Assembly (NCBI GenBank): GCA_002104945.1 | Contig: MCFH01000048.1 | Span: 248,001-312,000 of the forward strand | Source of the DNA: Piromyces finnis finn | Lineage: Eukaryota; Fungi; Neocallimastigomycota | DNA: 64,000 bases | Reading direction: 5' to 3' | Shown: positions 1 to 64,000 of the stretch, piece by piece | Layout: each line of letters begins with the position of its first letter | How positions within the stretch are numbered: position 1 is the first letter of the stretch | Translations under genes and position numbers: made by a program | The notes under the pieces: model-generated | Databases searched by the model: none | What the model was told of the DNA's origin: nothing | The model's input: the letters and a program-made list of their open reading frames with translations, nothing else

Positions 1-310
1 TATTATACTATAGAAATATTAAATATTGCTTTGAAAGAATATAATTCAGCAAGAACTTAATTACTAATAAAATTATAATGTAAATTACTAATGTAATGTT
101 TCTTAGAATATTGGTAATGTAAAGTATTACTAATTAACATTAGCCGCATATTTTAGTATAAAAAATTGTAAATGAATTATTAAAATCTTTGTAATTACCT
201 TTATTAAATTAATTTTAATAAATAAACTTTATAAAACATATATTTATTTTTCAATTTTAATAATTTAAAAATTATGCAATGATTTATAAAAATAAAATTA
301 TCTTTAAAAA

Positions 311-382
311 TGGAGAGTGAGTGATTCGAACACCCAACCTTCCGCTCTGGAGGCGGACGCGCTACCGTTGCGCCAACCCTCC
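311..382 (-). tRNA. tRNA-Trp(CCA)
   Basis: The reverse complement folds to a cloverleaf: acceptor GGAGGGT/ACTCTCC, anticodon arm TCCGC-CTCCAGA-GCGGA, T loop TTCGAAT. Identical to the copy at 41483-41554. Confidence 0.95.
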
Positions 383-398
383 TTTCTTAAAATTTGTA

Positions 399-1020
399 TG
401 TAAGAATAAATACTTATTATTTATTCTTAGTATTAAACATTACAAATAATTTATTTAGTTAATAATCATTAATCCATTAGATTATATTAATATATTTATT
501 TATTATTATAGTTATTTGTTAAGTTAAATATTGTAAATATTTATTTAGTTAATAATTATTCATTCGCTATATTAGATTAATTAATTTATTTAATTATGTA
601 TTTATACATTCATTTATATATATACTTGTATTATAAAAGATAAAACACATACTAATTACATTAATAATATTATACAACTATATATTAGTATGTAATAGGA
701 AATCGGATATTAAGGTTTTACCCGTTATCAACGGTTTTACTTAATATTACGATGATTGGTATGATTAGAATATCAATCAAATAACTTTTTAGGTTTTTCT
801 TCTAGTCTTTTCCTAAAAAGATTCTTGTTAAGATTAGAATGTTCTTAGAAATTTTAATTTAATAGAATAAAACATATAAATAGTACTCTTGAGTTCGATT
901 TGAGAAATCAAGAGTTATTATTATAAGATTAATTATAATAAATAACTTTATACAAAATAATAAGTAATAAAATAAATATTAAAAAAAAAACTATTAAATA
1001 CACAAAATAATTCTGATACA
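399..1020. mobile_element. Diverged family-E-like solo LTR
   Basis: Runs TGTAAG...GATACA. The internal block (aggtttttcttctag...cttttcctaaa...gaaatcaagagttatt) is homologous to family E. It starts 16 bp upstream of tRNA-Trp. Confidence 0.55.
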
Positions 1021-1022
1021 TT

Positions 1023-1851
1023 TGGTTTTGTTTATTATAATTTCTTATAATAAACTCATTAAGTTAAGTTTCTAATTTTACCTTTATTTTCACATTTTAA
1101 TAATAGTTTATATTATTAATTTAAAGCTAATAATTATTACATTGTAGTTAAGGAACCAACAAATAAAGTTATTCTTGTCATAATTAATGATTATGACCTA
1201 ATCCATTATTGTTCCTAAATGTATGAAAACTTTACAATATTCTTATTTGTAAATTAATGTATACACTTAAATTATATTTAAAATTATTAATAATTATTTT
1301 TATTGAACTTAAATTTTATTTTATTAAACTTAAAAATTAATTTAGTAATAATAATATATTGAAAATTATAGTTTATTGAACTTTTAGTTTAATTTATCAA
1401 GTTAATGAATTTTTATTAATTAAAATTATGAATAATATTTCTGTAAAATAGTAAAATTCTTTAGTTAAATATATTTAAAGTAAACTTTTAATGTATGTTA
1501 ATCAATTTAATAATATGTATAAATATTTATTATAATAGTAATGTAATTTTATTATTCATTTAAAAGTAATTTAAAGACTAAAATTAATGTAAATAATTAA
1601 AGACTAATTCTTTTAATTAACACTACTTAATTTTTTACAAAAAGTATAAAAAGGTGTATATTATAAGAATTAGAGAATATACAGATATTTTTATTTTTAT
1701 TTTTATTTTATTTTATAATTTTATATTAATATCTTAATAAAACAATTTTATTAATAAAACAATTTTTCTTATTTCATTTTAATATTATTTTTGAGTATTA
1801 ATAAATTTATTAATATTTTATAAATAAAAGTAAATTCCTCGAACCGTAACA
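1023..1851. mobile_element. Putative solo LTR (family J)
   Basis: TG...CA-bounded segment between two other LTRs, with 2-nt and 1-nt spacers. The end GAACCGTAACA resembles GAACCGTAGCA at ~51794. Confidence 0.3.
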
Positions 1852-1852
1852 T

Positions 1853-2656
1853 TGTGATAAATAATGAAATTAATAAATATAAAATTATTATTAAACCTGA
1901 TTTTTAAGTTAATCCTAAAAGTAACTTAAAACAAGTTATAGTTTAATTAAGTACTTTACCAAAATTCTTAAATAAAATTAATCCTAAACACTGCATATAT
2001 TTTGATTATTGAAAGAAAATAATAAACTTTAATTAATCGAGATCAAAATATATAACTCTTGTTAAATTAATTGTTAAATTAAATATTTAATAACTTCGTT
2101 AGTAAATTACACTTTAAAAGTAAACAAATATAATAATTCATGTTATAAAATAATATAATTAAACACCTTTATTAAAACATTAAAAATAATTATTACTTTA
2201 ATTAATTGTAAAATAAACAACTTTTTATATTCTTTAACTTTTAATTATTTCTTTTATTGTTATTTCTAATTACTTTTATTGTAAATAGTTATTAATTTTA
2301 TTGTTTTAATGTAAATAGTTTAAATTTAAAAGAAAATATAAATACATGTAAATATTCTTATTTTAATCATTATTATTATTATTAATAAAGAAATATTATA
2401 TAGTTAGATTAATATTTTATAATTTTAATAATCACTTTTATACTTAAATAAATAAAATTTTAAATATTTAAATATTAGAAAAACAAGTGTTTCTAATAAA
2501 ACAATTTAGTGTTTTAACAAAACAATTTTATTAATTTTTATAAAAACGATCTTAAATCTTAATCAATATAACTTATATAGTTATAACAAAAGATATAATA
2601 TAATAATCACTTTTTGAAGTAAAATTCAAAATTAAGATTATTATCAAATTATATCA
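1853..2656. mobile_element. Solo LTR family F (TGTGATAAAT...TTATATCA)
   Basis: Has TG...CA ends. Inverted copies lie at 5900-6655 (partial), 28611-29460 and 37840-~38640. Confidence 0.75.
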
Positions 2657-2658
2657 TT

Positions 2659-4157
2659 TGTAAGAAATATTTGTGGCCATAAGTTTGCCCACAAATATTT
2701 CAATTGAAACCTGTGAAGATATTAACTGGATTTAAAACAAATTCAGATAATATCTATAATCAATTAAACATAATAATTAGAATTAAATGATCCCAATAAT
2801 TATTTTAAAACACCTTTAAAAGTCATCTTTTAAATTTTGATTCAGTGAAAGGGTTATGATTTCAAAAAATTTAATATCAATACACTATAACCCTTAGCCA
2901 AAAATAAACAAATACGAAACTACGCATAACTCGCCAAAAACGATCGCTACGGCTGTAAGTGCTACGGCTATGAAACCAGATTTATTAGAAAGCTTAAGGG
3001 AAAAGCTATATTTTGGTATAATCGCGGTCCTTCTAACTGGTCATTTAAGGAAGATATGGTCATTTGAAGATTTTAATAAGTAAATTAAAATTAATATGAT
3101 ATCAAGTATGGATCATAGACATTTCTTATGACTTGACGAAAATTAAAAAGATATCAATAGAAATTCTAATTATATTAATTTAATTAATGATAGTGACTGT
3201 TACTAAAAATAGAACTAAACCATTTAGGTGTAACAGTTAACATTTATAAATTAAATAATTTTAATTATTATAAAATAGGTTAATGGATCAAGTGTTTAAA
3301 TGATTAATCATATGTTTATTTTATTTTATGTCATGACAAAACAAACAAATAAACAAACAAACAATCTTATTATATTATTAACATATTACATGTAATACTT
3401 TATTTTTATCAATTTAATAATCTGAACAAAGAATATAAAATAGAATGAATTGAATTTGATTTTAATTCTTTGTAAAGATTATAGTTATAATCTTAATTAT
3501 ATAGTTATTAAATATATTATAATTTATATTATTATTAATAAATAAATAAAATTTTATAAAAAAAAGTTATTCTAAAGAATAAATATTAATTTTTCATTTG
3601 GAAGTTTAAGGGTTATTTTATATTTAAATTTAATTTCTTAAAAAACATATTTACTATATAATTGATAACATTCTGACCTGGCCGCATAACCAAATCCAAA
3701 AACTTAACAAAACCATATATTCTGGTCACCATTTATTGGCCAGATATATGTATAACCATATATTAATGGTTATTAATTAAATAGGAAGTTTATTTGCTTT
3801 ACCCAATCAAGTGGTAAAGAAAATAAACTAATATAGTTAAATAGTATAGTTAAAACTAACGTTAAATACTTTAGCGTCAGTATTAAAGTAAATTAGTAAC
3901 TATAATAATAATTAATGTATTATAATTATACTAAATAAATAAAAGATATAATTAAAATTAATTATTTAAGTAAATTTATTTCATAATAATATTTATATAT
4001 ACTTGTATTTATTCTTGTGTTATAATATTTATTTTCTTTCTTTTATTATTTTTTATAAAACTTTATTTAGTTATTAACTCGTATAGAGAGGTAATAACTA
4101 ACTTAATTAACTAAATTATATAACTTATTAACTAATATTATAAAAACACCTTTTACA
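2659..4157 (+). mobile_element. Solo LTR of the element-1 family, interrupted by a family-A LTR
   Basis: 2659-2711 plus 3715-4157 match the LTRs of the gypsy element at 9029-22564 (TGTAAGAAATATTTG...CCTTTTACA). Confidence 0.85.
2712..3709. mobile_element. Solo LTR family A (TGTGAAGAT...CTTAACA), shorter variant
   Basis: TG...CA ends and a perfect 5-bp TSD AAACC (2707-2711 / 3710-3714). Confidence 0.9.
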
Positions 4158-4162
4158 AAATT

Positions 4163-5397
4163 TGTCACAATAACATATAAAAATTTAAAAAATTTGGACA
4201 CATGGAAAAAATTGTCAAAATCACAATTCATGAAATTTGACATTTCATGAAATTTCATAATTTTGAATTATTAGTTAAATTAATTAAAATATTAATTTAA
4301 TAATATTTTACTAATAATAGTTTATTTAATATAAATATTAATTGGAAAGCTATTTATTATCCGGAGATAAATAGTGTAACAATTAATTAATATTAAACAA
4401 ACCAATTAGTAAAATAAGATTCATTTAAATAATTATTAATATTATTTTTAACAACTTATTAATATCGATATTTAAAGAAAATTATATTATTATTACTATT
4501 ATATTTTATTAATATTTATATTTATATTATTATACATGTATAACTTAAATTATATTATTATTATACTTTATTAATATCAACATTATATTAAAAATGAAGT
4601 ATAAATAAGTTGAACAAAGAACAACTTTAAGAAGTTCTTTGTGAGATTATTATACTCATTTTTATATAGTAAATTCAATATTTAAAATTAATAATTATCA
4701 TTTATTTATATTATAAAAATTAAATAAAATATTTCTTAAAAAACTATATTTATTACTCTTTTATTTATAAAAATTTATTATTTACTATATAATTAAGCCT
4801 ATCCTAACCTAGTAGACTTAATTATAGTTCTAAATCCACTCTAACTCTTGACAAAAATTAAAAATTTTTTTAAAATTTGAAAATTTGAAAATTTGAAAAA
4901 ATTTCAAAGTATAAAATTTCTAATATTTGAAATTATTAAATTTTTTAAAATTATTAAAATTTTATTATTAAAAATTTTATTTTAAATTTATTAACTATTT
5001 ACAATAATTATATTAATTATTAATTTATAAAAATTAAATATTTTATAATTAGATAATAATTAATTAAAATTAAAAAATGTAATAATTAAAATTGTTCATG
5101 TATAAAAAGAACAAAAATTGACAAAAATTACGAAGCTTTAGCGTTAGTAATTTTTTAACTTAAAGTTAATAAAATTTATAAACTCCTATAAAACCTAAAA
5201 CTTTAAAAAATTTAATATTTTTAATAACTTAATATATGCTGATATTAAGTTATTGTTAAAATAAAAATATTATTTAATTTTCTTTATATAAATATTATTA
5301 GCTTTACGCCTTCAATAGGAAAGCGTATTATATTTGTTAATTAATATAACTAGTGTGCTTACTACACTTTTCTTTAATAAAAAATCGCTTTTTGACA
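4163..5397 (+). mobile_element. Solo LTR family D (TGTCACAAT...TTTTGACA), interrupted by a family-L LTR
   Basis: Matches the uninterrupted 5' LTR at 46424-46941 and contains the self-priming target AGCGTTAGTAA at 5140-5150. Confidence 0.85.
4213..4853. mobile_element. Solo LTR family L (TGTCAAAATC...CTCTTGACA)
   Basis: TGTCA...TGACA ends and a 5-bp TSD AAAAT (4208-4212 / 4854-4858). Confidence 0.9.
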
Positions 5398-5399
5398 TT

Positions 5400-5897
5400 T
5401 GACACAAGTTCAAATATACCTTAATTCTAAATAAGCTTAGAAAGTGGTATATTTGGTGTGTATTTGAATGATTTATTTTTACTTGCTCATTCTACAAGTT
5501 TATATAATTATTAAATATAATTTAAAGTTTTAAAAACACATCTTGTTTTATAATATTAGTTTATTTATTTAAAATAAATGTATAATACATCTCGCTATGT
5601 ATTATAAAAAAAATATATATTAATTTATTATAATTTTAAAATATTCTAATTTTCTTGGCTAATTAGTAACAATCTTTAAAAATAATATTTTCTATTTCTA
5701 TTTATAATAAATAATTACATTTAAGTTTGTTTATAAACAAAAGTTGTTTCTATTTTACATTTTTAAAATTTAATTAAACATTTATATTTTATATTATTTT
5801 GATTATCTACTATTATTTTAATTTATATTAAGTTTATATAATTTTAAAATCAGCTATTCTATTAATTCATTATTTATAAATTTCATTCTTTATCACA
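5400..5897. mobile_element. Solo LTR family G (TGACACAAG...TTATCACA)
   Basis: Near-identical copy at 58555-59051; TG...CA ends. Confidence 0.8.
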
Positions 5898-5899
5898 TT

Positions 5900-6655
5900 T
5901 GATATAATTTGATAATAATCTTAATTTTGAATTTTACTTCAAAAAGTGATTATTATATTATATCTTTTGTTATAAATATATAAGTTATATTGATTAAGAT
6001 TTAAGATCGTTTTTATAAAAATTAATAAAATTGTTTTGTTAAAACACTAAATTGTTTTATTAGAAACACTTGTTTTTCTAATATTTAAATATTTAAAATT
6101 TTATTTATTTAAGTATAAAAGTGATTATTAAAATTATAAAATATTAATCTAACTATATAATATTTCTTTATTAATAATAATAATGATGATTAAAATAAGA
6201 ATATTTACATGTATTTATATTTTCTTTTAAATTTAAACTATTTACATTAAATTAATAACTATTTACAATAAAAGTAATAAAAGTAATTAGAAATAACAAT
6301 AAAAGAAATAATTAAAAGTTAAAGAATATAAAAAGTTGTTTATTTTTACAATTAATTAAAGTAATAATTATTTTTAATGTTTTAATAAAGGTGTTTAATT
6401 ATATTATTTTATAACATGAATTATTATATTTGTTTACTTTTAAAGTGTAATTTACTAACGAAGTTATTAAATATTTAATTTAACAATTAATTTAACAAGA
6501 GTTATATATTTTGATTTCGATTAATTAAAGTTTATTATTTTCTTTCAATAATCAAAATATATGCAGTGTTTAGGATTAATTTTATTTAAGAATTTTGGTA
6601 AAGTACTTAATTAAACTATAACTTGTTTTAAGTTACTTTTAGGGTTAACTTAAAA
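5900..6655. mobile_element. Family F solo LTR (inverted), truncated by a family-A insertion
   Basis: Reverse complement of 1853-2656, lacking the last ~50 bp. Confidence 0.75.
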
Positions 6656-7787
6656 TGTTAAGTTTTTGGGTTTGGTTATGCGGCCAGGTCAGAATGTTAT
6701 TAATTATATAGTAAAAATGTTTTTTAAGAAATTAAATTTAATTATAAAATAACACCTTAAACTCCCAAATGAAAAATGAAAAATTTATATTTACTTTAAA
6801 ATAACTTTTTATAAATTTTTTATTTATTTAATAATAATAATATAAATGATATTATAAGTAACTATATAATTAAGATTATAACTATAATCTTTACAAAGAA
6901 TTAAAATCGAATTCAATTCATTCTCTTTTATATTCTTTGTTCAGATTATTAAATTGATATTAATAAGAATAAAGTATTACATGTAATATATTAGTAATAT
7001 AATTAAATAAGTAATAAGATTGTTTGTTTGTTTGTTTGTTTGTCATGACATAAAATAAAATAAACATATGATTAATCATTTAAACAGTTGATCCTAATTA
7101 GTAATTATAAAAACTATTCAATTAATAATTCATCATTATTAATTGATATTACCATAACATATTTGTTATAATTAAATAATTATTATTTTCAAAATTATTT
7201 CTAATAAAACTTGCCGTTAACCTATTTTATAATAATTAAGATTATTTAATTTATAGGTGTTAACTGTTACACCTAAATGGGTCTAGTTCTATTTTTAGTA
7301 ACAATCGTTATCATTAATTAAATTAATATAACTAAAATTCCTATTGATATATTTTTAATTTCATCAAGTCATAAGAAATATTTATGATCCATACTTGATA
7401 TCATATTGATTTTAATTTACCTAATAAAATCTTTAAATAATCATAACTTCCTTAAATGATCAGTTAGAAGGACCGCGATTGTACCAAATTGTAGCTTTCT
7501 TCCTAAGCTTTCCAATAAACCTAGTTTCATCACCGTAGCACTTACAGCCGTAGCGATCGTTTTTGGCGAGTTACACCTTATTTCGTACTTGCTTATTTTT
7601 GGTTAAGGGTTATAGTGTATTGATATTAAATTTTTGAAATCATAACCCTTTCACTGAATCAAAATTTAAAAGGTGACTTTTAAAAGTGTTTTAAAATAAT
7701 TATTGAAATTATTTAATTATAATTATTATGTTTAATTAATTATAGATATTATCTGAATTTGTTTTAAATCCAGTTAATATCTTCACA
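6656..7787. mobile_element. Solo LTR family A (inverted, 1132 bp) with non-matching flanks
   Basis: Reverse complement of 30217-31348. The left flank TAAAA comes from family F and the right flank CACTT from family M. Confidence 0.85.
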
Positions 7788-7840
7788 CACTTTCTATATT
7801 CCTTTATAGAATTAATATAATATTCCTCTTCGTATCAAAA

Positions 7841-9018
7841 TGTAATAATTCCATTATAAATTATTATATAATAGAATTATTAACTACAATTTATTGATAA
7901 ATTGAGAATAAAAAGAAAATAAATATTAATACTTATCTTTAAGTTCGAGTTTATTATAAGAGTAGAAATAATTTTACACTTTAATAAGTTAATATGTTTT
8001 ATTATAACTAAGTTAAGTAAAATAAAATTAAAAACGCTTTTATTATTATAATTTGTTTCTTATAATAATAACTCTTGATTTCTTAGAAGGGAATCAAGAG
8101 TCTTTATTTATATTATTTAATAAATTTAAAGTTTAAATTAAAATTTTATCTAATCTTAACAAAATAATTTTTTGTTTAGGAAAAGATTAGAAGAAAAACC
8201 TAAACAAAGTTCGATCAACATTCTATACATATTGATCATCGTATATTTTAAGTAAAACCAATTATTTTAGAAATTGGAAAAAACCTTAAAATATCGATTT
8301 CTAAACAATGAATAATTATTTTAAAGTAATTAATTAAATAAATAATTAATTTAATTAATTACTTTTATTTAACTTTATATTTTTATCAAATATATTTAAT
8401 TATTTATTTAATTAATTACTTTTATTTAACTTTATATTTTTATCAAATATATTTAATTATTTATTTAATTAATTACTTTTATTTAACTTTATATTTTTAT
8501 CAAATATATTTAATTATTTATTTAATTAATTACTTTAAAATAATTATTCATTGTTTAGAAATCGATATTTTAAGGTTTTTTCCAATTTCTAAAATAATTG
8601 GTTTTACTTAAAATATACGATGATCAATATGTATAGAATGTTGATCGAACTTTGTTTAGGTTTTTCTTCTAATCTTTTCCTAAACAAAAAATTATTTTGT
8701 TAAGATTAGATAAAATTTTAATTTAAACTTTAAATTTATTAAATAATATAAATAAAGACTCTTGATTCCCTTCTAAGAAATCAAGAGTTATTATTATAAG
8801 AAACAAATTATAATAATAAAAGCGTTTTTAATTTTATTTTACTTAACTTAGTTATAATAAAACATATTAACTTATTAAAGTGTAAAATTATTTTTACTCT
8901 TATAATAAACTCGAACTTAAAGATAAGTATTAATATTTATTTTCTTTTTATTCTCAATTTATCAATAAATTGTAGTTAATAATTCTATTATATAATAATT
9001 TATAATGGAATTATTACA
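7841..9018. repeat. Foldback of two family-E half-LTRs around three 57-bp tandem repeats
   Basis: Arms 7841-8349 and 8510-9018 (~509 bp) are near-perfect reverse complements. The unit ttaattaattacttttatttaac...ttattat starts at 8351, 8408 and 8465. Confidence 0.85.
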
Positions 9019-9545
9019 CAAAACAAAGTGTAAAAGGTTTATTATAATATTAGTTAATAGGTTATTAAATTAGTTAATTAAGTTAGTTATTACCTCTCTA
9101 TACGAGTTAATAACTAAATAAAGTTTTATAAAAAATAATAAAAGAAGGAAAATAAATATTATAACACTAAAATAAATATAAACACTTATATAAATATTTT
9201 ATGAAATAACTTTTACTTAAATAATTATATTTTAATTATATCTTTTATTTATTAATTATAATTATCTACATTAATTATTATTATAGTTATTAATTTACTT
9301 TAATACTAACGCTAAAGTATTTAACGTTAGTTTTGACTATACTATTTAACTATATGAGTTTATTTTCTTTACCACTTGATTGGGTAAAGCAAATAAACTT
9401 CCTATTTAATTAATAACCATTAATATATGGTTATGCATATATTTGGCCAATAAATGGTGACCAGAATATATGGTTTCAATTGAAATATTTGTGGGCAAAC
9501 TTATGGCCACAAATATTTCTTACAATGCCCCCCTAAGGAGAAAAC

Positions 9546-12500
9546 CTAGGCAGGGTTTTGGACACTAACCATGAATTCCTGGTAGCATTTATCTTGAAAT
9601 TCCTTGAGTAGCTTATCATAGTGGGAGTTCTTGTCAATGATATCGGCATCAACCCACTCTTGTCTAAAGTCACTAAAGGTAGCTAAGTATTGGTAGTTAT
9701 CCTTCTTTCTTCTGGCATTCATGATTTTGATAATTTTCTGGTAGCCCACTGGTGCAGGTGTTAGTTCTTCAGGTTTGTTATGGTAGGGCTCAAGTTCACT
9801 GATATGAAACACAGGGTAGACATTGGGGAAAGGTGACTTGCTGATATCTAACCGGTAGTTGAGCTTGCTTTCATCAATTCCAATAACCTTGAAGGGACCG
9901 TACTTTCTTGCTTGTAGCTTGTAGAAGGGAAGAGGGTTGTAATTTTCTGGTTTTCTTAACCACACCAAATCCAGGAGCCTAATTTTAGGGTAGTTAAGTT
10001 CTCTTCTATGGTCCAAATGGTCTAAGAACCGTGTTCTTGATATGTCCAACATGTGCTTTAAGTTACCTAAGTTGTGAGCGAAGCTATCTAATATAGGAGC
10101 TTCACCAAGTGAGTGGACAAGTTCTGAGTCTTGAGGGTTCATATGTACCTGGTAGTTATACAAGGCTAGGAATGGGGACTGCTTAGTAGAACTGTGCACT
10201 GCATTATTATAACAGAACTCAGCTAAGTACAAGTACTTCAACCATTCGTCGTCATCAAAGGTCTTCACAAAGCATCTAAGGTACATACTTACGTAGGAGT
10301 TGTTACGTTCTACCTGACCAACTGTTTCATGATGGCCAGTAGTAGCAAGGTTTACTTCTACGCCAAAGAACCCCATAATGTCCTTCCACAACTTACTAGT
10401 GAACTGGACACCACGATCCGTAGTAACCGATCTGGGACAACCATGTAACTTGAATACATGTTGTAAGTATGCTAAGGCTGTCTCTTTAGCAGTAGGCATA
10501 CTCCTAAATCCCACTAAGTGTATCATCTTGGTTAACTTATCGCTACAAACCATGATACAACCTCTTCTAGTGACTTCTGGGGGTTCTGAGGGACTACTAC
10601 CTGGTTTTCTACGTTCCTTAATAGGTAGGTCCGTCAGGAAGTCAATTTCTACTTCTTGCCAAGGTAAGTCTGCAACTTTTACCCTAGCAGCGCTACCGTA
10701 CGGCTTGTGTCTGTTGTCCTTTTGGGTACAACATATGGTACAAGCTTTAATATATCCCGCAATGTCATCCTTCATTTTTGGCCAGTAGTAGTTTCTGGCT
10801 ATCAGGTCATAAGTTTTATCTTTTCCCAGATGACCTGCTGTTTCACTATCGTGGTTAAGTTTTATGATTGTTTCCCTTAACACCTTTGGTACATATGTAC
10901 GTTCTGGTGCATCCTTTCTAACAATCAACCCATTAACCATCAACCACTTCTTTTTGATGAGCTTGTGGCCTCGTTTTGCGTCAAGACCATCTCTAATTTC
11001 CCTAGCAAGCTCATCCGTGTTGTAAGCTTGTTTCAGTTCTCCCACAAAGCTTACTTCTAACACCGCATAGCACTCTTCTTCCACGGGTGGAAATTCTTTT
11101 ACCTGTTCAGGTCGAAGGAGGCTAGCTTTTTCCATCTCCAGTTGTACCTGTTCTGGAGATACCATTCTTGATAGGATATCGGCTCTACCATTCATTTTCC
11201 CTGGCCGATATATTATTTCGAAGTTGTATGCAGCAAACAGCTCTTGCCATCTTGCCTGTCTTGCTGTCAACAACTGTGGTTTTGTGGCGAACAGGAGATT
11301 CCTATGGTCACTATATACTAGGACCTTATGTTTCGCACCCATTAACAGGTGTCGCCACTCGATGAAAGCATTCCTAATAGCCAACAACTCCTTTTCCGTG
11401 ATGGAGTAGTTGATTTCTGCTTTCGTAAGCTTCTTGGAATAGTAATACACAGGGTGTAATTCGTTGTCATCGCCTAGTTGTGATAGTACACCACCCACCG
11501 CGTAGTTACTAGCGTCGCACTCCACTATGAACTGACGGTCATGGTCAGGATATGCTAATACTGGTGGAGACAACAGCATTTCTTTTAACTTCTCGAACGC
11601 CTGGATGCGTTCTTCATTCCACAGGAACTGTACCTTTTTGGACGTCATAGCATATAACGGCCTTGCTATCTTAGAGAAGTCCTTTATAAACTTCCTATAA
11701 TAGTTGCAGAATCCAAGGAATGACTGTAGTTCTTTAATGTTGGTTGGTTGTGGCCAACTTGCTACAGCTTTTAACTTTTCTGGGTCGGTTTTAATACCAT
11801 ATTTTCCAACTACATGACCCAGGAATGCAAGTTCTTCCTTGTGGAACTCACACTTCGCCAACTTAGCTACTAGACGATTATCTATTAGCTTTTGTAGGAC
11901 TCTTTTTACATGCCCTACATGCTCTTCAAGTGACTTGGAGTAGATGATGATATCATCCAAGTACACTTGACAGCAATCATTGATTTCCTCTGCCAGCACC
12001 GTATTAATGAACCCTTGGAACGTGGCAGGAGCATTAGTCAACCCAAATGGCATCACTAGATATTCATAATGCCCAAACTTGGTTGAGAATGCCGTCTTGT
12101 ATTCGTCACCTTCACGAATACGCACGAGGTTGTAGGCAGACTTCAAATCCAACTTGGAGAAGATAGTCGCGCCTTTCACAGCCTCAAACACTTGACTGAT
12201 GAGTGGTAAGGGAAAGGAGTTACGCACTGTTACCTTATTAAGACGCCTATAATCAGTACATAATCGTCTTTCACCACTCTTTTTGGGCACGAATAACACA
12301 GGATAACCTGCAGGACTTTCTGACTTCCTGATGAAGCCTTTTGCCAGGTTTTCCTCTATATATTCCTTCAGTGCTTTTTCCTCTTCTGGATTGAAGGGAT
12401 ATATAGGCCCTTTATGAAGACTAGCATCCGGCTCCAGGTCGATCTTACAGTCGTAAGGACGGTGTTCTGGTAGCTGGTTAGCTATTTCTTCATTAAATGC

Positions 12501-15041
12501 TTCTTTGAAATTGTGGTAGTACTTCTCCACGATTTCTTCAGGTGTGGGTTGATTTTCGTTTAAGTTTTCTCCCTGTACCAACCCTACGTAAATGTGATTT
12601 TTCTCTAAGTTTGACTCTTGTACCAACCCTACTGAAACACAAGTTTTCTCTAAGTTGGATTCAAATGCCAACCCTCCGGAATCACATTTTTTCTCTAAGT
12701 CAACACTCTGTACCAACCCTACTGAAACGGGATTTTTCTCTAAGTCAGAACTTCGTGTCAACCCTCCGGAAACACAAGTTTTCTCTAAGTTGGAACTCGA
12801 TGCCAACCCTCCGGAACTTCCGTTTCTAGTTTCTTTTGTAGCCTTGTGGCTACCATTGCCCACGATTTCGGCTTCAATGTTTTCTGCGGTTACAGTTACC
12901 AGAGGCCTTCTTGCTTTTGCATTAGTAACTGTAGTTATGGGACTTAATTGAGTACAGTAGTAGATGTCACCACCATTCACACCATAACTGTTGGTATGTC
13001 CTTTATCCTTATCATTATCTACTACGAAGTACCTCACTTGTGCATCTTTATCGTAACCTCTGTAGATAAAGTGCTCATCCATGAAGCCCAGTCCCACAAT
13101 GATCATCTCCGGCATGTTGTCGGATAGGTGACAACTTGTGTTGAAGCAGTATGGTTTAGCTTCTTGTTCGCCAGATGGAGTTAACCATAACTTCAACTGC
13201 AAGTCATCTGAGAACTGCTTTAACTCGATATCTCCATTCACAGTTCTGAATATGGCTGGTTTGTCCACTACCTTTAACCCGAGCTTCTTTGCCAAATTTG
13301 GGTGAATGAGGTTTGTAGTGGAACCAGTATCATACAAGACTTCTACCCTTTTTATATCTCGAGGGTTGCTTCTTGCATTTATTTCAGCTACTAATTGGTT
13401 CTGACTGTAGTAGCTGTTATTAACCGTCGTTTGACTTGCCATAGCCTTAGGTAATGGGTTATTTCCCATACTAGAAGGTCCTTGCCTTGGTTGGAAGCTA
13501 GAACTTCTTCTAAAGCTTGACTTGTTTAATGATTCACGACGTTCTTTAATACCGTTATTGTTTTTTGCGTAAGCCTGAGTGTTGGTCTGCTCAACTTTAG
13601 GCTTATTATTTGGCTTGTTGTTCTTCTGCTTTAACTCAGCCCATCTAGATGGTCTACATGGGTCTGTGATGTCCAACAAGGCCATAATAGTGGTCTGGCG
13701 GTCTCTTTTGTCGTACTTTTCTATGGTTTCATTACGGAAGACTGCTTGGTGATCATCGCACTTTAACAAGACTTCACTTAATGTTTCCAGCGTACGTTCC
13801 TGTTCAGGGATATCATAGAACGCTTCCCTGACAGAAGGCCTGACCTGTTGTATTAACACCTGTCTCCTAACATTTTCAGGAAGCCCAAGTGTTTCCGTCA
13901 ATTCATTGAACTCTTCCAAGTAGTCGTATGCTTTTCCCCACTCATGTGTGAGTTTAAGCAACTTTGACTTGCAGAGTTCATGGGGAGACTCTGGTGGAAA
14001 CTTATCTTGAAGGTGGAGGAATAGTCTTTCAGCATCAGGATTCCTACGCTGCAGCGTCCTCTCTCTAAGTCTATACCATCTCAATACTTTCCCACCTAGA
14101 TGATCTTCAATGAAGCTAACCTTTGCCTTTTCGTCGTTACCATAGTCATATGGATAACGTTTGAAATGACGTAAGCACTTCTCTTGAAAACCCTCTAAGT
14201 CTATCCCATTATTATCAAACATAGGCACTTTTTCTTCATACCTATGTACTCGCCAGTCGAACATCTTCACGTCCCCATCCTCGGAGTATTCCGTAGGGTT
14301 GGTGCTGCTACTAGTTCCAGCACCATGAGGATTACCCGTACCACCGGTTTGATAGGATGTTCTTTCATGAGCTCTGGCTTCAGCTCTTCTGTTCATGGCT
14401 TCGACTTTAGCCTCGAACAATTTTTCTCTTTCTTCTAGAGCGTTTCGTTGCTCCCTCAATCTGGCCATCTCTTCTTCAAGCTCTTTTTTATAAGAGACAA
14501 AGGCACTAGATTGACGGTACAACGTTTCTTGGTTGTTTAGCACTTGCTGGTGGTCTTGTAACCTTTCCTCATGTTCTGCAGTAAAGGCATTTTCCACAGC
14601 ATGCAGCTCTTCCAAGCTAACTTGGCTAGCCGACTCATTAGCTTCCAACATTTGATCCACTTCAACAAATTTTTGCTGAAGAGCATCGTTTATCTCGCTC
14701 TTGTAAACCTCAATACCACGAAGTTGTTCTTCCATAGCACCCAGACGGTTTCCCATACTAGCAAACTGGCTAGATATTTCTGAAACCCATCTATTAAGAA
14801 GAACCTCAATGTGTTGCATTGGGTTTACCTCACTATTATTAGTAAAAAAGAAAGAAGGATCAACAGGGGCGGGCATAGAATCCCCCTGTTGAACCTGTAA
14901 ATTCTGATTAGATTCGACCTCAGTGCTTTCGAGAAGCACCGGGGTTCGAACCCGTGACATTCCCTCTACACCATCCATGCCATCCGCGCTCGCCGCGTCA
15001 GGACGGGTCCCGTCCCTTACGAATGATGTTTTTGTGTCCAT
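9546..15041 (-). CDS. Gag-Pol polyprotein of element 1 (PR, RT, RNase H, integrase, chromodomain); true N-terminus displaced to 21720-21765
   Basis: Motifs: PR YDTGS; RT LDLKSAY and YLDDIIIYS; RNase H CDASNYAVGGVL; integrase HHCC, DRGVQF and GQVERNN; C-terminal chromo-like YQYLATFSDFRQEWV. Confidence 0.95.
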   Translation of the reverse strand: MDTKTSFVRDGTRPDAASADGMDGVEGMSRVRTPVLLESTEVESNQNLQVQQGDSMPAPVDPSFFFTNNSEVNPMQHIEVLLNRWVSEISSQFASMGNRLGAMEEQLRGIEVYKSEINDALQQKFVEVDQMLEANESASQVSLEELHAVENAFTAEHEERLQDHQQVLNNQETLYRQSSAFVSYKKELEEEMARLREQRNALEEREKLFEAKVEAMNRRAEARAHERTSYQTGGTGNPHGAGTSSSTNPTEYSEDGDVKMFDWRVHRYEEKVPMFDNNGIDLEGFQEKCLRHFKRYPYDYGNDEKAKVSFIEDHLGGKVLRWYRLRERTLQRRNPDAERLFLHLQDKFPPESPHELCKSKLLKLTHEWGKAYDYLEEFNELTETLGLPENVRRQVLIQQVRPSVREAFYDIPEQERTLETLSEVLLKCDDHQAVFRNETIEKYDKRDRQTTIMALLDITDPCRPSRWAELKQKNNKPNNKPKVEQTNTQAYAKNNNGIKERRESLNKSSFRRSSSFQPRQGPSSMGNNPLPKAMASQTTVNNSYYSQNQLVAEINARSNPRDIKRVEVLYDTGSTTNLIHPNLAKKLGLKVVDKPAIFRTVNGDIELKQFSDDLQLKLWLTPSGEQEAKPYCFNTSCHLSDNMPEMIIVGLGFMDEHFIYRGYDKDAQVRYFVVDNDKDKGHTNSYGVNGGDIYYCTQLSPITTVTNAKARRPLVTVTAENIEAEIVGNGSHKATKETRNGSSGGLASSSNLEKTCVSGGLTRSSDLEKNPVSVGLVQSVDLEKKCDSGGLAFESNLEKTCVSVGLVQESNLEKNHIYVGLVQGENLNENQPTPEEIVEKYYHNFKEAFNEEIANQLPEHRPYDCKIDLEPDASLHKGPIYPFNPEEEKALKEYIEENLAKGFIRKSESPAGYPVLFVPKKSGERRLCTDYRRLNKVTVRNSFPLPLISQVFEAVKGATIFSKLDLKSAYNLVRIREGDEYKTAFSTKFGHYEYLVMPFGLTNAPATFQGFINTVLAEEINDCCQVYLDDIIIYSKSLEEHVGHVKRVLQKLIDNRLVAKLAKCEFHKEELAFLGHVVGKYGIKTDPEKLKAVASWPQPTNIKELQSFLGFCNYYRKFIKDFSKIARPLYAMTSKKVQFLWNEERIQAFEKLKEMLLSPPVLAYPDHDRQFIVECDASNYAVGGVLSQLGDDNELHPVYYYSKKLTKAEINYSITEKELLAIRNAFIEWRHLLMGAKHKVLVYSDHRNLLFATKPQLLTARQARWQELFAAYNFEIIYRPGKMNGRADILSRMVSPEQVQLEMEKASLLRPEQVKEFPPVEEECYAVLEVSFVGELKQAYNTDELAREIRDGLDAKRGHKLIKKKWLMVNGLIVRKDAPERTYVPKVLRETIIKLNHDSETAGHLGKDKTYDLIARNYYWPKMKDDIAGYIKACTICCTQKDNRHKPYGSAARVKVADLPWQEVEIDFLTDLPIKERRKPGSSPSEPPEVTRRGCIMVCSDKLTKMIHLVGFRSMPTAKETALAYLQHVFKLHGCPRSVTTDRGVQFTSKLWKDIMGFFGVEVNLATTGHHETVGQVERNNSYVSMYLRCFVKTFDDDEWLKYLYLAEFCYNNAVHSSTKQSPFLALYNYQVHMNPQDSELVHSLGEAPILDSFAHNLGNLKHMLDISRTRFLDHLDHRRELNYPKIRLLDLVWLRKPENYNPLPFYKLQARKYGPFKVIGIDESKLNYRLDISKSPFPNVYPVFHISELEPYHNKPEELTPAPVGYQKIIKIMNARRKKDNYQYLATFSDFRQEWVDADIIDKNSHYDKLLKEFQDKCYQEFMVSVQNPA
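12553..12817 (-). repeat. 45-bp (15-aa) in-frame tandem repeat, about 6 copies, between PR and RT
   Basis: Protein units SGGLASSSNLEKTCV / SGGLTRSSDLEKNPV / SVGLVQSVDLEKKCD and so on. The DNA motif ttttctctaag recurs every 45 bp. Confidence 0.85.
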
Positions 15042-16368
15042 GTAAAATATTGTATTAATAGAATAATGTATTTAATACGTATTTAAAATAATGTACAATG
15101 TATTGAATTAATGTACCGTAAATCTTTACAAAATTTATATCACAATACATTAACATAAATCTATGTGAAATCTAAAGTTACGATAAAATAATGTATTACA
15201 ATACATTAACATAAATTTATGTAAATTTAATTTTATGATAAGATAAAGTTTTTGATGATAGAATAAAATTTTAAATTAAATAAATTTTAACCAATAAATA
15301 TTTTAGATAATAAAAAATTTTTTTATAAACTAAGCCTCAAAATTAGAAATAAATAAATTGAATATATGTTTGAAATATAATCAACCATATAGTAAATAAA
15401 TCAAAACTTTATTTTAAGTTTAGAAAATTCTTTAGTAAATAAATTGAATTTAAATAGTTTAATACAAATAATTTCTTTTAATAAATGTATAAATATAAAC
15501 AATGTAAAATTATAATATTAAAACATGTATATTAGAATTTATTCAATTTATTTAAAAAGTATAAATAAAGAAAATTTTTCAACTATTGAAACGATAGTTG
15601 GAAAATCGTATAGGTTAATTTTGTTTAGATAAATTAACATTAGTTTATCATTAGTTTATAGTTTAGATTAATAATTTTAGTTTTAAATAAATATAAATTG
15701 ATTACCTAGTGAGGGCTCTGGTAAAATATCCTTCACGGTAAAGTAATCAACGGTTGTTTAGTTAGTATAGTTTTAAAAATAAATAAATAAATAAATAAAA
15801 ATTATTATTAAAAATAATTAGTTTAATTGTTAGTTTAGTGTTGTATACAAACCTGAACTTTAGAATATTTTACAATTTTCCAACTTATTAGAATAGGAAG
15901 TTCACCTTTGTATACGAATAGTAATAGAAAATAATATTAAAAAAAAAAAAAAAAAAAAAATTAATTATAGTGAGAATTTAATAATAGAATTAAATTCGGG
16001 GATTATATAAAATATATTAATATTAAAAAAAAAAAAAAAAAAAAATTTTTTTGTTAGAAATTAATTTTAGTTAATTTCGGGGTATTTTATAATTATTTGG
16101 TATAGAATAATTTGTTGTTAAAATAGTTTAATAGTTAATAATCAATAAATAGTAATAATAAAAATATATTAGTTTGGTTAATAACTAGTTGTTAGTTTAG
16201 TAGTAGTAAATAATAAAAAGGTTAGTATAGTATAATAATAAGGTTGTTAAATTATTTATTTAATATAAGAATATAAGAATAAAATAATTAGGAATAGTCA
16301 AGTTGAATAGTATAAATAATTGGGATATTAAATATTGGTTGACTATTTGTTGTTTATTAAGTAGTAAT

Positions 16369-18026
16369 ATGAATACTAGATATAGAATGTTAGACAACCG
16401 TGACGATGGAATAGCTGGAGCCAGTGACGCAGGCTCTGAGGCGAGTTCCATGATGGACATTGAGGATGAGACTGGTAAAAGCGTTAACACCAGGGGAAGA
16501 CTCATCCCAAAACCTCCAAGATTTTCAGGAAAAAGAAGTGAACTTCTTTACTTCCTGGCAAGATTGGAGAAATATTTCAAATATAACTTAGAAGAAGATG
16601 CTACCAACGCCTACAAGCTGGATATCTTGGGATGCTACCTGGAAGGAACCGCCGCCGAATGGTTTGCCGACTTGGAAAGAGAAGAAAGCCCCCTGTTGAA
16701 CTCCTATGAAGATTTATTGAGGCAATGAAGGCTCGCTATAAAACTGTAACAGTGCCGATGTAGCCAACAGTCGACTTGCAAAATTGAAGTCAAGTCAATT
16801 CAAGAACGTCATGGACTACTGCGAAGAATTTGAAAAGATGGCTAGAGACTCGTCTTTTAACGATGAAGCGAAAATCCATTTCTTTATGGAAGGTTTACCA
16901 ACTTCAGTCAAGGAAAAAGCTAAGCTCCTTTACCCAAGAATTAGGAAGTTAACTGAGTTAATTAATGTCGTTGCTGCCAATGTAGAATTAGAATGGAAAG
17001 TCTTTGGAAAAGATCCTATGGATGTCGACGGAAAGAAGAACCGAAGATATAACAGAGACTTAGGATCAAGGTACCTCTCTTATGGTGTAAAATATAGAAA
17101 TTATGTAGACCAAGAAAGCCCACTACCTCAGCTAAGCCTAGAAAATGTTTCTTCTGCAAAAGGACTGGACATATTAAGAAGGATTGTCCTCAACTTAAGG
17201 ATAAGGTTATAAATAGACCAAAAGCGTTTATAGCTACTACCGCTGGAAGAAGAATGTTAAATGTTTATGACATTCTATTACAAGTCAATAATGGAGTGTA
17301 TCTTAAAGCTCTTGTGGATTCTGGTTCGGACTTAGACTTTTTGGATTGGAAAGCCGTGGACAAGTACAAGATCCCATTCCAAAGAATGTTTAAGGATAAG
17401 TTTGTTGAAGGTATAGGTGGTAATGGATTCTTGAAGTATGAAACAATTCCTTTAATCATGAACATCAAGAATCATAAAGAATCCATTCAATTCTACCTTA
17501 CTGATCTTCCTTCTGGTATTTCTGTCATTCTGGGTAAGAATTGGTTAAGAAAACACGATCCTACAATTAGCTTTAAGGATCAAACTCTTGAATTCAAATC
17601 CGAATTCTGTTCTTTGAATTGCTGTGCTACTCCAGAAGACATGAAAAGAAGAAATCAAGAAGCGCAATTGGCCAAAGAAGAAGAAAGAAGAAAAGAAAAG
17701 GAACTCGTACAAGAAATACTTAACAATTATAAGAATAGTTTAAAAATTAGAGAAAGTGAAATTAGGAATAAAGAAAATAGAAAAATTATAGATAAAAATA
17801 AAATTCATGTATTAAAAAGAAATGTAGTAAAAATTTAAAATTAAATAAAAAGAATGTTCAAAAGTATATTGTATGTAGTGTTCTTTCAAATGATGAAAAT
17901 AGTGGTGAAGATGTTAGAGAAAATATTGTAGAAATTCCAGATGTATATAAGGAATTTGAAAATGTATTTGATGAAGTTGAGTGTAATGAACTACCTCCAC
18001 ATCGAATATACGATTGTAAAATAAGA
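16369..18026 (+). pseudogene. Gag-PR region of element 2, broken by four apparent 1-nt frameshifts
   Basis: Gag segments lie in successive frames. The CCHC knuckle CFFCKRTGHIKKDC (17146-17187) is in frame with protease LVDSGS. Shifts occur near 16715, 16740, 17100 and 17835. Confidence 0.8.
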
Positions 18027-20867
18027 TTGAAAGATAAAGATAACTTATTTTATGGTCCTTTATACCCTCTAACAGAAGAAGAAAGGAATACGTTAAAGGA
18101 GTATATTTCTGAAAATCTAGAAAAAGGATTTATAAGACCGTCTACTTCACCTGCTGGAGCACCTGTGCTATTTGTTAGGAAAAAGGATGGAACTTTAAGA
18201 TTGTGTGTTGATTACCGAAGACTCAATGAAAACACAATCAGGGATTCATATCCACTACCTCTCATATCTGAATTATTCGATAGATTAAGAGAAGCCAAAG
18301 TTTTTACTAAACTTGATCTCAAGTCTGCTTATAATCTAGTTCGAATAAATGAAGGTGATGAATATAAAACTGCATTTAGGACAAGATTTGGTCACTTTGA
18401 ATATCTTGTCATGCCGTTTGGATTAAAAAACGCTCCTGCAACTTTCCAACATTTTATCAATGATGTTCTCGGGGAATACTTGGATGAATTCGCCTTTTCT
18501 TATATTGATGATATTCTTATCTATTCGAAAAACTTGGAAGAACACCGAAAGCATGTAAAGAAAGTTCTTCAAAGATTAAAAGAAAATGGTCTTTATGCGA
18601 AACTTAGCAAATGTGAATTTGAAACTTCAGAAACTACTTTCTTAGGGCATGTTATCTCAGATAAAGGAATCTCTATGGATCCAAAGAAGGTTAAAGCTAT
18701 TATGGAATGGCCTGTACCAACATCTGTTAAAGAAGTGCAATCATTTATCGGATTATGTAATTATTATAGAAGATTTATTCCAAACTTTGCTAGTATTGCT
18801 AAACCGTTACATAATCTAACTAAGAAAGATGTCAATTTTCATTGGCCAGAAGAATGTAATGAAGCTTTTTGTATATTAAAGAAATTTTTTACCGAGGAAC
18901 CAATTTTAATTCATGCTGATCCTGAATTACCTTTTGTGGTTGAGACAGATGCAAGTAATTTCGCAATCGGTGCCGTATTATCTCAAAGATTACCGGATAA
19001 TAACGAGCTTCATCCAATTTGTTATTATTCAAGGGGATTGACTAAATCGGAAAAGAATTATCCTATTTATGATAAGGAACTTTTGGCTGTTATTGAAGCT
19101 TTGAAACAATGGAGACACTACTTAGAAGGAGCCAAGCATCAATTTATGATCTATACGGATCATAAAAATCTTACCTTTCCTAGAAAGCCTGAACTATTGT
19201 CGCAAAGACAAATTCGCTGGAATTTGTTTTTGACTCGTTATGATTTCAAAATACAATATAGACCGGGTAAAGAAGGTGGAAAACCTGATGCTTTTTCAAG
19301 ACGTCCTGATTATGAAGAAGATAAAAGTAATAAAGAAGACGAAGAAGCCTATTCTTGCTTGACAGTTAAAGAAATCGAAGATACTTTATGTCTTGTGTCT
19401 ATTCAAGGGAATCTCAAAGAAGATTTAATTAAAGAAATTAAAGAAGATGAAGAAATTAAGGAGTTAATAAATATTCTACAAGGAAAATCTACCGCAAGTA
19501 AGAAGTATAAGAAGTTAATGAAGAATTTTAAGTTAAGCGAAGAGGGAATTCTTTTGTATAAAAGTTTAATTTATGCACCAAAGAAAATGAGAGATATAAT
19601 AATCTCAATGCATCATGACAATCCAATTCATGGTCATTTTGGTATTATTAAAACAAAAGAATTAATTACAAGAAACTTTGTTTGGATAAACATGACTCAA
19701 GATATAGTTAAGTTTATTGCTTCTTGTAAAGTTTGTGGAGCTGCTAAGGTTGATCGTCATAGACCTTATGGACTTTTACAGCCGCTACCAACTCCTGAAA
19801 GACCGTGGTCTTCTGTTTCTATGGATTTTATAACTGATTTGCCAAAGTCAAAGGAAAAAACAGTTATAATGGTTGTTGTGGATAGATTAACGAAGATGGC
19901 CCACTTTATTCCGTTTAGAATGATTCCTACTGCTCAAATTGCTGCTGATGTTTTCTTTAGAGAAGTTTTTCGTTTACATGGTCTACCTGATGAAATAATA
20001 TCGGATCGAGGAACCCAGTTTACTTCAGAATTTTGGCAAAGATTATGCACTTTGTTGAACATAAAGCACAATATCTCGAGTGCTCATCATCCTCAAACAG
20101 ACGGGCAGACTGAACGTGTAAATAGTATTTTAGAACAATTTCTTAGATGTTATATTAACAAAAGAAAAGATAACTGGATGAACCTTTTGCCTTATGCTGA
20201 ATTTGCGTATAATAATACACTTCAGCAATCCATAAATCAAACACCATTCTTTGCAAATTATGGGCAAAATCCAAGATTTAGTACCGAAATTCCTGCTGAT
20301 AGCGACAATAGAAGAGCTAACAGGCACGCCTCTCAGATGCAAGATAATATTAAATTTTTAAAGAAGAACTTAGAAAAAGCCAAGAAAAGATATAAGAAGT
20401 ATGCCGATTGTATTAGACTTATTGGACCTAAGTTAAAGGTTGGTGACTTAGTTTGGTTAAAGCGTCCTGACTTACTTCCTAAAGGACCTCCAAAATTAAC
20501 AAATAAGAAACTTGGACCATTTAAGATTATTGAAAAAACAGGACCCGTTTCTTATAAATTGGAACTACCAGAAAGTTTAAGATGTCATCCCGTTTTCCAT
20601 ATTTCGAACTTAGAACCTTATGTTGAAAGAGAAGTTGAAGTGAATGAATCAACTTCTAGAATTCCAAACATTGCTACCGATTCTGCTGAAGGAAGAATTC
20701 CATTGAAGATAGTTAGTGAAAAAGTTATTAATGGAACTAAGTACTACTTTATGGTTTGGAAAAACTTATTACCTTCAGAAAGTACATGGCTTAAAGAAGA
20801 TGAAATCGATGACCCTCAATTGATCCAGGAATACCTTAAATATAAGTCGCTCAGGGGCTCGACTTAA
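18027..20867 (+). CDS. Pol of element 2 (RT, RNase H, integrase, chromodomain); the frame is open upstream to ~17835
   Basis: Motifs LDLKSAY, YIDDILIYS, TDASNFAIGAVL, integrase HHCC, DRGTQF and GQTERVN; chromodomain YYFMVWKNLLPSESTWL. Confidence 0.95.
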   Translation: MKDKDNLFYGPLYPLTEEERNTLKEYISENLEKGFIRPSTSPAGAPVLFVRKKDGTLRLCVDYRRLNENTIRDSYPLPLISELFDRLREAKVFTKLDLKSAYNLVRINEGDEYKTAFRTRFGHFEYLVMPFGLKNAPATFQHFINDVLGEYLDEFAFSYIDDILIYSKNLEEHRKHVKKVLQRLKENGLYAKLSKCEFETSETTFLGHVISDKGISMDPKKVKAIMEWPVPTSVKEVQSFIGLCNYYRRFIPNFASIAKPLHNLTKKDVNFHWPEECNEAFCILKKFFTEEPILIHADPELPFVVETDASNFAIGAVLSQRLPDNNELHPICYYSRGLTKSEKNYPIYDKELLAVIEALKQWRHYLEGAKHQFMIYTDHKNLTFPRKPELLSQRQIRWNLFLTRYDFKIQYRPGKEGGKPDAFSRRPDYEEDKSNKEDEEAYSCLTVKEIEDTLCLVSIQGNLKEDLIKEIKEDEEIKELINILQGKSTASKKYKKLMKNFKLSEEGILLYKSLIYAPKKMRDIIISMHHDNPIHGHFGIIKTKELITRNFVWINMTQDIVKFIASCKVCGAAKVDRHRPYGLLQPLPTPERPWSSVSMDFITDLPKSKEKTVIMVVVDRLTKMAHFIPFRMIPTAQIAADVFFREVFRLHGLPDEIISDRGTQFTSEFWQRLCTLLNIKHNISSAHHPQTDGQTERVNSILEQFLRCYINKRKDNWMNLLPYAEFAYNNTLQQSINQTPFFANYGQNPRFSTEIPADSDNRRANRHASQMQDNIKFLKKNLEKAKKRYKKYADCIRLIGPKLKVGDLVWLKRPDLLPKGPPKLTNKKLGPFKIIEKTGPVSYKLELPESLRCHPVFHISNLEPYVEREVEVNESTSRIPNIATDSAEGRIPLKIVSEKVINGTKYYFMVWKNLLPSESTWLKEDEIDDPQLIQEYLKYKSLRGST

Positions 20868-21714
20868 GAAGAGGGGCATGTAAAATATTGTATTAATAGA
20901 ATAATGTATTTAATACGTATTTAAAATAATGTACAATGTATTGAATTAATGTACCGTAAATCTTTACAAAATTTATATCACAATACATTAACATAAATCT
21001 ATGTGAAATCTAAAGTTACGATAAAATAATGTATTACAATACATTAACATAAATTTATGTAAATTTAATTTTATGATAAGATAAAGTTTTTGATGATAGA
21101 ATAAAATTTTAAATTAAATAAATTTTAACCAATAAATATTTTAGATAATAAAAAATTTTTTTTATAAACTAAGCCTCAAAATTAGAAATAAATAAATTGA
21201 ATATATGTTTGAAATATAATCAACCATATAGTAAATAAATCAAAACTTTATTTTAAGTTTAGAAAATTCTTTAGTAAATAAATTGAATTTAAATAGTTTA
21301 ATACAAATAATTTCTTTTAATAAATGTATAAATATAAACAATGTAAAATTATAATATTAAAACATGTATATTAGAATTTATTCAATTTATTTAAAAAGTA
21401 TAAATAAAGAAAATTTTTCAACTATTGAAACGATAGTTGGAAAATCGTATAGGTTAATTTTGTTTAGATAAATTAACATTAGTTTATCATTAGTTTATAG
21501 TTTAGATTAATAATTTTAGTTTTAAATAAATATAAATTGATTACCTAGTGAGGGCTCTGGTAAAATATCCTTCACGGTAAAGTAATCAACGGTTGTTTAG
21601 TTAGTATAGTTTTAAAAATAAATAAATAAATAAATAAAAAATTATTATTAAAAATAATTAGTTTAATTGTTAGTTTAGTGTTGTATACAAACCTGAACTT
21701 TAGAATATTTTACA

Positions 21715-21765
21715 GTCCAATTTATGGACACCCCGAGGGTTAGGCGACTTACCTGCGTTTTTCAT
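21715..21765 (-). CDS. Displaced first 17 codons of element-1 Gag (MKNAGKSPNPRGVHKLD)
   Basis: The ATG at 21765-21763 joins in frame to DTKTSF once element 2 and one TSD copy are removed. Confidence 0.85.
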
Positions 21766-22057
21766 TTCTAATTCGAAAATAAATTCTTTTAATAAATTAA
21801 AGAATTTATTATATAAAATATGGTTATAATGAATTTTAAAATTTAAAAATAATGAATTTTTAATGCTAAACTATTAAAAAATAATTATTTTTAATAATAA
21901 ATTTACTTCTTTTAAATATAATATTTGAATATTATATAAAATATTGTAAATAATTATTATTAAACAATAATTTTAAATAAAATAAAATATGTTTTTTAAG
22001 AATTTTTTAATAACACTAACCTAATTAAAACTAAGCTAACGTAAGAACTAACTATAA

Positions 22058-22068
22058 AGCGTTAGTAT
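22058..22068 (-). promoter_or_regulatory. Self-priming PBS of element 1 (ATACTAACGCT)
   Basis: Abuts the 5' LTR and is the exact reverse complement of AGCGTTAGTAT inside the LTR (22343-22353). Confidence 0.8.
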
Positions 22069-22577
22069 TGTAAAAGGTTTATTATAATATTAGTTAATAG
22101 GTTATTAAATTAGTTAATTAAGTTAGTTATTACCTCTCTATACGAGTTAATAACTAAATAAAGTTTTATAAAAAATAATAAAAGAAGGAAAATAAATATT
22201 ATAACACTAAAATAAATATAAACACTTATATAAATATTTTATGAAATAACTTTTACTTAAATAATTATATTTTAATTATATCTTTTATTTATTAATTATA
22301 ATTATCTACATTAATTATTATTATAGTTATTAATTTACTTTAATACTAACGCTAAAGTATTTAACGTTAGTTTTGACTATACTATTTAACTATATGAGTT
22401 TATTTTCTTTACCACTTGATTGGGTAAAGCAAATAAACTTCCTATTTAATTAATAACCATTAATATATGGTTATGCATATATTTGGCCAATAAATGGTGA
22501 CCAGAATATATGGTTTCAATTGAAATATTTGTGGGCAAACTTATGGCCACAAATATTTCTTACAAAAAGTAGGAGTA

Positions 22578-22659
22578 GTCACTTTGGCGGAGTGGTTAAC
22601 GCGGTGGCCTGCTAAGCCATTTCCCTTTGGGAGCGCAGGTTCGAGTCCTGCAGGTGACG
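22578..22659 (+). tRNA. tRNA-Ser(GCT)
   Basis: 82 nt with long variable arm; anticodon arm GTGGC-CTGCTAA-GCCAT; B box GGTTCGAGTCC. Confidence 0.95.
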
Positions 22660-22668
22660 AAATTATAT

Positions 22669-22741
22669 GCGAAGTTGGCGCAGTCGGCAGCGCGTAAGTC
22701 TCATAATCTTAAGGTCGTGAGTTCGAACCTCACACTTCGCA
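22669..22741 (+). tRNA. tRNA-Met(CAT), elongator type
   Basis: Acceptor GCGAAGT/ACTTCGC, loop CTCATAA, G1:C72 and a TTCG T loop. It lies 9 nt after tRNA-Ser. Confidence 0.93.
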
Positions 22742-23229
22742 TATTATTTTAAATATAGAAAAAATTTTTATTTATAATCATTGTATAAATGTTAAATAAT
22801 AAAACAATATATATATATATATTTGTATATAATAATTTTTTTCAAGAAATAGACTAATAAAAATTTTTACTTATTTTATTTGGTTATTTATAATTTATTT
22901 ATTAATAAATATTATTACAAATCTATACTAATATTACATATGTTTTATTAATTATATATAATAATATTTTCTTTTATTTTTTTACAATACTTTTTATTAT
23001 ATAAAAACTTATTTTTATCTCTTAATTATTATTATTTATTATTTAACTAACTATATTAATTATAACTTAAAATTAACTTATTTCTTAATAATATAAGTCT
23101 TCTTATTTTGTACTAAAAATTATTTTTATAATTTAAAGATAAATTTATAAAATATTTAACTTTATATAAATTATATTTTTAAAATAAACTATATAAAATT
23201 ATTTAATAATTATTTTTATAATAAAATTT

Positions 23230-24754
23230 TGTGAAAATATTAACTGAATTTAAAATAAAATCAGATAATATCTATATCAACTAAAACATAATAATTATAA
23301 TTAAATAATTTTAATAATTATTTTAAAACACCTTTAAAAGACTCATTTTGATATTTGATTTAGTAAAAGGGTTATAACTTCAAAAACTTTATGTCAATAA
23401 ACTATAACCCTTAATAGAAAATAAACAAACACAAAATAGGGTGTAATTCGCTAAAATAAAAACCAGATTTAATAGAAAGTTTAGGGGAAAAGCTACATTT
23501 TGGTACAATCGCAATCCTTCTAACTGGTCATTTAAGGAAAAGATGATCATTTAAAGTTTTCAATAGGTAAATTAAAATCAATATGATATATCAAATATGG
23601 ATCATAAATATTTCTTATGACTTTATAAAAATTAAAAATATATCAACAAGAACTCTAGTTACATTAAATTAATGGAAATGACTGTTACTAAAAATATAAC
23701 TAAACCATTTAGGTGTAACAGTTATCATACATAAATGAAATAATATTAATTATTATAAACTAGGTTAACAGCAAGTTTTATTATTAAAAAATAATTTTTA
23801 AAATAATAATCATTTAATTGTAACAAATATGTTATTATCAATTAATAATTAATTGAATAGTTTTTATAATTATTAATTGTAATCAAATGTATAAATGATT
23901 AATCATATATTTATTTTACTGTATGCCATGACGAATTATTAATTTTAATATTAGTAATAATCTTTACAAATAATTAAATTTGTATAATATTCTAAACTAT
24001 TTATACTATTTGTAAAAATTATATTTAATAATAAAATAGCTTTTCAATACATGATTATATTTATAATTCATAATACTAATACTTAAACTTAAGCTTTATT
24101 CGTAATTATTAAAAATAACTTTTATGTTATTAATAATATTAATTATTATATAATTCATTGAATATAATTATTATAGTTATAAATCTTTTAATTCAAAGAT
24201 TATAATTTATCTTATTGAAATAATTGTTATAAAATAAAGTTATTATCTTCCGGAGGATTATTTTAATTTAATTTAATTTAATTTAATTAATTGAAAGAGA
24301 TAATTTAATTTTACAGAATGATTTATAATTAATAAATGCATTATTCTCTGAATTCTCATTAATCATTTGTTCGTAAATATCTTTAAATCTTAATATCTCG
24401 TAAACCACAAGAGATATCATACCTGTATTAACATATGTTGTAGTTCTCGAGCGTGGCTTTCTAATGAACATAGCTTTATCGGAAAATATATTCATTCAAA
24501 AAACGCCATTCGTTGTTGGTTACAATTATTTTTCGTTATTAAATTATGATCTTAAGGGTTAAAGGTGCTTATAATATTTTATGAAAGGGTTAAGGTCATG
24601 TTGCTTGAATTTTTAATATTCTTAATAATATTCAATATTGTTTTTTATATATATATATATTTTTAAAATTTAATAATTAATTTTTTGATATTTAAAAGTA
24701 ATTACACAATTTCAAGTGATCTTGAAATTGCAGATTCCACTAGTATTCGTGACA
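23230..24754. mobile_element. Composite of a diverged A LTR (left) and an inverted K LTR (right), inserted in an X LTR
   Basis: Begins TGTGAAAAT (A-like) and ends TCGTGACA (K). It is flanked by AATTT on both sides (23225-23229 / 24755-24759). The host X LTR ends at 24805. Confidence 0.7.
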
Positions 24755-24809
24755 AATTTTCTACTAATACCAAATTTATAATATATTTATATTTATTATT
24801 TATCAAAAT

Positions 24810-25609
24810 TGTAAGAAATAATAATTATTTAATACATAATTAATATTTCTTAGTTAAAATTAATAATCAATAACTATTAATTTATATTATTGATATTAAT
24901 TTATTTAAAAATTATTTCAACATAAATTCATTTTTTAATTGTTTATTTTCACATAATTTTAATATCTTAAAGTACTTTTAATCTTAATCATTTAATTAAA
25001 TTATTAAATTAATATTTTATTTAATATTTTTATTAAATATATTTATTCCTTTAGTTAGTTTATTTAATTAATTGCTTTTATATAACTTTATATTTTTATT
25101 AAATATATTTATTTATTTATTTAATTATTGTTTAGGAATTGATATTTTAAGTTTTTTTTCCAATTCCTAAAATAATTGGTTTTACTTAAAATATACGATG
25201 ATCAATATGTAATATTGATTGAACTTTGTTTAAGTTTTTTTTCTAATCTTTTCCTAAACAAAAAACTAGATTAGATAAAATTTTAATTTAAACTTTAAAT
25301 TTATTAAATAATATAAATAAGACTCTTGATTCTCTTTTAAGAAATCAAGAGTTATTATTATAAAAAACAAATTATAATAATAATGTGTTTTTAATTTTAT
25401 TTTACTTAACTTAGTTATAATAAAACATATTGCTTAAAATATATTAAAGTGTAAAACTATTTTAGGTCTACTCTTATAATAAACTCGAAATCAAAGATAA
25501 GTATTAATATTTATTTATTTTTTCTTTTATTCTCAATTTATTGATATTAAGATATCAATAAAGTTGTTAATAATTCTATTATATAATAGTTTATAACGGA
25601 ATTATTACA
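24810..25609. mobile_element. Solo LTR family E (TGTAAGAAATAAT...GGAATTATTACA)
   Basis: Homologous to 35323-37211 and 43351-46420. Confidence 0.75.
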
Positions 25610-25850
25610 AAAATGCTCTGTTATGTGAAAATAAAATACATTCCAAAATATTGTTTTATGTATTTTTTTATGTATTTGTATTTTATAAAATTATAAATTA
25701 ATATTGTACCACATTTTTTTATTCTTTCGTTATTTAAAAAGATTTAAGAAATTTACAATATTTATATTATAAAAATAAATATAAATAAATAAAAGAGTAT
25801 TAAACTCAAATAATTTATAAATTAAGTATAAAGTAAATTTATTGCTGACA

Positions 25851-26444
25851 TGTCTCAATAACATATATAAAAATTTAAAAAATTTGGACACATGGAAAAA
25901 ATTTATTTAGGTTAGTTTCTTTCCTATTAAATATAATTCCTTTTGGAAGAAGATTGAATGCTTCCTTATATTGTTGTAGTTCAGTTGGTAATTTCTCGAT
26001 TTCGGAAATAATAAATTTCTCTAAACCCTTTTATAATATGTTTTAAATGAAATTTCTAATCCTTTGAGATTATTAAATTTTTTAAATTATTAAAATTTTA
26101 TTAACTATTTACAATAATTATATTAATTATTAATTTATAAAAATTAAATATTTTATAATTAAACAATAATTAATTAAAATATAAAAATGTAATAATTAAA
26201 ATTGTTCATGTATAAAAGGAACAAAAATTGACAAAAATTACGAAGCTTTAGCGATAGTAATTTTTTTAACTTAAAGTTAATGAAATTTATAAACTCCTAT
26301 AAAACCTTAAAAATTTTAATTATTTTTTTTTTATATAAATATTATTAGCTTTACACCTTCAATAGGAAAGCGTATTATATTAGTTAGTTAATATAACTAG
26401 TGTGCTTACCACACTTTTCTTTAATAAAAATTCACTTTTTGATA
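25851..26444 (+). mobile_element. Diverged family-D solo LTR
   Basis: Runs TGTCTCAATAACATATA...TTTTTGATA and directly abuts an upstream CA end. Confidence 0.65.
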
Positions 26445-28189
26445 GTATCATAATTTTAAACTATAAAATATTATACAATAAAGTTAATTAATAAAATAAA
26501 CCTTAAATAATAATAAAATACTAATAACTATTTTAATAATAAAGTTTGGTAAAATTTATAAAATATTATAAGTAATTATATTAATACTAATAATAAAAGT
26601 TATAAATAACTATATACAAATGATATAATTATATAATAAAAAAATGAATAGTCAATAAAAAAAGTATAAAAATTATAATATATAATTTTTACATTTTAAA
26701 AATAGAGATAAACAATAATAAGGAATATAAATAGTTGAAGGTTAAATTCTAGAACTCTAGCTAATTCACTATTTTGTTCATTCCTTAACAATAGATAATA
26801 CTAGTTAAATATTATCTTAATTTTATAAATGAATATAGAAAGTGATAATATCTGTATCTAAATTTTAATAAATAGATTTTTATACTTGTTCATTTGCAAG
26901 TCTTTATTAGTTTAAAATATAAAATTATTTTATTTAATTATAAAATTTTAATATATAATAACTCTTGTATTATTAAATATATATAAATTATTATTATTCA
27001 ATACATCTCGTATGTATATAACTATAATTGCAAATATTATTTTATATAAATTATATATCTAATTTTACTGGATTATTAGAAACAACTTTTAAAAAGAACA
27101 TTTTCTATTACTATTTATACAAAATTATTATTTTAAAGTATAACTATAAACAAATATAAACTATTTAATTTAAAGAGAATTAAACAATTAAATAAACAAA
27201 AAGTTTACATTTATAATTTTTAATTTAATAATTTTATACATTTTAAATATTTTAATTTTTATCTGTGTTTTAATTATTATTATTATTATTATCTATTTAT
27301 TATATAATAAATTCTGAATAAAAACGGCTTAATAGAGATAATAATAAAATAAATTATTAAATAAAATAAAACGACTTAATCCAAAAAACGTATTAAAATA
27401 ATAAAATAATAATAATAAATAAAAATGAATAAATAAACTAAAAATAAAATGGTATACATCAAATTATTAATTCTAGTGTTTTATCCAAGTGTTCCTTAGA
27501 AATTATTTTAAATTTATATATTTATATATATAAATTAATAAATAAATAATTGAGTAGCTATTACTAAAAGTAATAAACTTAAAACCTGGAAATAATAACA
27601 ACAATTTTAAAGATAAAATACAAAACTCTTTTATGTTTCTGTATAAAATGAGTGTTTATAATAATTGATACTTTTAATATTTTAATTTTATTTTAATTTC
27701 ATTTTAATTTTAAAATTTAATTATTTTATTCAAGGTATTATACATTTAATGATAGTCAATGATAATTTATAGTAATTTTCCTAAATTTAAACATTTTGAA
27801 GTAATAAGAAAATCAAATAAGTAATATTCTATAATATTTTATAATACTAAAACATAATTTTAATTTATTCTTTTAATTTTAATAAATAATAACAATAGTA
27901 ATAATAATATTTAATAGTTAAAAATAATAATACATGTAATAAATGAAAATGTATAAAAGGAAGATAAAATTCTTCTTCATAAAAATCAGAAAATAAATAG
28001 AGAATAAAAAGACAATAAATAAATAATAAAATATAATAAGGAGATAGTTTAAATATAATAAAAGAGTTTATTTTCGAGTTTTAAATGATTTATTTGTTAA
28101 TTATAAAACGTATTTTATTTTAAATTTATTGTTTCATCTAAATCCTAGAATTTATTTAATCATGAGATTTAATTAATTAATTAATTATT

Positions 28190-28242
<53 letters not shown>

Positions 28243-28610
28243 CACATTATTATATAAACAAAAGAATCATTTTATTATTATTAAATATTTATCTTTATTT
28301 ATTATAATATATTATACCTAGTATTTGTACATATTTAAATAATTATCTTTCTTATACAAATATACCATTTATTTACTTATTAATATTACTAAATTATTAC
28401 TAAAATTCCTACCACTTATTTTATTATATTTTATAAATCAAGAACCTTTTTTTTAAAATTATTTAATTCTCAATTATATTTATTAGTTTATATTAATTAA
28501 ATTTAACATTAATTGAATTATTATTAATCAATCATCATTTTAACCCTTACGTAAATTGATCTGAAGTTTATGCTAAAAGTAGTATTTTCTGTTTGTCACG
28601 TATCAAACAA

Positions 28611-28879
28611 TGATAAAATTTGAAAATAATCTTAATTTTGAATTTTACTTCAAAAAGTGATTATTATATTATATCTTTAGTTATAACTGTATAAGTTATA
28701 TTATTTAAGACTTAAAATTGTTTTTATAAAAATTAATAAAATTGTTTTATTAAAACACTAAATTGCTTTATTAGAAACACTCGTTTTTCTAATATTTAAT
28801 TATTTAAAAGTTTATTTATTTAATTATAAAAGTGATTATTAAAATCATAAAAATATTAACTAAACTATAGAATATTTCT

Positions 28880-28937
<58 letters not shown>

Positions 28938-29460
28938 TTAAAATAAGAATATTTACATGTATTTATATTTTCTTTTAAATTTAAACTATTTACATTAAAA
29001 TAATAAAATTAATAACTATTTAAAATAAAAGTAATAAAAGTAATTAGAAATAACAATAAAGGAAACAATTAAAAGTTAAAGAATATAAAAAGTTGTTTAT
29101 TTTACAATTAATTAAAGTAATAATTATTTTTAATGTTTTAATAAAGGTGTTTAATTATATTATTTTATAACATGAATTATTATATTTGTTTACTTTTAAA
29201 GTGTAATTTACTAACGAAGTTATTAAATATTTAATTTAACAATTAATTTAACAAGAGTTATATATTTTGATCTCGATTAATTAAAGTTTATTATTTTCTT
29301 TTAATAATCAAAATATATGCAGTGTTTAGGATTAATTTTATTTAAGAATTTTGGTAAAGTACTTAATTAAACTATAACTTGTTTTAAGTTTCTTTTAGGG
29401 TTAACTTAAAAATCAGGTATAATAATAATTTTATATTTATTAATTTCATTATTTAATATA
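28611..29460. mobile_element. Family F solo LTR (inverted) with expanded (AAT)n and decayed terminus
   Basis: Homologous to 1853-2656. The end atttaatata replaces the expected atttatcaca and lies 12 bp from tRNA-Gly. Confidence 0.7.
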
Positions 29461-29472
29461 TTTTTGGGTAAA

Positions 29473-29543
29473 GCGTTAATAGTATAGAGGTAGAATATTT
29501 GCCTTCCAAGCAAATGGCCCGGGTTCGATTCCCGGTTAACGCA
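29473..29543 (+). tRNA. tRNA-Gly(TCC)
   Basis: Acceptor GCGTTAA/TTAACGC; anticodon arm TTTGC-CTTCCAA-GCAAA. Confidence 0.93.
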
Positions 29544-29549
29544 TATAAT

Positions 29550-29621
29550 GCCTGTTTGGCTTAGTGGTAGAGCGTCGCTCTTGTAAAGCGAAGGTCGGTG
29601 GTTCAATTCCGTCAATAGGCA
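29550..29621 (+). tRNA. tRNA-Thr(TGT)
   Basis: Anticodon arm TCGCT-CTTGTAA-AGCGA, followed by a TTTTT terminator. Confidence 0.93.
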
Positions 29622-30001
29622 TTTTTAACTATTTTTAAAAATAGTTATATAATTATTATTTTTTTCTAATAAAAATTACATAAATTATTTGAGTTATTAT
29701 TTTAAATATATATTTAATAGTTAATTTATTATTTAATATTTTATTTTATAATGATTGAAATTTGGAAATTGTTGAAAATACACAAAAAATAGTTTGAATA
29801 TAAATAAACAAGTAATAAAATATTTTGATACTTTGAAATGCTTTAAATATAAAAAATGAAAGGAAAAGTTATTAATAAATAAATTATTAAATAATAAATT
29901 AACTATTAAATATATATTTAAAATAATAACTCAAATAATTTATGTAATTTTTATTAGAAAAAAATAATAATTATATAACTATTTTTAAAAATAGTTAAAA
30001 A

Positions 30002-30073
30002 TGCCTATTGACGGAATTGAACCACCGACCTTCGCTTTACAAGAGCGACGCTCTACCACTAAGCCAAACAGGC
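30002..30073 (-). tRNA. tRNA-Thr(TGT), inverted duplicate
   Basis: Exact reverse complement of 29550-29621. Confidence 0.93.
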
Positions 30074-30079
30074 ATTATA

Positions 30080-30150
30080 TGCGTTAACCGGGAATCGAAC
30101 CCGGGCCATTTGCTTGGAAGGCAAATATTCTACCTCTATACTATTAACGC
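30080..30150 (-). tRNA. tRNA-Gly(TCC), inverted duplicate
   Basis: Exact reverse complement of 29473-29543. Confidence 0.93.
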
Positions 30151-30216
30151 TTTACCTGTTAATTTTGATACAAGATACATAGAAAAATATAATATTTTAA
30201 ATATTTTATGAATAAT

Positions 30217-31348
30217 TGTGAAGATATTAACTGGATTTAAAATAAATTCAGATAATATCTATAATTAATTAAACATAATAATTATAATTAAATAATTTCA
30301 ATAATTATTTTAAAACACTTTTAAAAGTCACCTTTTAAATTTTGATTCAGTGAAAGGGTTATGATTTCAAAAATTTAATATCAATACACTATAACCCTTA
30401 ACCAAAAATAAGCAAGTACGAAATAAGGTGTAACTCGCCAAAAACGATCGCTACGGCTGTAAGTGCTACGGTGATGAAACTAGGTTTATTGGAAAGCTTA
30501 GGAAGAAAGCTACAATTTGGTACAATCGCGGTCCTTCTAACTGATCATTTAAGGAAGTTATGATTATTTAAAGATTTTATTAGGTAAATTAAAATCAATA
30601 TGATATCAAGTATGGATCATAAATATTTCTTATGACTTGATGAAATTAAAAATATATCAATAGGAATTTTAGTTATATTAATTTAATTAATGATAACGAT
30701 TGTTACTAAAAATAGAACTAGACCCATTTAGGTGTAACAGTTAACACCTATAAATTAAATAATCTTAATTATTATAAAATAGGTTAACGGCAAGTTTTAT
30801 TAGAAATAATTTTGAAAATAATAATTATTTAATTATAACAAATATGTTATGGTAATATCAATTAATAATGATGAATTATTAATTGAATAGTTTTTATAAT
30901 TACTAATTAGGATCAACTGTTTAAATGATTAATCATATGTTTATTTTATTTTATGTCATGACAAACAAACAAACAAACAAACAATCTTATTACTTATTTA
31001 ATTATATTACTAATATATTACATGTAATACTTTATTCTTATTAATATCAATTTAATAATCTGAACAAAGAATATAAAAGAGAATGAATTGAATTCGATTT
31101 TAATTCTTTGTAAAGATTATAGTTATAATCTTAATTATATAGTTACTTATAATATCATTTATATTATTATTATTAAATAAATAAAAAATTTATAAAAAGT
31201 TATTTTAAAGTAAATATAAATTTTTCATTTTTCATTTGGGAGTTTAAGGTGTTATTTTATAATTAAATTTAATTTCTTAAAAAACATTTTTACTATATAA
31301 TTAATAACATTCTGACCTGGCCGCATAACCAAACCCAAAAACTTAACA
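30217..31348. mobile_element. Solo LTR family A (1132 bp)
   Basis: TG...CA ends and TSD ATAAT (30212-30216 / 31349-31353). Confidence 0.92.
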
Positions 31349-32129
31349 ATAATATCTAATCCTTTTATAAATTATATATCAATTATTAGTGTTAATAATA
31401 ATTAAACTATATTAGTATAAATTATTATGACGCAAATGTTACACATATATTAGAATAATTAATTACACAAGAAGTGAAAAGATATAAAAATAGTGATAAA
31501 GAACAAGATATAAAAAAGGAGGAACTTTTCATTTATAAATAATATTTGATATTTTAGTTTTAAGTATAAGTTCTATTTCATTTTATTTTATTTTAATAGT
31601 TTTAGTTTAGGTTAGTTTTAGGTTACTAATTACGTATTTAGTATTTATTATATTTAATTCAGTTTAAAATATTAATTATAAAAGAAAAGAATAAATATTG
31701 TTTATTTTTATTATTTCAAAAAGTTATATTTTATTATTAATAAGAATTTTATAAACATATTTTTATATTTACATTTTATATTTAATTATTTATATTTATT
31801 AAATAATAACTTTCGATTCTACTAGTATTGAATGTTATTAATCTTATAATCATAATAATAATAATAATTAAATAAAGAAACTTTAAACCAAAATCTATTT
31901 AATTATATTATTATAAAATCTATTATTTTTATTATTTATTTTTATTATTTATTTTTATTATTATAAAATAGAAATAAATACAATATTATTTAATAAATTA
32001 TTCAACTCTCATTCCCTATTGCTAACGTTCACAATTATATTTTATTTATGGTGTTTTTGAAATATATTGCATCAATTTTAATAAATAATAGTTATAAATA
32101 TATTATAAATTTGATATTAGTAGAAATTT

Positions 32130-33144
32130 TGTCACGAATACTAGTGGAATCTACAATTTCAAGTGATCTTGAAATTGTGAAATTACTTATAAAATTTCAA
32201 AATCAATAATATTTTATTTCCAAATAAATTATAAAATTATATTAAGAAATATTTAAAAAATTTATAAAAGGTTAAGATATGACCTTAACCCTTAATAATT
32301 TTATAACAAATAACTTTAACCCTTATCGTCAAAATTAAATAAGGAAAAACACGCGTATCTCCTCAACGAATGGCGATTTTGGATAATTGTGTTTTGGGAA
32401 ATACGCTCGAGACAAACAACATATCTTAAAATCAGGTCAATATCTCTGTTGGTTCACGAGATATTCCAATTTAAAGATATTTTGTTAGTAATGATTAATT
32501 GTTTATTCAGAGAATGATCACCCCTGATGTATTGAACATAAATCATTCACACAAAAAGATATAAATTATTGTTTTAATTAAATTAAAATTATTTTCCGGA
32601 ATTAATTAACTTTATTTTATAATAATTATTTCAATAACGTAACTTATAATCTTTGAATTAAAAGATTATAATTATTAATATTATATTCAATGAATTATAT
32701 TATAATTAAGAAATAATTAATATTATGAATATATAAACAATAGTTATTTTTAATAATTAGTAATAAGTCTTAAGTTTAACCTTAGTATTATAAAATATAT
32801 TATAAAAAATAATCATGTATTAAAAGTTATTTTATTATTAAATGTAAAACTACAAATAGTATAAATAGTTAGAATAGTTTTATGAAATTAAATCTTTGTA
32901 AAAATTATTATCTTATTAATACTTAATAAGTATTACTATTAAATAATCTTATTATTATATATATTCTTTAAATAAAATAAAAAGAAATTATTTTAACCAT
33001 AATACATAATACATAATTTAATTATTCATTTATAAAACAATTAAGATTATTTTAATAAAACATTTTTTCTAACCTAGTTATCTTTAATCTTTTATTTAAT
33101 TTAATATTTTAATATTAAATTATAAGTTTAGTAAAACTTTTACA
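32130..33144. mobile_element. Solo LTR family K (TGTCACGAAT...CTTTTACA)
   Basis: Flanked by AATTT on both sides and sits immediately before an L LTR, both inside an X LTR. Confidence 0.85.
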
Positions 33145-33148
33145 AATT

Positions 33149-33790
33149 TGTCAAAATCACAATTCATGAAATTTGACAGTTCATGAAATTTAATAATTTT
33201 GAATTAATAGTTAAATTAATTAAAATATTAATTTAATAATATTTTACTAATAATAGTTTATTTAATATAAATATTAATTGGAAAGCTATTTATTATCCGG
33301 AGATAAATAGTGTAACAATTAATTAATATTAAACAAACCAATTAGTAAAATAAGATTCATTTAAATAATTATTAATATTATTTTTAACAACTTATTAATA
33401 TCGATATTTAAAGAAAATTATATTATTATTATTATTATATTTTATTAATATTTATATTTATATTATTATACATGTATAACTTAAATTATATTATTATTAT
33501 ACTTTATTAATATCAACATTATATTAAAAATGAAAGTATAAATAAGTTGAACAAAGAACAACTTTAAGAAGTTCTTTGTGAGATTATTATACTCATTTTT
33601 ATATAGTAAATTCAATATTTAAAATTAATAATTATCATTTACTTATATTATAAAAATTAAATAAAATATTTCTTAAAAAACTATATTTATTACTCTTTTA
33701 TTTATAAAAACTTATTATTTACTATATAATTAAGCCTATCCTAACCTAGTAGACTTAGTTATAGTTCTAAATCCACTCTAACTCTTGACA
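33149..33790. mobile_element. Solo LTR family L
   Basis: Near-identical to 4213-4853. It is followed by AATTT and the continuation of the X host. Confidence 0.85.
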
Positions 33791-33978
33791 AAATTTTTAT
33801 TATAAAATAATTATTAAATAATTTTATATAGTTTTTAATAATTTAAAAAAAAATTTAAAAATTTCAAAGATTAGAAATTTTATACTTTAAAAAATTTTAA
33901 AAATAAATTTTTTAAATTTTTATATATGTTATTGTGACAGACTTTTTGATAAATAATTAAATTTATAAATTATAAATT

Positions 33979-34111
<133 letters not shown>

Positions 34112-34185
34112 TTAAAACACAGATAGTTAAAAATTAAAATAATTAACTTGTATAAAATTATTAAATTAAAAATTATAAATGTAAA

Positions 34186-34216
<31 letters not shown>

Positions 34217-34628
34217 TAAATTAAATAGTTTATATTTGTTTATAATTATACTTTAAAATAATAATTTTGTATAAATAGTGATAGAATTACCTTATTTTAA
34301 AAGATGTTCCTAATAATCCATGAAAATTAGATATAGTTATATTAAATTTATATATTATGGTTACTAATTATCCAAGAGAGAAAAATTAGATATTTATACT
34401 TAATAAAACAATATTTATTTTACAACATTTATAATACATACTAGATGTATTAAATTTTAATTATTTAATAATACTAGAGTTATTAAATAATATGATAATA
34501 TAATAATTTTATAATTAAATAAAATAACATTTTATATTAAAAACTAACTAACACTTGCAAATGAACAAGTATAAAAATCATTTATTCATTTATTTTATTT
34601 TCTTATTTTTTTTAGATACAAATATTAT

Positions 34629-35265
34629 TGTCAAGAATCTAAGTGGATTTAAGTTTATAATTAAGTCTACTAGGTTAGGATAGGCTTAATTATATAGTAA
34701 AGTAAGTGTTAAGATAAGGAGTAATAAATATAGTTTTTAAAGAATTATTTTATTCAGCTTTTTATTAATATATAAATAATAATTATTAATTTTTAAATAT
34801 TGAATTTACTATATAAAAATGAGTATAATAATCTCACAAAGAACTTCTTAAAGTTGTTCTTTGTTCAACTTATTTATACTTTCATTTTTAATATAATGTA
34901 GATATTAATAAAGTATAATAATAATATAATTTAAGTTATACATGTATAATAATATAAATATAAATATTAATAAAATATAATAATAATATAATATAATTTT
35001 CTTTAAATATCGATATTAATAAGTTGTTAAAAATAATATTAATAATTATTTAAATGAATCTTATTTTACTAATTGGTTTGTTTAATATTAATTAATTGTT
35101 ACACTATTTATCTCCGGATAATAAATAGCTTTCCAATTAATATTTATATTAAATAAACTATTATTAGTAAAATATTATTAAATTAATATTTTAATTAATT
35201 TAACTATTAATTCAAAATTATGAAATTTCATGAAATGTCAAATTTCATGAATTGTGATTTTGACA
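34629..35265. mobile_element. Family L solo LTR (inverted), inserted in a family-M LTR that ends at 35319
   Basis: TSD ATTAT (34624-34628 / 35266-35270). Confidence 0.88.
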
Positions 35266-35322
35266 ATTATAACTTGTAAAATATAGAATTAAGATACTAT
35301 TATATTCTATTGTATTACAAAA

Positions 35323-37211
35323 TGTAAGAAATAATAATTATTTGATACATAATTAATATTTCTTAGTTAAAATCATTAATTATTAATCATTAATTAATGT
35401 TATTAATATTAGTTTATTTAAATAATTATTCTCATTTAAATTTATTTTAATTATTTATTTTCACTTAATTTTAATATCTTAAATTACATTTAGCCATTTA
35501 ATTATATTATTCATTAATATTTTATTTAATATTTTTATTAATTATATTTATGCATTTAATTAATTAATTTAATTAATTACTTTTATTTAACTTTATATTT
35601 TTATTAATTATATTTATTCATTTAATTAATTAATTTAATTAATTACTTTTATTTAACTTTATATTTTTATCAAATATATTTAATTATTTATTTAATTAAT
35701 TACCTTAAAATAATTATTCATTGTTTAGGAATCGATATTTTAAGGTTTTTTCCAATTTCTAAAATAATTGGTTTTACTTAAAATATACGATGATCAATAT
35801 GTATAGAATGTTGATCGAACTTTGTTTAGGTTTTTCTTCTAATCTTTTCCTAAACAAAAAATTATTTTGTTAAGATTAGATAAAATTTTAATTTAAACTT
35901 TAAATTTATTAAATAATATAAATAAAGACTCTTGATTCCCTTCTAAGAAATCAAGAGTTATTATTATAAGAAACAAATTATAATAATAAAAGCGTTTTTA
36001 ATTTTATTTTACTTAACTTAGTTATAATAAAACATATTAACTTATTAAAGTGTAAAATTATTTCTACTCTTATAATAAACTCGAACTTAAAGATAAGTAT
36101 TAATATTTATTTTCTTTTTATTCTCAATTTATCCATAAATTGTGTAAAAGTTTTACTAAACTTATAATTTAATATTAAAATATTAAATTAAATAAAAGAT
36201 TAAAGATAACTAGGTTAGAAAAAATGTTTTATTAAAATAATCTTAATTGTTTTATAAATGAATAATAATAATTAAATTATGTATTATAGTTAAAATAATT
36301 TCTTTTTATTTTATTTGAAGAGTATATATAATAATAAGATTATTTAATAGTAATACTTGTTAAGTATTAATAAGGTAATAATATTTACAAAGATTTAATT
36401 TCATAAAACTATTCTAAACTATTTATACTATTTGTAATTTTACATTTAATAATAAAATAACTTTTTAATACATGATTATTTTTTATAATATATTTTATAA
36501 TACTAAGGTTAAACTTAAGACTTATTACTAATTATTAAAAATAACTATTGTTTATATATTCATAATATTAATTATTTCTTAATTATAATATAATTCATTG
36601 AATATAATATTAATAATTATAATCTTTTAATTCAAAGATTATAAGTTACGTTATTGAAATAATTATTATAAAATAAAGTTAATTAATTCCGGAAAATAAT
36701 TTTAATTTAATTAAAACAATAATTTATATCTTTTTGTGTGAATGATTTATGTTCAATACATCAGGGGTGATCATTCTCTGAATAAACAATTAATCATTAC
36801 TAACAAAATATCTTTAAATTGGAATATCTCGTGAACCAACAGAGATATTGACCTGATTTTAAGATATGTTGTTTGTCTCGAGCGTATTTCCCAAAACACA
36901 ATTATCCAAAATCGCCATTCGTTGAGGAGATACGCGTGTTTTCCCTTATTTAATTTTGACGATAAGGGTTAAAGTTATTTGTTATAAAATTATTAAGGGT
37001 TAAGGTCATATCTTAACCTTTTATAAATTTTTTAAATATTTCTTAATATAATTTTATAATTTATTTGAAAATAAAATATTATTGATTTTGAAATTTTATA
37101 AGTAATTTCACAATTTCAAGATCACTTGAAATTGTAGATTCCACTAGTATTCGTGACAAATTGTAGTTAATAATTCTATTATATAATTATTTATAATGGG
37201 ATTATTATACA
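35323..37211. mobile_element. Family E solo LTR interrupted by a K LTR
   Basis: TGTAAGAAAT start and ATTATTATACA end; the flanks join across the K insertion. Confidence 0.8.
36143..37158. mobile_element. Family K solo LTR (inverted)
   Basis: TSD AATTG (36138-36142 / 37159-37163). Confidence 0.9.
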
Positions 37212-37213
37212 AA

Positions 37214-37836
37214 TGATAACGGATTGGCAGTTATATTACAACTTTTTAACTACTTCTTCTGTTATCTTATATTGTTTTATCTCGACAGCTATTGTACGAG
37301 CTTTAACAATATCTACTAGTTTTATTAATTTATTTTAAGTTATTTTATAATTTTAATAGTTTTATTATTTTAATAATATTTATATAGAATAATAACACCA
37401 GATTTATTCTATAAAATATTATTTATTATTAACACAATAATTACAAATTAGACAAGTTTAATTTCGTTTTTATATTTTCTTTTATTTATTGTTCTTACGC
37501 TCTTTTTAACAATAATTTTTATTATATAAAAACTTATTTTTGTCTTTTAAATATTATTATGTATTCACTAATTAATTATATTAACTATTATTAAAATTTA
37601 ACTTATTATTAGTAATCTAAGTCTTCTTATTTTCTACTAAAAAATATTATTATTCTTTATAATAAAAATTATTTTTATAATTTAACCCAATCAAATATAT
37701 AAATTTATAAAATATTTGATTTTATGTAAATTATATTTTTATAATAAACTATATAAAATTATTTAATAATTATTTTATAATAAAATTTTCTACTAATATC
37801 AAATGTATAATATATTTATAATTATTATTTATCACA
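37214..37836. mobile_element. Solo LTR family X (TGATAACGG...TTATCACA)
   Basis: Inverted homolog at 52312-52933; uninterrupted here. Confidence 0.75.
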
Positions 37837-37839
37837 AAA

Positions 37840-38640
37840 TGATATAATTTGATAATAATCTTAATTTTGAATTTTACTTCAAAAAGTGATTATTATATTA
37901 TATCTTTTGTTATAACTATATAAGTTATATTGATTAAGATTTAAAATCGTTTTTATAAAAATTAATAAAATTGTTTTGTTAAAACACTAAATTGTTTTAT
38001 TAGAAACACTTGTTTTTCTAATATTTAAATATTTAAAATTTTATTTATTTAAGTATAAAAGTGATTATTAAAATTATAAAATATTAATCTAACTATATAA
38101 TATTTCTTTATTAATAATAATAATAATGATTAAAATAAGAATGTTTACATGTATTTATATTTTCTTTTAGATTTAAACTATTTACATTAAAACAATAAAA
38201 TTAATAACTATTTACAATAAAAGTAATTAGAAATAACAATAAAAGAAATAATTAAAAGTTAAAGAATATAAAAAGTTGTTTATTTTTACAATTAATTAAA
38301 GTAATAATTATTTTTAATGTTTTAATAAAGGTGTTTAATTATATTATTTTATAACATGAATTATTATATTTGTTTACTTTTAAAGTGTAATTTACTAACG
38401 AAGTTATTAAATATTTAATTTAACAATTAATTTAACAAGAGTTATATATTTTGATCTCGATTAATTAAAGTTTATTATTTTCTTTCAATAATCAAAATAT
38501 ATGCAGTGTTTAGGATTAATTTTATTTAAGAATTTTGGTAAAGTACTTAATTAAACTATAACTTGTTTTAAGTTACTTTTAGGGTTAACTTAAAAATCAG
38601 GTATAATAATAATTTTATATTTATTAATTTCATTATTTAT
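37840..38640. mobile_element. Family F solo LTR (inverted)
   Basis: Near-identical to 5900-6655 and continues through the site where A interrupts that copy. Confidence 0.8.
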
Positions 38641-38646
38641 AAAAAA

Positions 38647-39058
38647 TGATACGAAGAAAAATATTATCTTAATTCTATAAATGAATATAGAAAGTGATAA
38701 TATTTGTATCTAAAATTTAATAAATAAAAATAAATAAGAAAATAAAAATAGAATGAATGATTTTTATACTTGTTCATTTGCAAGTCTTTGTTAGTTTAAA
38801 ATATAAAATTATTTTATTTAATTATAAAGTTTTAATATTTAATAACTCTTGTATTATTAAATATATATATGTTATGGTTTAATACATCTTGAATGTATGT
38901 AAATATAATCACAACTATTATTTTAATAAAATTTAATATTATTATCTAATTTTACTGGATTATTAGGAACAATTTTAAAATAAAATGATTCTATCACTAT
39001 TTATACAAAATTATTATTTTAAAGTATAATTATAAACAAATATAAACTATTTAATTTA

Positions 39059-39089
<31 letters not shown>

Positions 39090-39163
39090 TTTACATTTAT
39101 AATTTTTAATTTAATAATTTTATACAAGTTAATTATTTTAATTTTTAACTATCTGTGTTTTAA

Positions 39164-39209
<46 letters not shown>

Positions 39210-39241
39210 AATTCATAATTTATAAATTTAATTATTTATCA
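38647..39241. mobile_element. Solo LTR family M (TGATACGAAG...TTATTTATCA)
   Basis: Homologs at 54857-55483 and, inverted, at ~33950-35319 and ~56940-57721. Contains a variable (ATT)n. Confidence 0.75.
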
Positions 39242-39246
39242 AAAAT

Positions 39247-40360
39247 TGATGCGTTGACCGATATATTTGTGAATAATATAATGTTTTTAATAAATAATAA
39301 ATTCTATATTATAATGATGAAACAATAAATTTAAAATAAAATAAAATATGTTTTATAATTAACAAATAAATCACTCAAAACTCGAAAATAAACTCTTATT
39401 ATGTTTTAAATTAAATCTTTATTATATTTTATAATTTATTTATTATCTGTTTATGGTCTTTTTATTCTCTATTTATTGTCCGCCCTTTATAAAGAAGAAT
39501 TTTATCTTCCTTTTATACATTTTCATTTATTTCATGTATTATTATTTTTAACTATTAAATATTATTATTACTATTGTTATTATTTATTAAAATTAAAAGA
39601 ATAAATTAAAATTATGTTTTAGTATTATAAAATATTATAGAATATTACTTATTTGATTTTCTTATTACTTCAAAATGTTTAAATTTAGAAAAATTATTAT
39701 AAATTATCATTGACTATCATTAAATGTATAATACCTTGAATAAAATAATTAAAATTTAAAATTAAAATAAAATTAAAATAAAATTAAAATAAAAATTTAA
39801 CAAAATTAAAATATTAAAAGTATCAATTATTATAAACACTCATTTTATACAGAAACATAAAAGAGTTCTGTATTTTATCTTTGGAATTGTTATTATTGTT
39901 CTATTTCCAGGTTTTAAGTTTATCATTTTAGTAATAATTACTCAATTAGTTATTTATTAATTTATAAGTTTAAGAGAATTTCTAAAGAACACTTGGATAA
40001 ACACTAGAATTAATAATTTGATGTATATCATTTTATTTTTAGTTTATTTATTCATTTTTATTTATTTATTATTATTTTATTATTTTAGTACATTATTGGA
40101 TTAAGTCGTTTTATTTTATTTAATAATTTATTTTATTTAATAATTTATTTTATTATTATCACTATTAGGTCGTTTTTACTCAGAATTTATTATATAATAA
40201 AGATAATATTATTTATTTAAAGAAAGGGTTATATTTTCATAAAATTATTATTCATTCATCTTTAAGGATTATTATTGTTTATTTTTATTATAAGTTACTA
40301 TGGGTTAAGTCGTGTTTATTCAGCTAGTTTTTATCATGTTTTTATGTGAGTAGCGTATCA
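39247..40360. mobile_element. Solo LTR family H, copy 1 (TGATGCGTTG...GCGTATCA)
   Basis: TG...CA ends, flanked by AAAT on both sides. Confidence 0.8.
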
Positions 40361-40364
40361 AAAT

Positions 40365-41469
40365 TGATGCGTTGACCGATATATTTGTGAATAATATAAT
40401 GTTTTTAATAAATAATAAATTCTATATTATAATGATGAAACAATAAATTTAAAATAAAATAAAATATGTTTTATAATTAACAAATAAATCACTCAAAAAC
40501 TCGAAAATAAACTCTTTTTATTATGTTTAAATTATCTCTTTATTATATTTATAATTTTATTTATTGTCTATTTATTGTCCCCCTTTATAAAGAAGAATTT
40601 TATCTTCTTTTTATACATTTTTCATTTATTACATGTATTATTATTTTTAACTATTAAATATTATTACTATTGTGATTATTTATTAAAATTAAAGAATAAA
40701 TTAAAATTATGTCTTAATATTATAAAAATGTTATAGAATATTACTTATTTGATTTTCTTATTACTTCAAAATGTTTAAAATTAGAAAAACTATTATAAAT
40801 TATCATTAACTATCATTAAATGTATAATACCTTGAATAAAATAATTAAAATTTAAAATTAAAATAATATTAAAATAAAATTAAAATAAAAATTAAAATAA
40901 AAATTGAAATAAAATTAATAAAATCAAATATTAAAAGTATCAATTAATATAAACACATTTTATACAGAAACATAAAAGAGTTCTGTATTTTATCTTTAAA
41001 ATTGTTATTATTGTTCTATTTCCAGGCTTTAAATTAATCACTTTTAGTAATAATTACTCAGTTATTTATTTGTTAATTTATATATATAAGTTTGAAAGAA
41101 TTTCTAAAGAACACTTGGATAAAACACTAGAATTAATAATTTAATGTATATCATTTTATTTTTTTAGTTTATTTATTCATTTTTATTTACTTATTATTAT
41201 TTTATTATTTTAATACATTTTTGGATTGAGTCGTTTTATTTTATTTAATAATTTATTTTATTATTATCTCTATTAAGTCGTTTTTATTCATAATTTATTA
41301 TTTAATAAAGAGAATATTATTTATTTAAAAGAAAGGGTTATATTTCCATAAAATTATTATTTATTCATTTTTAAGGGTTATTATCTTTTATTTTTATTAT
41401 AAGTCGCTATGGGTTAAGTCGTGTTTATTCGGCTAGTTTTTATTACGTTTTTATGTGAGTAGCGTATCA
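40365..41469. mobile_element. Solo LTR family H, copy 2
   Basis: Diverged tandem partner of copy 1, flanked by AAAT; ends 13 bp upstream of tRNA-Trp. Confidence 0.8.
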
Positions 41470-41482
41470 AAATTTTAACAAA

Positions 41483-41554
41483 GGAGGGTTGGCGCAACGG
41501 TAGCGCGTCCGCCTCCAGAGCGGAAGGTTGGGTGTTCGAATCACTCACTCTCCA
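41483..41554 (+). tRNA. tRNA-Trp(CCA)
   Basis: Cloverleaf as at 311-382, followed by TTTTT. Confidence 0.95.
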
Positions 41555-43263
41555 TTTTTAAAGATAATTTTATTTTTATAAATCATTGCATAATTTTTAA
41601 ATTATTAAAATTGAAAAATAAATATATGTTTTATAAAGTTTATTTATTAAAATTAATTTAATAAAGGTAATTACAAAGATTTTAATAATTCATTTACAAT
41701 TTTTTTATACTAAAATATGCGGCTAATGTTAATTAGTAATATTTTACATTACCAATATTCTAAGAAACATTAAATTAGTAATTTACATTATAATTTTATT
41801 AGTAATTAAGTTCTTGCTGAATTATATTCTTTCAAAAGCAATATTTAATATTTCTATAGTATAATATTAATATTATTTTTTATATAAAATTTTTATAGTT
41901 CTATATGTATTTTTATATTTTGATAATTATATTGTATAATTATAATACGTTTCCATTTAATTATTCATATATTTAATATTAAATAAATAAATAGAGCAAC
42001 AATAACAATAATTATTTAATAAACCAAAATAATAGAGCTAAATTAAAGTAAATTAAATACGTATTTTTGATTCAATTTGAGTAAACCTACTATGGAGTTT
42101 ATGTATTATTTATATTATTTATACATATATAAATAAAAAATATTAATTTTAATTTAATTATGATATATTTTTTATAAAAATATTAAATAAATCCTATTTT
42201 TAATACTACATTAAAATCATTAAAGTAATTTAAAATAAATAGAAAGTAAAAAATAAACTATTTTATAATTATTTTGAATAAGTTTACTTGTTCTATAAAT
42301 CTAAATATTTATCAAAATTTTATTTAATTTTTGAAGTAATCTTTTATAAAAATATGTATTTATTTTTGAAATTAAAATTTATGTATTTTTATAAAGTGAT
42401 ACCTTTTTTTTAGGTATTTTAAAATTTAAATTTAAAAAATTATATGAAAGAATATAAGGAATTTGTTATTTTAATGTTTAATCAATATTCCTAATACTTT
42501 GTAAAAAAGATGAAAAAAATGAATCCGAAAGATAAATAAAAATAGTATTTTTAAAATATATCTATCGTAATGTATTATGTTTAGTAAGATAAATATATTT
42601 CATGCTATTAATATAGTAATGTAAAGTATATTAATTTAGTAATAAATTTCAAATTTATTAATATATAAATCTTTTCAATATATTATTTATTATTGTTTAA
42701 AAAGCTTTAATATAAAATATTAATTATTATTATTATCTTTTAAATTAAAATCATATTAATACATATGAGCATAAAAAACAAAAATAATTTTTTCTTCCTT
42801 TTTATTTTTAAATTATTACAAAACAAAAAAATAAAATTTGTAAAAGAATTTTCTCTTTTTCTACTACTATTATAACTATATTTAATTCAAGTCAAAATAT
42901 GTTTACCCTTTAGTTATTTAATAACTATATAAAAGTATTTTTCTAATATTATATATCAAAGTATAAAATTATTAAAATAAAAACATCAATAATTTAATAA
43001 TACTTAACTCCTTTTTTTTATATATATTGTTTTAGTTTTTTATTTATTTTTTATCGGAGCAGAAAACATGATTCCATATAATAAATAATCGTATACAGAC
43101 TTATTTTATTATACTGATATTTATTATTATGATTTTTTTAAACTTTATTTATATATTACTTCATTAGTTAAAATAAATAAGTTTTTATTAAATTATATTT
43201 ATAAAATATATTATAAATAAATAAAACTACTATTATAATGAATTTTTTATAAAATATTTAAAC

Positions 43264-43337
43264 CACTCACGGCGGGACTCGAACCCGCAATCTTCAGATT
43301 AGAAGTCTGACGCCCTATCCAATTAGGCTACGCGAGC
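43264..43337 (-). tRNA. tRNA-Arg(TCT)
   Basis: Reverse complement GCTCGCG...; anticodon arm TCAGA-CTTCTAA-TCTGA; B box GGTTCGAGTCC. Confidence 0.93.
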
Positions 43338-43401
43338 TTCTACATCTTTTTGTGTAATAATTCCATTATAAATTATTATATAATAGAATTATTAACTACA
43401 A

Positions 43402-44461
43402 TGTCACGAATACTAGTGAAATTACAATTTCAAGATCACTTGGAATTGTGAAATCACTTATGAAAATTCAAAATCAACAAATATTTTATTTTCAAATAAA
43501 TTATAAAATTTTATTAAGAAATATTTAAAAATTTAGGAAAGGTTAAAATATGACCTTAACCCTTAATAATTTTTATAATAAATAACTTTAACCCTTATCG
43601 TTAAAATGGAATAAGAAAAAACACGCGTATCTTTTTTGGTTATAATTACGTTCGTTAGAAAGCCACGCTCGAGACAAACAACATATTTTAAAATCAGGTC
43701 AATATCTCTGCTGGTTCACGAGATATTCCAATTTAAAGATACTTTGTTAGCAATGATTAATTGTTTATTCAGAGAATGATCACCCCTGATATATCAAACA
43801 TAAATCATTCACTCAAAGTATAAAAATTATTGTTTAATTAAATTAAAATTATTTTCCGGAACTAATTAACTTTATTTTATAATAATTATTTCAATAACAT
43901 AATTTATAATCTTTGAACTAGAGGATTATAATTATTAATATTATATTCAATGAATTATATTATAATTAAGAAATAATTAATATTATGAATATTATAAACA
44001 ATAGTTATTTTTTAATAATTAGGAATAAGTCTTAAGTTTAGTTTAAGTATTATAAAATATATTATGAATATAATCATGTATTGAAAAGTTATTTTATTAT
44101 TAAATGTAAAATTACAAATAGTATAAATAGTTTAGAATAGTTATGAAATTAAAATCTTTGTAAAGATTATTAACTATAAATTGTTAACTATAGATTATTA
44201 ACTAGAAATTATTAATTATTAATAATAATTAATACTTAATGAGTATTACTACTAAATAATCTTATTATTATATTTTAGCAATATATTATTAAATAAAATA
44301 AAAGAAATTATTTTAACCATAATATATAATTTAATTATTCATTTATAAATCAATTAAGATTATTTTAATAAAACATTTTTTTTTCTAACCTAGTTATCTT
44401 TTAACCTTTTATTTAATTTGATATTTTAATATTAAATTATAAGTTTAGTAAAACTTTTACA
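43402..44461. mobile_element. Solo LTR family K
   Basis: TSD TACAA (43397-43401 / 44462-44466). Confidence 0.9.
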
Positions 44462-44468
44462 TACAATT

Positions 44469-45600
44469 TGTGAAGATATTAACTGGATTTAAAATAAATT
44501 CAGATAATATCTATAATTAATTAAACATAATAATTATAATTAAATAATTTCAATAATTATTTTAAAACACTTTTAAAAGTCACCTTTTAAATTTTGATTC
44601 AGTGAAAGGGTTATGATTTCAAAAATTTAATATCAATACACTATAACCCTTAACCAAAAATAAGCAAGTACGAAATAAGGTGTAACTCGCCAAAAACGAT
44701 CGCTACGGCTGTAAGTGCTACGGTGATGAAACTAGGTTTATTGGAAAGCTTAGGAAGAAAGCTACAATTTGGTACAATCGCGGTCCTTCTAACTGATCAT
44801 TTAAGGAAGTTATGATTATTTAAAGATTTTATTAGGTAAATTAAAATCAATATGATATCAAGTATGGATCATAAATATTTCTTATGACTTGATGAAATTA
44901 AAAATATATCAATAGGAATTTTAGTTATATTAATTTAATTAATGATAACGATTGTTACTAAAAATAGAACTAGACCCATTTAGGTGTAACAGTTAACACC
45001 TATAAATTAAATAATCTTAATTATTATAAAATAGGTTAACGGCAAGTTTTATTAGAAATAATTTTGAAAATAATAATTATTTAATTATAACAAATATGTT
45101 ATGGTAATATCAATTAATAATGATGAATTATTAATTGAATAGTTTTTATAATTACTAATTAGGATCAACTGTTTAAATGATTAATCATATGTTTATTTTA
45201 TTTTATGTCATGACAAACAAACAAACAAACAAACAATCTTATTACTTATTTAATTATATTACTAATATATTACATGTAATACTTTATTCTTATTAATATC
45301 AATTTAATAATCTGAACAAAGAATATAAAAGAGAATGAATTGAATTCGATTTTAATTCTTTGTAAAGATTATAGTTATAATCTTAATTATATAGTTACTT
45401 ATAATATCATTTATATTATTATTATTAAATAAATAAAAAATTTATAAAAAGTTATTTTAAAGTAAATATAAATTTTTCATTTTTCATTTGGGAGTTTAAG
45501 GTGTTATTTTATAATTAAATTTAATTTCTTAAAAAACATTTTTACTATATAATTAATAACATTCTGACCTGGCCGCATAACCAAACCCAAAAACTTAACA
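44469..45600. mobile_element. Solo LTR family A (1132 bp)
   Basis: TSD CAATT (44464-44468 / 45601-45605); appears identical to 30217-31348. Confidence 0.92.
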
Positions 45601-46423
45601 CAATTTATTGATAAATTGAGAATAAAAAGAAAATAAATATTAATACTTATCTTTAAGTTCGAGTTTATTATAAGAGTAGAAATAATTTTACACTTTAATA
45701 AGTTAATATGTTTTATTATAACTAAGTTAAGTAAAATAAAATTAAAAACGCTTTTATTATTATAATTTGTTTCTTATAATAATAACTCTTGATTTCTTAG
45801 AAGGGAATCAAGAGTCTTTATTTATATTATTTAATAAATTTAAAGTTTAAATTAAAATTTTATCTAATCTTAACAAAATAATTTTTTGTTTAGGAAAAGA
45901 TTAGAAGAAAAACCTAAACAAAGTTCGATCAACATTCTATACATATTGATCATCGTATATTTTAAGTAAAACCAATTATTTTAGAAATTGGAAAAAACCT
46001 TAAAATATCGATTCCTAAACAATGAATAATTATTTTAAGGTAATTAATTAAATAAATAATTAAATATATTTGATAAAAATATAAAGTTAAATAAAAGTAA
46101 TTAATTAAATTAATTAATTAAATGAATAAATATAATTAATAAAAATATAAAGTTAAATAAAAGTAATTAATTAAATTAATTAGTTAAATGCATAAATATA
46201 ATTAATAAAAATATTAAATAAAATATTAATGAATAATATAATTAAATGGCTAAATATAATTTAAGATATTAAAATTAAGTGAAAATAAATAATTAAAATA
46301 AATTTAAATGAGAATAATTATTTAAATAAACTAATATTAATAACATTAATTAATGATTAATAATTAATGATTTTAACTAAGAAATATTAATTATGTATCA
46401 AATAATTATTATTTCTTACATTT

Positions 46424-47215
46424 TGTCACAATAACATATATAAAAATTTAAAAAATTTGGACACATGAAAAAAATTAAAAATTTTTTTAAAATTTGAAAA
46501 TTTGAAAATTTGAAAAAATTTTTATTTTAAATTTATTAACTATTTACAATAATTATATTAATTATTAATTTATAAAAATTAAATATTTTATAATTAGACA
46601 ATAATTAATTAAAATTAAAAAATGTAATAATTAAAATTGTTCAGTATAAAAAGAACAAAAATTGACAAAAATTACGAAGCTTTAGCGTTAGTAATTTTTT
46701 AACTTAAAGTTAATAAAATTTATAAACTCCTATAAAACCTAAAACTTTAAAAAATTTAATATTTTTAATAACTTAATATATGCTGATATTAAGTTATTGC
46801 TAAAATAAAAATATTATTTAATTTTCTTTATATAAATATTATTAGCTTTACGCCTTCAATAGAAAAGCGTATTATATTTGTTAATTAATATAACTAGTGT
46901 GCTTACCACACTTTTCTTTAATAAAAAACCGCTTTTTGACATTACTAACGCTTATTATAAAAGTGCGCTAAGCACAAATTAGTTAGTAATTATTAATAAC
47001 TAAATATAATAATTAAAGTTTAATGGAAAAATCTCCACTTACACCTATTAAAGTGGATACAAGAGAATTTTTTAACCGCCTACAAACTACCAAGAGAGAA
47101 CGTTCCCCAGGAAATACTCCCGTAAGAAAATCAAAGATGCCTAATCATTCCGGACAAACTAATGCTTCTACGAGTAATCCTACTCAGAAGCCAACTACTA
47201 ATGAGGATCTCAAGG
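46424..47215 (+). mobile_element. 5' fragment of a family-D gypsy element: LTR, self-priming PBS and start of gag
   Basis: LTR at 46424-46941. PBS TTACTAACGCT (46942-46952) is complementary to 46684-46694. An ORF from 47023 (MEKSPLTP...) runs into inverted copia sequence. Confidence 0.75.
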
Positions 47216-47500
47216 CCCTCATTGAGGGTTGGTGAGAATGTGTCTTTGTAGTCTATACCTTCTTCTTGTTTGTATCCACGAGCGACAAGTCTCGCTTTTC
47301 TTTTACTGATGTTTCCTTCGGAATCATATTTGTATTTGAATACCCATCTTGGTGAAATAAGGTTTGCACCCTTTGGAAGTTTGTTTATTCTTGTGTAGAC
47401 ATTTAAATCTTTCATGTTTTTTAATTCTTCTTTAACAGCTTTAAGCCATTCTGTTTTGTCGTGCATTTTATAAATGTCCTTGAGCCTCTTTGGTTCATTG
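47215..47500 (-). pseudogene. N-terminal fragment of copia reverse transcriptase
   Basis: WLKAVKEEL...ISPRWVFKYK...RKARLVARGYKQEEGIDY, separated from the integrase by a frameshifted linker. Confidence 0.85.
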
Positions 47501-48071
47501 TTTTTATTGAATTTACTGAATTCATCTGTTGCTAGATTTGCAAGAATGTCATTAATGTTAAATCTTTTTATTCTTTTTGAATTGTGAATATCATCTGTAC
47601 CTTTTCTCTTGGTTTTATTATTTATGTTATTAACATTGTTGTTATTATTAATGACATCATTATTTGAGTTATTTTTATTTTGTAAATTTTAATGTTGAGA
47701 TTATCATTATCATTTTTATTTATATTATTCCCTTCAATTTTATTTCCTTTATTTATGATGTTTACTTTATGTAATGAATTATAGTTTGATTTATTATTAT
47801 TTATATTTTTACTTATATCTTTATATGTATTATTATCTTGGTATTTGTTGGTGTTATTTTCAGTAATTGAGGAAGTGTTATTAAGATCATTTAAATTATT
47901 AAGATTGTCTTTACTTACCTCATTGTTTTTATAATTTTTATTTAATGTATTATCGATATTATTAGTGTTGTTAACATTATTTATAATTTGTTTATTTTCA
48001 TTTGGTTTATTTTTGGAAGTTTTTATATTTTGATGGATTTCTTTTAAGTTATTTAGAATGTAGTTATTTTT

Positions 48072-49946
48072 TTAATTGTAATTTTCTTTATCAATATGTT
48101 TGTTTATATTGTTTTGGTTGTTTAAAATGTTTTGATAATTTAAATAATTTTGATCAATTGAATTATGTAATTTATCTGATAAGATTTTATTCGATTGATT
48201 TAATTGGTTTAAATTATTATTTAAAATATTAAATTTATCATATAAATTATTAATTAAATTGGTTAAGGTATTATAATGGGTTGAGGAATTTGTATTATTA
48301 ATACTTGGGGTATTATTTAATACGTCATTAAAATTTTTAAAATTACTATTTAATTGTGTGTGGGGAATTGAATGGAAATGATCAATTTGAGGATTTTGAT
48401 ATTTATTTTTATTTAAAATATTAAAATTTGGTGTGTTATTTAAATTTAAATTATTTGAGGCGTCATAAAAATTATTATTAATATTATTAGAGTCATAATT
48501 TTGAGGATTTTCATTTGAAGAAAAATTTTGATTGTAATTAAAATTAAAGTTATTATTATAATCATCGTCTGTCCCCCCGACTTCAGAATAGGGTGTGAAG
48601 TTTAGAAAATCTGGAACAGAAGGTGGAGCAAGAGAATTACCTGGAGTATCTTCAAAGAATTCGACACATCTAGAAAGAATGATTTTATTATTTGTAGTGT
48701 CGTAAATACGATATGTAGTGGGGTTAGTATCGTAACCAAGAAAGATACCTGGAAGAGAAGATCCAGTGAACTTCTTACGAAATTGTTTAGGAACGAAGAA
48801 ATAAACTTTACAACCAAAGACTCTAAAATTGTTAAAGTCAACTTTATCCTCAAAGAGCACTTCGTAGGGGATATTGTTGTTGATACCTTTGTAAGGAATT
48901 CTGTTATGGATGTAGTTAGCTGTATTAACAGCATCTTCCCAAAATTTGTGGTTGAGTTTCGCGTCTTTGAGCATGGCAGAGGCGTTATAAATAAGAGTGT
49001 TGTGTAAACGTTTTGCTCTACCGTTTTGTTGTGGATTATATGGAATGGTAAATTGGTGAATAATACCATTTTGTTCGCAAAAAGAAGTAAAGTTGTTATT
49101 TGTGAACTCTGTGCCATTGTCGGTTTTTATGTACTTGATAGATTTATTAAAAATATTTTTTACTTTGTTATACCAACTAATAAAGGAAGGATAAACATCA
49201 CTTTTATTTTTAATGAATAAAACCCAGGCATATCTAGAGTGGTCATCTAGAATAGAAAGGAAGTATTTGTTGCCTTGAATTGAAGTATCAGGAGAGCTAA
49301 CAAGATCCATATGAATTAATTCAAAAGGTTCTTTAGCCTTTTGTTTATTAGGATGGTATGGCTTATTCTTAAGTTTTGAATGAGCACATATCTCACATTT
49401 ATCGGTTATTTTTATTTTGGATAGCTTATCTTTTAGAAGGTCTATATTGAAATGACCTAATCTCCTGTGCCATAAGTCAAAATCGCTATTTTTAATGTTT
49501 TTGACTAAATTGTCACAGTAAACATGTTGATAATTTTTGTTATTAAATTTAAAATTAATCATTTTGGTGGACATATTTAATCGAAAAGTATGTGATTTTC
49601 CAGATGGAATATTACATATTTTCTTTTTGTTATTTTCTAATATACTAACGTATCTAATATTTTTTAGTTTATAGAAAATAACTTTGTAGTTTTGATCAAT
49701 AAGTTGATCAATAGAAATTAGGTTTCTTTTAAATTCAGGAACGTAGAGTACATCATACAAGGTTAATTTTATATTATTAATATAACCTGTGAATGTACCA
49801 GTTTTCTTGGAGTAGAAACATTCACCATTTGCGACATTAATGCATATATTGCATTCAGATACATTATGTAAAATGCTAATGTCGTTGGTCATGTTGAAGG
49901 ATGCACCTGAATCTAAAGTCCAGCAGATAATTTTATTTTTATTCAC
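48072..49946 (-). CDS. Copia protease, GAG-pre-integrase and integrase (ends prematurely in the linker)
   Basis: WTLDSGAS; LWHRRLGH...C..C; IHMDL, KTDNGTEF and PQQNGRAKR motifs. Confidence 0.9.
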   Translation of the reverse strand: MNKNKIICWTLDSGASFNMTNDISILHNVSECNICINVANGECFYSKKTGTFTGYINNIKLTLYDVLYVPEFKRNLISIDQLIDQNYKVIFYKLKNIRYVSILENNKKKICNIPSGKSHTFRLNMSTKMINFKFNNKNYQHVYCDNLVKNIKNSDFDLWHRRLGHFNIDLLKDKLSKIKITDKCEICAHSKLKNKPYHPNKQKAKEPFELIHMDLVSSPDTSIQGNKYFLSILDDHSRYAWVLFIKNKSDVYPSFISWYNKVKNIFNKSIKYIKTDNGTEFTNNNFTSFCEQNGIIHQFTIPYNPQQNGRAKRLHNTLIYNASAMLKDAKLNHKFWEDAVNTANYIHNRIPYKGINNNIPYEVLFEDKVDFNNFRVFGCKVYFFVPKQFRKKFTGSSLPGIFLGYDTNPTTYRIYDTTNNKIILSRCVEFFEDTPGNSLAPPSVPDFLNFTPYSEVGGTDDDYNNNFNFNYNQNFSSNENPQNYDSNNINNNFYDASNNLNLNNTPNFNILNKNKYQNPQIDHFHSIPHTQLNSNFKNFNDVLNNTPSINNTNSSTHYNTLTNLINNLYDKFNILNNNLNQLNQSNKILSDKLHNSIDQNYLNYQNILNNQNNINKHIDKENYN

Positions 49947-49947
49947 A

Positions 49948-50928
49948 TTAACACCTCGGTTTGTGAGTAGATAAGTTGGATTCTAGTCCAAACTCTGATT
50001 CATAGTCACTTGAAAAATTTTCTTCTAAACAAGAACTTTGAGAATAAGTTTCTTCTTTATTATTTGTTGTATTATCTGCAAAAGTTTTATATCTTTTATT
50101 TTTATATTTTCTATTTTTATTATTAAAATTTTTGTTGTTCTTTTTATTTTTCCAGCAATCCCTAGCTATGTGGCCAGCCTTGTGGCAGATATGGCATTTT
50201 TTGATAGTACGGTTATTTTTGTTGATATTTTTGGTTTCCGTACTATACCCAACATTTTTATTTTTGTATTGTTGGTCGTCTAGTATTTTTAGAAATTGCA
50301 ATCTTGGGACGGTACTTTCCATATGCTTCTTGCATTTGTCCCAGTTATTCTGATATATGATTATACTGGAGAAAATAATCACATCAGTAGGTAATGATTT
50401 ATAGAGAAAATTAAAATTTTCATCATTTGATTTTGGTTCACCTAAGCTTTCTAGTTCGTTAAATATGTTTTCCATGTTGGAAATGTGCATGGAAATGTCG
50501 TCGTTTGACCTGAACTTAATTTCGTTTAATTCCTTGAGAAGGAAAGCCTTTCTTTCATGGTCGCCCTTGTTGTATGTGTTCTTTAGTAGCTTCCATATTT
50601 CGAATGCAGTATTTTTAGAAAAGTCCACCTTATTATGAACTTCTTTATTTATATTGTGACTGAGAAATAATCTAGTTCTTGTGTCTTCTGAGATCATGTC
50701 CTCAGTCACGTCACTGCTATAGTACATAAGTGGATTTTCTTCCACCTGTATATGATTTTTCAGGTCAACTTCTTTTATATCAGATTTCTTTATTTTCTTC
50801 AGTTTTTCGGAGCTAATGTACTGGTAGAGTTTATGGGTCTTTAAAATCATCTTCATGTCTTCTGCCCATATCTTGTAGTTAGCACCAGTGAGCTCTTCTT
50901 TAGTATTCATAAAATTTTTGTTGTCCAT
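49948..50928 (-). CDS. Copia Gag
   Basis: LTGANYKIWAEDMKMILK N-terminus, UBN2-like core and CCHC knuckle CHICHKAGHIARDC. Confidence 0.9.
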   Translation of the reverse strand: MDNKNFMNTKEELTGANYKIWAEDMKMILKTHKLYQYISSEKLKKIKKSDIKEVDLKNHIQVEENPLMYYSSDVTEDMISEDTRTRLFLSHNINKEVHNKVDFSKNTAFEIWKLLKNTYNKGDHERKAFLLKELNEIKFRSNDDISMHISNMENIFNELESLGEPKSNDENFNFLYKSLPTDVIIFSSIIIYQNNWDKCKKHMESTVPRLQFLKILDDQQYKNKNVGYSTETKNINKNNRTIKKCHICHKAGHIARDCWKNKKNNKNFNNKNRKYKNKRYKTFADNTTNNKEETYSQSSCLEENFSSDYESEFGLESNLSTHKPRC

Positions 50929-51123
50929 CTTAAAATACGTTTTTTTATTTTGAATTTATTATTTTTTTTTTTTAAAATTTTTTTAAAATTTTAAAATTTA
51001 AAATTTCAATTTGAAATCTTGAAATTATACTTTTTTTTTAAATCCTTTTAGTTAGGAAGTATTGTGTTTTTTTTTTTTTTTAGTATTTACTTATTACTTA
51101 ATTTGCAACACTGAGAATCTTAC

Positions 51124-51137
51124 TGAGACTCTTAATC
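51124..51137 (-). promoter_or_regulatory. Copia PBS (GATTAAGAGTCTCA), candidate tRNA-Lys(CTT) half-priming site
   Basis: Abuts the LTR, lacks TGG, and its reverse complement TGAGACTCTTAATC matches a tRNA-Lys(CTT) anticodon arm. Confidence 0.6.
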
Positions 51138-51797
51138 TGTTAAATATTATTTGACACTAACTTCAATGATTGTGATCTACTTCACAATTTTAATTATATC
51201 TTTATTATATTATAACAATAGAGTATATTAATTAATTGTATTAATTAATTACATTATATTTCAGTACATTTACATAATATAAATACATTATTTACTACAA
51301 TAATATTATATTATTACAAGCCACATATAATCATTTTATATTTAATTTCAATATGAACTTTATTTCTAACAGTTTATAGCTAAATAAGGACATAATTAAC
51401 CAACTAATATAAATTTATTATATGATGTAGTTGACTAGTTAATATATGATAAAAAATGTTACATGTAAAATATATTAAAAATTTATTAATTATAAATTAA
51501 AAATTTTTCTATTCAAATATTAAGAGATTATTCATAATATATATTAAGGATTTAATTAATATATGTTACAATGAATGATCCATATATTATGAATGAAATC
51601 AATTTAAATCCTTAGCTATCCAAAATCATTAAATTTCAAATAATGGATAGTGGGAAAAAGTACGAGGATTTTTGAGAAAAATTTTAAGAATTGAAAAATT
51701 AAAAATAAATTAAATGAATAAAAATTAAAATTAAATAAATTTTTATTTTTATAACTATTCAAGTGTTTTGTGATATCTTATTTGAACCGTAGCATTT

Positions 51798-54700
51798 TAT
51801 TACGAAGAAAATATTATCTTAATTCTATAAATGAATATAGAAAGTGATTTGTCATGAATAATGTACTATTAATTATTTAGACTCTTATAATAAAAATGAA
51901 TAAGTATAATTCACTAGATAATAATCTGAATATTACTATTAATTCCTACCTTAAATCTAATAATAATATTATTTATCTATCTAGTATTATCACTTATGCC
52001 TATTTTTTTATTATTATTTCTTATTATCTTTGTTTATATCCCCCTCTTTTAATATTTATTAATTCTCTTTTATTAAACACTCTTTGTTGTAATTAAGGTT
52101 TTTAGTCTTTTTAATTAATTTTATTTATAATTTTTATTTTAGTTATTTCTATAAGCATTATTAATTAAATCAATAATTGTTTGCTTATTAATTTATATAT
52201 TAAATTTTTATTAAACCTAAAATATTTAAAGTAGAATTATTATTAGTAAATTAAAAGGTTAAATTGAAATTCCTATGTTCTTGCATTTTTCTGAATCAGT
52301 CGTACCAGAAATGATAAATAATAATTATAAATATATTATAAATTTGATATTAGTAGAATACTTTATTATAAAAATAATTATTAAATAATTTTATATAGTT
52401 TATTATAAAAATATAATTTACATAAAATCAAATATTTTATAAATTTATATATTTGATTGGGTTAAATTATAAAAATAATTTTTATTATAAAGAATAATAA
52501 TAATTTTTAGTAGAAAATGAGAAGACTTAGATTACTAATAATAAGTTAAATTTTAATAATAGTTGATATAATTAATTAAATAATACATAATAATATTTAA
52601 AAGACAAAAATAAGTTTTTATATAATAAAATTTATTGTTAAAAAGAGTGTAAAAACAATAAATAAAAGAAAATATAAAAACGAAATTAAACTTGTCTAAT
52701 TTGTAATTATTGTGTTAATAATAAATAATATTTTATAGAGTAAATCTGGTGTTATTATTCTATATAAATATTATTAAAATAATAAAACTATTAAAATTAT
52801 AAAACAAATTAAATATATTAAATAAAACTAGTAGATATTGTTAAAGCTCGTACAATAACTGTCGAGATAAAACAATATAAGATAACAGAAGAAGTAGTTG
52901 AAAAGTTGCAATATAACTACCAATCCGTTATCATTTTTTGTAATAATTATTGTTATATATATTATATAATAATAATTATTATCTACAATTTAATAATAAT
53001 TAGTATTATTAAACTGAGAAGTTAAAAAAAAATTTTATATTTATCTGAAATAAGAGTTTATTATAAGGAAATATAATAAACAACACAAAACCTTAATGTT
53101 ATTTAATTTAAAATGTTTTATTAAGATTGTTTTTTAATAAAGGTTATTTATTATAATAGTTCTTATAATAATAACTCTGGATTTTTTAGTGGAATTCCAG
53201 AGTTCTTTTATTTATAATTTTTTAATAATTTAAAGTTTAATAAAGAATTTCTAATCTTAACAAATAATCTTTTTAGGAAAAGACTAGAAGAAAAACCTAA
53301 AAAGATATTCGATTGATAACTAATATATCAATCATCGTAATATTAAGTAAAACCGAATAAAATTCGGAAAAACCTTAATATCCGATTGTCTTAATATTTA
53401 GTTATATCTTCTAGTTGTTTCTATAAGTTATTTCAAGATACGATACATACACATAAATACAAACGTAAAATAAAATACCTGATGTTTCTTATAAAATGTA
53501 ATACAAAAATTATTAATTAATAAAATAAATGAATGTTTACTATTATTTTAAATAAATTACTAAATTAAATAAATAATTAATTAATATAATAATTAAATAA
53601 ATTTTAAATTAAGTAAATGAATAATTAATATTAATATAAATAAATATTTATAGTAATTTAAATGAATGTATGCTAATAATTTAAATAATTAATTAATTTA
53701 ATAATTAGAAAAATAATTAAATAAGAATTAATAATTATTAATAAATAATTATTAATTCTTACATTTTTGATACGCTACTCCCATAAAAACATAATAAAAA
53801 CTAGCTAAATAAACACGACTTAACCCATAGTAACTATAATAAAAATAAATGATAATAACCCTTAAAAATGAATGAATAATAATTTTATGAAAATATAACC
53901 CTTTTTTTTAAATAAATAATATTCTCTTTATTATATAATAAATCCTGAGTAAAAAACGACGTAATAGTGATAATAATAAAATAAATTATTAAATAAAATA
54001 AAACGACTTAACCCAATAATGTATTAAAATAAAATAATAATGAATAAATAAAAATGAATAAATAAACTAAAAACAAAATGGTATACATCAAATTATTAAT
54101 TCTAGTGTTTTATCCAAGTGTTCTTTAGAAATTCTTTTAAACTTATAAATTAATAAATAGCTAATTGAGTAATTATTACTAAAAATGATAAACTTAAAAC
54201 CTGGGAATAGAATAATAATAACAATCCTAAAGATAAAATACAGAACTCTTTTATGTTTCTGTATAAAATGTGTGCTTATAATAATTGATACTTTTAATAT
54301 TTTAATTTTGTCTTAATTTCATTTTAATTTCATTTTAATTTTATTTTAATATTATTTTAATTTTAAATTTTAATTATTTTATTCAAGGTATTATACATTT
54401 AATGATAGTCAATGATAATTTATAATAGTTTTTCTAAATTTAAACATTTTGAAGTAATAAGAAAATCAAATAAGTAATATTCTATAATATTTTATAATAC
54501 TAAGACATAATTTTAATTTATTCTTTTAATTTTAATAAATAATAACAATAGTAATAATAATATTTAATAGTTAAAAATAATAATACATGTAATAAATGAA
54601 AATGTATAAAAGGAAGATAAAATTCTTCTTTATAAAAATCAGACAATAAACAGATAATAAATAAATTATAAAATATAATAAAGATTTAATTTAAAACATA

Positions 54701-55372
54701 ATAAGAGTTTATTTTCGAGTTTTGAGTGATTTATTTGTTAATTATAAAACATATTTTATTTTATTTTAAATTTATTGTTTCATCATAATAATATAGAATT
54801 TATTATTTATTAAAAACATTATATTATTCACAAATATATCGGTCAACGCATCATTTTAATACGAAGAAAATATTATCTTAATTCTATAAATGAATATAGA
54901 AAGTGATAATATTTGTATCTAAAATTTAATAAATAAAAATAAATAAGAAAGTAAAAATAGAATAAATGATTTTTATACTTGTCCATTTGCAAGTCTTTGT
55001 TAGTTTAAAATATAAAATTATTTTATTTAATTATAAAGTTTTAATATTTAATAACTCTTGTATTATTAAATATATATATGTTATGGTTTAATACATCTTG
55101 AATGTATGTAAATATAATCACAACTATTATTTTAATAAAATTTAATATTATTATCTAATTTTACTGGATTATTAGGAACAATTTTAAAAAGAACATTTTC
55201 CTATTACTATTTATACAAAATTATTATTTTAAAGTATAACTATAAACAAATATAAACTATTTAATTTAAAAATAAATAAACAATTAAATAAACAAAAGTT
55301 TACATTTATAATTTATAATTTAATAATTTTATACAAATTAATTATTTTAATTTTTAACTATCTGTGTTTTAA

Positions 55373-55454
<82 letters not shown>

Positions 55455-56616
55455 TTATAATTTATAAATTTAATTATTTATCAATTTGATAAAGTGTAAA
55501 ATATAAATATTTAATTAAATTTTAAAAATGTAAAATATAAACAACTTTTGTTTATAAACAAACTTAAATGTAATTATTTATTATAAATAGAAATAGAAAA
55601 TATTATTTTTAAAGATTGTTATTAATTAGCCAGGAAAATTAGAATATTTTAATAATAAAATAATAAATTAATATATTTTTTTTATAATACATAGCGAGAT
55701 GTATTATACATTTATTTTAAATAAATAAACTAATATTATAAAACAAGATGTTTTTAAAACTTTAAATTATATTTAATAATTATATAAACTTGTAGAATGA
55801 GCAAGTAAAAATAAATCATTCAAATACACATAAATATACCACTTTCTAATTTTATTTAGAATTAAGGTATATTTAAACTTGTGTCATTTGTTGTGTAATA
55901 ATTCTACTATATGTTATTATATAATAGAATTATTAGCTACAACGTATTAATAAATTAATATTAATAAATTGAGAATAAAAGAAAAAATAAAATATCAGTA
56001 CTTATCTTTAGTGCGAGTTTATTATAAGAACGAAGTTGAAATAAATTTACACTTTAATTTAATATGTTTTATTATAATTAATTTTTTAATAAAATAAAAT
56101 TAAAAATACTTTATTATTATAATTTGTTTCTTATAATAATAACTCTTGATTTCTTAAAGAAAGAATCAAGAGTCTTATTTATATTATTTATTAAATTTAA
56201 AGTTAGATTAAAATTTTATCTAATCTTAAAAAATAAATATTTTGTTTAGGAAAAGATTAGAAGAAAAACCTAAACAAAATTCGATCAATATGTATAGAAT
56301 ATTGATCATCGTATATTTTAAGTAAAACCAATTATTTAATTTAAAAATAGGAAAAAAACCTTCAAATATCGATTCCTAAACATTAATTAAGTATTTTAAA
56401 ATAAATAAATAAATATAATTAATAAAAATATTAAAGTTAAATAAAAGTTATTAATTAAATAACTAATTAAATAAATATAATTAATAAAAATTAAATAAAG
56501 TAATTAATTAATGATTATTAATTATTAATTTAACTAAGAAATATTAATTATTATGTATTAAATAATTATTATGTATTAAGTGATTATTACGTATTAAATA
56601 ATTATTATTTCTTATA
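51798..56616. mobile_element. Stack of older solo LTRs: M stub 51798, P 51850-52307, X 52312-52933, E-like ~52939-53763, H 53768-54853, M 54857-55483, G 55487-55886, E 55892-56616
   Basis: Each unit is homologous to copies elsewhere in the window (P is seen only here). Most are separated by CA-(3-5 nt)-TG junctions. Confidence 0.7.
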
Positions 56617-56954
56617 ACAATGACACAAGTTTAAATATACCTTAATTCTAAATAAAATTAGAAAGTGGTATAATTGTGTGTAATTGAATGATTTATTTTT
56701 ACTTGCTCATTCTACAAGTTTATATAATTATTAAATATAATTTAAAGTTTTAAAAACATCTTGTTTTATAATATTAGTTTATTTATTTAAAATAAATGTA
56801 TAATACATCTCGCTATGTATTATAAAAAAAAATATATTAATTTATTATTTTATTATTAAAATATTCTAATTTTCCTGGCTAATCAATAACAGTTTTTAAA
56901 ATAATATTTTCTATTTCTATTTATAATAAATAATTAAATTTATAAATTATAAAT

Positions 56955-57207
<253 letters not shown>

Positions 57208-58013
57208 TTAAAATACAGATAAAAATTAAAATATTTAACATGTATAAAATTATTAAATTAAAAATTATAAATGTAAACTTTTGTTTATTTAATTGTTTAT
57301 TTATTTTTAAATTAAATAGTTTATATTTGTTTATAATTATACTTTAAAATAATAGTTTTGTATAAAATAGTAATAGAAAATGTTCTTTTTAAAATTGTTC
57401 CTAATAATCCAGTAAAATTAGATAATAATATTAAATTTTATTAAAATAATAGTTGTGATTATATTTACATACATTCAAGATGTATTAAACAATAACATAT
57501 ATATATTTAATAATACAAGAGTTATTAAATATTAAAACTTTATAATTAAATAAAATAATTTTATATTTTAAACTAACAAAGACTTGCAAATGAACAAGTA
57601 TAAAAATCATTTATTCTATTTTTATTTTCTTATTTATTTTTATTTATTAAATTTTAGATACAAATATTATCACTTTCTATATTCATTTATAGAATTAAGA
57701 TAATATTCTTATTGTATTAAAATGATAACGGATTGGTAGTTATATTACAACTTTTTAAACTACTTCTTCTGTTACCTTATATTGTTTTATCTCGACAGCT
57801 ATTATACGAGTTTTAACAATATCTACTTGTTTTATTAATTTATTTTATTTTACTTTATAATATTTATAGTTTTATTATTTAATAATATAAAAATGATGCG
57901 TTATAAAATAAAATATTATAATGCTTTTATTTATTTTGAGGTTGTGGTAATAAGGAATTATGCTGAAATAATATATTCCAGTTATTAATAATTATAAGAT
58001 ATAGTTATTTATT

Positions 58014-58051
<38 letters not shown>

Positions 58052-58554
58052 AACAAAATAAGCCTTTTATTATTATTAAATATTTATCTTTATTTATTAA
58101 AATATATTATAATTAGTATTTATTCATTTATTTATTATTAATAATACATTTTTAAATAATTATCTTCCTTATACAAATAAACTATTCATTCAATAATAAT
58201 ATTACTAACTAAAAATATTACTAAAATTCTTCTCACTTATTATTTTATTATATCTTATTACCTTTGGAACTTAATTATAAAATCAAGAACATCATTTTAA
58301 TTATTTAATTATTAATTATATTTATATTAGTACATAATCAATAAATTTATTTAAAAGTAAAAAAGGAAAAAAAAAAAAGGCAAAATAAGATAAAAAAAAA
58401 ATCAATTTCAAAAGATTAAATTTTTTTTTATTAATTTTATATTAATTAATTTCATTATTAATTAAAGTTATTATTAATTTATTATTATCTTAACCCTTAT
58501 GCGAATTGACCTAGAGTTTATGCCAAAAATAATATTTTCTGTTCGCCACACAAA

Positions 58555-59051
58555 TGACACACGTTCAAATATACCTTAATTCTAAATAAGCTTAGAAAGT
58601 GGTATATTTGTGTGTAATTGAATGATTTATTTTTACTTGCTCATTCTACAAGTTTATATAATTATTAAATATAATTTAAAGTTTTAAAAACACATCTTGT
58701 TTTATAATATTAGTTTATTTATTTAAAATAAATGTATAATACATCTCGCTATGTATTATAAAAAAAATATATATTAATTTATTATAATTTTAAAATATTC
58801 TAATTTTCCTGGCTAATTAGTAACAATCTTTAAAAATAATATTTTCTATTTCTATTTATAATAAATAATTACATTTAAGTTTGTTTATAAACAAAAGTTG
58901 TTTATATTTTACATTTTTAAAATTTAATTAAACATTTATATTTTATATTATTTTGATTATTTACTATTATTTTAATTTATATTAAGTTTATATAATCTTA
59001 AAATCAGCTATTCTATTAATTCATTATTTATAAATTTCATTCTTTATCACA
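58555..59051. mobile_element. Solo LTR family G
   Basis: Near-identical to 5400-5897; ends 13 bp upstream of tRNA-Ser. Confidence 0.85.
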
Positions 59052-59064
59052 AAAAAAAGTGTAA

Positions 59065-59146
59065 GTCACTTTGGCGGAGTGGTTAACGCGGTGGCCTGCT
59101 AAGCCATTTCCCTTTGGGAGCGCAGGTTCGAGTCCTGCAGGTGACG
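59065..59146 (+). tRNA. tRNA-Ser(GCT)
   Basis: Identical to 22578-22659, followed by aatttttt. Confidence 0.95.
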
Positions 59147-59594
59147 AATTTTTATGAACTTTTTAAAGTCGAATGATTATAAAATTTAAAAGGTTAGTTA
59201 GTTTGAACATTTTATTTTAAATATGTTTTTCTAATATTTTGTTATTAAATGGTATTTTTAAATTTCTTCTTTTCTTCACTTTTCCCCCTTCCTTTTATTT
59301 CTTATTTTATCAACAGTTCTGTATATTATTAAGAAAAAAAAAAAAAAAAAAAGAAAATACTACATCAAAAGTAATTAAAATAATTTAGAATAATCATTAT
59401 TAACATCATATTGGATTTTAGTATCATCCTATATTAACTAACCCCAGTTTTAAAAGACTTTTTTTTAGCTACATAAAATAAATCTATCATACAATTTTTT
59501 TTTTTTTTTAATGGCATCAAATATTTTTAAACTTTATTATTAATTTAATTAAAATATAATACATGTTAAAAAAAAAACAAAATTAAAAATAGGT

Positions 59595-59715
<121 letters not shown>

Positions 59716-60224
59716 GGTTTAAATAAACACAAATGAATAAAAATTGGATATAATGTATTCCAGTCATTATAATTGAAGCAAGAAAACCACTATTATACTA
59801 AAGAATAATAATTGTATTTAACTTCCAATCGGGACTCCGAGTCAAAAATCAAAAATATGATCTCCATTGATTACTCTAGCCCTCCTGGCCTGTCTTACTG
59901 TTTCTTCAGCATTGATGTTCTTAATTCATCAGACAAATGATATAGAATAACAATAATTTTAACAATTTTTAATTTTTTTAGACTAGGAAGAGAATACACT
60001 TTTTTCTTGTATTTATTTATTTAATTTGAGATATTACATTATATTAGGTGATAATACATATTGATATAATAAGTAATAATAAATAAAAATAATAAAATAT
60101 AAATCTAAAAAAAGAGATAAAAATTTAATTAAAATTTGCATAAAAGTTCAATGAACTCTGCAATTCGTATTGTGTGGGATTGATCCCTATCTAATAAATT
60201 AAATGAAATAAAAAAGAGAAGTAA

Positions 60225-60630
60225 CATCAGGTATGATAGTGTGATGTGTTGATGTACACTAAACTCTTCCATGAGCTCATAATGCTTTCATTCAAAGAAA
60301 TACTAACATTGAACCCTGTGTACGGAACATTAGGAATGCTCCTTTACCATATCGGTACGACGTTGGCGCTCTTAATTACGTTAGGTGTCTTACTAAACCT
60401 ATCAAAAAGTAGCTTCATTGAGCTACTAATGATGGGGATTGTTTTAGTAAGAAAAGCCGCGAGACCCTCTACCTATGAAACATGAGACCCCGATGAACTG
60501 TAAAGCTGTTCATTCAAAAGTCTTTGTTCCGCTTTATCAATTTGTAGCTCATCATAAGCTAAAGTTCCACCAAGAAGGAACATAAAAATATAGTTATAGA
60601 TTGTTTTTCTTACTTCCATTTCAGGGAGTA
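60225..60630 (-). pseudogene. Possible degenerate non-LTR RT-like fragment
   Basis: The minus frame, with two stops, reads ...IISSSMKLLFDRFSKTPNVIKSANVVPIW*, loosely like the LINE RT N-terminal motif LFN...WK.A.VVPIxK. The resemblance is weak. Confidence 0.25.
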
Positions 60631-60712
60631 TTTTTTTTTTTTTTTTTTTTTAACGGCATCAAATATTTTAAACTTTATTATTAATTTAATTAAAATTATA
60701 ATACATGTAATG
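60631..60712 (-). mobile_element. 82-bp poly(A)-tailed retroposed insertion
   Basis: T21 followed by ~60 bp, with TSD TTTCAGGGAGTA (60619-60630 / 60713-60724). A second copy of the same tail and 3' end lies at ~59495-59567. Confidence 0.8.
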
Positions 60713-61721
60713 TTTCAGGGAGTAAGTATGTGATGAATTGATTCTTATATTTATTGTAAAAAAGGGTAACAATTTTTAATGATTTAATTTGTATATGCTT
60801 TTTATATATTATTTTATATATAAATATATATATATATATTTTTTTTTATAAATTTTATTATTTTTTTATTCATATTATTTATACTAATTCTACTGATGAT
60901 GAGAAAATGCAATACATTGTAAAATATATAAAAAATTAAAATGAAAATTAAAACTTTTTTTTTTAAATGGATTCTATATTAATAGAAAAAAAAAAAAAAA
61001 AAAAGACAAAAGAAAAAATAAAATATATTAAAATGTTAAAAAAAAAAGAAACTTTTATAAGATTCTAAAGAAAATAAAAAAAATAAAAATTAAAAAATTA
61101 AAACATAAAATCAAGACTTATTCCTTTTTTTTTTTTTTTTTTTTTCTTATTCTATTTAAAATGATTTTTTTTACGCTTCGATTTCTTAATTATTAATTTT
61201 TCTATTTTTATATTTTTTTCTAATTAATTTATTTATTAAACTTTCTTTTATATATAGATGTTATTTATATATATATTTCAAGAAATATTACATACTATAT
61301 ATTTTTTTATTCTATTAAATATATATTTTTATTTTATTGGAAAAAAAAAAAGGTGATATAATATAAAGAAAATGGTAATATATAAATTATTATATAAAGA
61401 TAAAAGATAAAAGAATAACTAGAAAAAAAAAAAAGATTAATTAAAATAAAAAAGAAAATAATTAAATGACTTAAAATTTTAATGAACAAATTTTCTATTA
61501 ATATATCTTTTTCTTTCTTTTTTTTCTTTCTCTTCTTTTAACCTTGTTTTTGATTTTTTGTTTTTTGTTATTTTTTTTTGTTTTTATTTTTTTTTTTTAT
61601 TATTATTATTTTTAATTTCGGTTTATTTTCTTTTATTCTGGATATTAAATTTTGGAAGGATTTATCATTTTGATTAAAGGTGAAAAGATATTTCTATAGT
61701 TGGGTTATTAAAAAAAATTTC

Positions 61722-63238
61722 TTACATTAAACCACAATCTCTAAGGTTAGTTTGGATAATAATATCGTTTACAGCAGCCATAACGAACTTTATTTGAGTG
61801 GTATCAGTAGCACAAGTAAAGTGAGTATAGATTTGCTTTGGTTCAGTGTGGTTTAATGCTACAAAACGGTTAAGAATGTATTGACATGCACTATCGTAAT
61901 CATCACCACCAGTGTAATCTGGGAAGTATTTGCCCATTGGGGATTTTGAAAGCTTTTCTCTGAAAAGATCAATCTTGTTTAAGAAAAGAATAATAGAAGT
62001 CTTTACGAACCATCTAGAATTACAAATAGAGTCGAATAAAGTTAAAGCTTCTTGCATACGATTGACAGTTTCATCTTCAACTAATACTTGATCGTATTCA
62101 CTAATAGCAACCATAAATACAATAGCTGTAACGTTTTCGAAACAGTGAATCCACTTCTTACGTTCTGATCTTTGACCTCCAACATCAAACATACGGTAAG
62201 TTAAATCCTTAATATGGAAAGTGGTTTCAGTAATACCAGTAGTCTTAACACGAGATCTAAGAACATCTTGATCAGTTGGAACGTAGTTTGGATCTCTAAT
62301 TCTATCAAGGGATTCAAAGTAGTATTTAGCAGAATCATTAAGTTGATATTCTCTTGAACGTTCATAACAAGCTTGAACACCAGCATCAACCCATAATTCT
62401 TTTACAGCATCAGCGACTCTTGGTGGGAAAACTTCATCTTCAATTTGGTTTGGTAAATCCAATATAATTGCCATGTTTTCATTATTATTTGGGTATTGTA
62501 AAGAAATTCCCATATTTTGCATAGCTTCTAAAATAACTCTCATTGATTGTACAGTGTTTGAGAAAATAATTTCTCTGAATGCTATTTTTTCTTCTTCACT
62601 ATAACCATTATCGTGAATAAGCTTCATTTGCTTTAAGATAGTACTCTTACCAGATTCACCAGCACCTAGTATATGTTTTATATTATTTTAGTTTTTTTTT
62701 ATTACTATTATTTTAATAATTTAATAATTCATATTTTTATTTAATAGTGTATTTTTATAGCCGTTGTATTAATAATATCGCTTTTTTTTTCAATACTTTT
62801 TAGTATATTTATTCTTATTTATTATATTATATGCTTTTAATAATTTTTTAACCTTTATTGGAAAATAATTATATTTTCCATATTTTTTTGAGCTACATTG
62901 GTTTACTGTAAAAAAAACTACAGTATTTTTAGTATTATTCATTTTTTATTTCAATACCATCAAAGTTTATTATATTTTATTATATATTATTATATATTCT
63001 TTTTATATTCTTTATTCGACCTTTATTTTATCTTCGGAAAATTTTTTATCTTTTTTACCATTAAAAATTCTATTTTTTCTAAAAAGCATTTATTATAATT
63101 ATTAAAAATATAATTACCTAAAAGAAGCATTTTAACTTCACTTCTCATTCTCATCTTTTCTTGGTTAAGTTGGTTATCGATTTCATTGTTTCTCATTTTT
63201 CCCTCTTTATCTTCGGGACTACTCATACAACAACCCAT
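61722..63238 (-). CDS. fadA: Heterotrimeric G-protein alpha subunit, fungal group I (Gi-like; FadA/GNA-1 type), 354 aa; exons 63238-63118 and 62665-61722
   Basis: MGCCMS myristoylation/palmitoylation start. A GT-AG intron (63117-62666) restores GAGESGKST. Motifs DVGGQRSERKKW, FLNKID and TCATDT; C-terminal DCGLM. Confidence 0.93.
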
Positions 63239-64000
63239 CTTGATATATTTCTATTTATCTTTTTTTTATTATTATTGAAAAAATTGAAATAAAATGTATA
63301 TTAATATTTATAATAAAAATATTTATTTATTAATATGTATATATATTGTGAATTTTTTTTATTATTTATAGAGAGAAAAATACTTTCTAAAAAATATTCA
63401 TTTGTGAAATTATTTTATAATATTTTATCCATATTTATTATTATTATTTTTAATTTTTAATTTTTTTTATTTGCTATTTTACTTCCTATTGTTTTATTTT
63501 TTTTTGTTTTATTTACTATAATAATAATAATATTATTAATAATTAAATATCCTCTTTCGTACTACACTTTATTTGCTATAATTTTATTTTCTTGGAAAAA
63601 TATTGATGTTTTTTAAACTTTTGCTTTTTTTTTTTAATTGTTATGTTAATATTTTTTATGTCATATTTCTATATATCTATTTTTCGTTTTATTATTTTTA
63701 TTATTGAAATAAAAAATAAATATATTTACTTTAAAAAAAAAAAAACTATATAATATAAGGAGTTTTTGAGATTTTAATAGTAAGATTATTTAATTATTCC
63801 TCGTGTATCTTTTTTTTTGAACTTATTTCTATATAACTTCTTTTATTTTTTTTATTGTTTTATATAGAATAAAAGAAAAATATTTTTTCTTTAAAAAAAA
63901 TATTGAAAAAAATCAAAAAAAAAAAAATAATTTAAAAACTAAAAAAATAAAAATGTTAAAAAATAATCTTACTTTTAAAAATATCCTATTCTTACTAAAG

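Follow-up and report, generated by a model that had tools for sequence, protein, structure and literature searches.

An integration register of three LTR families about 65 nt upstream of Pol III genes in Piromyces finnis

The LTR families A, K and L of P. finnis occupy a register at about −65 upstream of Pol III genes, which is confirmed as real and far above chance. The 56-Mb genome was searched with patterns running from the LTR 5′ end to the A box of a tRNA, with a permitted gap of 60–88 nt. The gap was 70–76 nt in 67 of the 68 matches, and reversed-pattern controls of the same searches gave none. Measured from the LTR edge to tRNA +1, the distance averaged 65.9 nt for A (27 sites, sd 1.6 nt) and 65.7 nt for K (35 sites, sd 0.9 nt), and was 65–68 nt at the six L sites. 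The three families combined lay 63–69 nt upstream of +1, with a mode at 65–66 nt. Within the 60–88 nt scan the sites formed one peak, about 7 nt in width, and showed neither a second peak nor an 80-bp periodicity. The target duplication (TSD) of all three families is 5 bp. The 5′ end faced the tRNA at all 27 A sites genome-wide (3′ end at none) and at 35 K sites, against two with the 3′ end. Copies fetched for inspection were found 63–69 nt (A, n = 14) and 64–67 nt (K, n = 9) from +1, all with the 5′ end proximal, at tRNAs for Cys, Gly, Ala, Ser, Trp and Arg and in more than 10 host LTR families. The preliminary description had allowed that a shared sequence motif might explain the positions; a target motif common to the A/K/L insertion sites was looked for, and none was found.

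A few observations stand apart from this pattern. One A copy lies within an LTR body with no tRNA near (locus L004), a few K copies are inverted, and L occurs in both directions. The source genome is very AT-rich.

The assembly includes duplicated contigs and one 5.6-kb tandem array with the same tRNA–LTR–K junction; the number of independent events is therefore about 50, not 68. These duplications, together with the inversions and recombination that are common between copies, could point to an origin without any targeting, through random integration followed by selection or through segmental duplication of a few composite loci. However, more than 50 junctions differ in tRNA, host, TSD and flanks. 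Copies that are 99–100% identical to one another already sit at the register, and a 7-nt window with a fixed orientation is beyond what selection can give. We consider an origin of this kind to be extremely improbable.

The register is best read against the elements that precede it at the tRNA genes. Nearly every tRNA of this genome already has a Ty3-like LTR ending 11–18 nt upstream, and the host families in this first register share that start-site feature with Ty3. Four anchors illustrate this in the window, by which we mean the whole 64-kb stretch of contig MCFH01000048.1 that was analysed. A tRNA-Trp (311..382, minus strand) anchors the LTR stack to its right, with an LTR terminus 16 nt upstream. 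Element 1 (9029..22565, minus), a first-register Ty3/gypsy element with 100% identical 497-bp LTRs, targeted a tRNA-Ser/tRNA-Met dimer (22578..22742, plus) and ends 13 nt from tRNA-Ser; a chromovirus, element 2 (15039–21714), is nested in it. The first-register LTR begins 15 nt upstream (30166) of tRNA-Gly(TCC) of a Thr–Gly pair (30080..30150, minus), and LTR E begins 13 nt upstream (43351) of tRNA-Arg(TCT) (43264..43337, minus). Because the first-register LTR ends 11–18 nt upstream, the second register shows up as an insertion 46–54 nt inside another LTR.

That appearance was the starting point of the preliminary description, which had placed A, K, L and P 46–54 bp inside other LTRs at 11 sites. 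By reading the sequence, we verified 10 of the 11 junctions, each by matching 5-bp TSDs or by an intact fragment of the host, with the TSDs 45–54 nt inside another LTR and a distance of 60–66 nt to the tRNA wherever it still adjoins; the claim stands for A, K and L and fails for P. Next to tRNA-Gly 30150, a young A solo LTR (30217..31348, plus) is flanked by the TSD ATAAT (30212–30216 and 31349–31353). Its 5′ end faces the tRNA 66 nt from +1 and 46 nt into the host LTR that begins 15 nt from the gene, so that the TSD falls at −62 to −66, where it had been placed. At tRNA-Arg 43337, the earlier placement of K at 60–64 bp likewise agreed with the sequence: the K LTR (43402..44461, plus) has the TSD TACAA (43397–43401) at −60 to −64, and its 5′ end faces the tRNA 64 nt from +1. 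A young A LTR (44469..45600, plus; TSD CAATT) is stacked in the same host E, 2 nt beyond the site of K, a position that would be −62 to −66 from tRNA-Arg were K absent.

The remaining junctions lie farther out in the stacks. On the side of the first tRNA-Trp, an older A solo LTR (2712..3709, plus), about 90% identical to the young copies and with its 5′ end toward that tRNA, carries the TSD AAACC (2707–2711 and 3710–3714) at positions 49–53 of an element-1-type LTR (2659–2706 plus 3715–4158). An L solo LTR (4213..4853, plus; TGTCAAAATCAC...CTCTTGACA) with the TSD AAAAT entered host LTR D (start at 4164) at positions 46–50. The young A LTR at 6656..7787 (minus), 99.9% identical to others, has chimeric flanks: to its left lies F body with TAAAA, to its right AAGTG and the 45-nt end of host M (7793–7837). 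It thus arose by recombination between two A insertions of a single stack. K′, an old K-like LTR (23952..24754, minus), is followed by its TSD AATTT (24755–24759) and the 46-nt end of host X facing tRNA-Gly 29473. In another X, a K LTR (32130..33144, plus) sits at about positions 47–51 with its 5′ end toward tRNA-Gly 30150, and an L LTR (33149..33790, plus) used the same target site and is stacked directly behind it. Two further copies are related to tRNA-Trp 41483: an L LTR (34629..35265, minus; TSD ATAAT) at positions 50–54 of a host whose end faces this tRNA, and a K LTR (36143..37158, minus; TSD CAATT) at positions 49–53 of host E, with the 5′ end on the side of that gene. The P copy (51850..52311) is a complete solo LTR. 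Its left junction is at positions 48–52 of M, and its right side shows neither a matching TSD nor a continuation of M. The P family is itself a first-register host at locus L007, and P was rejected as a member of the second register.

Two landmarks could set the position, the Pol III gene or the end of the host LTR. All of the true tRNA sites (27 A, 35 K) already had a first-register LTR, and insertion into native tRNA-upstream DNA was not seen at them. Their offset from the host LTR end, 44–49 nt, is as tight as the tRNA distance. These observations would suit the alternative, raised in the preliminary description, of parasitism on LTR ends: the three families would recognise where another LTR terminates, insert about 50 bp into it and owe the link to tRNAs to their hosts. 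The comparison proposed there, at sites lacking a proximal LTR, could be made with Q, an LTR family with an internal tRNA-like A-box/B-box cassette. The cassettes were located by the A-box motif; Rfam (E ≤ 5) and relaxed ARAGORN, whose output was noise, called no tRNA in them. At Q pseudo-tRNAs without a first-register LTR, 8 K and 9 A insertions lay 40–55 nt outside the intact Q terminus, 15 of the 17 at 44–49 nt (median 45), and the median distance to the cassette +1 was 65 nt. The flanks were unrelated, and one insertion was in the Q internal region, next to the polypurine tract.

The about 65-nt distance was thus kept regardless of the intervening DNA, and the earlier proposal of two guilds, each with its own fixed register upstream of Pol III genes, is borne out by Q. 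Recognition of LTR ends meets further difficulties. Where an element-2-like LTR ends at about −30, K is 31–36 nt inside it, not 46–54. In one host family, the insertion lies about 50 nt from whichever terminus faces the tRNA, so that both ends are used (L049 vs L034), and the host termini have nothing in common beyond TG. Moreover, among about 90 A/K/L LTR copies in the fetched DNA, none was struck about 50 nt from its own ends. We regard the LTR-end alternative as very improbable. The evidence supports the Pol III gene as the ruler, on the assumption that the Q cassettes are transcribed by Pol III. When tRNA–LTR gaps were compared with offsets, both registers shifted together at some tRNA-Ser genes. 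Identical 5 bp were used repeatedly in K–K–K–A and L–A–A stacks, and local site preference also matters, because the same 5-mer was reused within one host family. A K insertion at L044, taken for one upstream of a tRNA-like unit without a first-register LTR, was set aside once its host was recognised as an element-2-like LTR. A third register seems to exist near −30.

Recovery of full-length elements and classification of their integrases, as the preliminary description had suggested, was achieved for A and K. Their LTR pairs are 6.4–6.8 kb apart and flanked by 5-bp TSDs, and the Pfam order is Retrotrans_gag, RVT_1, RT_RNaseH, Integrase_H2C2, rve, SH3_Tf2-1, features of Ty3/gypsy (Metaviridae). 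Pol identity was 62% between A and K and 45% between A and the first-register element 1; judged from these sequences, A and K are sister Ty3/gypsy lineages. L is known from LTRs alone, which resemble those of A and K. The Pfam chromodomain PF00385 matched neither A nor K nor any of the 31 relatives closest to them, whereas more distant relatives have it. The integrase C-terminus was modelled with pLDDT >90 across three strands plus a helix, and the top fold matches of the model were chromodomains (probability 0.9–0.98, TM 0.6–0.65, with weak E-values). Only about one of the three aromatic cage residues aligned. The model suggests a chromodomain-like fold at the C-terminal end of the A/K integrase, its aromatic cage being degenerate. 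Distant relatives include an Orpinomyces protein. A metagenome contig carries a relative (75% integrase identity) that is divergent to a tRNA-Val and begins 64 nt upstream of it. No empty site to match L056 came up in a metagenome scan, and on the other metagenome contigs (L053–L055, L058–L066) no tRNA adjoined; L063 shows just a stack junction, 5 nt from another LTR end in ...TTGACA.

The best explanation, which we hold to be very probable, is that A, K and L integrate about 65 nt upstream of Pol III genes at a distance set by the gene. We infer a tether to the Pol III pre-initiation complex: the integration complex would be bound to TFIIIB positioned by TFIIIC and would cut just past the upstream edge of the assembly. 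The Ty3-like site is about 52 bp away from there, or some five helical turns. The exact bond may be chosen by local DNA within about 3 nt. The likeliest tethering module would be the clade-specific integrase C-terminus, with its predicted chromodomain fold and degenerate methyl-lysine cage.

The same data were weighed for a register read from chromatin, with integration at the edge of the first nucleosome upstream of a TFIIIB-bound tRNA gene and no contact with TFIIIB or Pol III, as a sharper form of Ty1-type targeting. The site lies past the expected end of TFIIIB, the fold retained in the integrase is a histone-tail reader in other proteins, and Ty1 exploits ordered upstream nucleosomes (PMC5911963). 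However, the scan gave a single narrow peak without periodicity, a symmetric nucleosome hardly yields strict orientation, and the aromatic cage is mostly gone. A chromatin-read register is, in our judgement, unlikely.

Integrase-bearing elements at Pol III genes go either to the start site (Ty3, DGLT-A, Tj1) or diffusely to upstream nucleosomes (Ty1). The literature searched contained no report of an LTR element that is confined to one site about 65 nt upstream and keeps a fixed divergent orientation. Targeting of this general kind is established; the novelty lies in a position of about 65 nt for integrase-using elements. The earlier label of an undescribed targeting system holds for position and element class; partitioned tRNA-upstream windows as such are known from Dictyostelium and yeast (PMC5006619, PMC5911963).

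Ty3 of S. cerevisiae, DGLT-A of Dictyostelium and Tj1 of S. japonicus are also Ty3/gypsy elements with integrase-mediated, nucleotide-precise Pol III-gene targeting (PMC5006619, PMC4600332, PMC5911963). They insert at the transcription start, 5–33 bp upstream of the mature end, whereas A/K/L insert at 63–69 nt, outside a start-site range taken as about 1–33 bp; here, element 1 and the host LTRs of the first register are their counterparts. Tj1 orientation is fixed too, but co-directional with the tRNA, while A and K are divergent. Ty1 of S. cerevisiae is likewise an LTR element whose sites lie upstream of the Pol III start rather than on it, and it coexists with Ty3. It is copia-type, tethered to the Pol III subunit AC40, and uses a broad, nucleosome-periodic window of about 1 kb without fixed orientation (PMC5911963, PMC7459421), in contrast to the one window of about 7 nt of the gypsy-type A and K. 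[quoted passage not shown] The 5′ end of TRE5-A always faces the tRNA 5′ end, tRNA-like B-box sites are targeted too, and a Ty3-like element that occupies about −15 coexists with it (PMC3159450, PMC5006619). The TRE5-A window is at about 46–50 bp, and the A/K site is about 15 bp further upstream. TRE5-A, whose ORF1 protein binds TFIIIB, is a non-LTR element that relies on an APE endonuclease and on target-primed reverse transcription, whereas A and K have LTRs, a DDE (rve) integrase and 5-bp TSDs. The A/K geometry is a case of convergent evolution with TRE5-A by different enzymology.

A joint reading, possible but held only tentatively, is that competing LTR lineages divide one Pol III pre-initiation complex at about −13, −30 and −65. 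The tether of the −65 guild would be novel, a cage-less chromodomain on the upstream, Bdp1-side face of TFIIIB setting both position and orientation, and the LTR-borne pseudo-tRNAs might act as portable landing pads that spread safe sites.

P. finnis provides a natural setting where one transcription complex is read at different distances by two or three integrase lineages. The structural basis of the choice of distance and orientation can be compared directly with the Ty3–TFIIIB and Ty1–Pol III structures. The −65 register also accounts for how the large LTR stacks at the tRNA genes of this genome are built: later first-register insertions push older layers outward, and the stacks grow in this way.

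The window corresponds to G000:C176:248001-312000 in a genome assembly (G000) of 56 Mb and 232 contigs (C-numbers). Its GC content outside the retroelement coding regions was 12-20%. Ten tRNA genes were found, grouped into seven units, and an LTR terminus lay 12-17 nt upstream of every unit. This arrangement constitutes a Ty3-like first register, and the LTRs forming it (M, E, D, X, F, and others) are referred to here as hosts. The window contains three coding retroelements: element 1 (9029-22565; Ty3/gypsy, LTRs 100% identical), element 2 (15039-21714; a nested chromovirus), and a copia fragment (48072-50928). Nested solo LTRs make up almost all of the remaining sequence. Element 2, which carries a canonical Pfam chromodomain and LTRs of 99.8% identity, was placed in the coding region of element 1, with no tRNA adjoining. 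Two tRNA units were dimeric, at 22578-22742 (Ser-Met, 8 nt spacing) and 29467-30156 (Gly-Thr, 5 nt spacing); the second copy of the Gly-Thr unit is an inverted duplicate with 99% identity. Among the examined window ORFs of at least 150 aa, the sole ordinary host gene was at 61722-62627 on the minus strand, with a strong match to G-protein alpha subunits (Pfam G-alpha, E 2e-124).

The LTRs of family A (1132 bp, TGTGAAG...TTAACA) are flanked by 5-bp TSDs. Those of K measure 1060-1140 bp, with ends TGTCACGAATAC...CTTTTACA, and those of L 643 bp, with ends TGTCAAAATCAC...CTCTTGACA. The preliminary description had placed A, K, L, and a fourth family, P, 46-54 bp inside other LTRs. All of these junctions were read, and ten agreed, with the TSD 45-54 nt in from the terminus of another LTR. 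The tRNA distances also held, with the A TSD at -62 to -66 from tRNA-Gly 30150 and the K TSD at -60 to -64 from tRNA-Arg 43337. The A copy at 6656-7787 is recombinant, since its flanks derive from two different hosts. P (51850-52311) was withdrawn as a second-register family: it has no matching TSD, and the family is itself a first-register host, found 16 nt from tRNA-Gly in the fetched locus L007.

For the distance reading, the sequence surrounding A and K copies was fetched for 52 loci. Among 36 A copies, a tRNA stood 65-69 nt from the first base of the LTR in 11 and a tRNA-like cassette at 63-69 nt in 3. For K, the distance was 64-67 nt at 5 tRNA sites and at 4 cassettes, and the 5' end of the element faced the tRNA in all 23 A/K cases. 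Most other fetched copies were of two types. The first showed the same 44-50-nt host fragment followed by another LTR; these copies were displaced by later first-register insertions. The second adjoined another A, K, or L copy with an identical 5-bp TSD, as in the stacks K-K-K-A on C13 and L-A-A in L007, each sharing one TSD. A single A copy (locus L004) was off-register. At locus L022 (1501-1632), a complete A LTR is directly preceded by two extra tandem copies of its first 65 nt.

The genome was then searched for an element end, a 60-88-nt gap, and a degenerate A box; reversed-pattern controls gave 0 matches in all searches. The A 5' end was found at 27 sites, 63-69 nt from the tRNA +1, and the A 3' end at none. 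The K 5' end yielded 35 sites at 64-68 nt (about 21 independent, with one tandem array), and the K 3' end 2. For L, 4 sites with the 5' end, plus one outlier at the scan edge, and 2 with the 3' end were at 65-68 nt. The mean distances were 65.7-65.9 nt. In tandem arrays of ~5.57-kb period (C47, C74, and C79:834268-845506), the same tRNA/host-D/K junction recurs at least 12 times; these are an amplified composite locus, not independent insertions. Swapped or mismatched TSDs at L016/L021 (C156, 37 kb apart), L038/L039 (C156), L001/L012, and window 6656-7787 reveal inversions and deletions that arose when dispersed A or K copies recombined.

These positions could be measured from the tRNA or from the end of the host LTR. 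At true tRNAs, 62/62 sites lay within a first-register LTR and the offset from its end was as constant as the tRNA distance, so the two readings are inseparable there. The Q family separates them. Its LTR begins TGTAACGAAT (L013, L028, L030, L035, L039, L040, L047, and L048) and contains, from about position 21, a tRNA-Gln(UUG)-like unit that has A and B boxes and a T run. First-register LTRs insert 11-15 nt upstream of this unit, as at real tRNAs. The cassette is handled as a tRNA gene by elements of both registers, its Pol III transcription being putative. Where the Q terminus was intact, with no first-register LTR, the 5' ends of 8 K and 9 A copies lay 40-55 nt outside Q. Fifteen of them were at 44-49 nt (median 45), the median distance to the unit +1 was 65 nt, and the spacer sequences were mutually unrelated. 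One A copy (C112:1912169) was found in the Q internal region, just upstream of the polypurine tract and 3' LTR. Where an element-2-like LTR ended ~30 nt from the tRNA, the K insertion was 31-36 nt into this LTR. Only the distance to the Pol III unit is constant. Parasitism of LTR ends, the alternative in the preliminary description, was rejected because the Q sites are ~45 nt outside the LTR end; the inference it preferred, two registers set by the Pol III gene, is supported by the Q sites and the element-2-like offsets. No target motif was common to the sites compared, one host family was hit about 50 nt from either end, whichever faced the tRNA, and no insertions were found about 50 nt from the ends of A, K, and L LTRs themselves. 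All three observations agree with a ruler based on the Pol III unit.

Element-2-like chromovirus LTR ends (TGTAAAATATTG.../...ATATTTTACA) were themselves located 29-31 nt upstream of a tRNA or pseudo-tRNA +1, in at least 5 different contexts and in both orientations. These positions are 15-17 nt into first-register LTRs or, at Q, 9 nt beyond the LTR terminus. The candidate sites (L031:1436-1500, C156:96487, C216:2511, C165:534818, and C13:896998) may represent a third register.

The full-length elements, about 7.5 kb for A and about 7.9 kb for K, have coding regions for gag and PR-RT-RH-IN arranged as in gypsy elements. Their Pol proteins are 62% identical; A shares 45% with the first-register element 1. 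The A/K clade comprises 31 database proteins with integrase identities of 61-81%, and a Pfam chromodomain was detected in 0/31. Relatives at 46% integrase identity or below usually have one; one distant relative carries the label Orpinomyces. The last ~60 residues could be aligned with chromodomains, with the cage residues lost. The C-terminal structure, predicted with high confidence (block-mean pLDDT 89-96), has three strands and a helix. Its best fold matches, the chromodomains of MPP8, CBX7, CDYL, and cpSRP43, had weak E-values. In the metagenome contig L056, the LTR of a clade member begins 64 nt upstream of tRNA-Val in divergent orientation, and no LTR terminus could be recognised in the spacer.

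The sites show integration at a fixed distance from Pol III genes through a staggered cut of 5 bp, and a bias in orientation. An integration complex tethered to the TFIIIC/TFIIIB complex would cut just beyond the upstream edge of TFIIIB, at a point about 52 bp away from the first register. The exact bond would then be picked by local DNA, which would account for the recurrence of the same 5-mer in insertions into one host family. This model takes the position of the TFIIIB footprint from yeast work.

Among known systems, TRE5-A inserts about 50 bp upstream with its 5' end toward the tRNA; the A/K geometry matches, but TRE5-A is a non-LTR element (PMC3159450). Ty3, DGLT-A, and Tj1 are counterparts of the first register (PMC5006619, PMC4600332), and Ty1 targeting is diffuse and nucleosomal (PMC5911963). 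We found no paper that treats LTR retrotransposons together with tRNA genes in anaerobic fungi. The second register, ~65 nt upstream of Pol III genes, is real.
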